From a virus (lineage: Duplodnaviria; Caudoviricetes): a DNA stretch of 52,467 bases. The notes below the pieces were generated by a model, which worked only from the letters and a program-made list of their open reading frames with translations, had not been told where the DNA came from and ran no database searches. Where the stretch lies: positions 1 through 52,467 of the IMG/VR virus record IMGVR_UViG_3300033153_006994. One strand, given 5' to 3'. This document shows, piece after piece, positions 1 through 52,467 of this stretch. A program made the translations under genes and the position numbers. Positions within the stretch are counted from its first letter, which is position 1; every line of letters begins with the position of its first letter.

Positions 1-23
1 AAGGATGGGCTGTAGACCAAGGA

Positions 24-419
24 ATGTTCGCAGAGGGTCACCTAGTTCAGATCATTTTGACCATCCCAGGTCAACCTAAATGGATAAGAAATCACGCTGA
101 TGGATCAATTGAATACAAAAAAAGACTCAACGACTTTGTGCCGCCGAGCCCTATAGATGGGTTCAAACGTGATCCAGAGAACCATTGGCTCTTTCGACCA
201 CTATGGGAATCCTGTTCGTGGCGACATTACACCACAATGCTTAAAACAAAGTGTCAGTGCATTGATGTGCTTGCCAAATGTACAGTCAACGGACATTGGG
301 TAAAGTATAAGGATTGTTTGAAATGTAAGTCAAGACTTCCAATTTCACATTACCCCACGCCTAAAAAGAAGACTCGTGCTACTCTTCGTCAACCAAACCT
401 TGACCATAATTCCAAATAA
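24..419 (+). CDS. Hypothetical Cys-rich protein (start may lie further upstream)
   Basis: 131-aa ORF with several Cys (CQC, CLKC); converges on the late operon. Confidence 0.5.
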   Translation: MFAEGHLVQIILTIPGQPKWIRNHADGSIEYKKRLNDFVPPSPIDGFKRDPENHWLFRPLWESCSWRHYTTMLKTKCQCIDVLAKCTVNGHWVKYKDCLKCKSRLPISHYPTPKKKTRATLRQPNLDHNSK

Positions 420-705
420 GCCAATTACGATAAAGTTTAGCATACATCAATCCCCATTCAGAACCATGAGAGTCGGAATCATTCCCAAACCAAGTCAAAG
501 CATGTGCCCATTCATGAAGTAGGGTATCAATTCGCAATTTGAAGCACTGTTTCTTCACTTTGATCTCAAAGTGGTAATTGACAAAATCACAAGTACCTTG
601 ATCCTCAATGTCGAGTTGGCGGACACGAACTTTCTTAGCTGTTGGAAATTCTCTACGTAGCCAAGCGAGTGTTCTTCGCCATTTAGAATCAACGGTCAAT
701 TTCAT
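379..705 (-). CDS. SprT/ImmA-like zinc metallopeptidase-domain protein
   Basis: HEWAH (HExxH) motif plus downstream HGSEW; AGGAG SD upstream. Confidence 0.65.
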   Translation of the reverse strand: MKLTVDSKWRRTLAWLRREFPTAKKVRVRQLDIEDQGTCDFVNYHFEIKVKKQCFKLRIDTLLHEWAHALTWFGNDSDSHGSEWGLMYAKLYRNWLIWNYGQGLVDEE

Positions 706-727
706 CTCATTCTCCTATGAAAATTAT

Positions 728-760
728 GCCCACCCTGGCTTCATGCCAGGGTGGGCTTTT
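728..760. terminator. Intrinsic terminator after the tail-tip gene, possibly bidirectional
   Basis: GCCCACCCTGGC-ttcat-GCCAGGGTGGGC 12-bp perfect stem with T/A-rich flanks. Confidence 0.8.
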
Positions 761-768
761 GTGATTAG

Positions 769-3648
769 TTAGTTTTGTAACCATGCAGTTCCAGCACCAA
801 ACTTCCCGCCATCTTCATCATACCTGAAATCGTACTCCTTACCATCTGGTTCTTCAGAATTAGCCCACTGGGACTCATCACAATCAACAATGAGTTTACT
901 GTTTTGGTTATCATCCGTAAGAGTCTTGAAGAACGAATCAAGAGTTGCTACAGGTCCATTCTCACCTTGGTCAGAATCAATGATAGGTGTCTTACGAATA
1001 TCAATCCCTACTGTATCATGATCTATTGGACTAAGACCAGCTAGTTCCATATCCTGTTTGTACTGTTGAGATAAATCAGGATCAGGATTAGCTGATACAT
1101 TCAACTCAGCGTATTGGTTGGTGAAGATCACAGGCTGTGCTATAAATCCAACATCAGTAATGGAAGATTCACCATGGTCGGCAGGTCCTGTGAAGACTAC
1201 ATTTGGACCACCAACCCATATGATACCAGAACCCCAATCATCTGGATCAGTGAAGCCAATAGACAAGTAGCCAGTTGCCTCGGTCCCTATCCCATCACCA
1301 CCAGCATATCCATTGATAATATCATTAGTTGTTGGATAAGTGTCATCCACAGTAAGAGCAGATGGCCAAAAGAACTTATACTCTACCATCTCCCCCGAAC
1401 GAACAGGAGTATGGCAGATAAAGTCAATTGTTTGATCATTAGAGTTGTAGGTAGCTTCCTCCACGATAGCTTTCACGGAACCTGTTGAAACATAGTCATG
1501 CGAACCAAAGTCCAACGTAACTGTGTCAAAGGTCTCCAAATTGAGTTTCTGGAGGTACGTCTTAAACCTGATTTTTTTCCAAGTGTTAGCTTTCCGTACC
1601 AACCAAAAAGTTGCTGCTTTTAGCACTATATCAGGCTGATTGAAGCAATAGAAGAAGTAGTCCTCAGTTTGAGTTCCATACTTCTTCACATTGTGGCGAA
1701 GGATCACTTTGTCGGGATCATCTTCATTCCAGGCTATACGCCATTCCACATTCATCTTGGTGACTAAGTCTTCAGTAGAAGTCAATTCAACTTCAATTCC
1801 TTTCTCTGCATCAATATCACTCTGTGTGATAATATCATCGCTGGATGGTTCTTCCGGTAAGTACTTGATATAGAAGACACCATTGGAAGTCCACAAGGCA
1901 CATCTAGCTTGGTAAGCGATCTCTTGCAAAACAGTGAGGGCATTCTTTTTGTCCAAGATGGGAAAGTTCATTGGAAATGGATCGAGTTTTGTACGGATAT
2001 CAGTGAAGCTCGTAGTGTCATATGACAAGTCGGTAAAGTTGTTGATGATATACTGAAGAATGTCACAGGTATGAGGACCTACAGTTGATTCAAAAGTGAC
2101 ATAGAGATCATCTTCCCATCCTTGTTTAGTAATTGTACTAAGAGGCTTGTTCACGGTAATCTCAACCGCTGTAATTGGACCATAGTCAGTCGACTTTACG
2201 GTATAGAGATCAGTAGGAACATTGATGAGCTTTCGTTCATTCTCGAAATTCTTGTATGCCTTCACATCCAAGACAGTACCAGGAACTATACTCGCGACAT
2301 ACTTGATAGGTTCATTTGATTCGATGGTAACTGTTGTCCCAGCTTCTGCCCAATAGTGTTGAGAAATTTGACTAGGACGATTTCCAGATAAATCCCGACC
2401 CGCCGGAATTAAGACAAATCCTTTTGTTTTTATTTCACGAGGGCCAACATTAGTTTTGAAATTCCACCATTGAACAGTTGTAGTAGGTGTAACCGTCGGA
2501 TTACACCATTCTTCAATGTCTGCATCATCTCCTAGTCCAAAACCAGGTTCTGATCCAAAAACACTGGAAATTGTTGCTTCAAGCCATCCAGCAGTTGCAT
2601 CCCCCTTACTAACATAACTATTATAGATTTCTTCTGACTTAGCTTCATTCTCCTCATGAAGTCTATCAGAAATATAGAATAAGTCATCAACAAAATGACC
2701 AGTGAACAAACCTTGTCCAATACGAATAATTATACCTTTATTTTGTGGAAAATCTTCGCCACCAAGAATGCGTATTGGATTACAACCTTCATCAATTGGA
2801 TCAGTAATACTTTGATTCTTGTGGAACTCCGCACAGAATTCATTCTTCCACTTCTGGAATTGCATTTGCACACGCTGGTTCGCTAAATCAGTTGCTTGTT
2901 GGCTTGCCGCAGCAGCCTTCTCACTAGCATCTTTTAGACCTGAACCTGTGTAAGCACTAGCAACACGATTCAAATGGGTTATCTGAAGTGACATCCCAGT
3001 CATCTGGATAGAAAAACTAACGTCATTACCACCCAAGGAAAACGCCGAATTATAGTCTTTCCCACTGATAATACCAACACCACACAAGGTAGTTCCTTTG
3101 ACAGCTTGGTTGAATTGTAGGGCAGGGACATCTTGGACTTTACCGAAGATTATTGGCCAAGCTTTGTCAATTAAATCTTTTGGAATCCAAGGAAACTGAC
3201 CCTCTTCTGCCGAAAACCCTATTTCCTTATCTTCGAGTTGGGAGATGATAGTAAAGGAGACCGTTCGATCTCTTTCGTTCCAGATGATGGGCGAACTGAC
3301 TTTTCCAGCGAAGAGGAGGAATCTGTCAACAAGGTCCATCCCCTCAAACCACTGGTAAACACGCGCGCTCCTTTTGTGGACATCATGAGTGTTGAGGATC
3401 GTTTTGATTGTGCCATCAGTATCGTCCAGGGTTATGGAAATTTCTTGTGAACGGTCATTACCACTGACACTTACTATGTTGTCGAGATCGGTCACCTCTA
3501 GGATTTTTCCCTGGATGCCACCTATCGTCCGGTCAGCATAGAGTTTTGAGCCATCATCCTTGATCCAATCAACTTCTATGATTGTGATCGGTTCATTGCC
3601 GTGTGTGGCAGCAATTTTCGCTAGAGCATTTGCTGAAAGATTACGCAT
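769..3648 (-). CDS. Baseplate hub / tail-tip (Tal-like) protein
   Basis: About 960 aa; last gene of tail module; PIIFG motif and hub-like C-terminal half; start reassigned to ATG at 3648 behind GGAGGT SD. Confidence 0.7.
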   Translation of the reverse strand: MRNLSANALAKIAATHGNEPITIIEVDWIKDDGSKLYADRTIGGIQGKILEVTDLDNIVSVSGNDRSQEISITLDDTDGTIKTILNTHDVHKRSARVYQWFEGMDLVDRFLLFAGKVSSPIIWNERDRTVSFTIISQLEDKEIGFSAEEGQFPWIPKDLIDKAWPIIFGKVQDVPALQFNQAVKGTTLCGVGIISGKDYNSAFSLGGNDVSFSIQMTGMSLQITHLNRVASAYTGSGLKDASEKAAAASQQATDLANQRVQMQFQKWKNEFCAEFHKNQSITDPIDEGCNPIRILGGEDFPQNKGIIIRIGQGLFTGHFVDDLFYISDRLHEENEAKSEEIYNSYVSKGDATAGWLEATISSVFGSEPGFGLGDDADIEEWCNPTVTPTTTVQWWNFKTNVGPREIKTKGFVLIPAGRDLSGNRPSQISQHYWAEAGTTVTIESNEPIKYVASIVPGTVLDVKAYKNFENERKLINVPTDLYTVKSTDYGPITAVEITVNKPLSTITKQGWEDDLYVTFESTVGPHTCDILQYIINNFTDLSYDTTSFTDIRTKLDPFPMNFPILDKKNALTVLQEIAYQARCALWTSNGVFYIKYLPEEPSSDDIITQSDIDAEKGIEVELTSTEDLVTKMNVEWRIAWNEDDPDKVILRHNVKKYGTQTEDYFFYCFNQPDIVLKAATFWLVRKANTWKKIRFKTYLQKLNLETFDTVTLDFGSHDYVSTGSVKAIVEEATYNSNDQTIDFICHTPVRSGEMVEYKFFWPSALTVDDTYPTTNDIINGYAGGDGIGTEATGYLSIGFTDPDDWGSGIIWVGGPNVVFTGPADHGESSITDVGFIAQPVIFTNQYAELNVSANPDPDLSQQYKQDMELAGLSPIDHDTVGIDIRKTPIIDSDQGENGPVATLDSFFKTLTDDNQNSKLIVDCDESQWANSEEPDGKEYDFRYDEDGGKFGAGTAWLQN

Positions 3649-4553
3649 CACTATACCTCCAGTATAGACCTCTGTGAGTTCTCTGTCTGCCAGCGAGACA
3701 ATTGGAAACACAACACCTAACAAAATTTTGTTTTGTCACAGCTTCAATAGATTCAAATTGATGAATGAGATTACCTTTCACATCGGTACACTCGACTAGT
3801 TTGCAAATTTCCATACTGTGTTTAGGTTTCCCTCTTTGAGCATCACCTATACGCCGTTTGGTTTTCTCACTTCGTTTCATACCTAAGTGAGCTTCACCTA
3901 TTTTCCGATGATGTTCTTCAATAGAAAAGAGTATTGTAATTACTATCACAGAGTGGAAGCAAGGGTGATAGTCCTGATTCCCAACGTACTCCGCAGTGAA
4001 CTCCTCCACACCGTCTAGGATTGCGGGTTCGTTCCCGTGCGGCGAGTGATCGGTCATGGGTGCTCTAAGTAGCGAATGCGCCTTTTAGTTTGTCGCTGAG
4101 ACGGTCGGCTATCTCCCGTGTCTGTTCAGCACTGAGTCCACGTTTCTCCAACCTCTCTTTGGCAAACCGTTCATATGAAGTCGATATGTCCGAATCGATC
4201 TCGTAAAAAAGCGGCGCTTCGTTCTGTCGATGCAGCAACCGCGAAGCCTCCAGGTTGGCGAGGGCTTGATCCAGGCCAAGACTCTCTGGAAAGAACCCCT
4301 TGCTGCGAAACGAAAGAAGCCCCAGGTGTTGAGGAAAAGCACTCTTGGTGGCATGGAACGCCCGCTGCACTGCTTCCCGGTTGGCCGTGAAACGGACCGA
4401 TTTGGCACGCAAATGGTGGAGAATAGCCAAAACAATGTCATCCAAATATGCCGAGCCGCCCATCATTGCCTCGTCCTTTCGCAAATTGGGTGTCAGAAGT
4501 GTACAACTAATTTCGGATTCAGGATCACAATAATGATAGACATAGAATTTCAT
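3641..4553 (-). pseudogene. GIY-YIG homing endonuclease disrupted by a foreign insert
   Basis: N-terminal MKFYVYHYCDP at 4553-4510 and C-terminal NUMOD3/NUMOD1-like segment (RKIGEAHLGMKRSEKTKRRIG...HRGLYWRY) at about 3920-3641; catalytic core replaced. Confidence 0.7.
4065..4466 (-). CDS. Hypothetical winged-helix/antitoxin-like protein within a GC-rich insert
   Basis: Own SD-like AAGGACGAGG before ATG at 4466; FFPESLGLDQALANL segment resembles wHTH SocA/Panacea-like proteins (weak). Confidence 0.45.
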   Translation of the reverse strand: MMGGSAYLDDIVLAILHHLRAKSVRFTANREAVQRAFHATKSAFPQHLGLLSFRSKGFFPESLGLDQALANLEASRLLHRQNEAPLFYEIDSDISTSYERFAKERLEKRGLSAEQTREIADRLSDKLKGAFAT

Positions 4554-4948
4554 AGGTGTTCCTCACCCTCGAACTCCAGAGTTATTGTTTGTGATTCACC
4601 ACGGGGCATAGGTGTAATCGCTGGGGCTGCACGATTATCGGTACTCCATTCAAACGGATTATTCACTAGGTGTCCAACCCATACACGATCATTGTGATCA
4701 ATCACTCTAATCTTTGATGCAAAATAGGATTGTATGAATGCTCTTAGTTCGAGTGATTTATTGCGTGTAAGTTTGAAAGTCCATTGAAGCTTACGTCCAC
4801 CCTTTCGTTTGACGTACGTGTATCGTGTACCATCCATAGTATGCTTCATCGAAACTGACACTCTCAAATTCTCAGCATCACCAAACACGGGATTTGGTAA
4901 AATAGAAGTTGTTTGAAGAGAAGGATATGGGGCTTGTAAAGTGAACAT
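4550..4948 (-). CDS. Distal tail (Dit)-like protein
   Basis: 132 aa, upstream of hub; ends ITLEFEGE; paralogous to the middle domain of the 729-aa protein. Confidence 0.6.
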   Translation of the reverse strand: MFTLQAPYPSLQTTSILPNPVFGDAENLRVSVSMKHTMDGTRYTYVKRKGGRKLQWTFKLTRNKSLELRAFIQSYFASKIRVIDHNDRVWVGHLVNNPFEWSTDNRAAPAITPMPRGESQTITLEFEGEEHL

Positions 4949-4951
4949 AAA

Positions 4952-5293
4952 TTACACCTCCCCCTCTGACTTGGGAAACATCTCCTTGATTCTTGTGATA
5001 TTATCCAACCAGATTGTTGTCCCATTGATGGCATCCCAGTATATCATATCAAGTTGATCAGCTATAAGGGGGTATCTTTGCAATCTTTTTTGGATATATT
5101 TCTCTTTGGAATCCTTGTCTTTCTGTAAAACAGTTCTTGGATCAAGAGGACGTGGTTCTCCCGCATCCATGTCCCAAGTAGGAAGTGAATCATTCCATTC
5201 AAACACTTCATACTTTGAGGAATCAAGTCTGAGCAAAGTTTTGATATCATTACTTCGTTCAGCAATACGACCATTTCTCACTGCAAGAAACAT
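4952..5293 (-). CDS. Tail fibre assembly/chaperone-like protein
   Basis: Directly after fibre gene; C-terminal RYPLIADQLDMIYWD...W...I..IKEMFPK motif common in phage fibre-associated proteins. Confidence 0.65.
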   Translation of the reverse strand: MFLAVRNGRIAERSNDIKTLLRLDSSKYEVFEWNDSLPTWDMDAGEPRPLDPRTVLQKDKDSKEKYIQKRLQRYPLIADQLDMIYWDAINGTTIWLDNITRIKEMFPKSEGEV

Positions 5294-5307
5294 GAATCTC
5301 TCCCAAA

Positions 5308-7809
5308 TTAAACAATGACATAACTACCGTCATTATTGCCACCTGTAGCCGGATCAACAGCATCTGAATAGGTTGCAGTAGAAGCATCAATACCTGCCCA
5401 AAAATCGGCATAAAAAGCATTGGTAGCGACATTCTGATCTACATATGCACTAACAGAAGCATCAACGAATGAACCCTTGAGTGAGGTTACTGTATCATCA
5501 CCACTAGATACTGCTTTTACACCTCTGGCATCAACAGCCGATCCAATAGTGGTATAGACACAATTTATTGAAGCTCCAGAAAGTCTTGCCCATCTTACAC
5601 TAAGTACTGCCCCATTCATAGAACTAGAGCATCGGGTGCCACACTTACTTACGAAAGAATAATCAGCAAAGACGAGACCGTTGTTCTGAGCAAGGAGACC
5701 TGTTTGGAAACCAACAACACCTATTGCATTTCCATCAGTATCAAGTGCTCCGATAGTTATTACCGAGCCACTTGTATTCCATACACCATACTTTGCATTA
5801 GTATTGGTTGTGTCATAGTTACCTTCAACGACAAGCCCTCTCCAGTTACCTGCATGATAGGGACCAACTGTTTTGAGACCATTCTGATTATCAAAAGTGA
5901 GAATAGTCTTTATCAATTCGATAGTCATCCCTGTAACTGTTCCGGATGCTTTAGGACCGGTATTTCTGTAGACTATTTGAATAGTGGCTGTTCGAGTCTC
6001 TGATACCCAATCAGAAACATAGTGACATCCATATAAGGCTTCCTTGTTGGTCCCAGCAGTTACCTCTCGTATCGCGATGTAATCTCCCACCGATACGGAT
6101 TTTCCTTCCGGTAACACAAGTGTTACATCATATCGATAGAGACTGCTGAAGCCAAGTGAAGTACCAATACTCCCTATTGTGGTAGTGTCCTGATTAGTAA
6201 TTTGTTCAGAGACACCTTTGAAAGTTACTTGTTTACCAAATGGATGTTGAAATGTGATGGTCCCTTCAGCAAAACTACCTTCTCCGATATCAACAGTAAC
6301 TACATAGTCACCGATGTACATGCCACCAATAAATTCAATAGCTCGTCCAACTGTCAAAAATGGAAAGGATACTGAACCATCACCAGTTGTATCATTCCCC
6401 GTGGTTCTAACATAAACTGTTTCATTGGATGTTAGAGTAATTGGCCATGGAGCAATTTCAATTTCAAACTTATCACCAGGGTCGGCGGTTAAAACGAATT
6501 TCCGTTCAGCACCACTAGCGGAGGGCACCTCTTGAGCAAGAACATCTGCCAAACAAGTTACATTCCAGCTTGCGACACCTGATGCAGATGACGATAATGC
6601 CTGATCATCGGCGGTTGGAGATGGAATGTTGCTTCCTACAACCGTGCCGGTTGTTGACAGGTTTTCATCCGAGAAACTGATCGCTCCAGTGTCGCTGGAG
6701 ATCATAGCTCCATTGATGGTGATATTTTCTACACGCAATTTTCCATCTGTCACTATCAAATCACCTAAGACAACCTCAACTTCACCTGTGTTGTTGACTC
6801 TAAATCTTTCGACTAGAGTGCTTACGACAGAAGTCCTGTCTTGGACAAAGATTCCCCAATGTCCCTCATTGGTGGCACCATTCCAAGTACCATCACATAT
6901 GTACCGTAGAGCACATGTAACACCTTCAGCATTAGTACTGGCATCATTAGTATAATACTGATAGCTCCCAATCAAATCAGGGGTGTCAATTCCACTATCA
7001 TCCCGCGTTGCCTGAAAGATTCCCCCTGTAGGATTCTTTGTTTCAATCATCCCTGATGTTATCAGGTTTTCATTCGAGAAACTGATCACTCCAGTGTTGC
7101 TGGAGATCATAGCCCCATTGATGGTGATATTGTCAACTGTTAAGGATGTGAGTCCAGCTAGGTCAGTTGTCCAAGCAGCCTCTTTATCAGCAGTTGCTTG
7201 TAGGATCTGGCTTACTGCTGAAGGAGCCTCGAAATCCCTGTGCCAATCGAGTGTTATTGGGTCTCTTTGATCAGCATCATTGTTGTAGAAATTTGTCTCA
7301 TCTGTGTAATAATTGATATCCCAACCTGTTTCCCAACCATCTACAATAGCAGTGGCAACTAAAACATCAGAAACTTCAACTATTGAATGGCCCCATTCAG
7401 TTGAAGTTTCTCCAAGCATGATACAGGCTTTTCCTGTATTCCCATTATAACCTACTCGAACCATATCGAAAGGAACTTTGCCGCTCACGATTGCACGAGG
7501 ATATAGCCAACGATCAGGTACTCCATTATATGGTTTACCAAAAACAAATACTTCCCAAGGTCCTGCTCCATCTTGATAGGAGATACCTCTAATCTTAATT
7601 CCTACCAGTGTATTATTGAAAGCAAAAGGAAGATCAATAACTAATGTACCTATCGCTGCCGTTATTGCTGTGTAGTTACTGAATGGCTTACTATAACTGT
7701 AGGCTGAGTCACCATGATTGTGTTTGATGCCTTGAGCTATAGAGAAGAATCCACTAGTTATTAAATCTTCATTTCCAAAACTGATCGCTCCAGTGTCGCT
7801 GGAGATCAT
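5308..7809 (-). CDS. Tail fibre / receptor-binding protein, distal part
   Basis: Repeated NITINGAMISSDTGAISF linkers; VYVRTTGNDTTGDGS...PFLT motif preceding a beta-helix-like C terminus; probably continuous with 7968..9260 across two frame breaks. Confidence 0.75.
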   Translation of the reverse strand: MISSDTGAISFGNEDLITSGFFSIAQGIKHNHGDSAYSYSKPFSNYTAITAAIGTLVIDLPFAFNNTLVGIKIRGISYQDGAGPWEVFVFGKPYNGVPDRWLYPRAIVSGKVPFDMVRVGYNGNTGKACIMLGETSTEWGHSIVEVSDVLVATAIVDGWETGWDINYYTDETNFYNNDADQRDPITLDWHRDFEAPSAVSQILQATADKEAAWTTDLAGLTSLTVDNITINGAMISSNTGVISFSNENLITSGMIETKNPTGGIFQATRDDSGIDTPDLIGSYQYYTNDASTNAEGVTCALRYICDGTWNGATNEGHWGIFVQDRTSVVSTLVERFRVNNTGEVEVVLGDLIVTDGKLRVENITINGAMISSDTGAISFSDENLSTTGTVVGSNIPSPTADDQALSSSASGVASWNVTCLADVLAQEVPSASGAERKFVLTADPGDKFEIEIAPWPITLTSNETVYVRTTGNDTTGDGSVSFPFLTVGRAIEFIGGMYIGDYVVTVDIGEGSFAEGTITFQHPFGKQVTFKGVSEQITNQDTTTIGSIGTSLGFSSLYRYDVTLVLPEGKSVSVGDYIAIREVTAGTNKEALYGCHYVSDWVSETRTATIQIVYRNTGPKASGTVTGMTIELIKTILTFDNQNGLKTVGPYHAGNWRGLVVEGNYDTTNTNAKYGVWNTSGSVITIGALDTDGNAIGVVGFQTGLLAQNNGLVFADYSFVSKCGTRCSSSMNGAVLSVRWARLSGASINCVYTTIGSAVDARGVKAVSSGDDTVTSLKGSFVDASVSAYVDQNVATNAFYADFWAGIDASTATYSDAVDPATGGNNDGSYVIV

Positions 7810-7880
7810 AGCCCCATTGATGGTGATATTGTCAACTGTTAAGGATGTGAGTCCAGCTAGGTCAGTTGTCCAAGCAGCCG
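7079..7880. repeat. Near-identical direct repeats in the fibre gene (7079-7180 and 7779-7880; partial third copy about 6674-6726)
   Basis: About 100 bp with 2 mismatches by eye, 700 bp apart; a further pair at about 6602-6659 and 7962-8019. Confidence 0.9.
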
Positions 7881-7967
7881 TCCCTGCGCCAACTGGCCAG
7901 AACTTGATTGTTTCCTGCCGTGGACCAAGAGGCTACACCAGACGCTGTAGAGATCAACACTTGATCG

Positions 7968-9260
7968 TCAACGGTTGGAGATGGAATGTTGCTTCCTACA
8001 ACAGTGCCGGTTGTTGACAAGGGTGTGTGATCCAAGGTCTACGTTTGCTGTTGCTCCTGTGTACATCACGTACTGAGGATGGTCATTATCACCAAGACCA
8101 GTCAGATTACCGTGGTCACCGATTACCGATCCACCAGAACTTGGTTCATCCGAGATATCACGATAGTCATTTACTTCGATGAGTGAATAATAGGGAGACG
8201 TTTCATTACGTTGCATGATGACACGAGCAACTACTTTTGTCTCTTCTGTTGGCAAATTGCCAAACAGCATATCAGCTAATTGGTTTCCTGATCGGGTCTT
8301 ATTGAGAGTATCTGAAGCCTCTTGACCAGGAACCAACATGACGGGCTCACTTTGATCATGGGTAACAATAACCCAATACACAAAGTATTTTGCCATTCCA
8401 ACAGCTTCCCAACCCCATGTACCATTTAAGGTATTGATCTGGGGAACATTGGTATCCAGATAAACAGGCGTTGTAGATGCTGACATCTTTCGCCAATCAC
8501 CTGATCCTGTTCGATAGAAGATAGGTAGTGATGCTGGGGTTAAGTCTTGCTGCCACATTCCACCAGCAGGACTATCCGTGATGGAGATGTCAATGTCTTC
8601 ATCATAAATATGACCAGCACCAACATCCAAGTTGTCACCATTGATGGCAACACCTAAGCCTGATGCCCAGCGTGTCCCGAAGGTGAAGTGAAGATACTCG
8701 TGTGTTAGTGAGTCCATTACATAGGAGTGGTACTCAGGTCCGATGAGAATCAATAGGTTATTGGTAGCATCCCAGTATCCTATACAGACACCAGCCCAAT
8801 TATCAGCATTGAAATCCCAAATAGTTTGGGAAGCTGTGAGAACACCACTGTCGTTAAAGTAGAAATACCATAACCCTTCATCATCTGTAAAGACCACATT
8901 CTGTTGAGTGGTTTTCGTGTACTTGACACCTTGTACCCAAAACTCGAAATTCGCCCCAGTCGGAGCAATGCTCAAAGTCAAGGTTCCATTATTGACTGAG
9001 ATTGTAGTATCACCTGACATTGCGAAGTCAGGTGTCCATCCAGTCTTGTTATGGTATTGTGGATGGTCATCATCAGTAAGTCCAGTGAGTTCACCATGAT
9101 CGATTGTGTCCCACACAGCATTGCCACCGGCATCCGCTGTGAGGACATAATCTTCTGTTCCACCCGAAGTTGGGAGAGTCCATCCACCGGCATCGAGAGC
9201 TTGTCCCGAAGGCAGTTGCTTAAATTGACCAGCATCAATAACCAAAGGCTTGAAAGACAT
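7968..9260 (-). CDS. Tail fibre, proximal part
   Basis: Two DHG.L.GL.D.DHPQY motifs typical of trimeric fibres; N terminus KPLVIDAGQ shared with the 160-aa neighbour. Confidence 0.75.
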   Translation of the reverse strand: MSFKPLVIDAGQFKQLPSGQALDAGGWTLPTSGGTEDYVLTADAGGNAVWDTIDHGELTGLTDDDHPQYHNKTGWTPDFAMSGDTTISVNNGTLTLSIAPTGANFEFWVQGVKYTKTTQQNVVFTDDEGLWYFYFNDSGVLTASQTIWDFNADNWAGVCIGYWDATNNLLILIGPEYHSYVMDSLTHEYLHFTFGTRWASGLGVAINGDNLDVGAGHIYDEDIDISITDSPAGGMWQQDLTPASLPIFYRTGSGDWRKMSASTTPVYLDTNVPQINTLNGTWGWEAVGMAKYFVYWVIVTHDQSEPVMLVPGQEASDTLNKTRSGNQLADMLFGNLPTEETKVVARVIMQRNETSPYYSLIEVNDYRDISDEPSSGGSVIGDHGNLTGLGDNDHPQYVMYTGATANVDLGSHTLVNNRHCCRKQHSISNR

Positions 9261-9279
9261 AACTCTCCCCTCATTCGTC

Positions 9280-9762
9280 TTATAGAAGGACTGGTTGCGA
9301 AATGGAAATTTCCATCTCAGTAGTGCTTAGACCTTTACCAACACGAATGACATATTTACCAGCCGTTGTTGGTGCTGTGCTGGTAAGTTTACCAGCCGTA
9401 GCATCGCTCAGCCAATAGACATCACCTGCCACTAAACCGCCGGTAAGTCCGGTGATAGCATCCCATTGACCTGTAGTGGCCACCAAAATGCCGTCAGTTT
9501 GAATGTAGCCACTTGCAGAGGCGGCAATAGAAGTTTCCCGGACTAATCCCAGAACTTCAATTGTGCCTGATGCGTCGGCTTGAGCGAGATCAACAGAGCC
9601 ATTTCCATCAGGATAGACCGGGGCACCGATCACAATAGGAGAGGCATTGTTGTTAGTTCTCGATACAATATCGACTTCGGTGACAACAGCATCGAGAGTA
9701 TCGCCAGATTGCAACTGCTCAATCTGACCAGCATTTATTACGAGAGGTTTTCGTTGTGCCAC
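9280..9762 (-). CDS. DUF2190/capsid-cement-like fibre-base protein
   Basis: G.PVY...A.A...GL..G..YWLS...GKLT..P pattern; paralogous to the C-terminal domain of 9774..11963. Confidence 0.6.
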   Translation of the reverse strand: MAQRKPLVINAGQIEQLQSGDTLDAVVTEVDIVSRTNNNASPIVIGAPVYPDGNGSVDLAQADASGTIEVLGLVRETSIAASASGYIQTDGILVATTGQWDAITGLTGGLVAGDVYWLSDATAGKLTSTAPTTAGKYVIRVGKGLSTTEMEISISQPVLL

Positions 9763-9773
9763 TGGATTCTCCT

Positions 9774-11963
9774 TTAGAGCAGAATGGGCAATTCAATTTC
9801 GATGTCCAAAGTTGTTGTGTTGACTGCACGACCAATACGCACCACATATTGTCCAGCGGCTGTAGGAGCCGTGGATGTGATCCGACCAGCAATGGATGGA
9901 TCAAGGAAGTAGGTAACACCAGCAGACAGAGTAGCCACACCGGTGATATCAGTCCAATCAGATCGTTCAATTCTACCTTCAGTAAGATAGTTGCAAGTGA
10001 ATGTAGGCGAAGTATCCGTGATGGATAATCCTACAACTTGCGTCGTTCCGGCAGCGTTAGCCCGAGCCGAGTTGACATGGCCAGCACCTGTGAGATACAA
10101 TGGGTTACCGATTATGATTGTTGAATCAGCCTCAGCGGAATGGTAATCAATTGTCTCTGGAGTTGCCGGTAAAATAGGATCATTTGGCATGTAGTATCCA
10201 CCTTCCTGCTCGGATCGGATTGCAGAGTATCGTTGAGAAGGTGGTACAACTTGAGGATTCCATGTAGGATCAAGTTCACCTTCAAAACTAAAACTAGCGG
10301 TGAAATTATCGAACCTGTCTTCAACGATAGGTTCATCTGGAGTCGTAATGATACCTTTCCAGTAACGATGCTCCCAATCGATCAATCCAATCTCTTTACC
10401 GAGATAGTCGTTGATAAATGCCAAGAGAGCATGTGCTTCTACGCGGTAAAGACCCGAGAAAGTGAGTACCAATGTCTGAATCTTTGGCCATATAGGATCA
10501 GCGAAGACTATCAAAGTTCCGCCACGAGTCTCTTGCAGGACTCGATTGAAAGCCAATCGATCTTTGTTACCCAAGTTGGGTGCCTTCAAGGAAACTGAAT
10601 CAGTCACGACCCCCATCGAAGGATAGACTAATTGGAATGGTACCTGAATACCAGCCATTGGTCCGCCGATTTCGGCGGGCGGTGGTGTGGGTGCATCCGA
10701 ATCAGAACTATCGCCAACGAATGGTGAGTATTGCCACCGGGTCGATCCAAGGATTAGAGTGTAGGTGGTAGACTGTTGAAGTCCAAGTGTTGATATACTG
10801 GCAAGTCCACGATCAATTGTTACAGCAGCAACACCTGTTAATGATAGTATGCTTATACTAGGTTTGCCTGCCACACCAACTGCTGTTTGAGACAGAACAA
10901 GCGTGCTTGTTGTACTCTCTTCTATTGCCTTTGGGATGGCTTTGTGACTGAAACTGAGCGAACTTGATGCCGAAGCACTTATACCTGTTGCCAAAGCAAC
11001 GTGGGCATTCGCTTTATGTTGAATCGGAATAACGGAGGAAGCTGTATGATTGATGTCAGAGACAACAGTAGCTTCATCACGTAGACCAGTAGCTACTAGT
11101 ACGAGTTCATCGACTTCCCAAACCTCTTCATATGTCGTCAACTCACTTGTTGCTGACACGTGAATCGGTTTCGTTACAATGTTATCGTGAGATAACGTCA
11201 GTGTGTTTGATGCTGTGAGAAATTGAGGATTGATTTTGGTAGTCTGACTGAATTCAATCTGACTCGTTGCATAGAGCTTCTGAACATGTTGCTTAGCAGA
11301 CTGAATCAGAGCTAACTGACTCGATGCCAGAAGTTCTTTTGTCGTTCTTGCATTTTGTACCAAGGTCAGTTGACTGAACCCTTGTAGAATCTTGTCAACA
11401 GAAGCCGTGTCGGTTAGAGTAAGAGTATTACTAGCATCTCTTGCTTTAACCTCGTCATCAGCATAATGAACGAGTGTCAATATACTAGTTGCCGAGGCTG
11501 TTATCAAACCTGAATTAACAGCAGAATCTGTCAATGCAAGAATCGAAGTTGCATCCTCCAAATGTGTCCCTGGAAAAGCAGTCTGCTGAGCCAATACTAG
11601 GGTTGAAGTACCAAACAGGTTCTTGATATTTGTATCGGCTAACTGAGTAAATGCTAATTCGCTTGTAGCGAATTTGTTGAGTTTTACTTGGAGAACAGAA
11701 TTCTGACCTAACGAGAGTGATGAACTACCAGACTTCTCAATAGTCATCGCATCACGAGCAGCTACTTGTGTAAGAATAAGTGTTGAACTTGCTGACTCCT
11801 CATAGATTTGAGAATCTGGAACCAGAACTTCAACCCTAACTCGGGACACATAAATCGTTCCTGTATCCTTCACAAGAGATTCAATTCTCTGACGTGATAC
11901 ACGAATTTCAGGGTCTTCTAAGATTAGAGCTTCAGTTCTCTGACGGGAAACACGAATAGCCAT
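9774..11963 (-). CDS. Multidomain tail scaffold: RVSRQ repeats + about 17 beta-strand repeats + Dit-like + DUF2190-like domain
   Basis: Domain paralogies visible within the window (to 4550..4948, 9280..9762 and 25732..26298). Confidence 0.7.
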   Translation of the reverse strand: MAIRVSRQRTEALILEDPEIRVSRQRIESLVKDTGTIYVSRVRVEVLVPDSQIYEESASSTLILTQVAARDAMTIEKSGSSSLSLGQNSVLQVKLNKFATSELAFTQLADTNIKNLFGTSTLVLAQQTAFPGTHLEDATSILALTDSAVNSGLITASATSILTLVHYADDEVKARDASNTLTLTDTASVDKILQGFSQLTLVQNARTTKELLASSQLALIQSAKQHVQKLYATSQIEFSQTTKINPQFLTASNTLTLSHDNIVTKPIHVSATSELTTYEEVWEVDELVLVATGLRDEATVVSDINHTASSVIPIQHKANAHVALATGISASASSSLSFSHKAIPKAIEESTTSTLVLSQTAVGVAGKPSISILSLTGVAAVTIDRGLASISTLGLQQSTTYTLILGSTRWQYSPFVGDSSDSDAPTPPPAEIGGPMAGIQVPFQLVYPSMGVVTDSVSLKAPNLGNKDRLAFNRVLQETRGGTLIVFADPIWPKIQTLVLTFSGLYRVEAHALLAFINDYLGKEIGLIDWEHRYWKGIITTPDEPIVEDRFDNFTASFSFEGELDPTWNPQVVPPSQRYSAIRSEQEGGYYMPNDPILPATPETIDYHSAEADSTIIIGNPLYLTGAGHVNSARANAAGTTQVVGLSITDTSPTFTCNYLTEGRIERSDWTDITGVATLSAGVTYFLDPSIAGRITSTAPTAAGQYVVRIGRAVNTTTLDIEIELPILL

Positions 11964-11979
11964 GGCAGTGTCCCCTCAG

Positions 11980-13011
11980 TTACGTGTTAGCTCTGATTCC
12001 AAATTGTGCGTCATTAACGCCGGAAGGTGTCCAAGCAGCAACAGTGTCGGGGTCTTGCTCTTCAACCCTTATAGTTGTAACATAAGATGTTGACGTGATA
12101 GTATCCGCTGTACCGGGGTATATTGTAGTCCCTGTCTTGATCAAGTTGCTCAAATCCATGGACCCCGCTGTTACCCTTGTCTCAGTGGTGATTTGAATAC
12201 CATCCACAGAAGCAGTAACTCCAGGAAGATTGTCGTAGGTATACAAGTCATCATCGGCATCCGTGCTTGTCTCATTGTATGTAGTATCTTCATCCAAAAG
12301 ACCACCATCATTGACGTTCTCGTAATTGCTCCCCGCACTAGGAGTCCAATCTGTACTATCACCAGCACCATCAGGATCAAGAGCGATAACTTTCCTGTTC
12401 CCAAGAAAATCATTGTTCACTGATCCCGAACCATCCAAGAAATAGAGATCATCAAACTTAACTACAACACCATTATATACGGCATCAGCAAGTCTAAATG
12501 CTGTGTGGTAAGCATTTGAACCTGGCTGTGTGTCTTGATTTGTTAAGGAAATAAAAGAAGTCCCATTGACTTTCACATCAACAGTTCCCACCGTATTACT
12601 TGTCAGCACTTTTGCTTCAAAATAAAACCAAGTATCAAAGGGGACCGCCGATGTTGAGGTTGCCAAAGTAATCGTATTCATCTTAGCAGTAATATATCCA
12701 GCCGATGTAACTGAGAAATTTACACCTAAATTTGCACCTTCGTACAATTTAATAATGTGAGTGTCAACAGTACACAATGGGATATAAATTGCCATACCGA
12801 TAATACATGTATCATCAGTTGTTAAATGGGGACTTTGTAAGTAACCTAGAGGATCAACTTCAAGACAATTCCCATATCGACCAGTCTCTATATCCATAAA
12901 TGCTTCTCTATTGACGATAGGATATTTACGACCAATGATCCCCGTTGGTGAAGGAGCACCTCCAATAGTAGTTCCAAAACCTTCAAAACCTTCAATCCAA
13001 AGTAATGCCAT
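11980..13011 (-). CDS. LamG/concanavalin-like virion protein, tail copy
   Basis: Start MALLWIEGFEG at 13011 after GGAG; TWFYFE...VKVNG...FDDLY lectin-like motifs; paralog of 26313..27344. Confidence 0.7.
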   Translation of the reverse strand: MALLWIEGFEGFGTTIGGAPSPTGIIGRKYPIVNREAFMDIETGRYGNCLEVDPLGYLQSPHLTTDDTCIIGMAIYIPLCTVDTHIIKLYEGANLGVNFSVTSAGYITAKMNTITLATSTSAVPFDTWFYFEAKVLTSNTVGTVDVKVNGTSFISLTNQDTQPGSNAYHTAFRLADAVYNGVVVKFDDLYFLDGSGSVNNDFLGNRKVIALDPDGAGDSTDWTPSAGSNYENVNDGGLLDEDTTYNETSTDADDDLYTYDNLPGVTASVDGIQITTETRVTAGSMDLSNLIKTGTTIYPGTADTITSTSYVTTIRVEEQDPDTVAAWTPSGVNDAQFGIRANT

Positions 13012-13030
13012 GAGAAGGCTCCTTATATGA

Positions 13031-13075
13031 AAAATGGTGACCAGGTTCGGGTCAAGACCCGAAGCCTGACCACCA
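13031..13075 (-). terminator. Intrinsic terminator after the 203-aa fibre subunit gene
   Basis: TTCGGGTC-aa-GACCCGAA stem with extended pairing, then ATTTTT on the minus strand. Confidence 0.6.
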
Positions 13076-13090
13076 CGAGGGAGAGATTCG

Positions 13091-13702
13091 TTAGGCACTG
13101 ACTGTGTATGTGACCTTCAATTGATCAGCACTGAGAACAGCCACATCACCAGAGAACAGAGCAGTCGCCCAAAGTTTATGTGCTGTACCAGCAGTGTGAT
13201 CACCCTTGACATTGGCATTAGTGCCTGCACAAAGGAAGAGACCTTTAACAGTACCGGAACCGGTAATGTCGAAAACCGTGACTGTATTGTTGGTAATCGA
13301 TTGAGCAGAAGCCGCAGCTTCATCCCAAACAGGTCGAGTCGTCGCACTGTCACCATTACCTGGATCAGTATACAGCTTGAATTCATCCCAACCGTTGCCC
13401 GCCTGATCGATGTCATCATACAGATCAGTACCATTGAGAGCCGAGAAGTTGAGATCATCAATCAGACCCATATACCAAGTGGTCATTGCGGCTACCGCAT
13501 GGAAATGAACATCGAGCAAGTGATTCTTGCCTTCGTTGACAATCCCATTGGGAAAGTGGTACTCATTGATCCTCTGGCCATTTCGCCAATGCTCAACTAC
13601 GTAATGACCACCGAGATCATTAAGATCATTGTGGCCACCGGTTTGGTTCTTGATTACTGTGGCTACCGCACTTTGACCAAGTTTCATTTCAGAGATAGAC
13701 AT
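13091..13702 (-). CDS. Putative high-copy fibre/decoration subunit
   Basis: Start MSISEMKLGQSA at 13702 after GGAG; NGIVNEG, WYMGL, DQLKVTY motifs typical of phage fibre building blocks. Confidence 0.65.
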   Translation of the reverse strand: MSISEMKLGQSAVATVIKNQTGGHNDLNDLGGHYVVEHWRNGQRINEYHFPNGIVNEGKNHLLDVHFHAVAAMTTWYMGLIDDLNFSALNGTDLYDDIDQAGNGWDEFKLYTDPGNGDSATTRPVWDEAAASAQSITNNTVTVFDITGSGTVKGLFLCAGTNANVKGDHTAGTAHKLWATALFSGDVAVLSADQLKVTYTVSA

Positions 13703-13765
13703 GTATTTCTCCACAGGGGAAAGAAGTTGATGAATAGGCACCACTATGATGCCCATCCAGATTGA

Positions 13766-16700
13766 CTAACGTGACGAACCTCGACGTTCTTCGCGACGGA
13801 TGGCTTTCATTACCTCACGAGCAACGATTGTGGGTTTACCAGCCCCACTAACATTGATATCGCCTACATTGGTATTATAGGTGTCCCCACCATTATTATG
13901 GAAAACTGGTTGTTGACCAGCATTCATCGCTTGCAATTGGGAGAAAAATCGTTGTGACGATCTTGCATTGGTAACATATTCTCCAGCAGAGAGCATTGCA
14001 GGAATGGTATCCATTCCACGACCGCCATTGGCAAAGTATCCGACTTGCCCACCCATTGATTGTTTAACGAATGGATTCCGAATGATAGGACCTTGCGCAG
14101 TTGAAACAGCCGCACTGACACTTCCAAGAGTCCCCAGCAACTGTTGAGCCTTCCCATTGGCTGCTTCAAGTCCAGAAGACATCTGTTGAATACCTAAATT
14201 GGTGTTACCAATTTCAGCAGTAACAGCCCCTTGAGTACCTTGCAGTTGCATTGCTGCTTGAGCAGTCTGTTGGACTTTCGTTGGCTGTTCAGCAACAGTT
14301 TGGGAACTTTCCTGTACAGCTTGAGTCAGAGCCTTTTGGGACTGTGTAGCGGCGTTTGTCTTAGACTTGTTGGCATCAATCGCTGCTCCAATCTGCTGGT
14401 TTGCTTTTGCAATTTCGATAGCTTTTTGAATTTGTGCATCTTGCAGTTGTCCAGACTTCAGCATATTCGAGATTTGCAATTCCTGTTGACCCACACCTAA
14501 TCCTGCCCCGGCAGCTTCTTGCAATGTTGGGAGTTTGATAATGGCATCATTCAATGCTTGCAAAGCACCCTCTGCATGAAAACCACGGGAAGCAAGATTT
14601 TCCAATTGTTTGGTCAGAACTTGAACTTGTTCTGGCTCAAACCCCTCCTTGAGTCCCTTATTGATACTCGCTAGGATAACCTCAAAATCAGCAAATTGTT
14701 GCGGCTTGTCACCAATTTCCTTGATTGCTCTTCCGGGTCCTTTTGATAGAGCTTCAAAAAATTCACTGAAGGCTTCACCGGTAGTAACATCCTGGAGACT
14801 AACAAGGGTCGCCCTAATCTTTTGCATCTCGTTATCAAGGGCTGACTGAGCCTGCTTAGCAGCATTGAGTGCAGTGGCTTGCTCTTCCACAGTTTGGGTG
14901 AACTGCCGCATAACCTCGTCAACTTGTTTTGGAGTGTCTATCGCCAACCCTCGCTCTGCGGCGAAAAGTTGAACTTCGACTGGAATCTTTTGGAAGAAAT
15001 CATCAGCAGCATCACGAATCATCCCAAAGATTTCTTGCATGTTCGATGGGAGGGTCATGATTGTATCAATCTCGACCGTTATGTCTCGTGCCTCGATTTC
15101 TTGAAAAAGTTTCCTTACGAGAGGATCAGCACTTTGAGCGAACTCTTCAACTCCTTTCGTGTACGTCTCAAGGTAATTGTCAACAGCTACCTGGGCTTCC
15201 TTTGCCAACTTGGCTTGATCTTCAGGCGTCAAGTCCTTATCTGAAGCTGCCTCCTGGGCTTCAGTCATCTTCTTGATGAGAGAATCCAAATCAGCCCTAT
15301 ATGCAATAATCCCACGTCCAGCTTCAGCTAAACCTTTTGCCCCTTCTTTAGTGACAATTTTTCCTTTCTCAGTTGCTTTCACATAACGATCCTGACGGAT
15401 AGCCAAGAATTTCGATAGATCAGCAGCAATGCGAGTTTCGTTGTTAGACTCTGCAATCCCGAACGCTTGCTCATGGAGAGCAACGAATCTACTCTGAGCA
15501 GCCCTTGCTGCATCAAAATCAGCTTCCGCTGCCAATTTTTGTGCTAAGACATTCTCTTCAGCAGCCTTCTTTCTCAAAAGAGAGATTTGAAGAATAGGAT
15601 CATCCTTGGCAGCTTTGATACCTCGTTGGAACAGGATATCTTGGACTCTTTTAGTCGAGCTTGCTTGCTCCTGTGTAGCACGAGCTAATGCCTTATCGAC
15701 TTCAGCGGCAGCTTTCGTGATCACTGAGATCGCTGCATCCACAGGACCCATCATACTATCGATAGCCCACTGTGTACTCGCAGCAATTACTTGGTTGGCA
15801 TCCTCAGCAGCATTAGCTGCTGCTATGAATTCCTTTCGAGCAACGGCGGCATACTGAGCCAAGAGTTTAGCCCGCTCTGCGAGTGCATCCTTTTCATTTT
15901 GAAGTTCCTTTGTGAGAAGGTCTGCATGAGCCTTGCTACGTTCATCATATGCTCTTGTGATATGCTCGACTTCACTTGTAACCGCGCCTTCAAATCTGCC
16001 AAATACGTTAGCAAGACCAGAAAGGAATTGCTGCCCAAAAACATCAATGAAGGCGTTCTTGAGTTTATTCACTGCCTTGGTAACTTTTTCAGCATCAGTC
16101 GTGATGATCAGATGATACGCTTTATCATAAACCTCACCAAGAGCATCTTTCTGTTCCTTCATTGATTTGTTGAAATGACCTAACTCATCATCAGCCAGAC
16201 CTAAGACACCGGTGAGACCTCGAATACGTGGGAAAAGTTTAGCGATTGCCGCCGCACTTCCATCTGTCGTAGCCGCGATTGCTTTGATAGCCTCTTGAAG
16301 ATTATGGGCTTCAAAAACTTGTTCACCAGTCTCAAATCCCAACTCTCCCATCGCATCTTTCATAGCCTCAGTAGGCTTCAAGAATGCTTGCATCGCGCCT
16401 CGAATCTGAGTGACTACCTTGTCAGTTTTGAGTCCTTGAATAGTGAGTGTAGCTACTGCCGCATTCAATTCCTCCATGGAGATTCCAAGTTTATAAGCAA
16501 TAGGATTGATTGTACCCATACCCTGTGCTAACTCTTCAGCCCTGGTACGACCAAGTTTGATCGTATTAAAGAACTTGGCGGCGACATCTTCTGTCTCAGA
16601 GACTTCCTTTCCAAAGGCATTCAAAGTACCAGAAAGGAGGTTGACCGCTGTAGTCATATCCGTCTTGGTAATCTTGGAAAACTTAGCGGCTGAACCCAGG

Positions 16701-17356
16701 AAGGCTTCAACATCCTTCTCAGTAGAGGCAATCTGATTCGATACTGTTTGATAAGCGGCTTCTGTAGCATCCGCAAGTTCAACATTAAAAGTATTCGAGA
16801 CACGTAAAACCATGTCTTCGATCTTTTCCAGACCACCCAATCCACCTGCGATTGTTCCGATTTCCGCTACTGCTTTTTGGAAAGCGATGGCTTCAGTAAC
16901 AGCATCACTGAGTGCATTTCTGATTGCATTAAGAGTACGTACAATAGCTTGAGTCATGATGACTCGACCCAAAGTCTCCCAGGAAATAGTCCATTTTTTC
17001 GTTTTCTCAGCAGCATCATCGGCTGCCTGACCCGTCTTTTTGCCAGCAGAACTTGCCGCCGCGCCAATCTTATCCAATGCAGATGCCGCTTGTGTTGCAG
17101 CCACATTTGTAGCATCCAGTTTGGTTACACTGGATTGCTTATTCAAATTGGCCATCTGAGTGGCAGCACTACTGGCAGATGTCTTCAATCTCTTGAGGAC
17201 ACCATCGGTCTTGTCAGCCTTCGCATTGAAACTCCCCAGAACCTTTGTTGTGCTACTTACAGCCGACTTAAAGGATCGCATGACTCCATCGAGTTGGTTC
17301 AAAGTCTCAATCGCTTGAGCAGCATTGAAGCCTAATGTTTGTTTGATTTCGGCCAT
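13766..17356 (-). CDS. Tape measure protein (TP901-like core)
   Basis: 1196 aa, Ala/Gln-rich helical; core motifs (AAYQTVS, LGISMEEL.AA.A.LT..G); C-terminal DTIPAMLSAGEYV. Confidence 0.93.
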   Translation of the reverse strand: MAEIKQTLGFNAAQAIETLNQLDGVMRSFKSAVSSTTKVLGSFNAKADKTDGVLKRLKTSASSAATQMANLNKQSSVTKLDATNVAATQAASALDKIGAAASSAGKKTGQAADDAAEKTKKWTISWETLGRVIMTQAIVRTLNAIRNALSDAVTEAIAFQKAVAEIGTIAGGLGGLEKIEDMVLRVSNTFNVELADATEAAYQTVSNQIASTEKDVEAFLGSAAKFSKITKTDMTTAVNLLSGTLNAFGKEVSETEDVAAKFFNTIKLGRTRAEELAQGMGTINPIAYKLGISMEELNAAVATLTIQGLKTDKVVTQIRGAMQAFLKPTEAMKDAMGELGFETGEQVFEAHNLQEAIKAIAATTDGSAAAIAKLFPRIRGLTGVLGLADDELGHFNKSMKEQKDALGEVYDKAYHLIITTDAEKVTKAVNKLKNAFIDVFGQQFLSGLANVFGRFEGAVTSEVEHITRAYDERSKAHADLLTKELQNEKDALAERAKLLAQYAAVARKEFIAAANAAEDANQVIAASTQWAIDSMMGPVDAAISVITKAAAEVDKALARATQEQASSTKRVQDILFQRGIKAAKDDPILQISLLRKKAAEENVLAQKLAAEADFDAARAAQSRFVALHEQAFGIAESNNETRIAADLSKFLAIRQDRYVKATEKGKIVTKEGAKGLAEAGRGIIAYRADLDSLIKKMTEAQEAASDKDLTPEDQAKLAKEAQVAVDNYLETYTKGVEEFAQSADPLVRKLFQEIEARDITVEIDTIMTLPSNMQEIFGMIRDAADDFFQKIPVEVQLFAAERGLAIDTPKQVDEVMRQFTQTVEEQATALNAAKQAQSALDNEMQKIRATLVSLQDVTTGEAFSEFFEALSKGPGRAIKEIGDKPQQFADFEVILASINKGLKEGFEPEQVQVLTKQLENLASRGFHAEGALQALNDAIIKLPTLQEAAGAGLGVGQQELQISNMLKSGQLQDAQIQKAIEIAKANQQIGAAIDANKSKTNAATQSQKALTQAVQESSQTVAEQPTKVQQTAQAAMQLQGTQGAVTAEIGNTNLGIQQMSSGLEAANGKAQQLLGTLGSVSAAVSTAQGPIIRNPFVKQSMGGQVGYFANGGRGMDTIPAMLSAGEYVTNARSSQRFFSQLQAMNAGQQPVFHNNGGDTYNTNVGDINVSGAGKPTIVAREVMKAIRREERRGSSR

Positions 17357-17358
17357 GG

Positions 17359-17853
17359 CTATATCCTATGTCGAGTGACTTTGAGTGATTTCCACGGAGA
17401 TGGCAACTCAATTTCTTTTGCCAACTTCTCAAATGCTCTTTGACCAACTTGTTGGAAATGATAAGGTCCAGGCTTCTTCAATTTGCCCCAGACATTGGGA
17501 TCACTCTCAGGAGTGTTGTACTCATTGTGAACAAGCCAACGAAGGTCTGTTGAATACTCAAACTTGTACTCGACTTTTTGCTTGTCTGCTATCAAGGCTC
17601 CATCACCATGACGTTGACCATATGATATCCGATTGATCGCTTCGGGACTAATTGCGAGCGTGCTTCCGATAGCTCTGGACAATCTGGTAAAAGTAGCCCA
17701 TGAAGCCCCTGACCAAATTGGAATCTCTTGCAGAACTGCCTCTAACCAAACAGAAGCTGCATGAGCGATCTCTTCTGAAAGATTCTCATGCAATCTTCGT
17801 TGGTAATCTGCCATGTCCATTTCAACACTAATGAGTCCGCCTGTAAATTTCAT
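17359..17853 (-). CDS. HK97-gp10-like neck/tail completion protein
   Basis: IPIWSG, NEY and PYHF motifs; size; structural operon context. Confidence 0.5.
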   Translation of the reverse strand: MKFTGGLISVEMDMADYQRRLHENLSEEIAHAASVWLEAVLQEIPIWSGASWATFTRLSRAIGSTLAISPEAINRISYGQRHGDGALIADKQKVEYKFEYSTDLRWLVHNEYNTPESDPNVWGKLKKPGPYHFQQVGQRAFEKLAKEIELPSPWKSLKVTRHRI

Positions 17854-18052
17854 GGTCAGTAATTCTCCAGGTAATCACGGATACTGAACCTCTGAGCAGG
17901 TATTGTTAGAGAAGAGACTATAACCATTGTTCTTGTTCTCGGTTTCGTTCTGCTAACATGTTAGGGTTTCACTTCCTTGCAAATCCCATAATTGTATTGC
18001 TTGGGCAGGTCTCCACTATTGTCCATAATCAATAGTCCTATCAATGGTTCTA

Positions 18053-18295
18053 TCAATGGTGTTTCTTGGAAGAGGAAACCATAGGACAACCCATGGTTTC
18101 CTTTTCGTCATATTGGCAAATTTGATCATATGCAAGAATCGCTGCCTGTGTTTGTACACCATTGTCATCCCATATGGGATTGACACCTGGAGGGAGGATG
18201 CCTATTCGGAGGCAGGCTCTCCAGATGGCGTACTCTCCGGTGCGATATTTAGGCCAGAGGATTCGCTTGGAACCGGAGCCTGCCCACGTAGAAAA
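18053..18295 (-). CDS. Tail assembly chaperone -1 frameshift extension (gpT-like)
   Basis: Open -1 frame from TCT TTT CTA reading STWAGSGSKRILWPKYRTGEYAIWRACLRIG...KKHH-stop at 18053. Confidence 0.7.
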   Translation of the reverse strand, partial: FSTWAGSGSKRILWPKYRTGEYAIWRACLRIGILPPGVNPIWDDNGVQTQAAILAYDQICQYDEKETMGCPMVSSSKKHH

Positions 18296-18732
18296 GACTC
18301 GCGCGCCTGTTCGAGTTTATCCTCGTCGAGACAATTTGCTTGGAAGACGAGATTTTGGATACGATTGACTTCAACTTGATTGAAACCAGAATCGATCAAT
18401 TCTTCGCTCCATCCCAACCATGTTGATGGCTTATCGGCATCAACTTTTTCCCATTCAATATCACTAGGTTCCAGCGATGTGATGACTAACCAGGCAAGAC
18501 GCTTTCGTCCGTAGATTTTCATCATGTCCTTGTAACCAGGCTCTTCAACGTGATCCACCCAGCCTTCTTTCGGTTTGTGAATTCTGGGTGCCGTAGGCTC
18601 AGGACAGAGCTTATTGAATGAATCATAATTCGGAACACCAACCGCACGAAAAACAATGCTCTTTTCCCCACGGGGAAGCACAAGAATTTCTTCTGTTGAC
18701 ATTGTCTTCGGATCTACTCCACCAATTTTCAT
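18202..18732 (-). CDS. Tail assembly chaperone (gpG-like)
   Basis: Directly downstream of tail tube genes; GGAGG SD; overlapping -1 ORF. Confidence 0.75.
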   Translation of the reverse strand: MKIGGVDPKTMSTEEILVLPRGEKSIVFRAVGVPNYDSFNKLCPEPTAPRIHKPKEGWVDHVEEPGYKDMMKIYGRKRLAWLVITSLEPSDIEWEKVDADKPSTWLGWSEELIDSGFNQVEVNRIQNLVFQANCLDEDKLEQARESFLRGQAPVPSESSGLNIAPESTPSGEPASE

Positions 18733-18754
18733 TTTGATTCTCCCTCCAAATAAG

Positions 18755-18792
18755 AAAAAAAGTCTGGGGTGAGTAGTGACCTCACCCCAGAC
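18755..18792 (-). terminator. Intrinsic terminator after the tail tube genes
   Basis: GTCTGGGGTGAG / CTCACCCCAGAC 12-bp stem followed by T7 on the minus strand. Confidence 0.85.
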
Positions 18793-18799
18793 GTAAAAC

Positions 18800-19837
18800 T
18801 TACGATTGTGACGTTCGCGTCACTGTCGGTTGAATAGCGTTACATCGACCAGAAACAGCAACGGATGCTTCACCCAGATCGGGTTCACGACTTTCCGAAC
18901 GGAAGTCCGGGAATACTGTTGTTTCAATTTCCTGTGTGGTGCAAATCGGGGTGTGAACTACTTCCACGTCTATGGCATAGGGCTCACACGGATCAGCAGA
19001 ACTGGAGACCCATTCAGAAGCCCCGCCGATTTTCTTCAGGGCGTCCATTGGCGAAATTTCTTCACCTGTACCTGTTGTGATATACTCATAAACAAACTCA
19101 AGACTGAGATCAAGTGGAATTTGATCCCCGGCGCGAACAGTATCGAGAACCCCTCGGTCGAGATCGTATTCGTATTCATTCGCTTCGGTGTAGGTCAGAT
19201 TACCATCGCCGATTTTGATTTCGAGTTGTTGTGGAAGAAACGTGATCACATCACTGTTTGCGGGCAAATCGCCAGCATCCAACGCCGGTGTGAATGTTAG
19301 TTCCCAGGAGGTCGCTCCAGGACGTTTCACAGTGATATTTTCAGCACTGGAAGCATTCGTCAAACTTGTCCCGTCAATAGTCATCAATGCCACATCGGTA
19401 GCAAGGTACTGTCCACGATATTCGATGTCGAATGGACCCAAAGATGCACCAGTAACAATTACATCACCAGCATCGATACTAGTCAAGCCTTCCAAAGCTG
19501 TTTGAATTTCAGATGCTGTAGCATCATAGTTAATAGCCCCAGTGGGACCTTCACCATCCCAAGACAAGGTAAATGTACCCGCTGTGGGCGTATCCAGATC
19601 AAGTGTCTGAACTTCGTTGGAGTTGACAGCGGTAATCGTGAAAACCGTGTCAGCCACGGTATCAATCGAAAAGCGAACGCCAACAGGGACAATCGTGGTT
19701 GAAGCGGGTGTGCCGGATAACGTATCAATTTCCAGGGTCGTATTCGCCCCGGCAATTGATGTATCGTCGACCAGAGCCGCTCCAGCCCAGCCATCTCGAA
19801 ATCGGATGACACAGTTCTTCAATTCGATGCGCGCGAT
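18800..19837 (-). CDS. Tail tube protein 2 with larger inserted domain, ATC start
   Basis: Highly similar C-terminal half to 19849..20607; begins ATC GCG CGC ATC GAA TTG AAG aligned to MARIELK; AAGGAGGT SD 5 nt upstream. Confidence 0.85.
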   Translation of the reverse strand: MARIELKNCVIRFRDGWAGAALVDDTSIAGANTTLEIDTLSGTPASTTIVPVGVRFSIDTVADTVFTITAVNSNEVQTLDLDTPTAGTFTLSWDGEGPTGAINYDATASEIQTALEGLTSIDAGDVIVTGASLGPFDIEYRGQYLATDVALMTIDGTSLTNASSAENITVKRPGATSWELTFTPALDAGDLPANSDVITFLPQQLEIKIGDGNLTYTEANEYEYDLDRGVLDTVRAGDQIPLDLSLEFVYEYITTGTGEEISPMDALKKIGGASEWVSSSADPCEPYAIDVEVVHTPICTTQEIETTVFPDFRSESREPDLGEASVAVSGRCNAIQPTVTRTSQS

Positions 19838-19848
19838 GATACACCTCC

Positions 19849-20607
19849 TTACTGGGCAGTACGGGTGATTGTGGGTTGAGTCACATTACAACGACCTGAC
19901 ACGGAGATGGTAGCTTCGCCAAGATCGGGCTCACGACTCTCAGAACGGAAATCCGGGAAGACAGTCGTTTCAATCTCTTGTGTCGTACAGATCGGCGTAT
20001 GGATGATCTCTATGTCAACAGCGTAAGGCTCACACGGATCAGCGGACGAACTTCGCCATTCGGTGGCTCCACCGATTTTCTTCAGAGCATCCATTGGGGA
20101 AGTGGTTTCACTTGTGCCCGTAGTGACGTATTCATAGACGAAGTCCAGAGACACATCCATGGGTACTTGGTCACCAGCCCGAACGGTATCAAGAACGCCT
20201 CGATCGAGATCGTACTCGTACTCATTCGCTTCGGTGTAGGTAACATTGCCGTCACCGATCTTGATCTCCAATTCGATAGCCTGGAAGGTAATCACACCAC
20301 CATCGACATACGTACCAGCACCGAGTGCGGGCGTGAAGACAATGTTGGTTGTGGTAGCCGAACCATCAGAGGGCGTTCGCTCAGTAACGGTATGGACTTG
20401 TGTGGTGTCGGTTTCACCAGCAACCAAGAACTTCGCACCAATCGGAACCACATCGGTTCCAAGACCACCTGCATTAAGTACGAGAGTGTCGATGTCGAAC
20501 TCGGTGTCGGTCACAACAGGGGCAGTGGTTGGTTCATTGATAGCTCCGGTTCCACTAAGACCGTCTTTCAGCTTAATTACACAGTTTTTGAGTTCGATGC
20601 GAGCCAT
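19849..20607 (-). CDS. Major tail tube protein 1
   Basis: Position between tail terminator and chaperone; AGGAGG SD; tube-like beta-rich sequence. Confidence 0.85.
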   Translation of the reverse strand: MARIELKNCVIKLKDGLSGTGAINEPTTAPVVTDTEFDIDTLVLNAGGLGTDVVPIGAKFLVAGETDTTQVHTVTERTPSDGSATTTNIVFTPALGAGTYVDGGVITFQAIELEIKIGDGNVTYTEANEYEYDLDRGVLDTVRAGDQVPMDVSLDFVYEYVTTGTSETTSPMDALKKIGGATEWRSSSADPCEPYAVDIEIIHTPICTTQEIETTVFPDFRSESREPDLGEATISVSGRCNVTQPTITRTAQ

Positions 20608-20741
20608 AGGGTAAACCCTCCTAATTAAATGTTATTGGGGTTTTACCCCTTTAGTTGAAAAGAGAACACAGTCGATTTTGCCCTTCGTCGGGCATCACGT
20701 AAAGTTGAATAGTTAATCCCTAAGCCTTGTGGCGGCGTCTT

Positions 20742-21647
20742 TTATGCTTCCATACTCGACGCCATTGATAGCGACTTTTTTCGCTTTGGGTGGTAATCAA
20801 AGACATTTGAACCAACTTTTTTCCTTGCACTCCACATAGTCATATAACAAACTTTTAGAGCCTTAGCTGCCGATTTGATACAATTATACTTAATTCCATT
20901 TACAGTTAATATGATTGCTTTTGGATGTTTCCCACATTGCATTGAAGGTTTAGATTTTCCTTTTCTAATCTCACTTAATTTCTTTCGGTGTTCAAGCGAG
21001 AGAGTTTTCCCTTTATGGGCTTCACTCATTTTTCGTCGAGCTTCATCAGAATGAAGTCTTTTCTTTTTACCCTTATGAGCATCCCCAATTTTCTTTCGAT
21101 GTTCAAGCGAGAGAGTTTTTCCTTTATGGGCTTCACTCATTTTTCGTCGAGTCTCGTCTGAGATGTTTCTACCAGCCTCACTCATTTTTCGTCGAGTTTC
21201 TTCAGAAGGATTTTTGTGCCCTTCAGATATTTTACGACGAGTCTCTAATGAATGAGTTTTCCCTTTTTGAGCTTCACTCATCTTCTTCCGTGTTTCTTTT
21301 GAAGTAATCTTTCCCCTATGAGCCTCACCTATCTTACGACGGGTTTCTATTGAAGGTCTTATTCCTGTCGAACCTTCTCCACCTATCGTCAGATTGTAAC
21401 CTTTAGGTCCGAATGTTTCCAATATACGAATGGCTCGAATTTCCATTTCCTTAATGTATTCTTCAAGACCCTTACAAATAATCCTAAATTCAAAGGCTTC
21501 CAGACCATATTTTTTGATGGCTCTTTTCACAAGGAGAGAACCATACCCACTTTTATGCTCTTTACACCTTCTTTCAAAGTTATTGGTTATCCCCACATAC
21601 ATCCGACCGTTTACATGATTGGTAATTGTGTAAAGATAAAGGAACAT
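20742..21647 (-). CDS. GIY-YIG homing endonuclease with NUMOD3 repeats
   Basis: YLYTITN...MYVGIT..RR...H core, GYN motif, many [12 protein letters not shown] repeats. Confidence 0.92.
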
Positions 21648-21650
21648 GCA

Positions 21651-22142
21651 CTAATCCTTTGAAAGAAACATTTCATATCTGGCGTCAATTACCGATTGTT
21701 TCACCCTATCAGTCGGGTCCACTTTGCCAAAGTGTATCACTCGAACAGTATCATTTTTCCCCGAGCGAGGAACCAAACAACCCAGGTAACTATCATCATC
21801 TTCCACTCCGCTACCATACTTGTAGATGAGAATTGCTCTGTCCATGGCAGAGTGAAAGAGACCCGCGTTTGTCAGGATCGAATGTCGGTTCTTCTGTTTT
21901 CCATCGAAACGACTTGTCAGAACTACATTAACGTCCATTTGGATGCGATACTCACCAGACATTTCCTTAGTGAAAGGACCACTGATACGAATCTCAACAT
22001 GATCTGTTGCTTCTGTGAATGTATCCGTCTCGTCATCAACCCCTTCAACGATAGCTTCGATACCATTGGCATCAGCGACTGCATTCAAGGTCTTTGCGAT
22101 AGAGGCAAATATCCACCTTGCCCAATTGGGGTTAGCTGGCAT
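21651..22142 (-). CDS. Tail terminator-like protein
   Basis: Size and position immediately before the tail tube genes. Confidence 0.55.
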   Translation of the reverse strand: MPANPNWARWIFASIAKTLNAVADANGIEAIVEGVDDETDTFTEATDHVEIRISGPFTKEMSGEYRIQMDVNVVLTSRFDGKQKNRHSILTNAGLFHSAMDRAILIYKYGSGVEDDDSYLGCLVPRSGKNDTVRVIHFGKVDPTDRVKQSVIDARYEMFLSKD

Positions 22143-22629
22143 TTCCTGCTCCTTGTAAATCGAGGAGATTATCAGCTTTCAACAGGTGAATTTGTTCAGG
22201 AATTTCTCCGACAAGTTCTCGACCAACAATAATCCAACCAGCATCAAACTCGTATTCTTGAAACGATTCAATTTCGTACTTTCGATTACGATAGATGATG
22301 TAGGTATTGTTGGTAATATCAAGAGTAAGAGCATCTTCGCGATCAATGATGAAAATGCGACGACCGGCATCATATGTTCCGCCCACAACGAACATCTTGT
22401 TCGCAGAAATTTGAGAGATGCTCTTTCTAACCTCTCGTTGCATTCGAGCAGGTAATACAATGGCACGATCAACATGCACTACATCCTTGACTAATGAGAC
22501 TACACCAGTTTCCTGATCCGTCCCAGAACTGACAAGAGTATAAATATCGATAGTGCCGCCATATTGTCGCTTCAGCATATAGAGCGTACGAACAATAGTA
22601 CGCCTGAGGGCTAATTCGGCAGGATACAT
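22132..22629 (-). CDS. Head closure (stopper)-like protein
   Basis: D.ETG and IIYRNRKYEI motifs typical of head-closure proteins. Confidence 0.6.
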   Translation of the reverse strand: MYPAELALRRTIVRTLYMLKRQYGGTIDIYTLVSSGTDQETGVVSLVKDVVHVDRAIVLPARMQREVRKSISQISANKMFVVGGTYDAGRRIFIIDREDALTLDITNNTYIIYRNRKYEIESFQEYEFDAGWIIVGRELVGEIPEQIHLLKADNLLDLQGAGNAS

Positions 22630-22640
22630 GGCGGTCTCGC

Positions 22641-22925
22641 TTAATTGAGGGTCCGATCAATAGCATTACTCAGGCGTTCCATTACCTTCATGTTTGCTTC
22701 CATCACTTGTGTATTCTTAGTAATCACTTCCGTGCAACTTTTTACGAGGGGAAGAATAACTTCTCGTTGTTCATTCTCAAGTTCTTTGATTCGTGTTGTG
22801 AGTATATCTTCGCGACGATAATCGCGCCAGATAAAGAATACCACTGCGGCTATGAATGGTCCATAATTTTGGAAGAGCCATCCCATATCTGACAATCCAT
22901 TAAAAGCGAAAAGAAAATCCATCAT
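22641..22925 (-). CDS. Single-TM coiled-coil protein, holin-like
   Basis: YGPFIAAVVFFIW transmembrane segment then coiled coil; GGGGAG SD; Met-Met start. Confidence 0.5.
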   Translation of the reverse strand: MMDFLFAFNGLSDMGWLFQNYGPFIAAVVFFIWRDYRREDILTTRIKELENEQREVILPLVKSCTEVITKNTQVMEANMKVMERLSNAIDRTLN

Positions 22926-22945
22926 ACTATCTCCCCTAGCAAATT

Positions 22946-22990
22946 GAAAAGAAAGGCGTACCCTCCGGGAGTATCCCGGAGGGTAGCCTT
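22946..22990 (-). terminator. Intrinsic terminator after the capsid gene
   Basis: TACCCTCCGGGA-gta-TCCCGGAGGGTA stem followed by TTTCTTTT on the minus strand. Confidence 0.85.
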
Positions 22991-23005
22991 GAACATTACA
23001 GGGGT

Positions 23006-24397
23006 TTAGCCAAGCACAACACACGCGAGGTCGGTGTCGAGGACAGCCAGACCAGCGAGCATGTCACAGTTGACCTGAGTACCACCAGCGGATTGGCTGT
23101 ACTGCATCGTAACACGCATCGAGATGCCATTGTAGCTGGCCACACCACCGACAGCGCCAGTGCCCGCTCGCGGAAGGGCGAGAGGTCGTGTGATCAATGC
23201 AAGGGCTTCGCGATGGAACGCAAGATTCATGTTACCTTGGGGACCGGGGAAGGCAGCCGCACCGTCAGCAACGGCGACTTCCAAAGGACGGTCAAGGATA
23301 AGATCGTTACCATCGATCTCGATAACCGTGTAAGTCCGACGACTAGCACCAGTACCAAAAGCACAGAGTTGCCCGATATTCCAGTAAGCAACATTGTCCA
23401 TACCAATTTTCTTGGTCCAACCAATATCATACGTACCAGCAGTTGGGTGATTGACCGTATCTGACGTATAAGCAGTCACGACCGCGCCAGCGCCAGTCGC
23501 ATACTTCAGAGGCTCATTGAGAGTGAAATCCGTGGTCGCACCAGTGATAGCTGTGCAGTAGGTCGGCTGATCGTTACCGGCAACATTGATGAACTCACCA
23601 ACGACGGTGGCACCAAGAGTACAGGCAATCACACCAGCGTAACCGGCAGCATGGGCATTCGTTGCTGTACCAGCAATCGAGGTGCCAGTGATAAGACTCG
23701 GCACGTTCTGACCCATCCAGGTATTGAACCCGTAGATTTGACCCAGTTTGGCCATCTCAAGGGCTGTTCCATCATCACCCCGCTCATTTGCCTTCACGAA
23801 GATATCATTCTTCAGCAAGGCAGTTTCGCTAGATGAAGTCAAGAGCAGATGTCGTTGTCGATCCATTGGAGCCAAGTTGTCATTCAACACTTGGCGAGCA
23901 TCCAGCACAACCTCATTAGAAGTCGCGGAGGGAAAATTCTCCAACCGACCAACACGATTCGACACGGTGCCGAAGAACTGTTGAACCTGACCTGTCACGG
24001 AACGATCAACACCATTAGCAATGCTGAGCATGGCGGGTCGCAGGTAAACCTGCACCAAGTCTTTGAAAGACAGGCTTTCCTCACCATCATAAATGGTGAA
24101 GGGCTGAGTGAACCACTGATCCAAGACCACTGGCACATTCGTGCTCACGGCATCCTGATAGCTCAAAGTGTCGCCATCAACCTTACGGGCGATCTTGAAC
24201 TTATTAGGTCGACGAGTGTTGACTACATCGCCGTATCGTTGAACTTCATTCTCGAAGTCACGGTGGACCAAGTGAGCCATCACCATGTTTTCTTCGAGAA
24301 TCATCAAACCTTCATTCGCCCAATGTTCAGGGACGAAGGCATCATTGTCATTGGCGAAACAGGTCACTTGGGCCACACAGAGGTAAAGCGAATTCAT
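23006..24397 (-). CDS. Major capsid protein (P22 coat-like, with inserted domain)
   Basis: PEHWA...LVHRDFENE...GDVVN, G.IYGF and NLAFHREA.AL.TRPL motifs; follows scaffold, followed by terminator. Confidence 0.9.
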   Translation of the reverse strand: MNSLYLCVAQVTCFANDNDAFVPEHWANEGLMILEENMVMAHLVHRDFENEVQRYGDVVNTRRPNKFKIARKVDGDTLSYQDAVSTNVPVVLDQWFTQPFTIYDGEESLSFKDLVQVYLRPAMLSIANGVDRSVTGQVQQFFGTVSNRVGRLENFPSATSNEVVLDARQVLNDNLAPMDRQRHLLLTSSSETALLKNDIFVKANERGDDGTALEMAKLGQIYGFNTWMGQNVPSLITGTSIAGTATNAHAAGYAGVIACTLGATVVGEFINVAGNDQPTYCTAITGATTDFTLNEPLKYATGAGAVVTAYTSDTVNHPTAGTYDIGWTKKIGMDNVAYWNIGQLCAFGTGASRRTYTVIEIDGNDLILDRPLEVAVADGAAAFPGPQGNMNLAFHREALALITRPLALPRAGTGAVGGVASYNGISMRVTMQYSQSAGGTQVNCDMLAGLAVLDTDLACVVLG

Positions 24398-24469
24398 TTT
24401 GTTGTTCCTTTAAGAACGGTGACAGAGTTTGATATACGAACTTACCCCCGAGGGCAAAGATGGTAGTGT

Positions 24470-25351
24470 TTACATTCCGACAAGTTCGGGGTGTTCTTTT
24501 CGGATTTTTCGATATTGAGCAGGTGTCAGCTTACTCACATCGATAGGACCACCGTCACCCGATGCTGCGCCACCGGTAGCGTTATTGGCACCCAAACCAG
24601 AGACAACATTCGCTTTGAAGAGATTGGCATGTAGACGGATCTCTCGCATTCGTTTTACAATCTCGTCAGGTGTCCCAGAAAAGGTTACCTTCTCTCCCTT
24701 ATCATCATGGTCAGGAAAATTGACAACCGGCTCAAAACGACCAGTCTCATTTTCATTATCGTCAATAACGGGAATCAACTTTGTCATTGGACGAAGAAGC
24801 TGAACAATATGGTCAATGTTGTAGGCATCATTGTTCACCGCTGCATCTTGTAAGGCGCGATCGATACTCGAACCATGGAAACGATCTTCCCAGATTTTGC
24901 GAGCTTCTCGTTCGGTTTTCAACTGCACTTCGTAATCGTTTTTCAGTTGTTCTTTCTCGTGCTTGGCACGTTCCTCTTTGGTCCTCAATTGATTCTGAAC
25001 ATTTTCCAACCGTTCCTCAGCTTTGGAACGCTCTTCATCAGAAAGAGTTTTATGTTCCAAGAGTTCATTGTAACTAGATTCCAGAATTTTGTATTCTTCT
25101 TTTCGAGCAGCTTCACGACTCTTGCGGTCTCTCGCAAGACGCTCTTCAACGATCTTGTTGACGGCGGCAATATCAAATGTCTTACCAGCGCCAGCACCAG
25201 CACCAGCACCATCACCATCACCAGCACCAGCACCAGCACCAGCACCATCACCATCACCATCACCATCACCAGAACTTCCACTGGAACTAGTAGCGCCTTC
25301 GCCGTCGAAACAAGAAATTTGAGAAACGAACAAATACTTTTCATCAAACAT
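24470..25351 (-). CDS. Capsid scaffolding protein
   Basis: Start MFDEKY at 25351 after GGAG; GAGAGDGD linker, FD...VNKIV..RLAR, coiled coil, C-terminal LTPAQYRKIR. Confidence 0.85.
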   Translation of the reverse strand: MFDEKYLFVSQISCFDGEGATSSSGSSGDGDGDGDGAGAGAGAGDGDGAGAGAGAGKTFDIAAVNKIVEERLARDRKSREAARKEEYKILESSYNELLEHKTLSDEERSKAEERLENVQNQLRTKEERAKHEKEQLKNDYEVQLKTEREARKIWEDRFHGSSIDRALQDAAVNNDAYNIDHIVQLLRPMTKLIPVIDDNENETGRFEPVVNFPDHDDKGEKVTFSGTPDEIVKRMREIRLHANLFKANVVSGLGANNATGGAASGDGGPIDVSKLTPAQYRKIRKEHPELVGM

Positions 25352-25459
25352 GGAAAATCTCCAAACGATACCCGCTGAAATGTTAAGCCATATTAGTAGC
25401 GGTAGACTTAGTATGGCAAGGTAAACCTGACTTACACAGTCAGTCAACTTGAGTTTTGG

Positions 25460-26298
25460 CTAAATCCGAGATAATATGATTGCATCATCATCACGAAGAT
25501 ACGGTCGCAACAAACGCCAGGCTTGTGTGCTAGGTACACCGTTGATGATGTGTTCAATAGGGACTTGTTCCTTATTGTGACTTACAACTTCACCTTGAAA
25601 ACCATAGCTCTTGATGCCCAAGGCTTCAAGTTCTATGTTGGGATCTTTCCCATCAAGTAATGAGTGGGCAATCTCATAAGTCGCCACTCTGATTTCTTCT
25701 GGAACTTCCATGTCGGCATCCCGAGGAAATTCTAAAAACTGTGATGCTTCCGCCACTCGAATTTCTTCATGGGGGGGGGGGCGAATGGATTACTTTGCAG
25801 AACTTCGTATACGGGATGTTTATTTCCTTTGTAGTTTAAGGTGTCGAGAATCAGTGTTGCTGCCCAAAGGGCTTTCTCGCGATCAATTGCTTTTGATTGA
25901 GACCAAGTACGTTCGTGAAGACGTTGGGCGAAATACGCATTGGCTTCATGAATTGTCCCATAGTACTCAACTGTGATATGGTTAGTTGCAACACTCAAAC
26001 TTTGTTGCAAAATGAGAACTGATGAACCAACTCCGAAGTAGATGTTGACAGGTGCCAACACTTCTACTATTTGTCGTGACATGCAGAGATTAGATTTCCC
26101 TACATGGAGTACTTCAACTAATTGACGTGAGACAGCTAGACCAGGATCATCTTCACCAAGCAACTCAACATGTTGTCTTGAGACTCTAGCATTGAACTCT
26201 CGGAAGCCTAATATCTCAATGGTTTGTCTTGAAGTCCTTAGACTCGAAGATTCTGTGTGCAGAACTTCGACAAACTGTCTTGAGACACGGATTGCCAT
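25460..26298 (-). pseudogene. RVSRQ-repeat / head-tail adaptor fusion gene, out of frame at a C11 tract
   Basis: ORFs 25732..26298 and 25460..25756 together align with 27354..27875; frame breaks at G11 (25771-25781). Confidence 0.8.
25771..25781. repeat. G11 homopolymer (C11 on coding strand)
   Basis: Direct read; the longest homopolymer noticed in the window. Confidence 0.95.
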
Positions 26299-26312
26299 AA
26301 TAATGCCTTCCG

Positions 26313-27344
26313 CTAGATGGCCTTGATACCAAATTGTGCGGCATCAATCTCGGCAGGTGTGTAGGGATTAGATGTGTCAGGATTCACTTCACTAATAGAA
26401 GAACAAGTTACATAATCCGTTGAAATGATCGTTCCGCATGACTGCGCATTTTCTGTCGAACCTGATTTGGTGATATTTTGCAATTCCATACTCCCCGAGG
26501 TAGCTTTCACCTCAGTTATGATTTGGATACCATCAATCGAAGTCATATTGATCGCAGGATCATAGTTGTACAAATCCTTATTTGTTGTTGTACCCGTTTC
26601 AACATATGAAGTATCTTCATCCAATTCCATTTCGTTGATTCGGTCATAATTAGTTCCTGAATCAGGAATCCATTGTGTAGAATCACCGGCAGCATTAGGT
26701 CGAATTGCGGAAACTTTGCGAATCCCGAGGAAGTCATTATTGATTGAACCAGAACTATCCAGAAGATAGAGATCATCATATAGGGTCGTTACATTACTGC
26801 TTCCTAATCTGAAAGCCGTAGCATAGGCATGAGAACCTATTTGTGTATCAATGCCAGAAAGAGAAAGCCAATTATCAGTGTTAATCACCAAATCAACAGT
26901 ACCTGCTGACGCATGGGTCAATACCTTTAACTCAAGATAGTACCAAGTATTGGAAGATAATGCCAAAGCAGAGGTGCCAAGTAAAACATTATCCAAGTAA
27001 ACTGAAAGAGTGCCATTCGTATTGACACGGATATTTACAGCTAATGATGTACCATCATAAAACATCATCAATTTACTAGGCAAGACGCTTGGAGTTGAAA
27101 GTATCTTGATTGCTGCACCAAATACCAGAGTATTATCCGTAGTCAAGTCAGGACTTTGGATATAACTCTCAGCACCAATGGCATAATAAATTGCTAAGCA
27201 AAATCCATTTCTTCCATTTTGAATCTTCATCTCCGATTCACGATTGATAACCGGATACTTACGACCAATGATACCTGTTGGTGAAGGAGCATTCCCAATA
27301 GTAGTTCCAAAACCTTCAAAACCTTCTATCCAGAGCAAAGCCAT
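26313..27344 (-). CDS. LamG/concanavalin-like virion protein, neck copy
   Basis: Full-length paralog of 11980..13011 (MALLWIEGFEGFGTTIG.APSPTGIIGRKYP ... AQFGI). Confidence 0.75.
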   Translation of the reverse strand: MALLWIEGFEGFGTTIGNAPSPTGIIGRKYPVINRESEMKIQNGRNGFCLAIYYAIGAESYIQSPDLTTDNTLVFGAAIKILSTPSVLPSKLMMFYDGTSLAVNIRVNTNGTLSVYLDNVLLGTSALALSSNTWYYLELKVLTHASAGTVDLVINTDNWLSLSGIDTQIGSHAYATAFRLGSSNVTTLYDDLYLLDSSGSINNDFLGIRKVSAIRPNAAGDSTQWIPDSGTNYDRINEMELDEDTSYVETGTTTNKDLYNYDPAINMTSIDGIQIITEVKATSGSMELQNITKSGSTENAQSCGTIISTDYVTCSSISEVNPDTSNPYTPAEIDAAQFGIKAI

Positions 27345-27353
27345 GAATATCTC

Positions 27354-27875
27354 CTAACTGATACGGGCAAGCACAATGGCATCGTCTTCACGAAGAAACG
27401 GTCTTAGCCAACGCCAAGCTTGCGAACTTGGAATGCCGTTAATGATATGTTCAATGGGAACCTGATTCCTGTTATAAGATGTTCTCACCGCTGCGTAACT
27501 CTGACTGATGATCCCAAGCGTCTCTAATTCGATCTCAGGGTCTTTTCCATCGAGTAATTCATGGGCAATCTCATAGGTCGCTCGTCGAATAGGTTCTGGA
27601 ACTACTGAATCGGCTCCACGTGGGAATTCCATATCTTGAGCCGCTTCGGCTTCACGAATCTCTCCATCCGAGGCATGGGGATTTTCTGCCAAGAGTGCGT
27701 AAACAGTACTCTTTTTGCCCTTATAATTCAACGCATCAATGATGACTGAAGCTGCCCAAAGAGCTTTGGGACGATCAGCGGGGGCCGCACTGGACCACGC
27801 TCTCTCATGAAGGCGTAGAGCAAAGTATTCTTCCGCTTCTAAGAGATTTCCATAATATGCACTGGTAATGGACAA
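27354..27875 (-). CDS. Head-tail adaptor (DnaT-like family)
   Basis: Y...EAEEYF...W...KAL..A...ID...YKG...Q..EFPR...PE.I..A.YE.A pattern. Confidence 0.75.
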   Translation of the reverse strand: MSITSAYYGNLLEAEEYFALRLHERAWSSAAPADRPKALWAASVIIDALNYKGKKSTVYALLAENPHASDGEIREAEAAQDMEFPRGADSVVPEPIRRATYEIAHELLDGKDPEIELETLGIISQSYAAVRTSYNRNQVPIEHIINGIPSSQAWRWLRPFLREDDAIVLARIS

Positions 27876-27886
27876 GAATCACCTCC

Positions 27887-28189
27887 TTAAACGGCGAGCC
27901 ACGAAAAACCTTGTGCGGCGGCGTCAGCAACAACGTAGACTTTGCTCAAATCGTCAATCGGAATCCTGACCGATTCACCGGCATCCAGCAAGAAACCTGT
28001 TGTGGTCGATACTGTGTTAATCCCCACAAAAATGTTGTTTGTATTGGTCAAGTCAGCCTTGACTTCAACATACTTTTTGACGGGAGTTTCAACAGTGATA
28101 AGAGCAACAACAGGAGTTGTTCCTACTGTGCCATGACCAGTTTTGAATTCGCTCGCAGCTTCATTTGCGATACTTACATAGCCACCCAT
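27887..28189 (-). CDS. Small beta-sandwich virion protein
   Basis: N..NIFVG...TGFLLDAGES pattern; AAGGAG SD; follows portal. Confidence 0.55.
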   Translation of the reverse strand: MGGYVSIANEAASEFKTGHGTVGTTPVVALITVETPVKKYVEVKADLTNTNNIFVGINTVSTTTGFLLDAGESVRIPIDDLSKVYVVADAAAQGFSWLAV

Positions 28190-28192
28190 GGG

Positions 28193-29983
28193 TTACTCCT
28201 TCTGGTTATTTTTGCCATTGCCGCGAGTGCGATCTTTTGTTGAGTCTTGGAAAGTCGTGTCACGACTTTTAGCTTTCTCTGCCGAACCGGAATTTGCCGG
28301 ATCATCATCGAGATCAACAACCCCTCGTGAGGCTGCTCCTATAGGGGCTTTATCAATAACACCTTGATGATCTGCAATTGCTGCCACCCGTATAATATGA
28401 TCCTTACGTGCTTGAAGGTATTCATCTTTTGGGAAACCAAGAGCAATCGAAGCAAGTTGTTCACCAACAAGACCAGCGTCTTTCGCGGCGATGATTACTT
28501 CAGGATCGGCTGTTGTGAACCCAGCCGCATCAATTTCCTTCATGATTTTGGCAACCACATCGGGGCTCACTTTACCCCCAAGCAGAGTCATAATTGTTAC
28601 TTTCCATAGTTCTTTCCGAGCAGTCTTACTCGGTGTACCCATAATAACTTTGCTGAGTTTTCCCGCTTCTTCAATACGATCCTCGTCACTTTTAAGGCTA
28701 TACCGATCCGGATACTTGATAGTAGCAACTCTGCGATTTTTTATGTCAGCCGATTCGTAGGCAGCCCAAAACTCAGTGATTTGACGTTCTGCTGCTTCGA
28801 GTTTTAAGCCAATATAGGATAACCCAGCTTCGAGTCCACGATTATCCATTGCCTTGGAATCAGCCGAAGCTCGTGATGCGAGTGTTGAGACTGCGAGGCT
28901 TACCAATCGTCTGATATCACCTTCCATCTTTTCTTGGAGAGCCATAGAGGCTTTCAAAGGTTCACTTGAAGGATGAATGAAACCCGGACGATCAGTTTCT
29001 TTGTCATAGCGTCGACCTTGTGTCGTCCCTACTTTGATCTCCTTATCATGTGCGCCTTGACCACCTTGTGTAGCTGTTCCATCTGGATTGGCAGTCTGCT
29101 TTAGATGACTTCCCACCTTCCGCATGTCTGCTTGTTCAGTATAGAACGGAAAGTTAGCTTGGAGAGCATAATTCACATCCGATGACACCAGATTCAAAAG
29201 GGCGATCTGGTATTCACAGACATCAACCAGAAGACTCTGTCCAATACTGAGAAGAGTGAACGGAATTCTCTGCAATTGCATCCGAAGAGGACCAGATGGA
29301 TTACCATCACGATCAATAGGTTGATCATTCACATCGTAGAATTGAATCCACACATAACCATCATCGCCGATCCAAAGATACCGGTAACGAGTTGTTTCCT
29401 CAGTAGGAAGTCCTGAAGAACCATCATATTCAATCACAGTATCTCGTAAAAGCAATGATTTGAATTCAGAGGGATTCTCAGGATCATTACAAGCATAACT
29501 GAGAATGTCTTCAATTTTATAAGGATACACAAAAGGTCGAAAATTACCAATTTGAGCAAGTGTTGGTGAGGCTTGAATCTCAGGGGCATCTACGAAGATA
29601 CCAACTTTACCCATCACCAGTAGTTCTTCCAAAATTTCTTGACCCATAAAGGCATTCATGCTTGTGCCACGGCGGTCGATTCCCATCTTCTTGCCCACAA
29701 TTGCTTGATGGTAGGCGTCACTTCCGTCCCTACGAACAATGTCAATCATTGGTTGGTAGATGGCATTCCGAATATCTTTGATGGCTTCTTTAGCGAATGT
29801 CGGTATGGGGGTGATGTCTTTCCGTGTATTGAACTGAGCCGTTGTTTCCCGCGAAGTGAATTTCTTCAGATAGGCTTCCCGGAACTCTTCACCCCCTGCG
29901 TAAGTTAGCCGGTATTTTGCCCAATTGGATTGAATACCTAAGTAGCCTGGTATACGGTAGTCAATTATCTTCTTTGTGGCCAT
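28193..29983 (-). CDS. Portal protein
   Basis: 596 aa following TerL; GGEE, E...F..R, G.V...VD, IPF motifs of DUF4055/SPP1-like portals. Confidence 0.85.
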   Translation of the reverse strand: MATKKIIDYRIPGYLGIQSNWAKYRLTYAGGEEFREAYLKKFTSRETTAQFNTRKDITPIPTFAKEAIKDIRNAIYQPMIDIVRRDGSDAYHQAIVGKKMGIDRRGTSMNAFMGQEILEELLVMGKVGIFVDAPEIQASPTLAQIGNFRPFVYPYKIEDILSYACNDPENPSEFKSLLLRDTVIEYDGSSGLPTEETTRYRYLWIGDDGYVWIQFYDVNDQPIDRDGNPSGPLRMQLQRIPFTLLSIGQSLLVDVCEYQIALLNLVSSDVNYALQANFPFYTEQADMRKVGSHLKQTANPDGTATQGGQGAHDKEIKVGTTQGRRYDKETDRPGFIHPSSEPLKASMALQEKMEGDIRRLVSLAVSTLASRASADSKAMDNRGLEAGLSYIGLKLEAAERQITEFWAAYESADIKNRRVATIKYPDRYSLKSDEDRIEEAGKLSKVIMGTPSKTARKELWKVTIMTLLGGKVSPDVVAKIMKEIDAAGFTTADPEVIIAAKDAGLVGEQLASIALGFPKDEYLQARKDHIIRVAAIADHQGVIDKAPIGAASRGVVDLDDDPANSGSAEKAKSRDTTFQDSTKDRTRGNGKNNQKE

Positions 29984-30548
29984 GTTTGTGTTTCCTCAGA
30001 TAAGCAGCGGCGGCTTCTAATCTCTCAGGGTCATCATCTAAATGACCAATACCTATATTACAACCCTGACACAAAAGTCCACGAATCTTTCCAGTATCAT
30101 GATCGTGATCAATGGCGAAATTTTTCGCATCATGCCGTCCAGGATTCTCTGAACCACAAACAGCACATTTGCCACTTTGTTCTTTCAAGAGAGTGTCATA
30201 ATCTTCAACTGTGATGCCATACATTCGTTGGAGAGATGTCTCCCGAGTTTTATTCAAGTTGTACCTATCTTTTGAACTTACCGAGACACAAATTTTACAA
30301 TGAGAAGATAAACCTGACACCGTTGACATTGATGTATAGAATTCGGAGGCAGGTTTCTCCTTACCACATCTTGAACACTTCTTCGAGATAACTGGTAATG
30401 GGGGATTTGCTTTTCTTTTGGCATACATACATTTTTTCCGAACTGATTCGCACGTTTTACACCTTGAACTATAGCCGGATTTTTCTCGCCTGCAAACATA
30501 GAAATCTTCAAGAGGTTTCTCCTCACCACACTTCGTGCATCTCTTCAT
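29961..30548 (-). CDS. Endonuclease VII-type HNH homing endonuclease
   Basis: Two KxCxxC zinc knuckles, YGIT...QSGKCAVC, IDHDHDTGKIRGLLCQGCN. Confidence 0.92.
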   Translation of the reverse strand: MKRCTKCGEEKPLEDFYVCRREKSGYSSRCKTCESVRKKCMYAKRKANPPLPVISKKCSRCGKEKPASEFYTSMSTVSGLSSHCKICVSVSSKDRYNLNKTRETSLQRMYGITVEDYDTLLKEQSGKCAVCGSENPGRHDAKNFAIDHDHDTGKIRGLLCQGCNIGIGHLDDDPERLEAAAAYLRKHKHGHKEDN

Positions 30549-30560
30549 GGATACCTCTGA

Positions 30561-32249
30561 CTATAGAAAACGTTTAACATCTTCGCCGCTAGTGAGACTC
30601 GCCGCAAATGGCAAGGCAATTTCACTATACACGCGAGCAAGAGCAAAATGATCTTCGCCTGTACTGATGTACCTTGAGACTAAGTTATCTGTTTGTCGCT
30701 TTTGTTTCTCCTCAACCGAACCTTCTCTCACATACGTTCGGATCGGAGCCTGAATGTGTTGACGGTACTCCATTGACACATCCCGAGGAAGCATAATTCT
30801 ACGTGGTTGTCGAAATCGACCGAGAGCGGCACTGAACCAGTTCGATCGATCCACTGTTGCTATCGGACTGAAGTTGTCGTCATCACTTACCGAAATCTCT
30901 TTTGCTGTGACACCACGGCGAAATCGACACAACCACACATAACCTGGGAAGCGACGAGCGAATCTTCTGGCTTCCATTACTTGAGGGTCGGCGTCGACTA
31001 CGCAAGCTTGAATTTGCCATTCTCGCATCATCTCATCAAGGATATTCCAATCTTCTTCGTGAAACTTGGTCTCATAGAGCACCTTAGCGGTGGCAGCTAC
31101 ATTAAGGTCGTTGGCATATTGATCAAAGAAGTACTCGGTGACTTCAATGAAATTCCATTTTCCTTGATCGACACCCATGGTGATAATTCGGTTACCACCA
31201 ACAGGTCTTACGTCTTCTTTTGAGTGACTTGCAAGGCAAGCTTCCACATCATCTTCAGTGATCTTGGCACCATCACCAATATAGGGATGTCCAAGTTTTG
31301 AGTTGTGAAACTCGACATTGGCAGCTTCGTCGCCGAAACCCTTGAAGTGAGCAGTGACTAATTCACCAGGACTAACTGTGAAAGAGTACAACTGAGAAAT
31401 GGCGAAGCCTCGAATATCCGGGTTACCATTCTGATTGCCAACTTCCCACTTAGCCTTGCCAAGCCAATCAGGCTTGGCTTGTTGCTCCAATTTCCCACCA
31501 CACTCCTTGCACTTCAGGTAGGATTCGTGGCAGCGTTGATCATGGACACCTTCGCCAATGATCTCGATGCAGTCGGGCCAGACGAGTCTAGTTAGACGAC
31601 TACAACAGGGACACTTGAAGATAAAGTTCTCTTGGGTTGAATCCTGGAACAATTTATGGATGCCAAAATTCGGCACAGTTGGTGTGGAGATACCCCACAC
31701 CGTTTTGCTGAGTTGTCCATCCAAACGAGTCAGAGCTAAGTTGATAGCTTTCTGACTCATCTCGTCCAGTTCATCCAGTAGCAATACACTGACTGGAATC
31801 GACTTCAAGTTGGCATCACCACGACTACCACGAATGTAGAGCGTATTGGCACCTGCTTGCTTCAACTCAATCGAATTCACATCCGTGAAAAGGTGACTGA
31901 GGTATGGACTCAACTTGAGAGCGGTATTGAAACGTGACTTTGAGAAGTCACTAGCATTACGACTAGTAGGGAGAACGTATAATACGTCCTTCTGAACCAT
32001 GTCAAGTGTATAGAACGCCAAATTGATGAGTATCTCTGTGATACCTAATTGGGCTCCCTTCATCGCGTAGTTGAAGGAAGCCGTGGAGTTGTGCATTTCC
32101 TTGACCCATGGGTGATGCCTAGCGGAATAACCTCCGGAGAAGTCACCTCCCATGATTCTACGGTGAGCCGCCCATCGCAAGCAATTAGTAAGCGATTGAC
32201 TTTGTAAGCCTTCCGCAATTGTCTTCCTGAGTTCTTGCATCAAATCCAT
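30561..32249 (-). CDS. terL: Terminase large subunit, lambda GpA-like
   Basis: KGAQLGITE Walker A, LLDELDE Walker B, ISTPT, CPCC/CKEC, GVDQG nuclease, DHFALA. Confidence 0.92.
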   Translation of the reverse strand: MDLMQELRKTIAEGLQSQSLTNCLRWAAHRRIMGGDFSGGYSARHHPWVKEMHNSTASFNYAMKGAQLGITEILINLAFYTLDMVQKDVLYVLPTSRNASDFSKSRFNTALKLSPYLSHLFTDVNSIELKQAGANTLYIRGSRGDANLKSIPVSVLLLDELDEMSQKAINLALTRLDGQLSKTVWGISTPTVPNFGIHKLFQDSTQENFIFKCPCCSRLTRLVWPDCIEIIGEGVHDQRCHESYLKCKECGGKLEQQAKPDWLGKAKWEVGNQNGNPDIRGFAISQLYSFTVSPGELVTAHFKGFGDEAANVEFHNSKLGHPYIGDGAKITEDDVEACLASHSKEDVRPVGGNRIITMGVDQGKWNFIEVTEYFFDQYANDLNVAATAKVLYETKFHEEDWNILDEMMREWQIQACVVDADPQVMEARRFARRFPGYVWLCRFRRGVTAKEISVSDDDNFSPIATVDRSNWFSAALGRFRQPRRIMLPRDVSMEYRQHIQAPIRTYVREGSVEEKQKRQTDNLVSRYISTGEDHFALARVYSEIALPFAASLTSGEDVKRFL

Positions 32250-32287
32250 GAGTCATCTCATTATGTTAGTTCCGATACCAACTTAAC

Positions 32288-32638
32288 TCAGTCGTCGAGT
32301 GCGATCTTAGGATCGCATGTTTTTTCATCCTTTACTTCTTCCTCGTCAACTTGCTTGTCAGGAAGGCTCTGAGTAGTTTCCCCATCAATTTCACGAAGAG
32401 CGTCTTCATCCTCATCTTTGGGTGCAACGGCTTCCTTCAGATACTGCATCTCGCCAATGGCAAGACCACGTTCGTCCAGAGCGACCGCCAAAACTTCGAC
32501 TTCCTCTTCACAGACGTTATCCGGGAGTTCCATCTCGAAGGATCGGTGAGAAGAATCCAGTACCTTGACGCAATCACCCTCGGGTGTGCTCACGAGTACC
32601 TGGATGGTGTGTTCAACATGGGGAAGGTCAATTTTCAT
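32288..32638 (-). CDS. Hypothetical acidic protein
   Basis: Start MKIDLP after tandem AAAGGAAACC repeats; E/D-rich. Confidence 0.55.
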   Translation of the reverse strand: MKIDLPHVEHTIQVLVSTPEGDCVKVLDSSHRSFEMELPDNVCEEEVEVLAVALDERGLAIGEMQYLKEAVAPKDEDEDALREIDGETTQSLPDKQVDEEEVKDEKTCDPKIALDD

Positions 32639-32809
32639 TGGGTTTCCTTTGGTTTCCTTTGGGTTTCCTTTGGTTAGCTTGAACAAATTGATTGTAGTCT
32701 TCGATTCTTTAAGGCTCTCCTGCCCAAACAGAGCCCTAAAGGATCGACCCTACACAAGGCAGGGTTGACCCGGTATGTGATAACCCACTCTCGGATTAGT
32801 AAATGGTAA

Positions 32810-33217
32810 TTATCCCAGAAGAAATGGCAGAATCCAGGCGAGTATTTTCACCAAAATTGTAACCAAGAGAATGATATCACTCGTCCTCTCAATCTCTATG
32901 CCGTCTTCTAAGACCACAAAAGTTGGTGTCTGCGTGATCCGATATTTGCGTGCCAAATCAGGCTGCTCGTAGATATCAATCTTGGTAACTTTCAAACCCT
33001 GCTTCCGCATCTCTTCAACACGCAGCATAGCTCGCTCGCAGGGAGGGCAACCAGGCTGAGTGAAAAAGAGTACTTCCCGCGTTAGCTCTGGTTCTAGGTC
33101 CGGCACCACGATTTCGGGAGGAGCCACAGGGGATTGTTCCGGAAGTTCAATTGTGACACCAGTACAGCCCATACAGAGACACGCGAGCAAAATAACGGGT
33201 AGGAAGTGCCTTTTCAT
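32810..33217 (-). CDS. Lipoprotein thioredoxin with C-terminal hydrophobic segment
   Basis: Lipobox-like LCMGC; FTQPGCPPC; TPTFV; C-terminal IILLVTILVKILAWILPFLLG. Confidence 0.8.
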   Translation of the reverse strand: MKRHFLPVILLACLCMGCTGVTIELPEQSPVAPPEIVVPDLEPELTREVLFFTQPGCPPCERAMLRVEEMRKQGLKVTKIDIYEQPDLARKYRITQTPTFVVLEDGIEIERTSDIILLVTILVKILAWILPFLLG

Positions 33218-33227
33218 CGGAACCTCC

Positions 33228-33734
33228 TTACGGGGCCACTACGGGCTCGACAGGGGCGACGGGAGCCGGGGCGACGGGAGCCGGGGCGACGGGAGCCGGG
33301 GCGACGGGAGCCGGGGCGACGGGAGCCGGGGCGACGGGAGCCGAGGCGACGGGAGCGGCAGGGCTCAACATCCGCTCGACGGATTCCAGTTCCGATCTGA
33401 CAAGGGCACGTCCCTCTTGGGTGGCAAGCTTCATCTTCATAAGGTTGTCGAACACGTCCGACAGGTCAGCCAGAATGTCCTTGTCATTGCCCCGTAGTTT
33501 CTCAACTACCATAGCCATCTTGGAAAACATCCCGCTATAATCTCCAACGGCATAGTCCTGAAAAAGTTGAGCCATGGACTTGAAACCCATCGCAGTCAGC
33601 TTAGCAGATAGTTCGATGGCCTTACGCCGACGATCTTCAATCTCAGTATCTTTACGGAACAGCCATCTCGCTGCGAAATAACTGGCAGCAATGGCAAGAA
33701 CAATACAAACGATGTGCATCAAGGATAGAGTCAT
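33228..33734 (-). CDS. N-terminal TM helical protein with (APVAP)n tail
   Basis: IVCIVLAIAASYFAA TM segment; AAGGAG SD before ATG at 33734. Confidence 0.7.
   Translation of the reverse strand: MTLSLMHIVCIVLAIAASYFAARWLFRKDTEIEDRRRKAIELSAKLTAMGFKSMAQLFQDYAVGDYSGMFSKMAMVVEKLRGNDKDILADLSDVFDNLMKMKLATQEGRALVRSELESVERMLSPAAPVASAPVAPAPVAPAPVAPAPVAPAPVAPAPVAPVEPVVAP
33252..33357. repeat. 15-bp tandem repeat GGGGCGACGGGAGCC, about 7 copies
   Basis: Direct read; encodes APVAP. Confidence 0.9.
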
Positions 33735-33761
33735 TTGTCTCTCCTTCAAAAGTTAGCCCAC

Positions 33762-34012
33762 TTAAAAATTCAGAGTAGGCGAAGTGTAATGTTTCTTAAC
33801 GAACGAATCACGAACTCTTGCGGCTTCTTCTGGTGTATCAAAGTGCCCAAGAACAATTTGTTTCTTAGCTTTATTTGCTTGGGCCACCCAGTGACCTCGA
33901 AATCAAGATACACCTATAAAGCCACTGGTGATATTTGAAAACTTTCGACGATTCTCAGCTTGAATAGTTCTGGTAGCCCATCGACAATTTTGAGGTGAAT
34001 ATCCCTTGGAAT
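33762..34012 (-). pseudogene. HNH-AP2 endonuclease remnant
   Basis: KGYSPQNCRWAT...SGFIGVS*F...LGHFDTPEEAARVRD; internal TGA at 33903-33905; no intact N terminus. Confidence 0.8.
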
Positions 34013-34094
34013 CGGTGCCACATTCACAAGCTAATGGTACCTTTAAGAAAAGGTTCACCAATAACTGTCCACCATCCAAACTTGTCGCCTATCT

Positions 34095-34748
34095 TCATAG
34101 TTTACTCAATTTGGGACCAGGTTTCATGTGCTCCGCTTTGTACTCTTGAACGAAGCCAAAGGCTCCACCGCCAAGAGCACCGAGGGCTACCAGAAGCAAC
34201 CAGAGTTTGGATTCTTTTTCTGGTTCCGGTTCATCAAGTACCGGAGGACCAACAGGCGGCTCAACGGGTGTATCGACAACCACAGGCGGCTTGGGTTTGG
34301 AATGTTGCTTGTAAGGACACAGCTTGTTCTGTCTGTGCCGTCTAATACAACCCCAACTCGTTTTGTTTTGCAAGTCATCTTTGATACCGCGATAGAGAGT
34401 TGTTGAAGCAGACGGAATGTTGTCGCCCCAAAACTCTGACACTACAAGACCCTTCTCATTTTGGAGTCGGATACACGGCAAGCCAGGCATGTCCTTTGCG
34501 TAGCGTTGGTATCGGGCTTGATCAGGGGTGTACTTGTTGAATCGCACTTGGGTCTTCAGTTTCCTAAGACCCTCATCAGTCGCGAGCCACGCTTGTAGCT
34601 CAGTGAACTTCGCGTCTTCAGCTTCACCAAAGACTGTCAAATACCATGCCCCCTGGTCTTGCGGCAGGTTGACCATTCGCTCTTCAGTAGCAAAAGCCGA
34701 CACCGCGAACGCCAAGAGACACGTCAGTGTCAAAAGGATTCGTTTCAT
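34095..34748 (-). CDS. Exported protein with Pro linker and C-terminal TM anchor
   Basis: Signal peptide ...AVSAFA; PKPPVV/PPVGPP linker; LWLLLVALGALGGGAFGFV. Confidence 0.7.
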   Translation of the reverse strand: MKRILLTLTCLLAFAVSAFATEERMVNLPQDQGAWYLTVFGEAEDAKFTELQAWLATDEGLRKLKTQVRFNKYTPDQARYQRYAKDMPGLPCIRLQNEKGLVVSEFWGDNIPSASTTLYRGIKDDLQNKTSWGCIRRHRQNKLCPYKQHSKPKPPVVVDTPVEPPVGPPVLDEPEPEKESKLWLLLVALGALGGGAFGFVQEYKAEHMKPGPKLSKL

Positions 34749-34765
34749 GGGTTCCTCATTGAAGG

Positions 34766-35548
34766 TTAGAGTTGGACTGCGACCGCTTCGGGGATCAGGT
34801 CCAGGTTCAGGGGATCAATAGCTTCAGTAATGATGCTGGAAATCGACGTCGTGGTAGATACATCAGTCGTGGTAATCTTCAAAGGAAGACCATCAGTCGG
34901 ACGAACGTAGTAAACGCTTGTACCAGCCGCATAGATAGTTCCCACAGTGACACCACCCCAGGTAATAGCGAGAGCACCACCACCTCGTGTAGTCTCGACA
35001 ACACCCACTGTCGTTGTACCTCCAGTCAGTGATGTACCATCACCAACCAGCATATCAACATTTGTTCCGGCAAGAGTTCCTTGGAATTCAATAATCCAGT
35101 CAGTTGCTGGACCTGGACCACCTGTTACAGCGACAAGATTGATACCAGTCAACAATTCCAATGCAGACTTAACATCCGCTGCGGCGGCATCAAAGGCAAT
35201 TCCCGCTGTTGTTTCAGTACCGAGAGATAAAGTGAATGTTCCACCAGAGCTTGCGTTGTCAATCGAAACCGTCTGAACTTCGTTGTCACCACTCAAAGTA
35301 TCTACGACAACAGTAAGTTTGTGTAGATGACCTTCCAGAACACCCGGAATGTATCGCTCGGCGTAACTTCCGGCAGCAACAGCAGACGCATCCAGGAAAG
35401 TAGCTGCAATGGTAAAGTTGCTAAGAGTCCACTTGGAATCAACAGCAACAGGGACAGGAGTGACCACAGGTCGCATCGGAACACCGTGTACATCGTCGCC
35501 AGCATCCCATTGTGTCTCGTAGGTAATCGTCATTGTCATTGTCCTCAA
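34766..35548 (-). CDS. Virion decoration-type protein with NEVQT...GGTFTL domain
   Basis: Contains the same domain as the insertion in tail tube protein 2. Confidence 0.65.
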   Translation of the reverse strand: MRTMTMTITYETQWDAGDDVHGVPMRPVVTPVPVAVDSKWTLSNFTIAATFLDASAVAAGSYAERYIPGVLEGHLHKLTVVVDTLSGDNEVQTVSIDNASSGGTFTLSLGTETTAGIAFDAAAADVKSALELLTGINLVAVTGGPGPATDWIIEFQGTLAGTNVDMLVGDGTSLTGGTTTVGVVETTRGGGALAITWGGVTVGTIYAAGTSVYYVRPTDGLPLKITTTDVSTTTSISSIITEAIDPLNLDLIPEAVAVQL

Positions 35549-36147
35549 TCAAAGGGTAGGGGTGGTGGAGGGCTGGCCAAAATTGGTGTCACTGCCCAAG
35601 AGCCGGAACTAAGCCAATCTGCCATGAACTCATCCCGCTTCACCCACTTGAAGTTTTCAGGGAAGTTGTTGTCCAAGATGCAGGCATACTCATCGTCAAG
35701 AGCCACCAGCATCACCATGTGGGCTCGGTTCCGTACCGCGACTCCACATCCTCTTCGCGTTTCACAAGCCCACTCAAGAAAGGACACATCGTTCTTCCTA
35801 GATGTATAGGCGTATCGAATACCGGCAGCATCCATCTTGTCGGCTAGGGCTGATGCGTACTCACCATCGGCATAATTTGCTTTCCAGTAATCTGCCATCT
35901 CGAACTGACCTTGCCATCGAAGCAGCATAATTATCGTACTGTGTACACAACTACCCTCCCCTTGTGGTCCCAGCCAATTGTGTTCACGGAAGATCATTTC
36001 AAGGTTGACTGTTGGACGCTCCACTTCGTAATCTGGGTAATCGTAATTCTGTCGAAAAATGCTCGGAGTGATATTGAAACCCAGGTCGATTGTGATTTCT
36101 TGCTCACATCCTGCAAACAATAGCAGAAGAATCAAAAGTCTTCGCAT
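35545..36147 (-). CDS. Lipoprotein, papain/C39-like cysteine peptidase
   Basis: Lipobox LLFAGC; GSCVH, AHMV, ILDNN candidate Cys-His-Asp/Asn catalytic residues. Confidence 0.7.
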   Translation of the reverse strand: MRRLLILLLLFAGCEQEITIDLGFNITPSIFRQNYDYPDYEVERPTVNLEMIFREHNWLGPQGEGSCVHSTIIMLLRWQGQFEMADYWKANYADGEYASALADKMDAAGIRYAYTSRKNDVSFLEWACETRRGCGVAVRNRAHMVMLVALDDEYACILDNNFPENFKWVKRDEFMADWLSSGSWAVTPILASPPPPLPFD

Positions 36148-36713
36148 CGGAGTCTCCTTGCTCGTTTTAGAATGCCTTTTCTGCGTTCATAACGGATCAA
36201 GCGGTTTGGATTCCATCGTGAAGCACTACTAGTCTGTAAGAGACCGATTCTCGCATGGGCAGCAGCAACCAACTCGCTACAAAAAATATAGTTCAGGTCT
36301 TCGCCACTGAATCTTGACTCCAGCCAAGATAAACCATGAGTAGCAGATCGCATTCCACCATGCAAATCGTAAAGGGTGCCAACCTTCTCAAGCAAGAATT
36401 CATTCAGCCTATCAAACTCAAAACTAAACAGAGGTCGATAGAGTGGATAGTGGTAGACTCGACCATTATATGATTTGACTCTGTCCGCCAATCGGACACC
36501 TTGTACACCCTTAAATGGCTTTTGTTGAATGACACAAGGGATATCGCTGAGTGTCGTGGACTCAAAGAGTAGTTGTTCGCCTTCATACTCCCCTATAATG
36601 CCAACGTGACTCGCCCAGAAGAATGGCCAGCCAAATGTCACAAGATTTACGATAATACTCTTGTGACCAAAGCCACTAAAAGCTACGATGTCACCTGTCT
36701 TGATCTCTGCCAT
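36132..36713 (-). CDS. Permuted papain-like NlpC/P60 (YiiX/YebB-type) enzyme
   Basis: GDIV, SHVGI, G..YD, FCSELVAAA in permuted order. Confidence 0.85.
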   Translation of the reverse strand: MAEIKTGDIVAFSGFGHKSIIVNLVTFGWPFFWASHVGIIGEYEGEQLLFESTTLSDIPCVIQQKPFKGVQGVRLADRVKSYNGRVYHYPLYRPLFSFEFDRLNEFLLEKVGTLYDLHGGMRSATHGLSWLESRFSGEDLNYIFCSELVAAAHARIGLLQTSSASRWNPNRLIRYERRKGILKRARRLRCEDF

Positions 36714-37150
36714 GGTAGTCTCCTATGCACAAGCAAACTCCCAACAAGTTCTTGTCTCAAACTATCAAGAGCAATGGCAGCCTCAGTAACAGTGTCATGG
36801 TATCCGGCGAAGTGACTTTTGCCATTAGTTTGTATTTGACTATAGTATTTATCCCGACGTTTATCAAGATAGACACCTTTAATACCAGTCGAAACTGCTC
36901 GAAGATTTGACCGACAATTATTGAGAGGATCTCGATCTTTGTGATCAATTGATTTTGTGTCAAGACCCATATGTTCAGCAATTACCCGATACATCAGTTG
37001 GAGTCTTGTTCTACCATTGGACCAAATACCCCGTACTGGACGATAATGCCATCCATCCCAGGATGCACACCACTTCCACTATATCAGATACTCGTAATCG
37101 ATATCATCAACGAGAGCAATTTGCCCTTGAGTCAGTTCGATTGTCTTCAT
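36683..37150 (-). pseudogene. HNH-AP2 endonuclease remnant
   Basis: MKTIELTQGQIALVDDIDYEYLI*WKW (TAG at 37079-37081), IDHKDRDPLNNCRSNLR joined directly to TGIKGV (internal deletion). Confidence 0.85.
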
Positions 37151-37422
37151 TCTTCATCCAGAGATAGTGTTTGATTCGTTGACTTCGTCCATGCCAACGT
37201 TCCTGGTCCCTAGCATAGCATTCTGAACAACGATCCTCGTTGCTAAATTGAATCGGCTGTCCACATATGCACAGCTTGGGAATTTCCACAGAGATACCTC
37301 AATAATAAATACGGCTACCCGAGGAGACATAATCCAGACCATTGACCTTAGTCGTGTCGCTGGGATCGGGATCACCGCATGGGTATGAATACACTACATC
37401 GTATACAACGCAGTGGGATATT

Positions 37423-37989
37423 TTAGGGTGATGGAAGGGCGAGGTTGTTTGGTATGTTGTCAGCATGGCGAATAGTATTGATGAGACGACTAGTGATGCG
37501 ATCAATAATCTCTTCGTAATCTTCGATACCTTCGAGTTCATCTATGACGATCTCGACCATCTCTTTGGCAAGAGATAAGACTGCATGTCGTGCTAGAAGT
37601 TCGCCAAGGTTCGTCTCTATCCGGTGACAGGAGTTGACCAACTTTTCCATCGTCTGGATGAGTTGGTTCAGGGGACCACAACCCATGATGAGATCGGCAT
37701 CGTCCTTGATGAGATTCCATCTTTTCTCAATCAACATGTGCGTAAGGGATATGGCATCATGGAGTTCTTTGACAGGTTCAAGTGTATGTGACAAACCAGC
37801 TAAGCGAGTCATATCATCAGCCTTCGCCAACATGAATCCACGTTTTTCATGGATTTCAGTCATGTCCCGACCACCGTGGACTTCGCAGTAATCGCTGCCG
37901 GTCACTGAAAAGTTGCGACATTGGCCATCCGGAGCCTTCCCTTGGCAACGTCGTGGGTCTGAAAGATCAGTAACTCGCTGCATAATCAT
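37423..37989 (-). CDS. Putative terminase small subunit (HGG-type zinc motif)
   Basis: RCQG...QC...YCEVHGG then helical region; first gene of the late operon. Confidence 0.6.
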   Translation of the reverse strand: MIMQRVTDLSDPRRCQGKAPDGQCRNFSVTGSDYCEVHGGRDMTEIHEKRGFMLAKADDMTRLAGLSHTLEPVKELHDAISLTHMLIEKRWNLIKDDADLIMGCGPLNQLIQTMEKLVNSCHRIETNLGELLARHAVLSLAKEMVEIVIDELEGIEDYEEIIDRITSRLINTIRHADNIPNNLALPSP

Positions 37990-38205
37990 ACCCCATTTAA
38001 GGTGTGCATCTCTCCCTCTACTATATAATAGTCAACAAAATCCACCCGAAAAACAAAATCTTTTTTGAAAAATATCAAAAATAGTCAATTTTAGCCAGAA
38101 TAATCCGAATTCGACCCTCAAATCCAAGAATTGTGTCGCCTACGTCTAAAAACGGTGGTAGACTTCATAGAGGGAATAATCAAAACAACCATGGAGGCGC
38201 GATCA

Positions 38206-38787
38206 ATGCTACATCACCTCAGACGATACCGACCACCGAAACCTGTCAAGCCATGGATGGGACCGAAACCATCCCTCAAAATGACAATTACTCAACACTG
38301 CCGCGTCCATTACCAGGATTTGGAACGTTACATTGGCTTGGTCCTCAAGATCAAGAACTATGACATTAGGCAGGCAACGGGGGCGAAAGGAGCGATGACA
38401 CCAGAATTCACCGTTACAGGAGTTCTGCCCCCGGCGAGCAACATAGATCAGCAGGTGTTCAACATTCGATGTGGTTTCGGCACCCGCAAACTTGGATTGA
38501 TTCTGAATGTCCTCTGCATGGACGGCTTCATCAATCCAGGTATCTACGTGATCGACATGACGGAAAATAGAATGCCAATTGAGGAGTACAGGAAAGCTCT
38601 GAATGAGAATCATGATCTGCTTGATCCGAGATGCCTGAAAATCAAGGAAGCGAACAGAGGTAACAAGGATTTTATGAGGCAGGCTAGAATGTTGGACCAA
38701 CAGACCATGAAACTCAAGCAAGAGCAAGAACAAGAGGAAGAACAAGAGGAAGAGGAAGAACAAGAGGAAGAACAAGAGGAATTATGA
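38206..38787 (+). CDS. Hypothetical protein with E/Q-repeat tail
   Basis: GGAGG SD before ATG at 38206; CAAGAGGAAGAA repeats at the 3' end. Confidence 0.6.
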   Translation: MLHHLRRYRPPKPVKPWMGPKPSLKMTITQHCRVHYQDLERYIGLVLKIKNYDIRQATGAKGAMTPEFTVTGVLPPASNIDQQVFNIRCGFGTRKLGLILNVLCMDGFINPGIYVIDMTENRMPIEEYRKALNENHDLLDPRCLKIKEANRGNKDFMRQARMLDQQTMKLKQEQEQEEEQEEEEEQEEEQEEL

Positions 38788-39050
38788 TGTTCGTGATACC
38801 ACCCAAAGAGACCCATACTGATCTCAAAATCTTAGTGCAAGTCATCAACACACTTCCACCTGAGTTACAGGAAGGGTTGCAAGGACCACTAATCCAACTG
38901 AACAATATGCTCAATCGCAAGGTGAAAATTTTGAAATTGGTTCAAAGTACCCTCAGTCAGTTGCGTCTTGATATGAAATATCTTGTGTTCGACTTGGAAG
39001 CCACTCGTCGCGAGCGTGACGAGTACAAACTCAAATGGGAGAATCGATAA
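38784..39050 (+). CDS. Coiled-coil protein resembling a conserved Planctomycetota protein
   Basis: LRLDMKYLVFDLEATRRE motif recalled from planctomycete proteins; not verified by search. Confidence 0.6.
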   Translation: MMFVIPPKETHTDLKILVQVINTLPPELQEGLQGPLIQLNNMLNRKVKILKLVQSTLSQLRLDMKYLVFDLEATRRERDEYKLKWENR

Positions 39051-39229
39051 TGCCGATTCAAAGATGTACGAAAAATGGGAAACCCGGTTACAAGTATGGT
39101 GAAGATGGTGCGTGTTACACGTACACGGCTGGAAACAAAGCCAGTCGGGATGCCGCATACACCAAGGCTGCGAAACAAGCAGCAGCAATCAAGGCGAGTC
39201 AAGCACGGGGAGGTAAGCCAAGGCCATGA
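39050..39229 (+). CDS. Small basic phage protein
   Basis: MPIQRC...GYKYG...KQAAAIKAS; TAATG coupling. Confidence 0.65.
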   Translation: MPIQRCTKNGKPGYKYGEDGACYTYTAGNKASRDAAYTKAAKQAAAIKASQARGGKPRP

Positions 39230-39615
39230 CATCCGAAGATCGTGTGCTCAATCACTATGAGCATCCATACCATCGACACATTCCTACGAAGCCAAGAGAC
39301 TTCGCTTTCTACTTCACAGGGGATTTCGATAATGATACCTGTGGAGATCATGTCAGAGTTTGGGGTCGGTATGATGCCACTCCGGAGAAACGGATTGTCG
39401 GTCTCTGGTGGGAGGGCGAAGGATGTTGTTTCTCGCAGGCGATGGCTTCAATGCTTGCGGAGCACTGTGAAGCGAAGAGGCTGTATGAAGTGAAGGCGTT
39501 TACACAGGACGATATGCTTGCCCTGTTCGGAATTGATGTTGAGCCAGGGCGTATCGAATGCGTGATGGTCGCGCTCAACGCATTACACAAAGCACTGGAG
39601 AAACACGATGAGTAA
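39226..39615 (+). CDS. IscU/SufU (NifU_N)-like Fe-S scaffold protein
   Basis: HYEHP, N.TCGD, GEGCCFSQA.AS, RIEC: three conserved Cys. Confidence 0.85.
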   Translation: MTSEDRVLNHYEHPYHRHIPTKPRDFAFYFTGDFDNDTCGDHVRVWGRYDATPEKRIVGLWWEGEGCCFSQAMASMLAEHCEAKRLYEVKAFTQDDMLALFGIDVEPGRIECVMVALNALHKALEKHDE

Positions 39616-40342
39616 GTTTGACAAAGGCATAGCAGTGACAGCGTTTGTAGTTTTCCTTGTGATAGTGGTGTTTGCACTGCTTCAAATTCATTCTGATCCG
39701 GAAGTCGATTTAGGTCCACCACCTATCAATACACCTATTGAGCGCGTTTATACGCCCTCCGAAGCCACAATAGAAGTTTCAGCCTACTTTAGTGATCAGC
39801 GGGTATATGGGAAGGGAATTATTGTTCAACACAATGGTCAGATGTTCGTGCTGACTAGTTCGATGATCTTCAACAAGGATGTGGAGCGTATCGAAGTCGA
39901 GACATTGGAATGGATTCGTGAGACTGAAATCTTACATCAGAATAATGTTTGGGGGTTGGTCGCTCTGGAATGTCCTTTGTTAGCGTACACACCTTTCATC
40001 GAACTGAATGATGACCCTAATATCCCGCCGCTTATACCCGTGGGTATCAATGGATGGTCCGCCTCGACACTCGAATACATCAACGACGATTGGGTGCTTC
40101 TCGATGATCTCCCAGAAGAAGATTGCACTGGGTGCCCTGTTGTTCAAAATGGCTACGTCGTGGGTATTGTCGTTGGGATAAATCGAATCAATCGGGATCA
40201 AGCTATCATGGTTTCCAATAGGGCACTGAAAGAGTTCTGTGATCAGGTGACACTCGTTAATGATGTCCCAAATGTTTCGGATGCTCCACCTGTGTTTCAT
40301 CCGTCCGCCAATCCTAATATACTTTTTGGGAATGAACAATGA
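39608..40342 (+). CDS. Membrane-anchored degenerate trypsin-like protein
   Basis: N-terminal TM; G.GII..VLT and G.PVV...VVGIV fold motifs; catalytic His/Ser not conserved. Confidence 0.55.
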   Translation: MSKFDKGIAVTAFVVFLVIVVFALLQIHSDPEVDLGPPPINTPIERVYTPSEATIEVSAYFSDQRVYGKGIIVQHNGQMFVLTSSMIFNKDVERIEVETLEWIRETEILHQNNVWGLVALECPLLAYTPFIELNDDPNIPPLIPVGINGWSASTLEYINDDWVLLDDLPEEDCTGCPVVQNGYVVGIVVGINRINRDQAIMVSNRALKEFCDQVTLVNDVPNVSDAPPVFHPSANPNILFGNEQ

Positions 40343-40822
40343 AATTCGACTGGGTCATCGGTAACATTATCGGACTTGTACTCGGTGTCATTGTCGGCAT
40401 CGCTTTTATCCTTTATCTGTATAGTGTGTTCGTATTAGGAGCCCCTCATGGATTTTGATTGGATGTATTACCTAAGACTTTTGATAACTATCATCGGCAG
40501 TTTTGTAGCGGGTGGTATCAGTGGTTGGTTTCTCGTCAATCTCGTCAATTTCTTCTTCTGGTTGATGTCATGAAGCGTACGAGAAAGAGCCCTTCATTGC
40601 GAATGGTATTATCCAAGATGAAGACATTAAGCAACTCGTCAAATGAGCAGACAATTTGCACAAATCATGGGATTGAACGACCGAGATCATCCCCGAACCA
40701 ATCTATAGGAGAAGACGATGAGTTATAAGCCTGGTACAACAAATGGAATGTTCGTAGCGGTGGCGATCTTCTACATAGTCCTGTTCATTTCCATCATAAT
40801 CACCTACCTTTGGATTGTATGA
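40339..40822 (+). CDS. Run of overlapping micro-ORFs, three of them single-TM (40339-40458, 40448-40573, 40718-40822)
   Basis: Manual translation; 34-41 aa hydrophobic peptides with ATGA or short overlaps and SD sites. Confidence 0.6.
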
Positions 40823-41097
40823 TGAAATACTTCAAATTTGTTGGTGGACCATGGGATGGCAAATATCATAAAATAGATGGTCGTGATCATCTCAATGTTG
40901 CTTATCCGAGCCTTGTTGAACGTCAGCTTGCTGAGCCAGTTGAAGTCACCGAGATTGATCCCATGAAAATTTGTCAATACGTATTGAGGGAATTCTCAGT
41001 GAATGGAGATAACAAGATCAGTTTCTACGTGGACTCTCATTGGGGCGACATGTACACTTTCAGTCAACTTCTACACCATTATCAAGGAAGATCATGA
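40819..41097 (+). CDS. Hypothetical phage protein
   Basis: FVGGPWDG motif; ATGA coupling. Confidence 0.65.
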   Translation: MMKYFKFVGGPWDGKYHKIDGRDHLNVAYPSLVERQLAEPVEVTEIDPMKICQYVLREFSVNGDNKISFYVDSHWGDMYTFSQLLHHYQGRS

Positions 41098-41741
41098 AAA
41101 CCATCCCAATACCCGCACTGACAGATTCAGACCTGAAAAGGTTTTGGGATAAAGTCTGTAAAGGTGTACCCGATGAATGTTGAGAATGGTTGGGTGCCAC
41201 CTGTAAAATGGGCTATGGTCGATTTGTAATATCACGTGTTGCATATCAAGCAACACGAATCTCGTACACTCTTGCTAATGAAGACCCCCGGCGAATTGAA
41301 TATCAACCATACTTGTGACAATCCATCTTGTATGAATCCGGACCATCTTTGGACCGGAACTCAGAAAGAAGGTATGATTGATAAAGTCAATAAGGATCGG
41401 CAACACAAAGGAGAAGAGATAATTCAATCCATTCTTACTACAAAAGTTGTGAAAGATATTCTTTCCTCTAAGGAAACTTTGCAAGTCCTCACCGCCCGAT
41501 ATAGTGTTTGTACCGAAACTATCTCACGAATCAGGCGGGTATAACTTGGCAACATATCGAAGGGGTAAGAACAACTGAAAATGTCTAAAAGAACAGCCAG
41601 ACTGGGATACCCGGTGTCACACCTTGTCGAGGAAAGTATCAGGTGAATGTCACCTACAAAGGGAAAAGAAAGTATCTCGGACTATTTGATGATGTTGGTA
41701 ACGCAAAGCAAACTTTAGATAAATGGAAATTGACCCATTGA
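41094..41741 (+). pseudogene. HNH-AP2 endonuclease pseudogene
   Basis: Paralog of 45049..45690 with TGA at 41181, two frameshifts and a further TAA. Confidence 0.85.
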
Positions 41742-42595
41742 AAACTCACACCTTCTCAGTTGTTGTCGGCGACCAGCGTTGCAATGCTAAATGTCCGTTT
41801 TGTGTTGCCCAGCTAACCGCCTCGGATTTCTCTGATTATGTCGACTTCGATGAGAGCAAGTTCAATTGTGCCATCCGAATCGTCGAACAGATGCGTGAGG
41901 GACTTCTCACTGTCCTACTGACCGGACAGGGTGAGCCGTTGCTCTTCCCCAAACAGATCACGCGATACTTGGACGTGATCAATGGGCGATTTCCCCGAAT
42001 TGAATTGCAAACGAACGGCACATTAGTCACAAAAAATCTAACGAACCTGCGACGATGGCAGGATGATGGTCTCACATTGGTGTGCTTGTCGATTGCTTCA
42101 CATAGTGCTAAGCACAGTAACCAGGTCATGGGTATCAAAAGTATCAGTTATGATTACTGGCATACTGCATCCATGTTGAAGGACATTGGGTTGAACGTGC
42201 GACTGAATTGCACAATGACAACGGCAGGCACATACCTTCCTGCGGATTGTGAAAAGATCATCGATCGCGCCAACAATGCTGGCATCGATCAGGTTACATT
42301 CCGCGAAGTCGAGATGCCATCAGTATCATTGGACTCAAAGATCGCGGCGTGGGTTGCTGCCCACAAGCCCGAGGATGCCGCTAAGAAGCTGCACCACTAT
42401 CTAGCCCTGAATGGGGCGGTCGAGTTGTTACAACTTCCACACGGAGGTAGAGTTTACAACTACAAGGATCAGAACGTAGCCATAGGGACTTGCTTGACGG
42501 AAACGACCAACCCCGATGACATTCGACAGATCATTTTCTTCCCAGATTCGCGAATAGCATATAGCTGGCAATACCCTGCGGCGAGATTGCTATGA
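41723..42595 (+). CDS. Radical SAM enzyme
   Basis: CNAKCPFC (CxxxCxxC), TGQGEPLL, QTNG. Confidence 0.9.
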   Translation: MEIDPLKTHTFSVVVGDQRCNAKCPFCVAQLTASDFSDYVDFDESKFNCAIRIVEQMREGLLTVLLTGQGEPLLFPKQITRYLDVINGRFPRIELQTNGTLVTKNLTNLRRWQDDGLTLVCLSIASHSAKHSNQVMGIKSISYDYWHTASMLKDIGLNVRLNCTMTTAGTYLPADCEKIIDRANNAGIDQVTFREVEMPSVSLDSKIAAWVAAHKPEDAAKKLHHYLALNGAVELLQLPHGGRVYNYKDQNVAIGTCLTETTNPDDIRQIIFFPDSRIAYSWQYPAARLL

Positions 42596-42723
42596 GATGC
42601 CTAACAATACCAAAACTCGCTGAAGAACGACTCAAACGCTTCTGGGTAAAAGTCAATAAGAGTGAAGATTGCTGGGAATGGACTGCATGGACTGCACGCG
42701 ATCTTGAGAAAAAGAACTTTTGA
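42592..42723 (+). pseudogene. Truncated HNH endonuclease N terminus
   Basis: RFWVKVNKSEDCWEWT then stop. Confidence 0.7.
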
Positions 42724-42758
42724 CTCACATCTTGTTTGGAATCCGATAGGAGAGACTC

Positions 42759-43037
42759 ATGAGAAACACAATACCACCTGAGACCGAAGAACAACTGAAA
42801 GCATGGAACGCCGACCGGCTTGAAATGATAAAGGTACAGAAAGAGATTGATGAACTCAACACGAAACTTGTTGGTTTGCATGAACATATGGAGGGTGTTT
42901 CACGGAGGTTGGAAAATATCCTCATCGATCTTGAGCAGCCCCTCGGTTTGAAGATTGGCGAAGACTACGTCGTCATTATCCAAGACCCATGTTCTGATGT
43001 CTTCACTATTCAGACTGTCAACTTTGACCTTCGCTAG
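42759..43037 (+). CDS. Hypothetical coiled-coil protein
   Basis: AGGAG SD; 92 aa. Confidence 0.6.
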   Translation: MRNTIPPETEEQLKAWNADRLEMIKVQKEIDELNTKLVGLHEHMEGVSRRLENILIDLEQPLGLKIGEDYVVIIQDPCSDVFTIQTVNFDLR

Positions 43038-43051
43038 GAGATTGTCGACTC

Positions 43052-43702
43052 ATGAATTACACACCAAAGCAAATCGCTGACGTTTTGGACTACGCTGTAC
43101 TCGATCCCAAGGTAGGCAACAAAACCATTGTTGAATGCGCCGACGAATGTGCCAACATTGGTATCAAGTGCTTCTGCTGTTCCTCAGCGAACGTGAAGAT
43201 CGCTTCCTTCTATCACCCCAATGTGGCGTCTGTGATTGGCTTCCCGCATGGTAATGTTAGTCCGCGTGCCAAACTGGAAGAAGCAAAGTTTGCTATTGGT
43301 GATGGTGCCAAGGAACTGGATGTGGTTATCAACTATGGGTTGTTCAACACGGGCGAGACCGGCATCATTCGAGCAGAATTGGAAAGACTCTGCACTTTCG
43401 CACATCACCATGATGTCCTCGTGAAGGCAATCCTTGAGACTTGCACAATGGACCTTGTGAGAGTCGTCGCTGCGGTTCGAGAATGTATCAAATCGGAAGT
43501 CGATTATGTCAAGACTTCTACCGGTTTTGGAGATGGAGGAGCCACTAAATGGGCTGTCGAAGCAATGATTGATGAGACCAAAGGCACTGGCGTCAAAGTG
43601 AAGTCCAGTGGAAACATCAAGACCTATCAAGATGTTGTGAAGTATCTCGACATGGGGTGCCAGCGTCTTGGAGCAAGCCACTATAAGGAATTGTTGCCAT
43701 GA
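43052..43702 (+). CDS. deoC: Deoxyribose-phosphate aldolase
   Basis: VIGFPHG, GAKELDVVIN, KAILET, VKTSTGF (Schiff-base Lys), KSSG, RLGAS. Confidence 0.95.
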   Translation: MNYTPKQIADVLDYAVLDPKVGNKTIVECADECANIGIKCFCCSSANVKIASFYHPNVASVIGFPHGNVSPRAKLEEAKFAIGDGAKELDVVINYGLFNTGETGIIRAELERLCTFAHHHDVLVKAILETCTMDLVRVVAAVRECIKSEVDYVKTSTGFGDGGATKWAVEAMIDETKGTGVKVKSSGNIKTYQDVVKYLDMGCQRLGASHYKELLP

Positions 43703-44238
43703 ACAGACTGAAGCACACAAGAGCCTACCTTTGTGGGTCCATGGATCGTTCGCCTGATAATGGTGAAACTTGGCGACGGCAAATTCGCTATCATCTTGAC
43801 GATCTCGGTATTCTCTGGCTTGACCCAACACACAAACCGATCAACATTGGTATCGAAGATGAGGAAAGTCGCCGTTGTCGACGTGCGAACAAAGCCGCCG
43901 GTTGGTATGATCTTGTCACTGATGAGATGGTGCCGATACATGATGTCGATATCAGGATGGTCAATATCAGTGACTTCCTGATTGTCAACATCGATGTTGA
44001 AGTCCACGCTTGTGGAACCTACTTTGAGTTCAAGCAGGCGAACGATCAGAATAAACCGATCTTGGTCCACGTTGAGCAGGGGAAACATAAGGTTCCTGAT
44101 TGGTTGCTCGCGTGCATCCCACATGAGCACATCTTCAATACCTGGCTCGATTTGCAAAAGTACGTGCGACACATTGCCAATGACAAAGTGATAAATCATC
44201 TGGGACGTTGGATGTTTTTTGATTTTCACGGCGAATAA
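43699..44238 (+). CDS. Nucleoside 2-deoxyribosyltransferase / dNMP N-glycosidase-like protein
   Basis: YLCGSM, D...V..SD, GTYFE, KPI motifs; ATGA-coupled to deoC. Confidence 0.75.
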   Translation: MNRLKHTRAYLCGSMDRSPDNGETWRRQIRYHLDDLGILWLDPTHKPINIGIEDEESRRCRRANKAAGWYDLVTDEMVPIHDVDIRMVNISDFLIVNIDVEVHACGTYFEFKQANDQNKPILVHVEQGKHKVPDWLLACIPHEHIFNTWLDLQKYVRHIANDKVINHLGRWMFFDFHGE

Positions 44239-44274
44239 GGTACCGAAGGCTGCAACGATGGAGGTAACGCGCTC

Positions 44275-44502
44275 ATGCGACATGGTAGAAAGAAGCCCTA
44301 CACGGAAGTAGGCATCAAGAGGCTTCCATGCGTGAAGTGTGGTGAACCGGCGACACAGCAATGGTGTGCGTGCGCCGATGGTCTCTGGAGACCGATCTGC
44401 ACAAAGTGCGACATCGCCTTAAATGGAGTCGTGTTGATGTTCATAGGTGACCCCGATGTTGTTGCCAAGATGAAGCGATACCAGGAGAAGATGAATGCCT
44501 GA
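44275..44502 (+). CDS. Small zinc-finger protein
   Basis: CVKC and CTKC pairs; GGAGG SD. Confidence 0.6.
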   Translation: MRHGRKKPYTEVGIKRLPCVKCGEPATQQWCACADGLWRPICTKCDIALNGVVLMFIGDPDVVAKMKRYQEKMNA

Positions 44503-45052
44503 CATCTGGTTTACGGCGGATACCCATTTCGCACATCCGAACATCCTCAAGCACATGCCTCTCCGTGAATTTGAGGACATCGTTGACATGGAAGATTGCT
44601 TCATCAACACCATCAACGACTTGGTGAAGCCAAAAGATACGCTGGTTGTGGCTGGCGACTTCTGTTGGAAGGCGGGACAGGTCGGCCATTTCCGCCAGAG
44701 ACTGAACGTGCGTGAGATTCATGTAGCGATGGGCAACCATGATGCGGCTTCATTAAAGAATCATGTATCTATGTGTCGGGATATGCTGTTCGAGAAGTTC
44801 AATGGACGATGGTTCCATATAGTCCATTACCCCTTATTGTCGTGGCGAAAAATGAACCACATGGGGATATGTTGCTATGGGCATTCACATGGACTCGCTG
44901 AGGAAATGCTTGATGAACTCTGGCCATATCGCAACTCAATGGATATTGGTATCGATGCAGCTTTGCAACTGACTGGGCAGTTTCGCCCATTTCACATTGA
45001 TGAAGTGGTTGCCCGTTGCTCGAATGACTCAGAAAGAATCGACCACGCATGA
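44495..45052 (+). CDS. Calcineurin-like metallophosphoesterase
   Basis: DTHFAH, GD, GNHD, HYP, GHSH. Confidence 0.9.
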   Translation: MPDIWFTADTHFAHPNILKHMPLREFEDIVDMEDCFINTINDLVKPKDTLVVAGDFCWKAGQVGHFRQRLNVREIHVAMGNHDAASLKNHVSMCRDMLFEKFNGRWFHIVHYPLLSWRKMNHMGICCYGHSHGLAEEMLDELWPYRNSMDIGIDAALQLTGQFRPFHIDEVVARCSNDSERIDHA

Positions 45053-45690
45053 ACAAACCGATACCTCGACTGACCGACGCCGATGTTGCCCGGTTCTGGA
45101 ACAAGGTAGACAAGAGTAGTGACTGTTGGCTCTGGGTTGCCCACACAAACAACAGAGGGTACGGGCAATTTGGCATAGGTGATAGTCTCTACCTTGCGCA
45201 CCGGATATCATATACCATTGCAAGTGGTGACCCAGGTGGATTGAATGTGAACCATACCTGTGATACACCATCTTGTGTGAATCCGACGCATCTCTGGACT
45301 GGAACTCAGCAGGATGGCATGAATGATATGATCGCCAAGAGTCGACATTGCCATGGCAGTCAACATGATAAAGCAAAGTTGACCGAAAATCAAGTGGAAG
45401 AGATTCTTGCATCAGAAGAATTTCATCAAACTCTTGCTGATTGCTACGGAGTTGCTTTAGGAACCATCTCGAAGATCAAACGAGGTGAGAAATGGAGACA
45501 TGTCAAAGGGAAACGAAGTCTCGGTGCTAACACTAACAAAACAGGTACGAGGGGTGTTTCGTTAGACAAAGCATCAGGTAAATACCGCGCACGAATTGTA
45601 ATCAAAGGCAAACGCTGCCAACTCGGAATGTTTACCAGTATCGAAGACGCCATGAAAGCTGTGGCCAAACATCGGAAGAAGAACCCATGA
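45049..45690 (+). CDS. HNH homing endonuclease with AP2-like domain
   Basis: RFW.KV...CWLW, AHR, HTCDTPSCVNP.HL, TGTRGV...LGMF. Confidence 0.9.
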   Translation: MNKPIPRLTDADVARFWNKVDKSSDCWLWVAHTNNRGYGQFGIGDSLYLAHRISYTIASGDPGGLNVNHTCDTPSCVNPTHLWTGTQQDGMNDMIAKSRHCHGSQHDKAKLTENQVEEILASEEFHQTLADCYGVALGTISKIKRGEKWRHVKGKRSLGANTNKTGTRGVSLDKASGKYRARIVIKGKRCQLGMFTSIEDAMKAVAKHRKKNP

Positions 45691-46001
45691 AGACACGTTA
45701 CAAAATCGGCGAATTCAGTCACCCTATCACAGTGACGCCAGGCGACACACTCAAACTCACCCTTTCTGAACATGATGGGGCACTTGTACACAAGCAAACC
45801 GTCACTGAACCAATCACTGTCTCAATGACGATCACTCACTGGGTGATGTTCTACGTGGCTGGTGTTGGCTTCGGCGGGCTGTTTGGAGGAAGTGACATCG
45901 GCTCGAAGATGAGCGAGATTTTCGTTGAGCCCGAACGTATCAATGACGACGAAATTCTCATAGGAACCACTGATGGCAATTTACGAGATACCGACGCTTG
46001 A
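45687..46001 (+). CDS. Hypothetical protein
   Basis: ATGA-coupled ORF in operon. Confidence 0.6.
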   Translation: MKTRYKIGEFSHPITVTPGDTLKLTLSEHDGALVHKQTVTEPITVSMTITHWVMFYVAGVGFGGLFGGSDIGSKMSEIFVEPERINDDEILIGTTDGNLRDTDA

Positions 46002-46269
46002 GAAGGCAGTAGAGATCATGGAGCAAGCCTGCCTTACTCCATGTGCATTCGTTCCAATCGTCTTCGACTTGAATGAAGCCATTGACCCGAATGATGTACG
46101 GACGCGGATTAGTCAATGTCAGTCGTGCGACTTGACGATCCATCAGAATTTCGGTGAGTACGCCACTGAGTGTCCTCGTTGCGGCGAGGATCATCTACAG
46201 GTCCTGGTAGAAGCCATGTTGGTCATCCAGGGCTCAGTCGTCTTCTATGCTGCTTGGAGGGACTCATGA
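45973..46269 (+). CDS. Zinc-ribbon protein
   Basis: CQSC and CPRC pairs. Confidence 0.6.
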   Translation: MAIYEIPTLEKAVEIMEQACLTPCAFVPIVFDLNEAIDPNDVRTRISQCQSCDLTIHQNFGEYATECPRCGEDHLQVLVEAMLVIQGSVVFYAAWRDS

Positions 46270-46523
46270 AAATCTTGATATGGAAAAGCAAACACGGAGA
46301 CGTGTACGTGTACGCCCGCACTCCGGAGGAAGAGAAGCGGGCTTGGCTCTACCTCTTCAAGTGCATGGATGAGAACAGATACTACTGTGATCTCGACAGG
46401 GATAAAGCCGATGCCTACAAGGCTGCCAAGGAAGGCAACGCGAAAGCTGCCAAATGGCTTCTTGAGATGCGAAGCGGCGGCGAATACGAACAAGTCGAAA
46501 CGGAATACCCGGTGGAACCATGA
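46266..46523 (+). CDS. Hypothetical phage protein
   Basis: GGAGG SD; MKILIWKSKHGD start; ATGA coupling. Confidence 0.65.
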   Translation: MKILIWKSKHGDVYVYARTPEEEKRAWLYLFKCMDENRYYCDLDRDKADAYKAAKEGNAKAAKWLLEMRSGGEYEQVETEYPVEP

Positions 46524-46677
46524 GAGGAATCCTCGAAAAGCCAATCGTTTTGCATACAGCCGAAGGAATTGTGGTGTTCCCGGCTGGATGCCAGGTAGCC
46601 GTTGAGTCCAATGATGATTGGTATCACGATGTGCAGGATACCGACATCTGTGAAGCTGTCAATCTTCTGGAGGAGTC

Positions 46678-46965
46678 ATGAGTCAAGAGTACTCGAATGT
46701 TTGTCCTTTCTGGATAGACACCGATGGTTACACCGATCGTGATCGTTTGATGTTCGTCTGTGGAGTAGAATTTGAGATGCTATCTCGACTGCTGCCCAAC
46801 TGGTCAGGTTCGCGCCCGATTCATCGAGAAAACGAGAGTCGAATTCGTATGCTGTGTGGTCGTCTTGATATACAATGCACGATAGAACCCCACCAGAACT
46901 ATGATGGTTGCGAAACATGGTCGGAGTTGATCATCCAAGATGCTGTTGTTCGGGGAGAATCATGA
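46678..46965 (+). CDS. Hypothetical protein
   Basis: GGAGG SD; 95 aa. Confidence 0.6.
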   Translation: MSQEYSNVCPFWIDTDGYTDRDRLMFVCGVEFEMLSRLLPNWSGSRPIHRENESRIRMLCGRLDIQCTIEPHQNYDGCETWSELIIQDAVVRGES

Positions 46966-47888
46966 GTTGCAAAATCGATGCTCCCGATCTGGAGAAAATC
47001 TGGTCGAAGCTGCCCGACAATATGCCACGTCACGGATGGCGGATCGTCCGAAGGCAGAACTTTGAGAGCTTCATCCTACCTAATGGAAAGCATGATATCA
47101 CCAAGGGACGCCTGTGCCACATGTGTGGCATTCGTACAAGGTTCATATTTTGGATCGGTCACTATGACTGGCCAGTGGACATCGCCGTAGGAGAGACGTG
47201 TGCGTCCTACGCCGGGTGCATCGACACGGAAGACCTCAAACGAAAATGGAAGGATTCATATGAGATGTACCAGACGAAGGGCATCGAAGCCATTCGTACT
47301 CTCGAAGAGATAGCATTGATAGCTGCGCAGATTTTGGAACGGCTCATGAAGTTGGAGAGGGAAGCTGAAGAAGCCAAAATTCTCCAACAGGAGAATCGCG
47401 CCCGCGAATTGTCACGAAGGGTAGAACGTACTAAGCATTTACAGACGTTGATAGATTCCATTCGGGAAATTTACTTTAATCAGCAGGCTTTCAGACACAA
47501 CTTGATGCAAATCATCGATGATCTGGAAGCCAGTTGGATGGACGGGAGTGCTTGGCAGCACACTATGAGTGGCGTTTCCGTCAAGTGTAAGGTGCGAACA
47601 CTCTACTTCCCAGCGGATGTCACGCTCTTCTACCGTGAAGGGCTTTGGAATTATGTCCTGAACATGCCATTGGGGAAGACCCCGCTGTACGGCAAGAAGT
47701 ATTCCACGGCGATGGAAGCCAGGGACGCTTCGTATGACAGGCTCCGATCATCTTTCGTTTCACTTTGGAACACGAGAGACCACGAATTGATGCTCAACTG
47801 TGCAAACTATATTGTTGACAACGGAACAACTACAGAAGAGCGTATGTACATGATTGGCTGGCTCTACAACACCGGAGTCGATCTATAA
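46962..47888 (+). CDS. Hypothetical protein with N-terminal zinc-binding motif and coiled coil
   Basis: CHMC...H...VGETC; GGGGAG SD before ATG at 46962. Confidence 0.65.
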   Translation: MSCKIDAPDLEKIWSKLPDNMPRHGWRIVRRQNFESFILPNGKHDITKGRLCHMCGIRTRFIFWIGHYDWPVDIAVGETCASYAGCIDTEDLKRKWKDSYEMYQTKGIEAIRTLEEIALIAAQILERLMKLEREAEEAKILQQENRARELSRRVERTKHLQTLIDSIREIYFNQQAFRHNLMQIIDDLEASWMDGSAWQHTMSGVSVKCKVRTLYFPADVTLFYREGLWNYVLNMPLGKTPLYGKKYSTAMEARDASYDRLRSSFVSLWNTRDHELMLNCANYIVDNGTTTEERMYMIGWLYNTGVDL

Positions 47889-48132
47889 TGACAGTTCGTC
47901 GATCTTCTTCCGGAAAAGTTCGTCATGGCGTTCTGGGATCACAAACTTGGGATAGTGGATGCCGCCAATCGTCAAACTCTTTGAATGTCCTGTCGAGGTT
48001 GTCGAACCCCTCCTATAAGGCAATCCGAAGATCGTATTCGCCTGGTGCTTCGGATCCGCTGCGCCGTGTACAGATTTTTCTCCAGGATTTGAACACTTAC
48101 CCATGGGTTTCGGCTGCCCTTGGACAGGAACT

Positions 48133-48179
48133 GGTCGGCAATCGGGTCGATGACTTCATCATCGACCCGATTGCCGACC
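48133..48179. terminator. Perfect 21-bp inverted repeat between convergent operons
   Basis: GGTCGGCAATCGGGTCGATGA-cttca-TCATCGACCCGATTGCCGACC followed by TTTGTT on the plus strand. Confidence 0.6.
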
Positions 48180-48252
48180 TTTGTTGTCACCAACCAATAG
48201 TCACTGTTCTAGGCCCGCTTCGCTCAACTTGGATATTGGTTTCATAAGAATC

Positions 48253-48816
48253 TCAATCACTCAAGGACATGGTGCCACCACAAACACAAGTTGGTGCTCC
48301 TAAGTCAGCCCATTTGCGACTTGTCCTGAGAAGGTATCCACATGAGTCACATGTCACCTTGAGCATCCATGTGCTTTGGGGTTTCTTAGTAATAGGCGTC
48401 AACTTAGCGTGTGGATATTCGCCTAACTCTTCTTCGATGGCCCTCAGCCGAACCATCAAAACCTTCCCAGCGACAGTCGCCGTCATTTTTCCAGTGAGTC
48501 CAATGGCCTTCGCGGTGACGCGAAACGGACCCTTGTGACCTTCTTCACAGCCAACGGCGGCATGAACCAGTTCATGGACCAGTACGTCGAGCACCTTGAT
48601 TGCGTCACTGAGCATCGGGTTGATGAAAACCTCGGTAGTCTCATCCTCGGAGCAACTGGGAGGGAAGCATTGTCCAATCACCTGTTTCTTCCCCGGTCGC
48701 CCGCCTGTGCTCGGCCATCCGCATGTGACGCGGAGCTTCTTCGGGATTGGGCTGATGGGCTTGAAGTCCTCTCGAAGGAGGGTAGTGGCGGCATTGAGCC
48801 ATTCTTCACGTGTCAT
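48253..48816 (-). CDS. SprT-like metalloprotease
   Basis: HELVH, GHKGPF, C-terminal CDSC/CVC; AAGGAG SD. Confidence 0.8.
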   Translation of the reverse strand: MTREEWLNAATTLLREDFKPISPIPKKLRVTCGWPSTGGRPGKKQVIGQCFPPSCSEDETTEVFINPMLSDAIKVLDVLVHELVHAAVGCEEGHKGPFRVTAKAIGLTGKMTATVAGKVLMVRLRAIEEELGEYPHAKLTPITKKPQSTWMLKVTCDSCGYLLRTSRKWADLGAPTCVCGGTMSLSD

Positions 48817-48849
48817 GTCGTTCTCCTTAGGTTTCGATTGTCTATCTCA

Positions 48850-48877
48850 AGTCTACCACGTTTATACGAGATGTCAA
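48850..48877 (-). promoter_or_regulatory. Sigma70-like promoter for the SprT-like gene
   Basis: TTGACA-16 nt-TAGACT with extended -10 TG; 12-bp inverted repeat TTCAGAAATGGC at 48895-48922 just upstream. Confidence 0.65.
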
Positions 48878-49296
48878 GTGAGAAAATCTGAAAATTCAGA
48901 AATGGCCATAGCCATTTCTGAAAGAATGGGCTTTGCCCGCTGCGCCGAATTGACCCCACCCTACCCACGGGCAGCCAGACACTACAAAACAAGGGTCTGA
49001 GAAGCCGGACGAGATCAACTGCCACCCTTTTGGCAAGGAAAATTCAGTGTAAGTCATTGGCATGTCGTGGGTTAAATGAGGTATTTGGCAAAATAAGGGG
49101 TAAAAATACCTTGCATCTACTTATACACTTTTATATTAAGTTTTTCTATAGGTTTAATATATAAAGTATACTCCCTTATTTGGCTACTTTTTGACGTAAG
49201 CTGAATTGCCACACTGGCTTCCATCCAGGCGCAGAACTCGTTTTAGGGTAAACCGTTACTCGAAATCGCCAAATTGCATCATGTCACTTCCAAAAG

Positions 49297-50007
49297 TGTA
49301 TCATTTTGATACAAGTGTGTTGAGCTAATGTATCAAAATACTACACCCCCAGTGATAGGGTTTTCCCTACCATTAGGGGGTATAATAAACGATTATCGCC
49401 ACATCCCTGTCACATTTACATCTACATCTTGACGCGGCACCTGTTCATGAAAAATTCAAAATCCGTGTCGATAGGGCAGCGGGATATAGTATCTAGGTGG
49501 GGTATGTTACCCACCCGGATTTTGACCCCCTCTTCGGGGATCGTCACACTACCCATTCAATCATACCTTAGTATGTACATACACATACGATAGGATGATC
49601 GGCACAACCATCACCCCCTTGATGGGTGGGTTCGCATAGCTTACATTATGCGAACCTATTGATAGGTGGTATGTACCCCTTTGCGAGAGGGAGATCGGCA
49701 TTTACTATATCACCCACCACTGGGGTCAGTTCACCACCCCATCCCTTCATCTAGGTGACTTCTATACCTGTGGGTGTCTTTACCCTATTTGGGTGTAGTC
49801 AAAATGACTGCGCGCTATCAAAGTGTAGTCATTTTGATACCCCCTAAGCAGGGGGTTTTGAGCGCGGTCATTAACCGCGCGCATACTTCCGTCCATTTTG
49901 TTGACGTAACCTCTTACCACATATAGACTTAGCAATCTGCCATTTTGGTAGACTTTAAGAAATACCTGCCATTTTGGCAGTCTCCAGTGTAGTCATATTG
50001 ACTACAC
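49297..50007. promoter_or_regulatory. Five related palindromic protein-binding sites, GTGTA(G)TCA-N3-TGA(C)TAC
   Basis: Copies at about 49297, 49329, 49793, 49823 and 49987; the last has perfect 9-bp arms (GTGTAGTCA-TAT-TGACTACAC). Confidence 0.7.
49629..49656. other. dif-like Xer recombination site
   Basis: Minus strand GGTTCGCATAA-TGTAAG-CTATGCGAACC: 11-6-11 architecture resembling the XerC arm and spacer of bacterial dif. Confidence 0.7.
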
Positions 50008-50100
50008 CTATCCGCTACTGGGGTGGTAGATACACCTATCCGCTATTGGGGTGGTAGATACATCTATCCGCTAGTGGGGTAGTAGATACACCCTATCCAC
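50003..50100. repeat. 28-bp tandem repeat, about 3.5 copies (iteron-like)
   Basis: TACACCTATCCGCTA[C/T/G]TGGGGTGGTAGA at 50003, 50031, 50059, partial at 50087. Confidence 0.9.
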
Positions 50101-50150
50101 TCACCCGTCGCAATCATCATAGTTACTCATTTCTCCTTCTCTTAGGTGGT

Positions 50151-50255
50151 ACACACCACACACCACACACACCACACACCACACACCACACACCACACAC
50201 CACACACCACACACCACACACACCACACACCACACACCACACACCACACACCACC
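50151..50255. repeat. (ACACACC)n simple repeat, about 14 units with occasional extra AC
   Basis: Direct read. Confidence 0.95.
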
Positions 50256-50430
50256 GTATGAGAGAGGTAGCCAGGTCACAGGCTAGGGAATCCAGAAGAA
50301 TTTCTGCGCCATACAATCGCGCCAGATAATACAGACTCACACTTCTGCGCCATACAGCCGCGCCATGTGTCGCAATCTCTACCCGATTCTTCGGTTCCTA
50401 ATCTATTTTGAAAATTCCGCGCTTTGCCGT

Positions 50431-50458
50431 TTGCTTCCGTCTATGTATGGTGTATACT
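50431..50458 (+). promoter_or_regulatory. Sigma70-like early promoter
   Basis: TTGCTT-16 nt-TATACT upstream of GAGG SD and ATG at 50507. Confidence 0.55.
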
Positions 50459-50506
50459 TTAGATACTGAGGCAACACGAACCACACAACAAACGAGGAAA
50501 CAAACA

Positions 50507-51222
50507 ATGGTCACAATCGTTACTATCTACCTGATCGGAATTGTCTTTTTTGCCGCGCTCGTCTACTCCGCGCGCCCGACAATAGGCGGACGGTGGTAAC
50601 CCGCAATCAGGAGTCTGGAATCATGCGAGAGTCAATCGGCCGCTATCAGGGTGTCAGTTATCGGCGACAGCGTATTTGCGATATGTTCTATGGAAATGAT
50701 TGCAAAGCATTCTGGTATTTTGCGTATATTGATGATTCGCCTACGGGTGACTTTTTCCGCACTCTCCAGGATTTTCGCAACGCTGTTGACGCCAAACAAT
50801 CTGAACAATCCTTACAAATGGGAGCATGGTCATGACCAGCCCAGACATCAAAACCATCGAATTCGTGTCAGCCCGAGAATTGGAATTATCAGCATGGTTC
50901 TATTCACTAGGACAATGCAAACGGACGGAAGTACGTTCACGACCAGTATATTCGCACCAATTGTACCCACTCCGAAGAAAGGATGACTGATGACTTTCAA
51001 AATTCACATTCGCCGCACAATACGTGCAATCAGAAAGGCTCTTACTCCTCTATCGGACATGGACTACACCCTTCGGAAATACCGGAAATATCGTGCCAAC
51101 CATTCTCATCGACCTTGTGGGTCATAACCTGGAGAATCAACATGTTGTGGTTTGTAGTGATTCTGATGGTTGTACTGATTCCAGCATTCATGTGGGATAA
51201 TATCCGGAGGTATGGGATATGA
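50507..51222 (+). CDS. Cluster of small early-type ORFs (50507-50599 TM, 50623-50835, further short ORFs, 51142-51222 TM)
   Basis: Short SD-preceded or coupled ORFs downstream of the promoter; individual boundaries less certain. Confidence 0.5.
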
Positions 51223-51551
51223 TGAATACAGCGATTACTCAGTGTGGCAGGATTCGTGCGAATCATCCGGTTCGTGAGGATTTTGCCGGTTGTACTACTG
51301 GTAGTGTGAAAGGGGTAGGTCGTACTGGTTATTACATGACTAAGGGTCATGCTATCAATACGTTTGATGACAGATTGCAGATTTATGGCCTTTGCCTGAA
51401 TACTGATGATCTCTTCGATTTTCCTGGCGACAATGGTCGCAAGACAATTGCCATTCATAACGAATTCGGCAGAACTGTCGGTTATGCCATCTTGACGTGG
51501 CATCGTATGGAAATTTCCGGCCAATATGAATTTATTGGTTATCTCGCATAG
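51219..51551 (+). CDS. Hypothetical phage protein
   Basis: GGAGG SD; C-terminal TWHRM.SG.YE.IGYL motif. Confidence 0.7.
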   Translation: MMNTAITQCGRIRANHPVREDFAGCTTGSVKGVGRTGYYMTKGHAINTFDDRLQIYGLCLNTDDLFDFPGDNGRKTIAIHNEFGRTVGYAILTWHRMEISGQYEFIGYLA

Positions 51552-51659
51552 GTGAATCATGCCAGATGGGAAACGTAAGCGCAGACATAACGGTTGTACC
51601 ACTAAACGTAGGTGGTACGCATTACACCGATCACGCCGATTCAACAGGAGATTTGGATT

Positions 51660-52349
51660 ATGAAGAATTCATTTGAGAACACACCCGCCCATTGTCATGA
51701 TTGTCACAAGTTTGCCGATTGTAGGCAAGCGCAGAACATGATGGCGGATACCCCTCCAGTGGAGGGTTGGGCTGATGTGTGTTTGGATGTTTATTGTGCC
51801 AATTGTGATGGTGATGATGGTTGGGGCACCCCTTATGAGGGTGCGTCGGATAGCCCCACCCATTGTGCGGGTTGTGGTGTTCCGATTATTCATGAATTGA
51901 CGGCTGAAGGGGTTGAGTATGTTCGTAAGGCTCTTACTAATGGTGGCAGTTGTTGCGCCGAAGTGTGGCCTACCATTTGGGCGGATTATGACGTTCAGCC
52001 GAAGATTCCGGTCGATTCGATTGTGATACCTACACGGTTTGTTGAACTTTGTGAGAGTTGGGCGGGTGACATCAATTGTATGCTTCGCGCCGTATCATCC
52101 ACGGGAAACCTCACAATCGGAACCCACCGACCGAGGGGTTGTGATACTGATGAAAAGTGGTATCTTACCATCTGGCGTAGATTGTTGAATGATATTGGTT
52201 ATGTCATTCGACTTGCTGAAAAGTCAGGTTGTACCGATCTAAATGATCTTGCCGATCTTGTCGATTTTGACATTTGGGTTGATGAACAGGTTGCACGGTT
52301 GGAGTGGTCATATAGATTGGCCAATTGGGACGCTTCTGACGATTGCTAA
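51660..52349 (+). CDS. Hypothetical Cys-rich protein
   Basis: AGGAG SD before ATG at 51660; CHDC, CANC, HCAGC. Confidence 0.7.
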   Translation: MKNSFENTPAHCHDCHKFADCRQAQNMMADTPPVEGWADVCLDVYCANCDGDDGWGTPYEGASDSPTHCAGCGVPIIHELTAEGVEYVRKALTNGGSCCAEVWPTIWADYDVQPKIPVDSIVIPTRFVELCESWAGDINCMLRAVSSTGNLTIGTHRPRGCDTDEKWYLTIWRRLLNDIGYVIRLAEKSGCTDLNDLADLVDFDIWVDEQVARLEWSYRLANWDASDDC

Positions 52350-52358
52350 GCGCGGACG

Positions 52359-52467
52359 GGCGACCAGCAGGCGACCAGCAGGCGACCAGCAGGCGACCAG
52401 CAGGCGACCAGCAGGCGACCAGCAGGCGACCAGCAGGCGACCAGCAGGCGACCAGCAGGCGACCAGC
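52359..52467. repeat. 11-bp perfect tandem repeat GGCGACCAGCA, about 10 copies, truncated by the window end
   Basis: Direct read. Confidence 0.95.

Follow-up and report, generated by a model that had tools for sequence, protein, structure and literature searches.

Twice in the window, the whole stretch of 52,467 nucleotides analyzed here, a gene for a LamG-like protein, called head in the following, is followed by a gene starting with MAIRVSRQ and a row of short repeats, once in the tail module and once in the neck module. This raises the question of what connects the two proteins. The initial annotation had described this pairing and proposed that each repeat donates a missing strand to one head; the pairing itself was borne out by the ORFs, a motif scan and a repeat HMM. 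All genes of both modules are located on the minus strand, and the two heads are encoded as follows:

11980–13011, minus strand: head 1 of the tail module, 343 aa from an ATG (MALLWIEGFEGFG...), C-terminus ...AQFGIRANT
26313–27344, minus strand: head 2 of the neck module, 343 aa, C-terminus ...AQFGIKAI, with the same two-domain build as head 1

The program-made ORF list gives a GTG at 13098 as the start of head 1, and its 343 aa are counted from the ATG. The two heads are paralogues with 51% identity (176 of 348 columns, E 1e-115). They consist of a ConA/LamG-like jelly roll (approximately residues 1–196), a linker and a C-terminal beta-sandwich, residues 197–215 being without regular secondary structure in the monomer model. 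For head 2, the AF2 monomer model reached a pLDDT of 94.2 and a pTM of 0.90. Both heads match phrog_2448 over their full length (head 1: E 1.7e-35, profile positions 35–333 of 335; head 2: E 6.6e-35, positions 2–332), an entry without function or structure annotation in PHROGs. No Pfam family matched either head at E ≤ 0.1, including Laminin_G_3 (PF13385) and related models. The label "virion structural" for the heads stems only from the name of one fold relative, from Achromobacter phage AchV4.

A complete version of the C-terminal beta-sandwich, a domain of approximately 165 aa belonging to no named family, was found in 114 longer proteins. The C-terminal domain of head 2 (residues 207–343) matched the profile of this complete domain (hhalign 99.7%, E 9.9e-27) at columns 7–151 of 188, with 138 aligned columns and 31% identity. 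The complete domain ends in a loop and the strand CTQVYVEVDY, 126 of its 141 copies closing with a strand of the consensus R-C-T-Q-V-Y-V-E-V-D-Y, and the heads stop just short of this strand. Among the best 150 cluster representatives found with the head profile, 145 reach the profile end; 143 of these stop at most 4 residues from it and two are fused to anchors. By this sequence comparison, the heads are a truncated form of the domain, without its C-terminal loop and last strand. The earlier claim, that the strand completes the LamG-like domain, stands in one part: a strand is missing, but hhalign places it in the C-terminal beta-sandwich, whereas the jelly roll is complete according to the fold search. 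As in the ConA-like lectin/glucanase fold, a two-sheet jelly roll spans this whole domain of the head model.

The repeats consist of the consensus LRV[ST]RQxVEVL and a 6-residue linker, 17 aa in total, and form two arrays of putative docking sites:

11817–11957, minus strand: three docking repeats, tail anchor residues 3–49 (IRVSRQRTEALIL, IRVSRQRIESLVK, IYVSRVRVEVLVP)
26050–26292, minus strand: five docking repeats, neck anchor residues 3–83, all with at least 9 bits in the repeat HMM

Scanning all six frames of the window for the motif gave 21 matches, of which 8 are the two arrays (3 at 11823–11954 and 5 at 26056–26289) with a spacing of exactly 51 nt (17 aa); the remaining 13 are isolated singles, several of them with stop codons. 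This confirms the earlier count of three copies on the tail protein and five on a duplicated head-tail adaptor, including the 17-aa period. Since the repeat HMM found 181 matches of at least 8 bits in the compared loci and the window versus 2 in reversed sequences, the repeats are more than chance. When aligned on YVEV, the consensus L-R-V-T-R-Q-Y-V-E-V-L is identical to the terminal strand of the complete domain at 6 of 11 positions. In the proteins carrying the complete domain, all 12 repeat HMM matches of at least 2 bits fall on the last strand, with low scores of at most 3.5 bits, and none was found in reversed sequences.

The complex of head 1 (chain 1) and residues 1–60 of the tail anchor was modeled with alignments made in this analysis. 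The ipSAE was 0.93, 0.93 and 0.47 over three runs (median 0.93) versus 0.14 for the best of three controls, neither partner-replaced nor head-replaced controls exceeding this value; 58 of 80 solved complexes attain the ipSAE mark, versus 2 of 110 mismatched pairs. The complex modeling suggested by the initial annotation returned a confident interface. The pLDDT of the partner was at least 50. Contact agreement among the three runs was at least 0%, and different repeats may be used in different runs. In the best run, the interface is formed by anchor residues 33–52, which correspond to one repeat, the third, and this repeat lies as a strand between two strands of the head C-terminal domain, in its groove. 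A complete sandwich without a groove had been named as the finding that would speak against docking; completeness applies to the jelly roll, whereas the C-terminal beta-sandwich is truncated and accommodates the repeat in the model. The interface residues are more conserved than the remaining ones (mean entropy 1.20 bits vs. 1.84, p 5e-7), and 49 of 72 of them are identical between head 1 and head 2 versus 124 of 271 elsewhere (p 9e-4). The modeled interface spans 20 anchor residues at a repeat period of 17, and full occupancy of the repeats may be hindered by an interface which is longer than the period.

For the jelly roll, the fold search with model residues 1–212 yielded Cip1 (3zyp) with Z 17.9, an rmsd of 2.3 and 173 aligned residues. 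Further matches are the PL20 glucuronan lyase 2zzj (Z 17.6; Foldseek E 1.1e-7), the PL14 lyase 5gmt (Z 17.4), the alginate lyase 6kcv (Z 16.8), vAL-1 of a Chlorella virus (Z 14.7), the AbnA binding domain (Z 16.2), the carbohydrate-binding module of the phage J-1 Dit (Z 13.9) as well as sialidase lectin domains and CBM66. Overall, the matches are lectins, carbohydrate-binding modules and lyases, including phage baseplate modules, with Z of 13–18 and Foldseek E values of 1e-7 to 1e-5. With four lyases (2zzj, 5gmt, 6kcv and vAL-1) among the best matches and a Pam4 homologue named polysaccharide lyase by its depositors, the heads could be docked in the same way but act as polysaccharide lyases or depolymerases, which clear capsule or slime en route to the receptor. 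This is considered unlikely, as the non-catalytic modules, i.e., Cip1, AbnA, the sialidase lectin domains, CBM66 and the J-1 Dit module, score equally well and the identity of the jelly roll to every fold match is 5–15% (8–14% for the lyases of PL7, PL14, PL20, and PL36). Furthermore, of the two head domains, the jelly roll varies more (entropy 1.80 vs. 1.57), as expected for binding surfaces, and its most conserved residues sit in the modeled docking interface.

The repeats of the tail module are part of a large protein in a conserved gene order:

13766–17356, minus strand: tape measure protein (PF10145, E 1.2e-24), which marks the tail module
13091–13756, minus strand: 221-aa protein, encoded between tape measure protein and head 1 (phrog_8123, E 6e-10)
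9774–11963, minus strand: tail anchor, 729 aa, starting with MAIRVSRQ, 16 bases after head 1
10749–11801, minus strand: approximately 17 repeats of about 20 aa (A-[ST]-S-x-L-x-L-x-Q-x-A), tail anchor residues 55–405
10239–10676, minus strand: Dit-like domain with a probable tail-tube fold, tail anchor residues 430–575, pLDDT 80–88
9777–10088, minus strand: C-terminal domain of the tail anchor, residues 626–729, paralogue of the gene 9280–9762

The three docking repeats of the tail anchor are thus followed by the 20-aa repeats, the Dit-like domain and the C-terminal domain. A motif listing gave 13 matches of the 20-aa repeats, spaced by 18–21 aa; this region has a pLDDT below 50 in the monomer model, and the first 420 residues are predicted to be disordered when modeled alone. 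All 50 listed VIA matches of the Dit-like domain are tail-tube, Dit or Hcp folds (Z 5.4–8.1), e.g., the p2 Dit 2wzp_P (7.9), lambda gpM 8iyk_M (7.7) and T5 pb9 (6.2), and Atlas clusters of PF05939 (lambda gpM) and PF09343 (DUF2460) were matched with a TM of approximately 0.5. The Foldseek matches of this domain all had E values above 1e-3, the best being the TP901-1 Dit 4v96 (7e-3), no relevant Pfam match to a Dit family model was obtained for 50 domain sequences, and no PDB sequence matched. The tail anchor is encoded closely downstream of the tape measure protein, which is the position of a Dit. The C-terminal domain resembles the 160-aa product of 9280–9762 (phmmer E 2.4e-18), which itself shows a weak Phage_cement match below the cut-off (E 1.9e-4). 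The order of tape measure gene, 221-aa gene, head(s) and anchor occurs in the window and in 64–70 of 77 viral loci: 66 loci have a tape measure gene upstream of the heads, 70 have a homologue of the 221-aa protein, a conserved member of the cassette, there, and in 64 homologues of the tail anchor follow the head arrays.

In the neck module, the repeats are fused to a second copy of a head-tail adaptor:

27354–27875, minus strand: Ad1, the plain head-tail adaptor of 173 aa, located upstream of head 2 (phrog_477, E 1.2e-10)
25732–26298, minus strand: first frame of the neck anchor, 188 aa, starting with MAIRVSRQ, 14 bases after head 2
25460–25756, minus strand: second frame of the neck anchor, C-half of the adaptor paralogue
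25771–25781, minus strand: 11-base C run (G on the plus strand), site of the frame change

Ad1 matches PF20557 (DnaT_2) with E 4.5e-5 and 23.8 bits, below the cut-off of 27. The first frame of the neck anchor comprises the repeats and the N-half of an Ad1 paralogue (phrog_477, E 2.6e-5), which shares 59% identity with Ad1 (39 of 66 residues); the C-half shares 69% with Ad1 residues 76–172 (67 of 97). The neck anchor is split by a frameshift in this contig, and the C run is the only homopolymer of at least 9 bases in the window. The gene is intact in the loci L005, L006, L009, and L064, and relatives' contigs bridging the C run are 5, 5 and net 65 bases shorter, one frame being restored in each.

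A survey of the gene neighborhood, which had been proposed as a check, revealed that the pair of head and repeats is conserved: 71 of the 80 head arrays from the 77 viral loci have same-strand repeats no more than 700 nt downstream. As a single phage lineage with common tape measure and 221-aa genes accounts for the majority of loci, these 71 pairings are not independent. The pairing was also found in Mesorhizobium phage Cp1R7A-A1 and in Pirellulales and Anaerolinea MAG loci, and the head profile reaches 23,873 protein clusters at E ≤ 0.001 and 7,784 at E ≤ 1e-30. The heads of the relatives form tandem arrays of 1–8 diverged paralogues, whose number does not follow that of the repeats (rho 0.21, p 0.08). 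According to sequence and models, the same strand module would be located on different virion parts, as had been anticipated, since repeats occur on tail anchors (Dit-like), neck anchors (adaptor paralogue) and small stand-alone anchors of 104 and 117 aa. The search for strands fused in cis was likewise successful: besides the 114 proteins with the complete domain, three natural fusions (P0121, P0122, and P0334) unite head, one strand and anchor in a single chain.

These arrays and fusions also bear on an assembly role. Donor-strand binding by a chaperone is established in chaperone-usher pili, the head gene immediately precedes that of its possible client, and the N-terminal part of the tail anchor is predicted to be disordered on its own, so that the heads might hold the repeat strands during folding or assembly and be absent from the finished particle. 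This is improbable, because it would leave unexplained the tandem arrays of diverged paralogues whose lectin-like domain varies, the fusions of head and anchor into one polypeptide, and the complete domain within long tail proteins (e.g., P0171 with PF06605). Finally, that the repeats are an oligomerization or fiber element of the anchors and the adjacent heads simply inherited synteny, as the shared tape measure and 221-aa genes of most loci would allow and the disagreement in contacts of the three complex runs might suggest, is very improbable, since the repeats always directly follow heads although their carriers are unrelated to one another, match exactly the strand absent from the heads, and gave no more than 0.14 in the complex-model controls with partner or head replaced.

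Based on sequence analysis and models, which make up the whole case, the two modules probably represent a system of split-domain docking, in which accessory virion proteins, the heads, are plugged in by a donated strand. The idea that the repeats provide the terminal strand in trans is supported by hhalign, the complex model, the gene pairing and the fusions; by computation, the truncation, the agreement in sequence between the repeat and the missing strand, the conserved pairing and a confident interface model are shown. Each head would combine a complete, variable jelly roll with a conserved C-terminal beta-sandwich that lost its last strand, and structural proteins would supply this strand as tandem N-terminal 17-aa repeats, here a Dit-like tail-tip protein with three repeats and a head-tail adaptor paralogue with five, the latter encoded by the frameshifted gene. 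The repeat is predicted to insert antiparallel to head strand 273–280, beside the segment 203–213 and the conserved N-terminus, and one head would be fastened per repeat. Arrays of 1–8 head paralogues could lead to a mixed display. We infer that the heads sit on the virion, that several repeats may be occupied at once, and that the jelly rolls would bind or cut host surface glycans and so aid adsorption.

Tentatively, this may extend to a widespread plug-and-socket display of phages, in which the last strand of a split beta-sandwich became a portable tag of approximately 11 residues. Virion proteins with rows of tags (Dit, adaptor or small stand-alone proteins) could then be equipped with lectin or enzyme heads that are interchangeable, and up to 8 paralogues would compete for the sockets, giving a particle or burst with mixed and quickly evolvable specificities on neck and tail. 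If docking by a donated strand holds true, it would be a general rule for the attachment of accessory binding proteins in many uncultured phages and would assign a role to the large family phrog_2448 as well as to repeats at the N-terminus of many tail proteins, which look disordered when modeled alone. Domain splitting in evolution would have made an exchangeable decoration out of a covalent one, and it could be tested whether the small natural pair of tag and receptor can mount new binding modules on phage particles.

In chaperone-usher pili, another polypeptide provides the strand that completes a beta-sandwich lacking its last one. Here, too, a foreign strand would complete a truncated sandwich, the truncation being derived from hhalign and the insertion from modeling. 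However, the proposed system belongs to a phage particle, works without chaperone or usher, and presents the strands as tandem copies on a scaffold protein, so that several heads could be attached to a single chain. Homology to a pilin, chaperone or usher was not seen, the head domain being unrelated in sequence to any pilin, and no Pfam family matched it; the relation is a likeness in working, not membership. TP901-1 with BppU-BppL and the branched tailspikes of G7C or CBA120 attach several receptor-binding proteins via folded trimeric docking domains. They would share with the present locus a tail-tip scaffold with docking sites for separately encoded receptor-binding proteins, whereas the docking unit here would be a single strand of 11 residues every 17 residues, which also occurs on a neck protein. 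Lactococcal siphophages of the 936 group (Skunavirus) carry carbohydrate-binding modules at neck and tail tip as accessory adhesion devices, which are reported to be covalently inserted in Dit, Tal, the tail protein or the neck protein (PMC6669499, PMC10688798). Lectin-like modules at neck and tail tip would be common to both, the jelly roll resembling the module of the J-1 evolved Dit, but the heads described here are separate gene products in paralogue arrays, predicted to plug non-covalently into repeats. No description of the head truncation or the partner repeats of the phrog_2448 family was found in the literature searched. The proposed system would be a variation on donor-strand complementation and on the decoration of virions by carbohydrate modules.

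The second domain of two 343-aa phage proteins, referred to as heads, is shown by computation to lack its last strand, and the proteins encoded directly after them, referred to as anchors, bear tandem copies of a matching strand. The record is linear, 52,467 bases long and has a CheckV completeness of 51%. The region concerned is the structural module on the minus strand, which is ordered as listed below.

Gene order in the structural module, beginning with the terminase
Terminase (PF05876), minus strand, first in the module
29961-30548, endonuclease VII-like gene, likely a homing endonuclease, between the terminase and the 596-aa ORF
28193-29983, 596-aa ORF in portal position, no Pfam match
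100-aa gene between the 596-aa ORF and Ad1
27354-27875, minus, plain head-tail adaptor Ad1
26313-27344, minus, head 2, after Ad1
25460-26298, minus, repeat-adaptor paralogue (neck anchor), after head 2
325-aa ORF in scaffold position, named by position only, after the neck anchor
P22-like coat protein (PF11651), after the 325-aa ORF
Smaller genes between the coat protein and the tail-protein paralogues
20742-21647, GIY-YIG endonuclease with four NUMOD3 motifs, likely homing, just upstream of the two tail-protein paralogues
19849-20607 and 18800-19822, two adjacent tail-protein paralogues, before the tape measure gene
13766-17356, tape measure gene (PF10145)
13091-13756, 221-aa gene (phrog_8123), between the tape measure gene and head 1
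11980-13011, minus, head 1, after the 221-aa gene
9774-11963, minus, 729-aa tail anchor, after head 1 and followed by further tail genes

The two tail-protein paralogues are 58% identical across their C-terminal part of about 250 residues. The longer one has an additional N-terminal part with a weak match to a FlgD Ig-like domain (E 2.3e-6), and its gene, 18800-19822, gave weak matches to major tail protein PHROGs. No megablast match to cultured phages was obtained for 19 kb of the window.

As described in the initial annotation, both 343-aa genes are followed, after gaps of 14-16 bases, by a gene whose product starts with MAIRVSRQ. The two heads are 51% identical. The reported repeat numbers were also reproduced in a six-frame motif scan of the window, with three copies in the tail anchor (11823-11954) and five in the neck anchor (26056-26289), at an exact spacing of 51 nt. 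Among the 21 motif matches listed, repeats occur in the two head-adjoining genes only, and the other 13 matches are isolated. The consensus of the anchor repeats is L-R-V-T-R-Q-Y-V-E-V-L-G-P. An HMM of the repeat yielded 181 matches of at least 8 bits, compared to 2 in the reversed-sequence control. All those of at least 9 bits lie downstream of heads and on their strand, the exceptions being a further site about 3.8 kb farther along in the related loci L011 and L027 and another after about 400 nt in L045.

Pfam searches with heads, anchors and the fused proteins discussed below gave no family, and both heads match phrog_2448, a family without assigned function (E about 1e-35). The AlphaFold2 model of head 2, built from an alignment of 48 sequences, has a pLDDT of 94.2 and a pTM of 0.90. 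It comprises a jelly roll (residues 1-196) and a second beta domain (216-343), joined by a segment (197-215) that has no regular secondary structure. The proposal that the lectin-like fold is incomplete and leaves an open groove has to be divided: it holds for the C-terminal second domain, but not for the jelly roll, which is a complete ConA-like fold. Fold matches of the jelly roll include Cip1 (Z 17.9), a PL20 lyase (17.6) and a PL14 lyase (17.4) as well as carbohydrate-binding modules and lectin domains, and Foldseek likewise gave fold matches for it. Among phage baseplate modules, Douge 8zdo_a (Z 14.3), the CBM2 of J-1 Dit (13.9) and TM4 gp23 (13.2) were matched. Many phage proteins of BFVD show the whole two-domain build (query-normalised TM 0.7-0.87), and one of them carries the name virion structural protein. 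A PDB sequence search with the head profile returned no solved structure. The head profile matched 23,873 clusters at E values up to 0.001 and 7,784 at up to 1e-30.

A search for longer relatives identified P0124, a protein of 1216 aa, which carries the C-terminal domain of the heads alone at its N-terminus. There the domain extends beyond the point where the heads stop, by a short loop and the strand VGVTQVYVEVNY. Searching with this region of P0124 yielded 114 long proteins. They contain 141 copies of the domain, and in 126 of these copies the last element is a strand of consensus R-C-T-Q-V-Y-V-E-V-D-Y. In a profile-profile comparison, the head family matched this complete domain with a probability of 99.7% and an E value of 9.9e-27. 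Since head residues 207-343 span template columns 7-151 of 188, the heads lack only the loop and the last strand. The truncation is a rule of the family: among the best 150 representatives, 145 reach the end of the profile, and 143 of these stop within 4 residues of it. If the repeat consensus and the missing strand are aligned on YVEV, they have R, T, Y, V, E and V in common. An HMM built from the anchor repeats alone gave weak scores on the long proteins, with a maximum of 3.5 bits; all 12 matches of at least 2 bits are the last strand of the complete domain, and none was found in reversed sequences.

The complete domain has no Pfam model, and a PDB sequence search with two proteins containing it gave no match. 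In long proteins from metagenomes (P0125-P0237), it often occurs 2-3 times in one protein and adjoins Laminin_G_3, DUF2341, fibronectin type III or Prophage_tail domains. Some of these proteins originate from assemblies of Chloroflexota, Patescibacteria and Omnitrophica.

For a model of the complex, head 1 (alignment of 48 rows) was combined with residues 1-60 of the tail anchor (33 rows), each with its own alignment. The scores were 0.93, 0.93 and 0.47 (median 0.93), compared to 0.14 for the best of three controls. The corresponding mark is attained by 58 of 80 solved complexes and by 2 of 110 mismatched pairs, counts which hold only roughly for self-made alignments. The pLDDT of the partner was at least 50. 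The model supports the suggested docking of repeats to heads for head 1 in that one repeat is placed in the groove; the runs share at least 0% of their contacts. Such a zero overlap could result from different repeats being chosen in each run. In the best run, anchor residues 33-52 make up the interface and correspond exactly to the third repeat including its linkers. The repeat forms antiparallel contacts with head residues 273-280, and its other side touches residues 203-213. Further contacts were modelled to residues 232-249 and 327-343 and to the conserved N-terminus (3-11). According to this model, one repeat would fill the groove of one head.

Irrespective of how confident the model is, the interface residues are more conserved than the rest of the head, with a mean column entropy of 1.20 bits vs. 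1.84 elsewhere (p 5e-7), and for the ten interface residues of the jelly roll the values are 0.45 vs. 1.88. Likewise, heads 1 and 2 are identical at 49 of 72 interface positions and at 124 of 271 others (p 9e-4). The conservation of the interface accounts for a family whose sequence is kept from the very first residue (MALLW.EGF) and is variable in the other parts of the jelly roll.

The co-occurrence of both genes was analyzed in IMG/VR, where a scan detected 318 relatives, of which 77 loci were kept. The heads are encoded by single genes or by up to 8 paralogues in tandem. The gene pair proved to be conserved, as in 71 of 80 arrays the 700 nt downstream contain repeats on the same strand. 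Of the nine arrays without repeats, four reach the end of the locus (L039, L051, L077, L078), three show divergent repeats in their translations (second array of L055, L058, L079), and two are followed by other genes (L010, second array of L071). From these gene neighbourhoods, computation shows that head and repeat genes travel together. The pairings mostly represent one broad lineage and are not independent, since 66-70 loci share the tape measure and 221-aa genes. The 221-aa protein is a fixed member of the cassette, as a homologue is encoded upstream of the heads in 70 of the 77 loci. Outside this set, a scan of genome contigs with a single peptide pattern returned 4 loci, and in two MAG loci (Pirellulales, Anaerolinea) a repeat gene comes after a head.

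In L029, L032, L036, L043, L046 and L077, heads are arrayed in tandem, with 5 to at least 8 paralogues each, and the array of L077 continues beyond the end of the locus. The array members are 28-40% identical to the head of the window, and all keep the N-terminal MALLW.(D/E)GF.

The numbers of head paralogues and repeats are weakly related (rho 0.21, p 0.08), so that one paralogue per repeat is not claimed. Homologues with the strand fused in cis are P0121, P0122 and P0334, natural fusions in which a head is joined through a short linker to one strand and an anchor in the same chain. The ratio of head to strand in these fusions is 1:1, and both P0121 and P0122 have the Dit-like domain of the tail anchor at their C-terminal end.

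Anchors of the tail type with a conserved domain of 150 aa occur in 64 of the 77 loci. Small stand-alone anchors were found in L049 (117 aa) and in the Mesorhizobium phage Cp1R7A-A1, where a protein of 104 aa with about 5 divergent RVS-type repeats, counted by eye, follows two heads. Another candidate among cultured carriers is the Brevundimonas phage Fanboy. In the monomer model of the 729-aa tail anchor (pLDDT 41.6), residues 1-420, which comprise the docking repeats and about 17 further repeats of 20 aa, are below 50, and residues 440-575 are at 80-88. As only the latter part is confident, the repeat regions are beyond modelling in this monomer. The domain 440-575 matches tail-tube, Dit and Hcp folds only, with Z scores of 8.1 (Milano baseplate), 7.9 (p2 Dit), 7.7 (lambda gpM) and 6.2 (T5 pb9). 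In the Atlas it lies near gpM-like and DUF2460 clusters (TM about 0.5). No Foldseek match to the 729-aa model reached E 1e-3, and the PDB sequence search with the domain gave nothing but one chance match at E 1.2. Due to the tail-tube and Dit-type fold matches and its position after the tape measure gene, the protein is likely a distal tail protein bearing a long arm at its N-terminus.

The approximately 17 repeats of about 20 aa (A-[ST]-S-x-L-x-L-x-Q-x-A; 10749-11801, residues 55-405) separate the docking repeats from the Dit-like domain. Most anchors contain similar repeats, as do the fused proteins P0121, P0123 and P0334. These repeats may form a fibre or act as another type of docking strand. 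At its C-terminus, the anchor has 104 residues (9777-10088) that are paralogous to the product of the next gene (9280-9762; E 2.4e-18), a 160-aa protein with a weak match, below the cut-off (E 1.9e-4), to the family of structural cement proteins that includes E217 gp24 and Pam3 gp6.

The neck anchor continues from its repeats into an adaptor-like sequence, as noted before, with 59% (N-terminal half) and 69% (C-terminal half) identity to Ad1, and is clearly a paralogue of the latter. Its two halves are in different frames. The break is an 11-base C run (25771-25781; G on the plus strand), which is the sole homopolymer of at least 9 bases in the window, and a single frame would require one additional base or the loss of two. 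Contigs bridging this site were obtained from four sequencing runs of three samples (X1 and X2 being one sample). At most 0.10 of the sampled words were present in the runs, which means that they contain relatives. Across the C run, the contigs of these relatives are shorter by 5, 5 and net 65 bases, each restoring one frame. An assembly error, a real mutation or frameshift and a variable tract are all possible explanations for the break. Programmed frameshifting or phase variation was considered as well, but the relatives need neither. Intact fusions of the neck type, in the same order of Ad1, head(s) and repeat-adaptor as in the window, are encoded in L005 (258 aa), L006 (293 aa), L009 (243 aa) and L064 (265 aa).

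Taken as a working model, the repeat strands would fix heads to the tail tip and, where the repeat-adaptor fusion is intact, also to the neck. In lambda, the Dit ring is trimeric. Assuming a ring of this kind, three repeats would be present on each of 3 chains. The variable jelly rolls might then bind, or cut, glycans of the host surface. The paralogues of an array may share the same sockets, because head copy number and repeat number are uncorrelated. Such a docking would be of relevance for phage structure and engineering. In the openly accessible literature searched, no description of the pairing of heads and repeats was found.

Chaperone-usher pili work by donor-strand complementation. The mechanism proposed here would be alike, although the head system is unrelated to these pili. 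With regard to its role, it is similar to the carbohydrate-binding modules present on lactococcal phages at both the neck and the tail tip (PMC6669499, PMC10688798). There the modules are covalent insertions.

Follow-up and report, generated by a model that had tools for sequence, protein, structure and literature searches.

A tail-tube paralog with an inserted surface domain and a probable AUC start behind an extended Shine-Dalgarno sequence

Two adjacent tail-tube paralogs lie on the minus strand of this phage genome, and the second raises the question of where, and at which codon, its translation begins. In the window (the whole 52,467-nt stretch of viral DNA analysed) the short paralog, gene 1, spans 19849..20607 and encodes 252 aa, starting with ATG and ending with the TAA at 19851..19849; the long paralog, gene 2, spans 18800..19837, ends at a stop codon at 18802..18800, and encodes 345 aa if read from an ATC. 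The two products are 58% identical over 254 aligned columns. Read directly, the minus strand at the junction is T19851-AA-GGAGGTG-TATC-ATC(19837..19835)-GCG-CGC-ATC-GAA-TTG(19822..19820)-AAG, in which TAAGGAGGTG-TATC-ATC corresponds to 19851..19835. The original prediction was that gene 2 starts at the ATC at 19835..19837 behind a perfect Shine-Dalgarno (SD) sequence, that this ATC occupies the position of the paralog's ATG, and that it is out of frame with the upstream stop and so not reached by readthrough. The letters are exactly as then described, alignment of the paralogs places the ATC at the ATG of gene 1 (which begins MARIELKNC), and the distance from the T of the TAA, which is the gene 1 stop, to the ATC is 14 nt, so the ATC is indeed out of frame with that stop. 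Gene 2 is read in frame -1 with respect to gene 1, the closest stop in its frame is 16 codons upstream of the ATC, and between that stop and the TTG at 19822 the window contains no in-frame ATG, GTG or TTG. The spacing can be counted in two ways: AAGGAGGT (19850..19843) is separated from the ATC by 5 nt (GTATC), and the full 9-nt match AAGGAGGTG (19842..19850) is separated from it by the 4-nt spacer TATC (19838..19841), the last three bases of which form a second in-frame ATC. The first two bases of the SD are also the last two bases of the gene 1 TAA.

The AlphaFold model of the gene 2 product (pLDDT 90, pTM 0.81) has the tail-tube beta-sandwich fold, and Foldseek matches the model to the tail tubes of T1 (9l0f_G, E 2e-3, probability 0.99) and phage Patience (8giu_1, E 6e-3) as well as to diffocin, PVC and AFP tubes (probability up to 1.00). 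The gene 1 model has a lower pLDDT of 77.8 and its Foldseek matches are weak, although mostly to tail-tube proteins, with the P74-26 tail tube the best at E 0.047; by fold the short paralog is a putative tail tube. The position of the two genes (18800..20607) is that of siphophage tail-tube genes, with the major head protein (23006..24397) on one side and the tape measure protein (13766..17356) on the other. The long paralog therefore resembles the siphophage tubes of T1 (9l0f), Patience (8giu) and P74-26 (8ed0) in fold and the locus resembles theirs in gene order, but unlike those families the tube core matches no tail-tube family by sequence in either Pfam or PHROGs.

What distinguishes gene 2 from gene 1 is an inserted segment at 19343..19627 (about residues 71-165), which is absent from gene 1 and appears to be a surface domain. 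Searched against PDB sequences with phmmer, it matches the tail-tip-cage repeats of Bxb1 gp23 at E 8e-11 and, in the major capsid protein of Bxb1, residues 310-391 at E 5e-4, and among PHROGs it matches phrog_5042 and phrog_10909. Foldseek alignments to the Bxb1 domain extend over 102-107 columns at 31-32% identity and rmsd 2.8-3.4 (9d9x_Ha, 32% identity, 107 columns, rmsd 3.4). The likeness, placed at residues 71-159 of gene 2, covers the whole domain in both sequence and fold, and we conclude that the insert is a capsid/tail surface domain of the Bxb1 type (PDB 9d9w, 9d9x, 9d93). Bxb1 has the domain at the C-terminus of its major capsid protein and as the tail-tip cage repeats of gp23, whereas this phage has it as an insert in a tail-tube protein, and the ORF at 34766..35548 contains a second copy.

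A tblastn search of a phage collection with the gene 2 protein returned 52 records, all of which match the inserted domain only (query coverage 23-39%, identity below 60%), and they consequently provide no annotated close relative in which start codons can be compared. A search of genome contigs with the single gene 2 protein found no relative, and the same search with an alignment as query found 20 loci, most of them titled Planctomycetota. ATG is the start in 10 of the 11 of these with a recognised N-terminus, and we therefore use them as host context only.

The start was compared among 25 distinct 99-nt junction sequences from relatives, the window counted in (a further relative with TTG, L026, has too short a flank to be included). 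The codon at the start position is ATC in 12, ATA in ten, TTG in two and ATG in one. The ortholog start codons thus agree with the original prediction, with ATC or ATA in 22/25 and ATG in just a single junction, that of the close relative L030, where it stands behind the same SD. These counts ignore kinship, and recombination could have spread the combination of SD and ATH among the relatives; on a quick tree of complete genes only, AUC and AUA have interchanged at least five times. Three-base periodic variation begins at the codon immediately after the ATH, and residues R3 and L6 of the protein are invariant in 49 sequences. The 4-nt spacer varies (tgat, tata, tacc, tgct, tact, tatt and tgcc are among the variants) and is therefore free of coding constraint. 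In 20 of the 22 distinct ATH junctions the stretch from the upstream stop to the ATH is free of in-frame ATG, GTG and TTG codons; downstream, the first canonical in-frame start is found as early as codon 6 and as late as codon 61, and in some relatives only at codons 26-61. These junctions strongly support initiation of gene 2 at the ATC, as opposed to a TTG start or readthrough. Two points count against this explanation: ATT is found at the start position in none of the 25 junctions, and ATG is tolerated there, as L030 shows.

The SD is more constant still, with GGAGGTG invariant in 25/25 distinct junctions. With a duplex energy of -15.0 kcal/mol it ranks second in strength among the 98 ORFs scored in the window, as compared to -10.7 kcal/mol with the anti-SD motif for gene 1, in which AGGAGG (20617..20622) is followed by 9 nt and then the ATG. 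AAGGAGGT occurs four times in the window against 1.41 expected, a number also reached in nine of 100 shuffles, and AAGGAGGTG occurs just twice, each time ahead of a long ORF that begins at a weak codon (ATC at gene 2, TTG at 27875). The pairing of long SD and weak codon extends to the relatives: of 100 distinct tube-gene start contexts, those with an SD of 8 nt or more have ATH in 21/29 cases and those with a weaker SD in 0/71, and relatives with weaker SDs have ATG. A scan of 442,265 bases for AGGAGGTG found 43 sites, of which 36 are ahead of tube genes (starting with ATC in 17, ATA in 14, TTG in four and ATG in one, duplicates included), one is ahead of another TTG-started gene, and six are ahead of nothing. 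We also note that the combination of SD and AUH seems to be mobile between the paralogs' 5' ends, being found at the short gene in L006, L023 and L039.

Gene 2 shares three features with known AUH-started genes: an ATH codon where coding constraint begins and with no usable canonical start, the retention of that codon in relatives, and a strong extended SD at working spacing (AAGGAGGTG plus 4 nt). In Staphylococcus aureus, infC, cvfC1 and ccpN have AUU and AUA starts with extended SDs, and fusions of a reporter to cvfC1, ccpN and citZ are expressed at about 10%, and up to 30%, of the AUG level (PMC13009471). In Escherichia coli, AUH codons initiate at 1-2% of AUG, and the AUU starts of infC and pcnB are two confirmed AUH starts named in the same source (Hecht preprint). 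Gene 2 shares with the genes of both bacteria a conserved near-cognate AUH and a long SD at proper spacing, and by analogy it matches the published S. aureus pattern of attenuation by an extended SD and AUH. It differs in encoding a phage virion structural protein and not a regulator or initiation factor, in having AUC or AUA but never AUU, and in having the upstream UAA embedded in the SD; moreover, attenuation was measured in the bacterial examples and is predicted for gene 2.

Sequence comparison establishes where the start lies, that AUC or AUA is conserved there, that the SD does not vary and that AUH is paired exclusively with an extended SD, and we consider it very likely that gene 2, a tube paralog with an inserted surface domain, is translated from the AUC at 19837..19835 behind this SD. 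The perfect 9-nt SD (AAGGAGGUG) would set the AUC in the P site, at the optimal spacing of 6 nt after the GGAGG core, such that a near-cognate codon is selected. As at other AUH starts, initiation presumably uses fMet-tRNA, and the protein would begin Met-Ala-Arg-Ile-Glu-Leu-Lys. We lean, by a modest degree, towards the weak codon lowering output relative to AUG, such that the decorated subunit would be scarcer than the plain one. The UAA of gene 1 lies within the SD and 11 nt ahead of the start, and for this reason we tentatively propose that part of gene 2 initiation may come from ribosomes that have just finished gene 1, tying the two subunits in ratio. A more speculative idea, which we think doubtful as it stands, is that the UAA within the 9-nt SD, the 4-nt spacer and the AUH constitute a dedicated termination-reinitiation cassette that fixes the ratio of decorated to plain subunits without a frameshift; the SD would hold ribosomes ending the plain tube gene, and a set fraction would restart on the weak codon.

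The original prediction further suggested that the purpose of the weak start is to keep the decorated subunit at low stoichiometry, which is plausible but unproven. Gene 2 and its relatives are under selection (dN/dS 0.07-0.15) with synonymous sites saturated (dS >1), and a neutral third base of the start codon would therefore be randomised; ATG is nevertheless nearly absent, which favours low output as the purpose, as do the AUH levels measured in E. coli and S. aureus. The main alternative, which we regard as unlikely but the most serious of those considered, accepts the AUC start and proposes that its weakness is made good by the extended SD, whether or not coupling to gene 1 contributes, so that the paralogs are made in comparable amounts, for example for mixed rings. 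The strong SD of gene 2, with its advantage over that of gene 1, may compensate for the weak codon, in keeping with the known tendency for stronger SDs to offset weaker starts (PMC5622118). The signals of the two paralogs are also matched in some relatives: both have a strong SD and ATH in L006, L023 and L039, in which the short undecorated paralog is driven by the same SD and ATC, and both have the SD and TTG in L027 and L057. The cassette is consequently not specific to the decorated subunit, and in these five relatives it cannot by itself create unequal amounts. The short gene, moreover, starts at TTG in many relatives, and in eight relatives the long, decorated form is the sole tube gene, which also speaks against low output as the purpose. 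The tail tubes of T5 and P74-26 consist of fused tandem tube domains (represented here by Foldseek titles), which is also consistent with comparable amounts. Against full compensation, S. aureus AUH starts with extended SDs still reach only about 10-30% of the AUG level (PMC13009471), and full output would predict ATG, which is seen in one junction of 25 although one transition would convert ATA to ATG.

Initiation at the AUC can be set against other readings of the start itself. A standard gene caller would annotate gene 2 from the TTG at 19820..19822, giving a 340-aa protein, as this is the first ATG, GTG or TTG of the frame and TTG starts occur in other genes of this phage group. We consider this highly improbable and read the codon as Leu6. 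The original prediction had named translation from this TTG as one outcome that would overturn it, but the codon is TTG in just 13/25 distinct junctions and a CTN codon or TTA (CTG, CTC, CTT or TTA) in the other 12, and in 11 of the 22 ATH junctions the first canonical start is not reached until codons 13-61. The codons that a TTG start would leave untranslated, 2-5 (Ala-Arg-Ile-Glu), vary mainly at third positions, mostly synonymously and with period three, and in the model they form the first beta-strand (residues 2-5), which such a start would delete. The TTG is also 19 nt beyond the end of the SD.

The neighbouring ATC at 19840..19838 is a second candidate, either as the start or with both ATCs used, and the two cannot be told apart from this window alone. 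An in-frame ATH is present at the upstream position in 18/25 junctions (counted by eye), but in the other seven the codon is GAT, ACC, GCT, ACT or GCC. This ATC is also just 1 nt past the paired SD, or 3 nt past GGAGG, and the TTG and ATG variants of the relatives occupy the downstream position; use of the upstream ATC is accordingly very unlikely, and we retain the ATC at 19837..19835.

It is barely conceivable that gene 2 lacks an independent start and is expressed as a gene 1 fusion through a -1 frameshift or other recoding near the TAA. The -1 relation of the two frames and the 16 open codons upstream would permit this, and programmed frameshifts are known in tail genes, such as that producing gp17.1* of SPP1 (PMC6316719). 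However, no X_XXY_YYZ slippery heptamer is present at the end of gene 1 when read by eye, and the frame relation is not conserved, such that both features of a gp17.1*-type event are lacking: L030 and L052 have an extra A (TAAAGGAGGTG) that brings the stop into the frame of gene 2, and L053 has a TGA in the gene 2 frame five codons upstream. The codon ahead of the ATH is not conserved either, and an invariant SD at start-codon spacing is the prediction of an independent start. A scan of the end of the 176-aa chaperone-like ORF also found no canonical slippery heptamer.

Other candidates were considered and rejected. Bypassing of the T4 gene 60 type requires take-off and landing sites, but the codon before the TAA varies (CAG, CCG, CCA, ATT) and there is no match to it after the SD. 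RNA structure at the junction is not indicated, as the minimum free energy of -34.8 kcal/mol is weaker than the shuffle mean of -39.98 (z = +1.34), and a phage-encoded tRNA reading AUH is ruled out by the absence of tRNA genes from the window. An error of sequencing or assembly at the ATC, or the decay of gene 2 as an unexpressed duplicate, might be raised for a single metagenome-derived record, but both can be dismissed: ATC or ATA in 21 of the 24 other distinct junctions excludes a base-calling error, ORFs of 339-345 aa are intact in all complete close relatives, and dN/dS is low.

Translation of gene 2 from the AUC invites comparison with SPP1, in which plain and decorated tube subunits (gp17.1 and gp17.1*) are produced at about 3:1, a ratio set at translation; both forms come from one gene, a +1 frameshift at CCCUAA adding a C-terminal FN3 domain, and the extra surface domain is thought to help adhesion (PMC6316719). 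Here too there are two forms of tube subunit, one plain and one with an extra surface domain, but they are encoded by two paralogous genes, the additional domain is an internal insert, and the control proposed for the ratio is a weak start. If the termination-reinitiation cassette were borne out, it would be a frameshift-free counterpart of gp17.1/gp17.1* in phages with a wider family in Planctomycetota genomes.

A conserved AUC or AUA start together with an unusually long SD is a rare but known way to throttle protein output. Experimentally supported bacterial AUH starts are few, with two in E. coli and a handful more in S. aureus in the sources cited above, and a keyword search of open-access text found no description of a phage tail-tube gene that starts at AUH. 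Gene 2 would be a clean comparative example of an AUH start in a phage virion gene. Gene callers restricted to ATG, GTG and TTG mis-annotate this family, placing the start at TTG 19822 here and up to 61 codons in among relatives. The arrangement also suggests a frameshift-free route by which siphophages may mix plain and decorated tube subunits.

The two paralogs lie within a minus-strand array in the order terminase large subunit, portal, scaffold, major head protein (23006..24397), several small genes, endonuclease, the two paralogs, two small ORFs and tape measure protein (13766..17356), in a virus record of 52,467 bases whose completeness is estimated at about 51%. The GIY-YIG/NUMOD3 homing-endonuclease-like gene (20742..21647, minus) sits between a 163-aa gene (21651..22142) and gene 1, the short paralog. 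Sequence searches matched neither paralog to a tail-tube family; structure predictions point to both being tail tube proteins. The model of gene 2, the long paralog (pLDDT 90, pTM 0.81; built from a 49-sequence alignment), has Foldseek matches to the phage T1 tail tube (E 2e-3), phage Patience and contractile injection system tubes, and that of the short paralog (pLDDT 77.8) gives weak matches with tail tubes on top (P74-26, E 0.047). 'Decorated tube subunit' is a fair name for the long paralog because its extra ~95 residues (about 71-165) match the Bxb1 domain that is repeated in gp23 (E 8e-11) and the one at the C-terminus of the major capsid protein (E 5e-4), by sequence and also by fold. 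A further copy of this Bxb1-like surface domain is present far from the tail genes in a 260-aa ORF (34766..35548, minus), with 40% identity to long paralog residues 64-182 and matches to phrog_10909 and phrog_2839.

Gene 1 is a 252-aa ORF (19849..20607, minus) with the N-terminus MARIELKNC and a TAA stop at 19851..19849, and the minus-strand junction with gene 2 reads ...ACT GCC CAG TAA GGAGGTG TATC ATC GCG CGC ATC GAA TTG AAG.... ARIELKNC is encoded directly after the ATC at 19837..19835, aligning this ATC with the gene 1 ATG, and the ATC is preceded by 4 nt and a perfect 9-nt Shine-Dalgarno (SD) sequence, AAGGAGGTG (19850..19842, minus). The closest stop 5' in the gene 2 frame is 16 codons away, and no ATG, GTG or TTG lies between it and the TTG at 19822. 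The original prediction placed the gene 2 start at this ATC, and re-reading the minus strand of the window bears out its coordinates and all of its statements on the junction. The only other copy of AAGGAGGTG in the 52-kb window (site and gene, 27354..27888, minus) precedes a 173-aa gene (27354..27875) that starts with TTG and matches phrog_477 (head-tail adaptor Ad1). Duplex energies computed against a generic anti-SD motif for the 98 ORFs of at least 100 aa rank this site first (-17.3 kcal/mol) and gene 2 second (-15.0 kcal/mol), with gene 1 at -10.7 and the median at -3.75 kcal/mol; the two longest SDs of the window are thus both paired with weak start codons. Shuffled sequence is, if anything, more structured than the junction RNA. 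No tRNA genes were found in the window.

The start codon is conserved as a class among relatives, which comprise 14 loci from a viral-contig scan and 79 more from an alignment-based metagenome scan, several being the same contig in both collections. Tube-gene N-termini were located by a motif search with an ORF filter, and identical sequences were then collapsed. Counting long paralogs behind AAGGAGGTG plus 4 nt, and leaving out locus L026 (TTG start) for its short flank, there are 31 junctions representing 25 distinct 99-nt sequences, the window included. Close relatives are not all ATG: the start is ATC in 12 of the 25, ATA in 10, TTG in two, and ATG in just one (L030). All 25 carry the same GGAGGTG, the bases of the 4-nt spacer vary freely, and from the codon after ATH (ATC, ATA or ATT; AUH in RNA) onward third positions hold most of the variation. 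Pairwise comparisons of the window's gene 2 with these relatives give dN/dS of 0.07-0.15, indicating purifying selection, and dS above 1, at which a neutral base would not have remained confined to C or A at the third start position. ATT is absent from all 25 junctions, although only one transition separates it from ATC and the codon has switched repeatedly between ATC and ATA.

A quick tree was made from 53 long paralogs, complete genes only. Its strong-SD members form a well-supported group with at least five ATC/ATA changes and one ATG, and L053 is a separate long-branched ATC member. Relatives outside the strong-SD clade have ATG with shorter or imperfect SDs. Two more distant relatives (L094:2501 and L102:2501) have TTT or TTC (Phe) at the codon aligned with ATG; in L102, an in-frame ATG sits four codons before it, implying that the protein is slightly longer at its N-terminus and not that it starts non-canonically.

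ATH starts are closely paired with long SDs. Distinct start contexts were counted for tube genes of both lengths, 100 in all (dropping L094, a motif match without a plausible start). Of the 29 whose SD is 8 nt or longer, 21 have ATH; the 71 with weaker SDs have none (Fisher p 2e-15, overstated because the sequences are related). The 442,265 bases of window and loci contain 43 AGGAGGTG sites, duplicates included, followed by a tube gene starting with ATC (17), ATA (14), TTG (four) or ATG (one), by another gene starting with TTG (one), or by no long ORF (six).

Several other start sites were considered. Initiation at TTG 19822 is contradicted by the relatives, in which this Leu codon is CTG, CTC, CTT or TTA in 12 of the 25 junctions. 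In 11 of the 22 distinct ATH junctions a canonical start in frame first appears at codon 13 or later, up to codon 61, and starting there would delete conserved N-terminal strands according to the alignment and model; 20 of the 22 have no upstream in-frame canonical start. A frameshift fusion with gene 1 is at odds with the single extra A that alters the stop/start frame relation in L030 and L052, and with a TGA in the gene 2 frame five codons upstream in L053; no slippery heptamer was seen by eye at the gene 1 end. The adjacent upstream ATC (19840..19838) is replaced in seven of the 25 junctions and is too near the SD.

The proposal that the weak codon keeps the decorated subunit at low stoichiometry is reasonable, and selection against a strong start at gene 2 is supported by how rarely ATG occurs there; we lean towards the long paralog being made in clearly smaller amounts. 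The gene 2 SD ranks with the strongest of the genome and may make up for the weak codon, such compensation being a general trend (PMC5622118), although full compensation seems rather unlikely. Other observations cut against a low yield. The SD and ATC block also precedes the short tube gene (about 250 aa) in three relatives (L006:2003, L023:1731, L039:1695), as (A)AGGAGGTG plus 4 nt, and both paralogs are behind SD and TTG in L027 and L057. Moreover, single-tube-gene relatives exist in both forms, eight with the long (L055, L056, L059, L060, L069, L079, L088, L090) and four with the short (L073, L075, L094, L096), all with ~2.5-kb flanks on both sides, such that either form alone can apparently build a tube. 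The gene 1 stop lies inside the SD, and 23 of the 25 junctions keep the same 11-nt gap; this arrangement makes termination-reinitiation coupling of the gene 1 stop to the gene 2 start an attractive candidate addition.

The short-gene junction in L006, L023 and L039 resembles a copied long-gene junction, which, with the shared SD and TTG in L027 and L057, suggests that 5' ends have been exchanged between paralogs. An endonuclease-like ORF is upstream in these three as well as in L027 and L057. Many close relatives (L005, L011, L012, L016 and L017, for example) lack the endonuclease, the tube gene directly following the 163-aa gene, and others carry a diverged copy (35-53% identity). The short tube gene's ribosome binding site type and start codon appear to follow whether the endonuclease is present.

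Among other features of the window, ORFs 26313..27344 (343 aa) and 11980..13098 (372 aa), both minus, match phrog_2448 (unknown function, E about 1e-35), one being in the head module and the other in the tail-tip module. At 17854..18260 (minus) the -1 frame is open for ~100 codons past a 176-aa ORF (18202..18732), overlapping its 3' end. Tail-chaperone G/GT frameshifts take place at this position; a scan there gave no in-frame heptamer of the canonical X_XXY_YYZ type.

Distant tube-protein relatives on genome contigs (L098-L117, 35-61% identity) are in records mostly titled Planctomycetota (Thermoguttaceae, Pirellulales, Planctomycetaceae, Aureliella), with a few titled Anaerolinea, Saccharibacteria, Zixibacteria or archaeon, and ATG is the start in 10 of the 11 loci with a recognised N-terminus. 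Several lie on contigs of megabase size, suggesting prophages, and Planctomycetota as host phylum, for the wider family; we infer that the window's phage might infect Planctomycetota too.

The gene 2 start, as read from sequence, would belong to a known class, AUH initiation with an extended SD. The same grammar is seen in Staphylococcus aureus, where a recent description (PMC13009471) gives AUA or AUU starts with extended SDs for infC, cvfC1 and ccpN. In Escherichia coli, the Hecht preprint reports that AUA, AUC, AUU and CUG yield 1-2% of AUG and that an AUC-started reporter has N-terminal Met. The nearest functional analogue among phages is SPP1, which uses a +1 frameshift to make plain and FN3-extended tube subunits at about 3:1 (PMC6316719). 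A keyword literature search did not uncover an AUH start described for any phage tail-tube gene, and supplementary files, outside that search, could hold such annotations. A virion structural paralog is an unusual setting for an AUH start, and the comparative support for it here is clean.

Follow-up and report, generated by a model that had tools for sequence, protein, structure and literature searches.

The loxP site of phage P1 consists of inverted 13-nt arms around an asymmetric 8-nt spacer and is recombined by Cre, a single homotetrameric tyrosine recombinase that P1 encodes next to the site and that serves both cyclisation of the phage DNA and dimer resolution of the plasmid prophage. The dif sites of the XerC/XerD system have an 11-6-11 layout with distinct XerC and XerD arms and occur as one copy per replicon at the terminus; in the available part of PMC2731167, the inner tetranucleotide is described as the best-conserved part of the arms and the XerD arm, of the TTATGTTAAAT type, as the better conserved half. 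One Xer-like enzyme acting on nearly symmetric inverted arms is the arrangement of XerS/difSL, XerH/difH and archaeal XerA/dif, and the accessible text of PMC5357621 places the site next to the recombinase gene for xerS/difSL and some xerA/dif. The same text describes IMEX (CTX, VGJ and TLC phages and a gonococcal island) as mobile elements that lack an integrase of their own and carry a dif-like site, and the IMEX named there and in the accessible text of PMC12715192 comprise islands and two kinds of phage, filamentous and double jelly-roll.

We analysed the complete record of a tailed phage contig (52.5 kb, positions 1 to 52,467; hereafter the window), in which a sequence-only reading had pointed to a nearly symmetric 11-6-11 dif-like site. 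The site was confirmed at 49629-49656, where the + strand reads GGTTCGCATAG-CTTACA-TTATGCGAACC, the string first reported being that of the - strand. The left 11-nt arm (49629..49639), a putative recombinase-binding half-site, has G rather than A as its inner base; the asymmetric 6-nt spacer CTTACA (49640..49645) is the putative crossover region; and the right 11-nt arm (49646..49656) is the left arm inverted. Complementarity between the arms is 10/11, the exception being the innermost pair, where G faces T. At ≤3 mismatches the arm pattern occurred once in the window and in 0/100 shuffles. Palindromes of 11-6-11 layout with at least 10/11 pairs numbered three in the window, the other two lying at 18074-18101 and 48895-48922, versus 0.39 on average over 100 mononucleotide shuffles; because of this excess the palindrome alone is weak evidence, and the evidential weight therefore rests on conservation and on matches elsewhere. 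The palindrome at 48895-48922 is perfect (TTCAGAAATGG-CCATAG-CCATTTCTGAA) and lies immediately upstream of the promoter-like site of a SprT-like gene. An exact-arm scan of IMG/VR, in a set that may lack the window's own record, returned 0 contigs. At the DNA level the intergenic region matched none of the GenBank phages, no public sequencing run was found to contain it, and a literature search with the arm sequences found only proteobacterial dif listings and unrelated primers.

Read on the - strand, the site matched E. coli dif, as given in the available part of PMC3025954, at 10/11 positions in the left arm, 4/6 in the spacer and 6/11 in the right arm. The sequence-only reading is right on both of its points here, namely that the left arm departs from the E. 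coli XerC arm at one base and that the right arm is a mirror image of the left and not XerD-like. The same left arm is identical at 11/11 positions to the XerC arms of Erwinia carotovora subsp. atroseptica dif (PMC2731167) and Dickeya aquatica dif (bioRxiv 10.1101/568105), as far as these sites are given in the accessible portions of the two sources. The phage site thus shares with dif its length of 28 bp, its 11-6-11 layout and the inner ATAA/TTAT, with ATAG in place of ATAA in one window arm, and it differs in having two like arms where dif has a XerC and a XerD arm. Moreover, it lies on a phage contig, and its bacterial counterparts number 1-16 per genome (counted on MAG contigs) with unrelated spacers, in contrast to the unique terminus site of dif. 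Judged by these sequence features, the 28-mer does not match a XerC/XerD dif.

Structural genes, including TerL (30561-32249), occupy the - strand up to ~37 kb, and early and auxiliary genes occupy the + strand from 38 to 48 kb. The auxiliary set at 39226-45690 and 36683-36994 encodes NifU-like, radical SAM, DeoC aldolase, nucleoside 2-deoxyribosyltransferase and metallophosphoesterase proteins, and there are three HNH endonuclease genes as well. The SprT-like gene (48253-48816, - strand; 187 aa, phrog_6361, HExxH motif) encodes a protein that matched no Pfam family; its relatives (40-54% identity) are numerous, with 113 confirmed cases in IMG/VR and 253 in metagenome contigs. The site itself lies in ~1 kb without long ORFs (48878..49900, as delimited by the ORF list, the promoter scan and an alignment), which also holds several other blocks conserved in a related contig, L089. 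This gap is flanked by divergent promoter-like sites (48877->48850 on the - strand and 49901->49929 on the + strand) that are consensus matches only, from the promoter scan. Some 350 nt to the right of the site, 28-nt direct repeats in 3.4 copies (50003..50098) are iteron-like and constitute a possible, putative origin. An (ACACACC)n microsatellite of 14 units follows at 50151-50254, and the contig ends inside an 11-nt tandem repeat of 9.9 units (52359-52467). As the L089 contig also stops near the 28-nt repeats and the (ACACACC)n microsatellite, these repeats probably break assemblies. Further tandem repeats, of ACCAGC in 14.8 copies and of a 15-nt unit in 6.9 copies, run in frame within ORFs of the structural region (25184-25272 and 33253-33356) and were the source of the only DNA matches to Chloroflexia genomes. 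Rfam searches at gathering thresholds and tRNA scans of the window returned nothing.

The window is a genome fragment, with about half of the genome sampled, because CheckV completeness is 51%, the first ORF is cut and the right end lies inside a tandem repeat; end repeats were absent. The cut ORF corresponds to the tail of a 320-aa ORF in a relative, L377, which runs on for 9 kb past the left end of the window (L377:6698-16253), and the metagenome contig behind L089 is 89.7 kb long. The L377 extension encodes a DUF5906 primase/helicase-like protein (949 aa), an RNase_T exonuclease, a protein with a dATP/dGTP diphosphohydrolase N-domain and a ParB-like protein (ParB_N + HTH_ParB). The dATP/dGTP diphosphohydrolase family is found in phages that replace adenine. 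A six-frame PF00589 search of the window gave 0 matches at E≤10, and a Xer-like recombinase profile found nothing below E=2 in the window or in related contigs L081-L090, while two control loci scored; tyrosine recombinases were likewise absent from the examined 13.6 kb of L089 and 16.3 kb of L377. The claim of a tailed phage with no visible integrase is accordingly sound for the 52.5-kb window but cannot be made for the whole phage, since the contig is a fragment. The sequence-only reading had also named a tyrosine recombinase and par genes as things to look for: the former was absent from the window, L081-L090 and L377, and a ParB-like gene was present in L377, where it may bear on a plasmid-like lifestyle.

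The homologous intergenic region was covered by one relative only, L089, whose SprT-like protein is 72% identical. Its site has the same two arms around the spacer GATACA, so that the arms are unchanged at 22/22 positions, including the odd inner G, and the spacers agree at 4/6 bases (CTTACA vs GATACA). Over the 587 columns of the intergenic alignment identity was 57%, and the site was one of the two best-conserved 28-nt stretches. Another relative, L090 (70%), differed in the upstream region and had no such site in its 13.4 kb, and L088 was too short to be informative on site presence. The expectation that relatives would carry the site was thus borne out in L089, with exact arms, and not in L090.

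We then considered bacterial genomes, scanning one genome per species (185,579 species) with the 20 outer arm bases specified. This exact-arm scan gave four matches versus ~0.5 expected by chance (our own arithmetic): an unclassified MAG, a Candidatus Chloroheliaceae MAG, a Chloroflexia MAG and a Nitrospinota MAG (G001-G004), two of them Chloroflexia. In 4/4 matches the two unspecified inner bases completed ATAA/TTAT, so that all four genomes have the same left arm with inner A and an identical right arm. The layout was always 11-6-11, and the four spacers were all different, none being that of the phage. Each of these genomes held a single copy at ≤3 mismatches, in varied neighbourhoods: dnaK/dnaJ, a glycosidase with an M29 peptidase, cas4/cas7 and, in G003, a tyrosine recombinase.

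The sequence-only reading had proposed a search for related prophages integrated at dif, and none came to light: in the four exact-arm genomes the site was surrounded by ordinary bacterial genes, with no integrated copy flanked by two dif-like sites, and no close relative of TerL was found in 401 Chloroflexia genomes (best 26-37% identity). Comparison of the phage DNA with five candidate genomes gave only simple-repeat matches. The GC content of the loci from G002, G003 and G007 is 46-49% vs 46% for the phage, a likeness that lends weak support to a host in this group. Canonical dif candidates were also sought in the exact-arm genomes. CATAA-N6-TTATG cores in G002 and G003 (10 and 8) were at the level of the reversed pattern used as control (10 and 14); in G001 and G004 they were above control (6 and 7 vs 2 and 1). 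Two cores with a dif-like spacer were rejected as dif since their arms are non-dif, and one of them overlaps a start codon. Patterns based on the XerD arm were at control level in G001-G003, and the matches in another genome, G120, were further members of a multi-copy site family.

That family emerged when the template GGWT-N3-ATAA-N6-TTAT-N3-AWCC was searched in the 401 Chloroflexia genomes with the reversed pattern as control. The template returned 35 sites in 14 genomes, and the control had matches in 2 genomes. Among the 35 sites, 30 were symmetric and 28 perfectly so, where ~0.3 perfect sites would be expected with free N3 bases. Symmetric sites occurred in 9/401 genomes, with one or two copies in seven of them, 11 in G120 and 9 in G147. 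Arm differences between genomes, at arm positions 3 and 5-7, were mirrored on both sides. When one mismatch was allowed, G120 and G147 had 16 and 11 copies, some of them hybrids that combine different arms. With spacers of 0-20 nt allowed, 17/18 exact-arm copies in these two genomes had a 6-nt spacer and one an 8-nt spacer; 17 different spacers were found among the 18, GCTTAC occurring once in each genome. Within single genomes, copies shared one flank up to the border of arm and spacer and diverged from the spacer on (130 nt in G072, 35 nt in G007 and 26 nt in G083). Many bacterial copies extend the palindrome beyond the arms, some by 6-10 copy-specific pairs, and this extension, which a plain protein site would not need, suggests a hairpin or cruciform role.

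Several features of the surroundings of these sites were noted. Most symmetric sites of G120 and G147 (loci L193-L217) come after a shared ~170-nt unit with a -10-like box and AGCAGGGGAGGAGTT, and five of them are then followed by AAAACCGGGGCGGCGNATTGCTCCCCCAC; the spacer CAACCG and the right flank ATAAATRGGCTAATATTAGG are common to the hybrid sites, and the genes beside these sites included no recombinase. A conserved mini-ORF ending in the TAA of the arm in G120 and G147 was dropped after the reading frames were inspected by eye. The ORFs in the 6.6-kb segment between two G083 sites had no Pfam matches, and 20 bacterial loci gave no Rfam match at E≤0.1. Five of the template matches (L186-L190, in G103, G091, G078, G036 and G173) are an asymmetric single-copy 28-mer, GGTTATGATAA-TGCACA-TTATACAAACC, with the spacer TGCACA in four and TATGAA in G173. 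A tyrosine recombinase ORF of 345-347 aa is located ~120 nt downstream of it in G103 and G091. This 28-mer is a candidate for a dif-plus-recombinase module or a shared integrated element. The literature matches for dif, Xer and Chloroflexi were PMC3025954, which in its available part covers only Dehalococcoides among Chloroflexi, and bioRxiv 10.1101/2022.12.17.520857.

The neighbourhood of the identical-arm site in G003 connects the family to a recombinase. A 382-aa tyrosine recombinase gene begins 35 nt downstream of the site; its best NCBIfam matches were XerA, XerC and XerD, all below cut-off, and its nearest solved chains were XerD and XerA. Homologues (E≤1e-30) were found in 11/401 Chloroflexia genomes, and the Chloroflexia recombinase (354-451 aa) scored under every NCBIfam Xer cut-off. 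Eight genomes had both site and recombinase, one the site only, three the recombinase only and 389 neither (Fisher p 9.5e-14, relatedness ignored), a co-occurrence that may in part be due to a single clade with both traits. In G003, G026 and G044 the site is found upstream of the recombinase gene, at distances of 35, 67 and 120 nt, respectively, and with a different arm sequence in each; G044, counted above as recombinase only, has a perfect site with arms just outside the template. In the other 8 of the 11 recombinase-bearing genomes no site was found within ~1.5 kb of the gene. The exact-arm genomes G001 and G004, as well as G083, had only distant tyrosine recombinases (best E ~1e-14 to 1e-16). 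In G002, G003 and G026 there is also a XerD-like gene that scores better (268-287 bits), besides numerous further tyrosine recombinases, so that this subfamily is one candidate for the cognate enzyme.

The template also occurred in viral DNA. At least 120 IMG/VR contigs contained it, and the matches listed included 10 fully symmetric sites vs ~0.9 expected; none of the symmetric-site contigs among those listed belongs to a relative of this phage. A Xer-like ORF was present in 5 of the listed 120 contigs, lying ≤50 nt from the site in three of the five (L289, L345 and L256). The recombinase subfamily was represented in IMG/VR by 6 loci, the best at 34% identity and none related to this phage. 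An unrelated viral contig, L302, carries a near-identical site, GGTTCGTATAA-TAAGAA-TTATGCGAACC (L302:4412-4439), in a ~640-nt gap between ORFs of ≥60 aa, with one 65-aa ORF overlapping the site.

Set beside the other described systems, the phage site resembles loxP in being phage-borne with inverted arms and an asymmetric spacer, and the lox-type combination of perfectly inverted arms, an asymmetric spacer and a fixed length (6 nt in the 17/18 bacterial copies) was found; it departs from Cre/loxP in its 11-nt arms and 6-nt spacer, with no recombinase gene seen in the window. It resembles the single-recombinase modules in its nearly symmetric inverted arms and presumed single Xer-like enzyme, and in adjoining the recombinase gene in three Chloroflexia genomes (3/11 of those bearing the recombinase); unlike them, the phage copy has no adjacent recombinase gene, several Chloroflexia genomes hold many copies of the site, and a role in chromosome dimer resolution would be only putative. 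As in IMEX, a dif-like site is present without a visible integrase in the window, whereas the phage is tailed, the site is symmetric and no integrated copy was found in the four exact-arm genomes or, by TerL, in the 401 Chloroflexia genomes. As to matching with a host site, the arms equal those in four MAGs and the spacers match in 0/4.

In our view the odds are about even that the 28-mer serves as a core site of the lox/dif type on which one Xer-like recombinase acts in trans. What points this way is its architecture, the invariance of the inner ATAA/TTAT, arm changes that are mirrored, a spacer of fixed length and free sequence, the link in occurrence to the recombinase and the recurrent adjacency to tyrosine recombinase genes. 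Each of the two inverted 11-bp arms would bind one tyrosine recombinase monomer, and the strands would be cut and exchanged in the 6-bp asymmetric spacer. In the phage the enzyme would have to act in trans; its most likely source would be the host chromosome, from the subfamily found beside identical or co-varying Chloroflexia sites, and a less likely one the phage genome outside the sampled part. If the phage genome is circular, sister copies of the site could recombine and thereby resolve dimers or concatemer-derived multimers, or cyclise the genome, and within the lox/dif-type reading we lean towards this outcome. The somewhat less probable alternative would be recombination with a chromosomal site of the same spacer, that is, integrase-less, IMEX-like integration. 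Sister-copy recombination is favoured because the arms are fixed while the spacers drift freely, in the two phages and among the bacterial copies, and integration would depend on a host site whose spacer is identical. The sequence-only reading's proposal that host Xer is used therefore stands in part: a Xer-type architecture, arms kept in L089, four bacterial matches and an association with a Xer-like gene agree with it, and the XerC/XerD dif form does not.

If the 28-mer were instead an operator, a dimeric transcription factor of host or phage would bind the half-sites without DNA exchange and the phage would carry the box of a host regulator, as phages do with, for example, LexA boxes. We regard this as unlikely. 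The position between divergent promoter-like sites would suit it, as would the copies in G003 and G026 that abut a promoter-like -35 or -10, the 11-16 copies in G120 and G147, a plausible regulon size, most of them ~17 nt past the shared promoter-like unit, and the 6-nt spacing, which is also compatible with a dimeric regulator. However, the arms vary at up to five positions within one class and yet remain symmetric, which would be unusual for a conserved regulator, the template is that of Xer sites, and tyrosine recombinase ORFs border the site in three bacterial genomes as well as in three viral contigs. We give a slightly lower probability to a structural hairpin in RNA or single-stranded DNA, such as an element for processing or stability, a terminator that lacks a U-tract or the hairpin of a replication origin, for which the dif likeness would be secondary. 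The region does fold better than shuffles (-53.5 kcal/mol, z -3.98 on the + strand; z -2.78 on the - strand), the sole arm mismatch, G opposite T, is a wobble on the + strand that is kept in L089, some bacterial stems are longer by the 6-10 copy-specific pairs when G-T is allowed, and the iteron-like repeats are near. Against it, neither the window nor the 20 bacterial loci yielded an Rfam family at the thresholds given above, no G+C-rich stem followed by a T-run marks a terminator-like site here, the stem extension is absent from the phage copies, and a conserved stem sequence with a free loop is the reverse of most functional RNAs. The loop-adjacent pairs are A/T only and the loop length is fixed at 6 nt; such an invariant A/T-rich inner tetranucleotide would be a poor top for a stable hairpin and thus supports the lox/dif-type reading.

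An attP that mimics the canonical XerC/XerD dif of a proteobacterial host, with XerC binding the perfect arm and exchanging one strand pair as in a VGJ-type IMEX, appears improbable to us. Its attraction lies in the XerC arms of Erwinia carotovora subsp. atroseptica and Dickeya aquatica, which equal the left arm in the dif listings available, and in the spacers, TGTAAG in the window and TGTATC in L089, which agree with TGTATA at 4/6 and 5/6 positions, the matches falling on the XerC side; according to the accessible text of PMC5357621, the homology of the VGJ attP to dif is confined to the XerC side of the spacer. But the right arm agrees with the XerD arm at 6/11 positions though the XerD arm is the better conserved half, the spacers of the two phages are no more alike than the background of their alignment, and the bacterial form is fully symmetric. 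As for a chance palindrome without function, the excess of near-palindromes in the window implies that such repeats arise here for other reasons too; nevertheless, the 22/22 arm identity in L089 against the 57% background and the identical arms in four unrelated genomes, where unspecified inner bases match as well, leave this reading very little probability.

Taken together, these comparisons partly support an orphan symmetric site of Xer/lox type in a tailed phage, tied to a Chloroflexia site family that has so far gone undescribed, and the phage probably borrows a Xer-like enzyme. The fuller picture is one that we put forward tentatively and hold to be rather doubtful as a whole: an integrase-less tailed phage of roughly 90-100 kb, possibly of Chloroflexia, would carry a symmetric dif-like site on which a single Xer-like recombinase of its host acts, with the outcome that the phage integrates or that a plasmid-like prophage stays monomeric, and the same enzyme would serve an undescribed symmetric 11-6-11 family with private spacers in 1-16 copies on some Chloroflexia chromosomes. 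If the lox/dif-type reading holds, a large tailed phage would join the filamentous and tailless phages in the use of host Xer-type enzymes, which would also extend to a single-recombinase system outside the model phyla, and the matching of arms and spacers would offer a handle for assigning the host of an uncultured phage group. Apart from the phage, Chloroflexia contain a family of symmetric dif-like sites that co-varies with a Xer-like recombinase, and its multi-copy layout with private spacers is not explained by chromosome dimer resolution.
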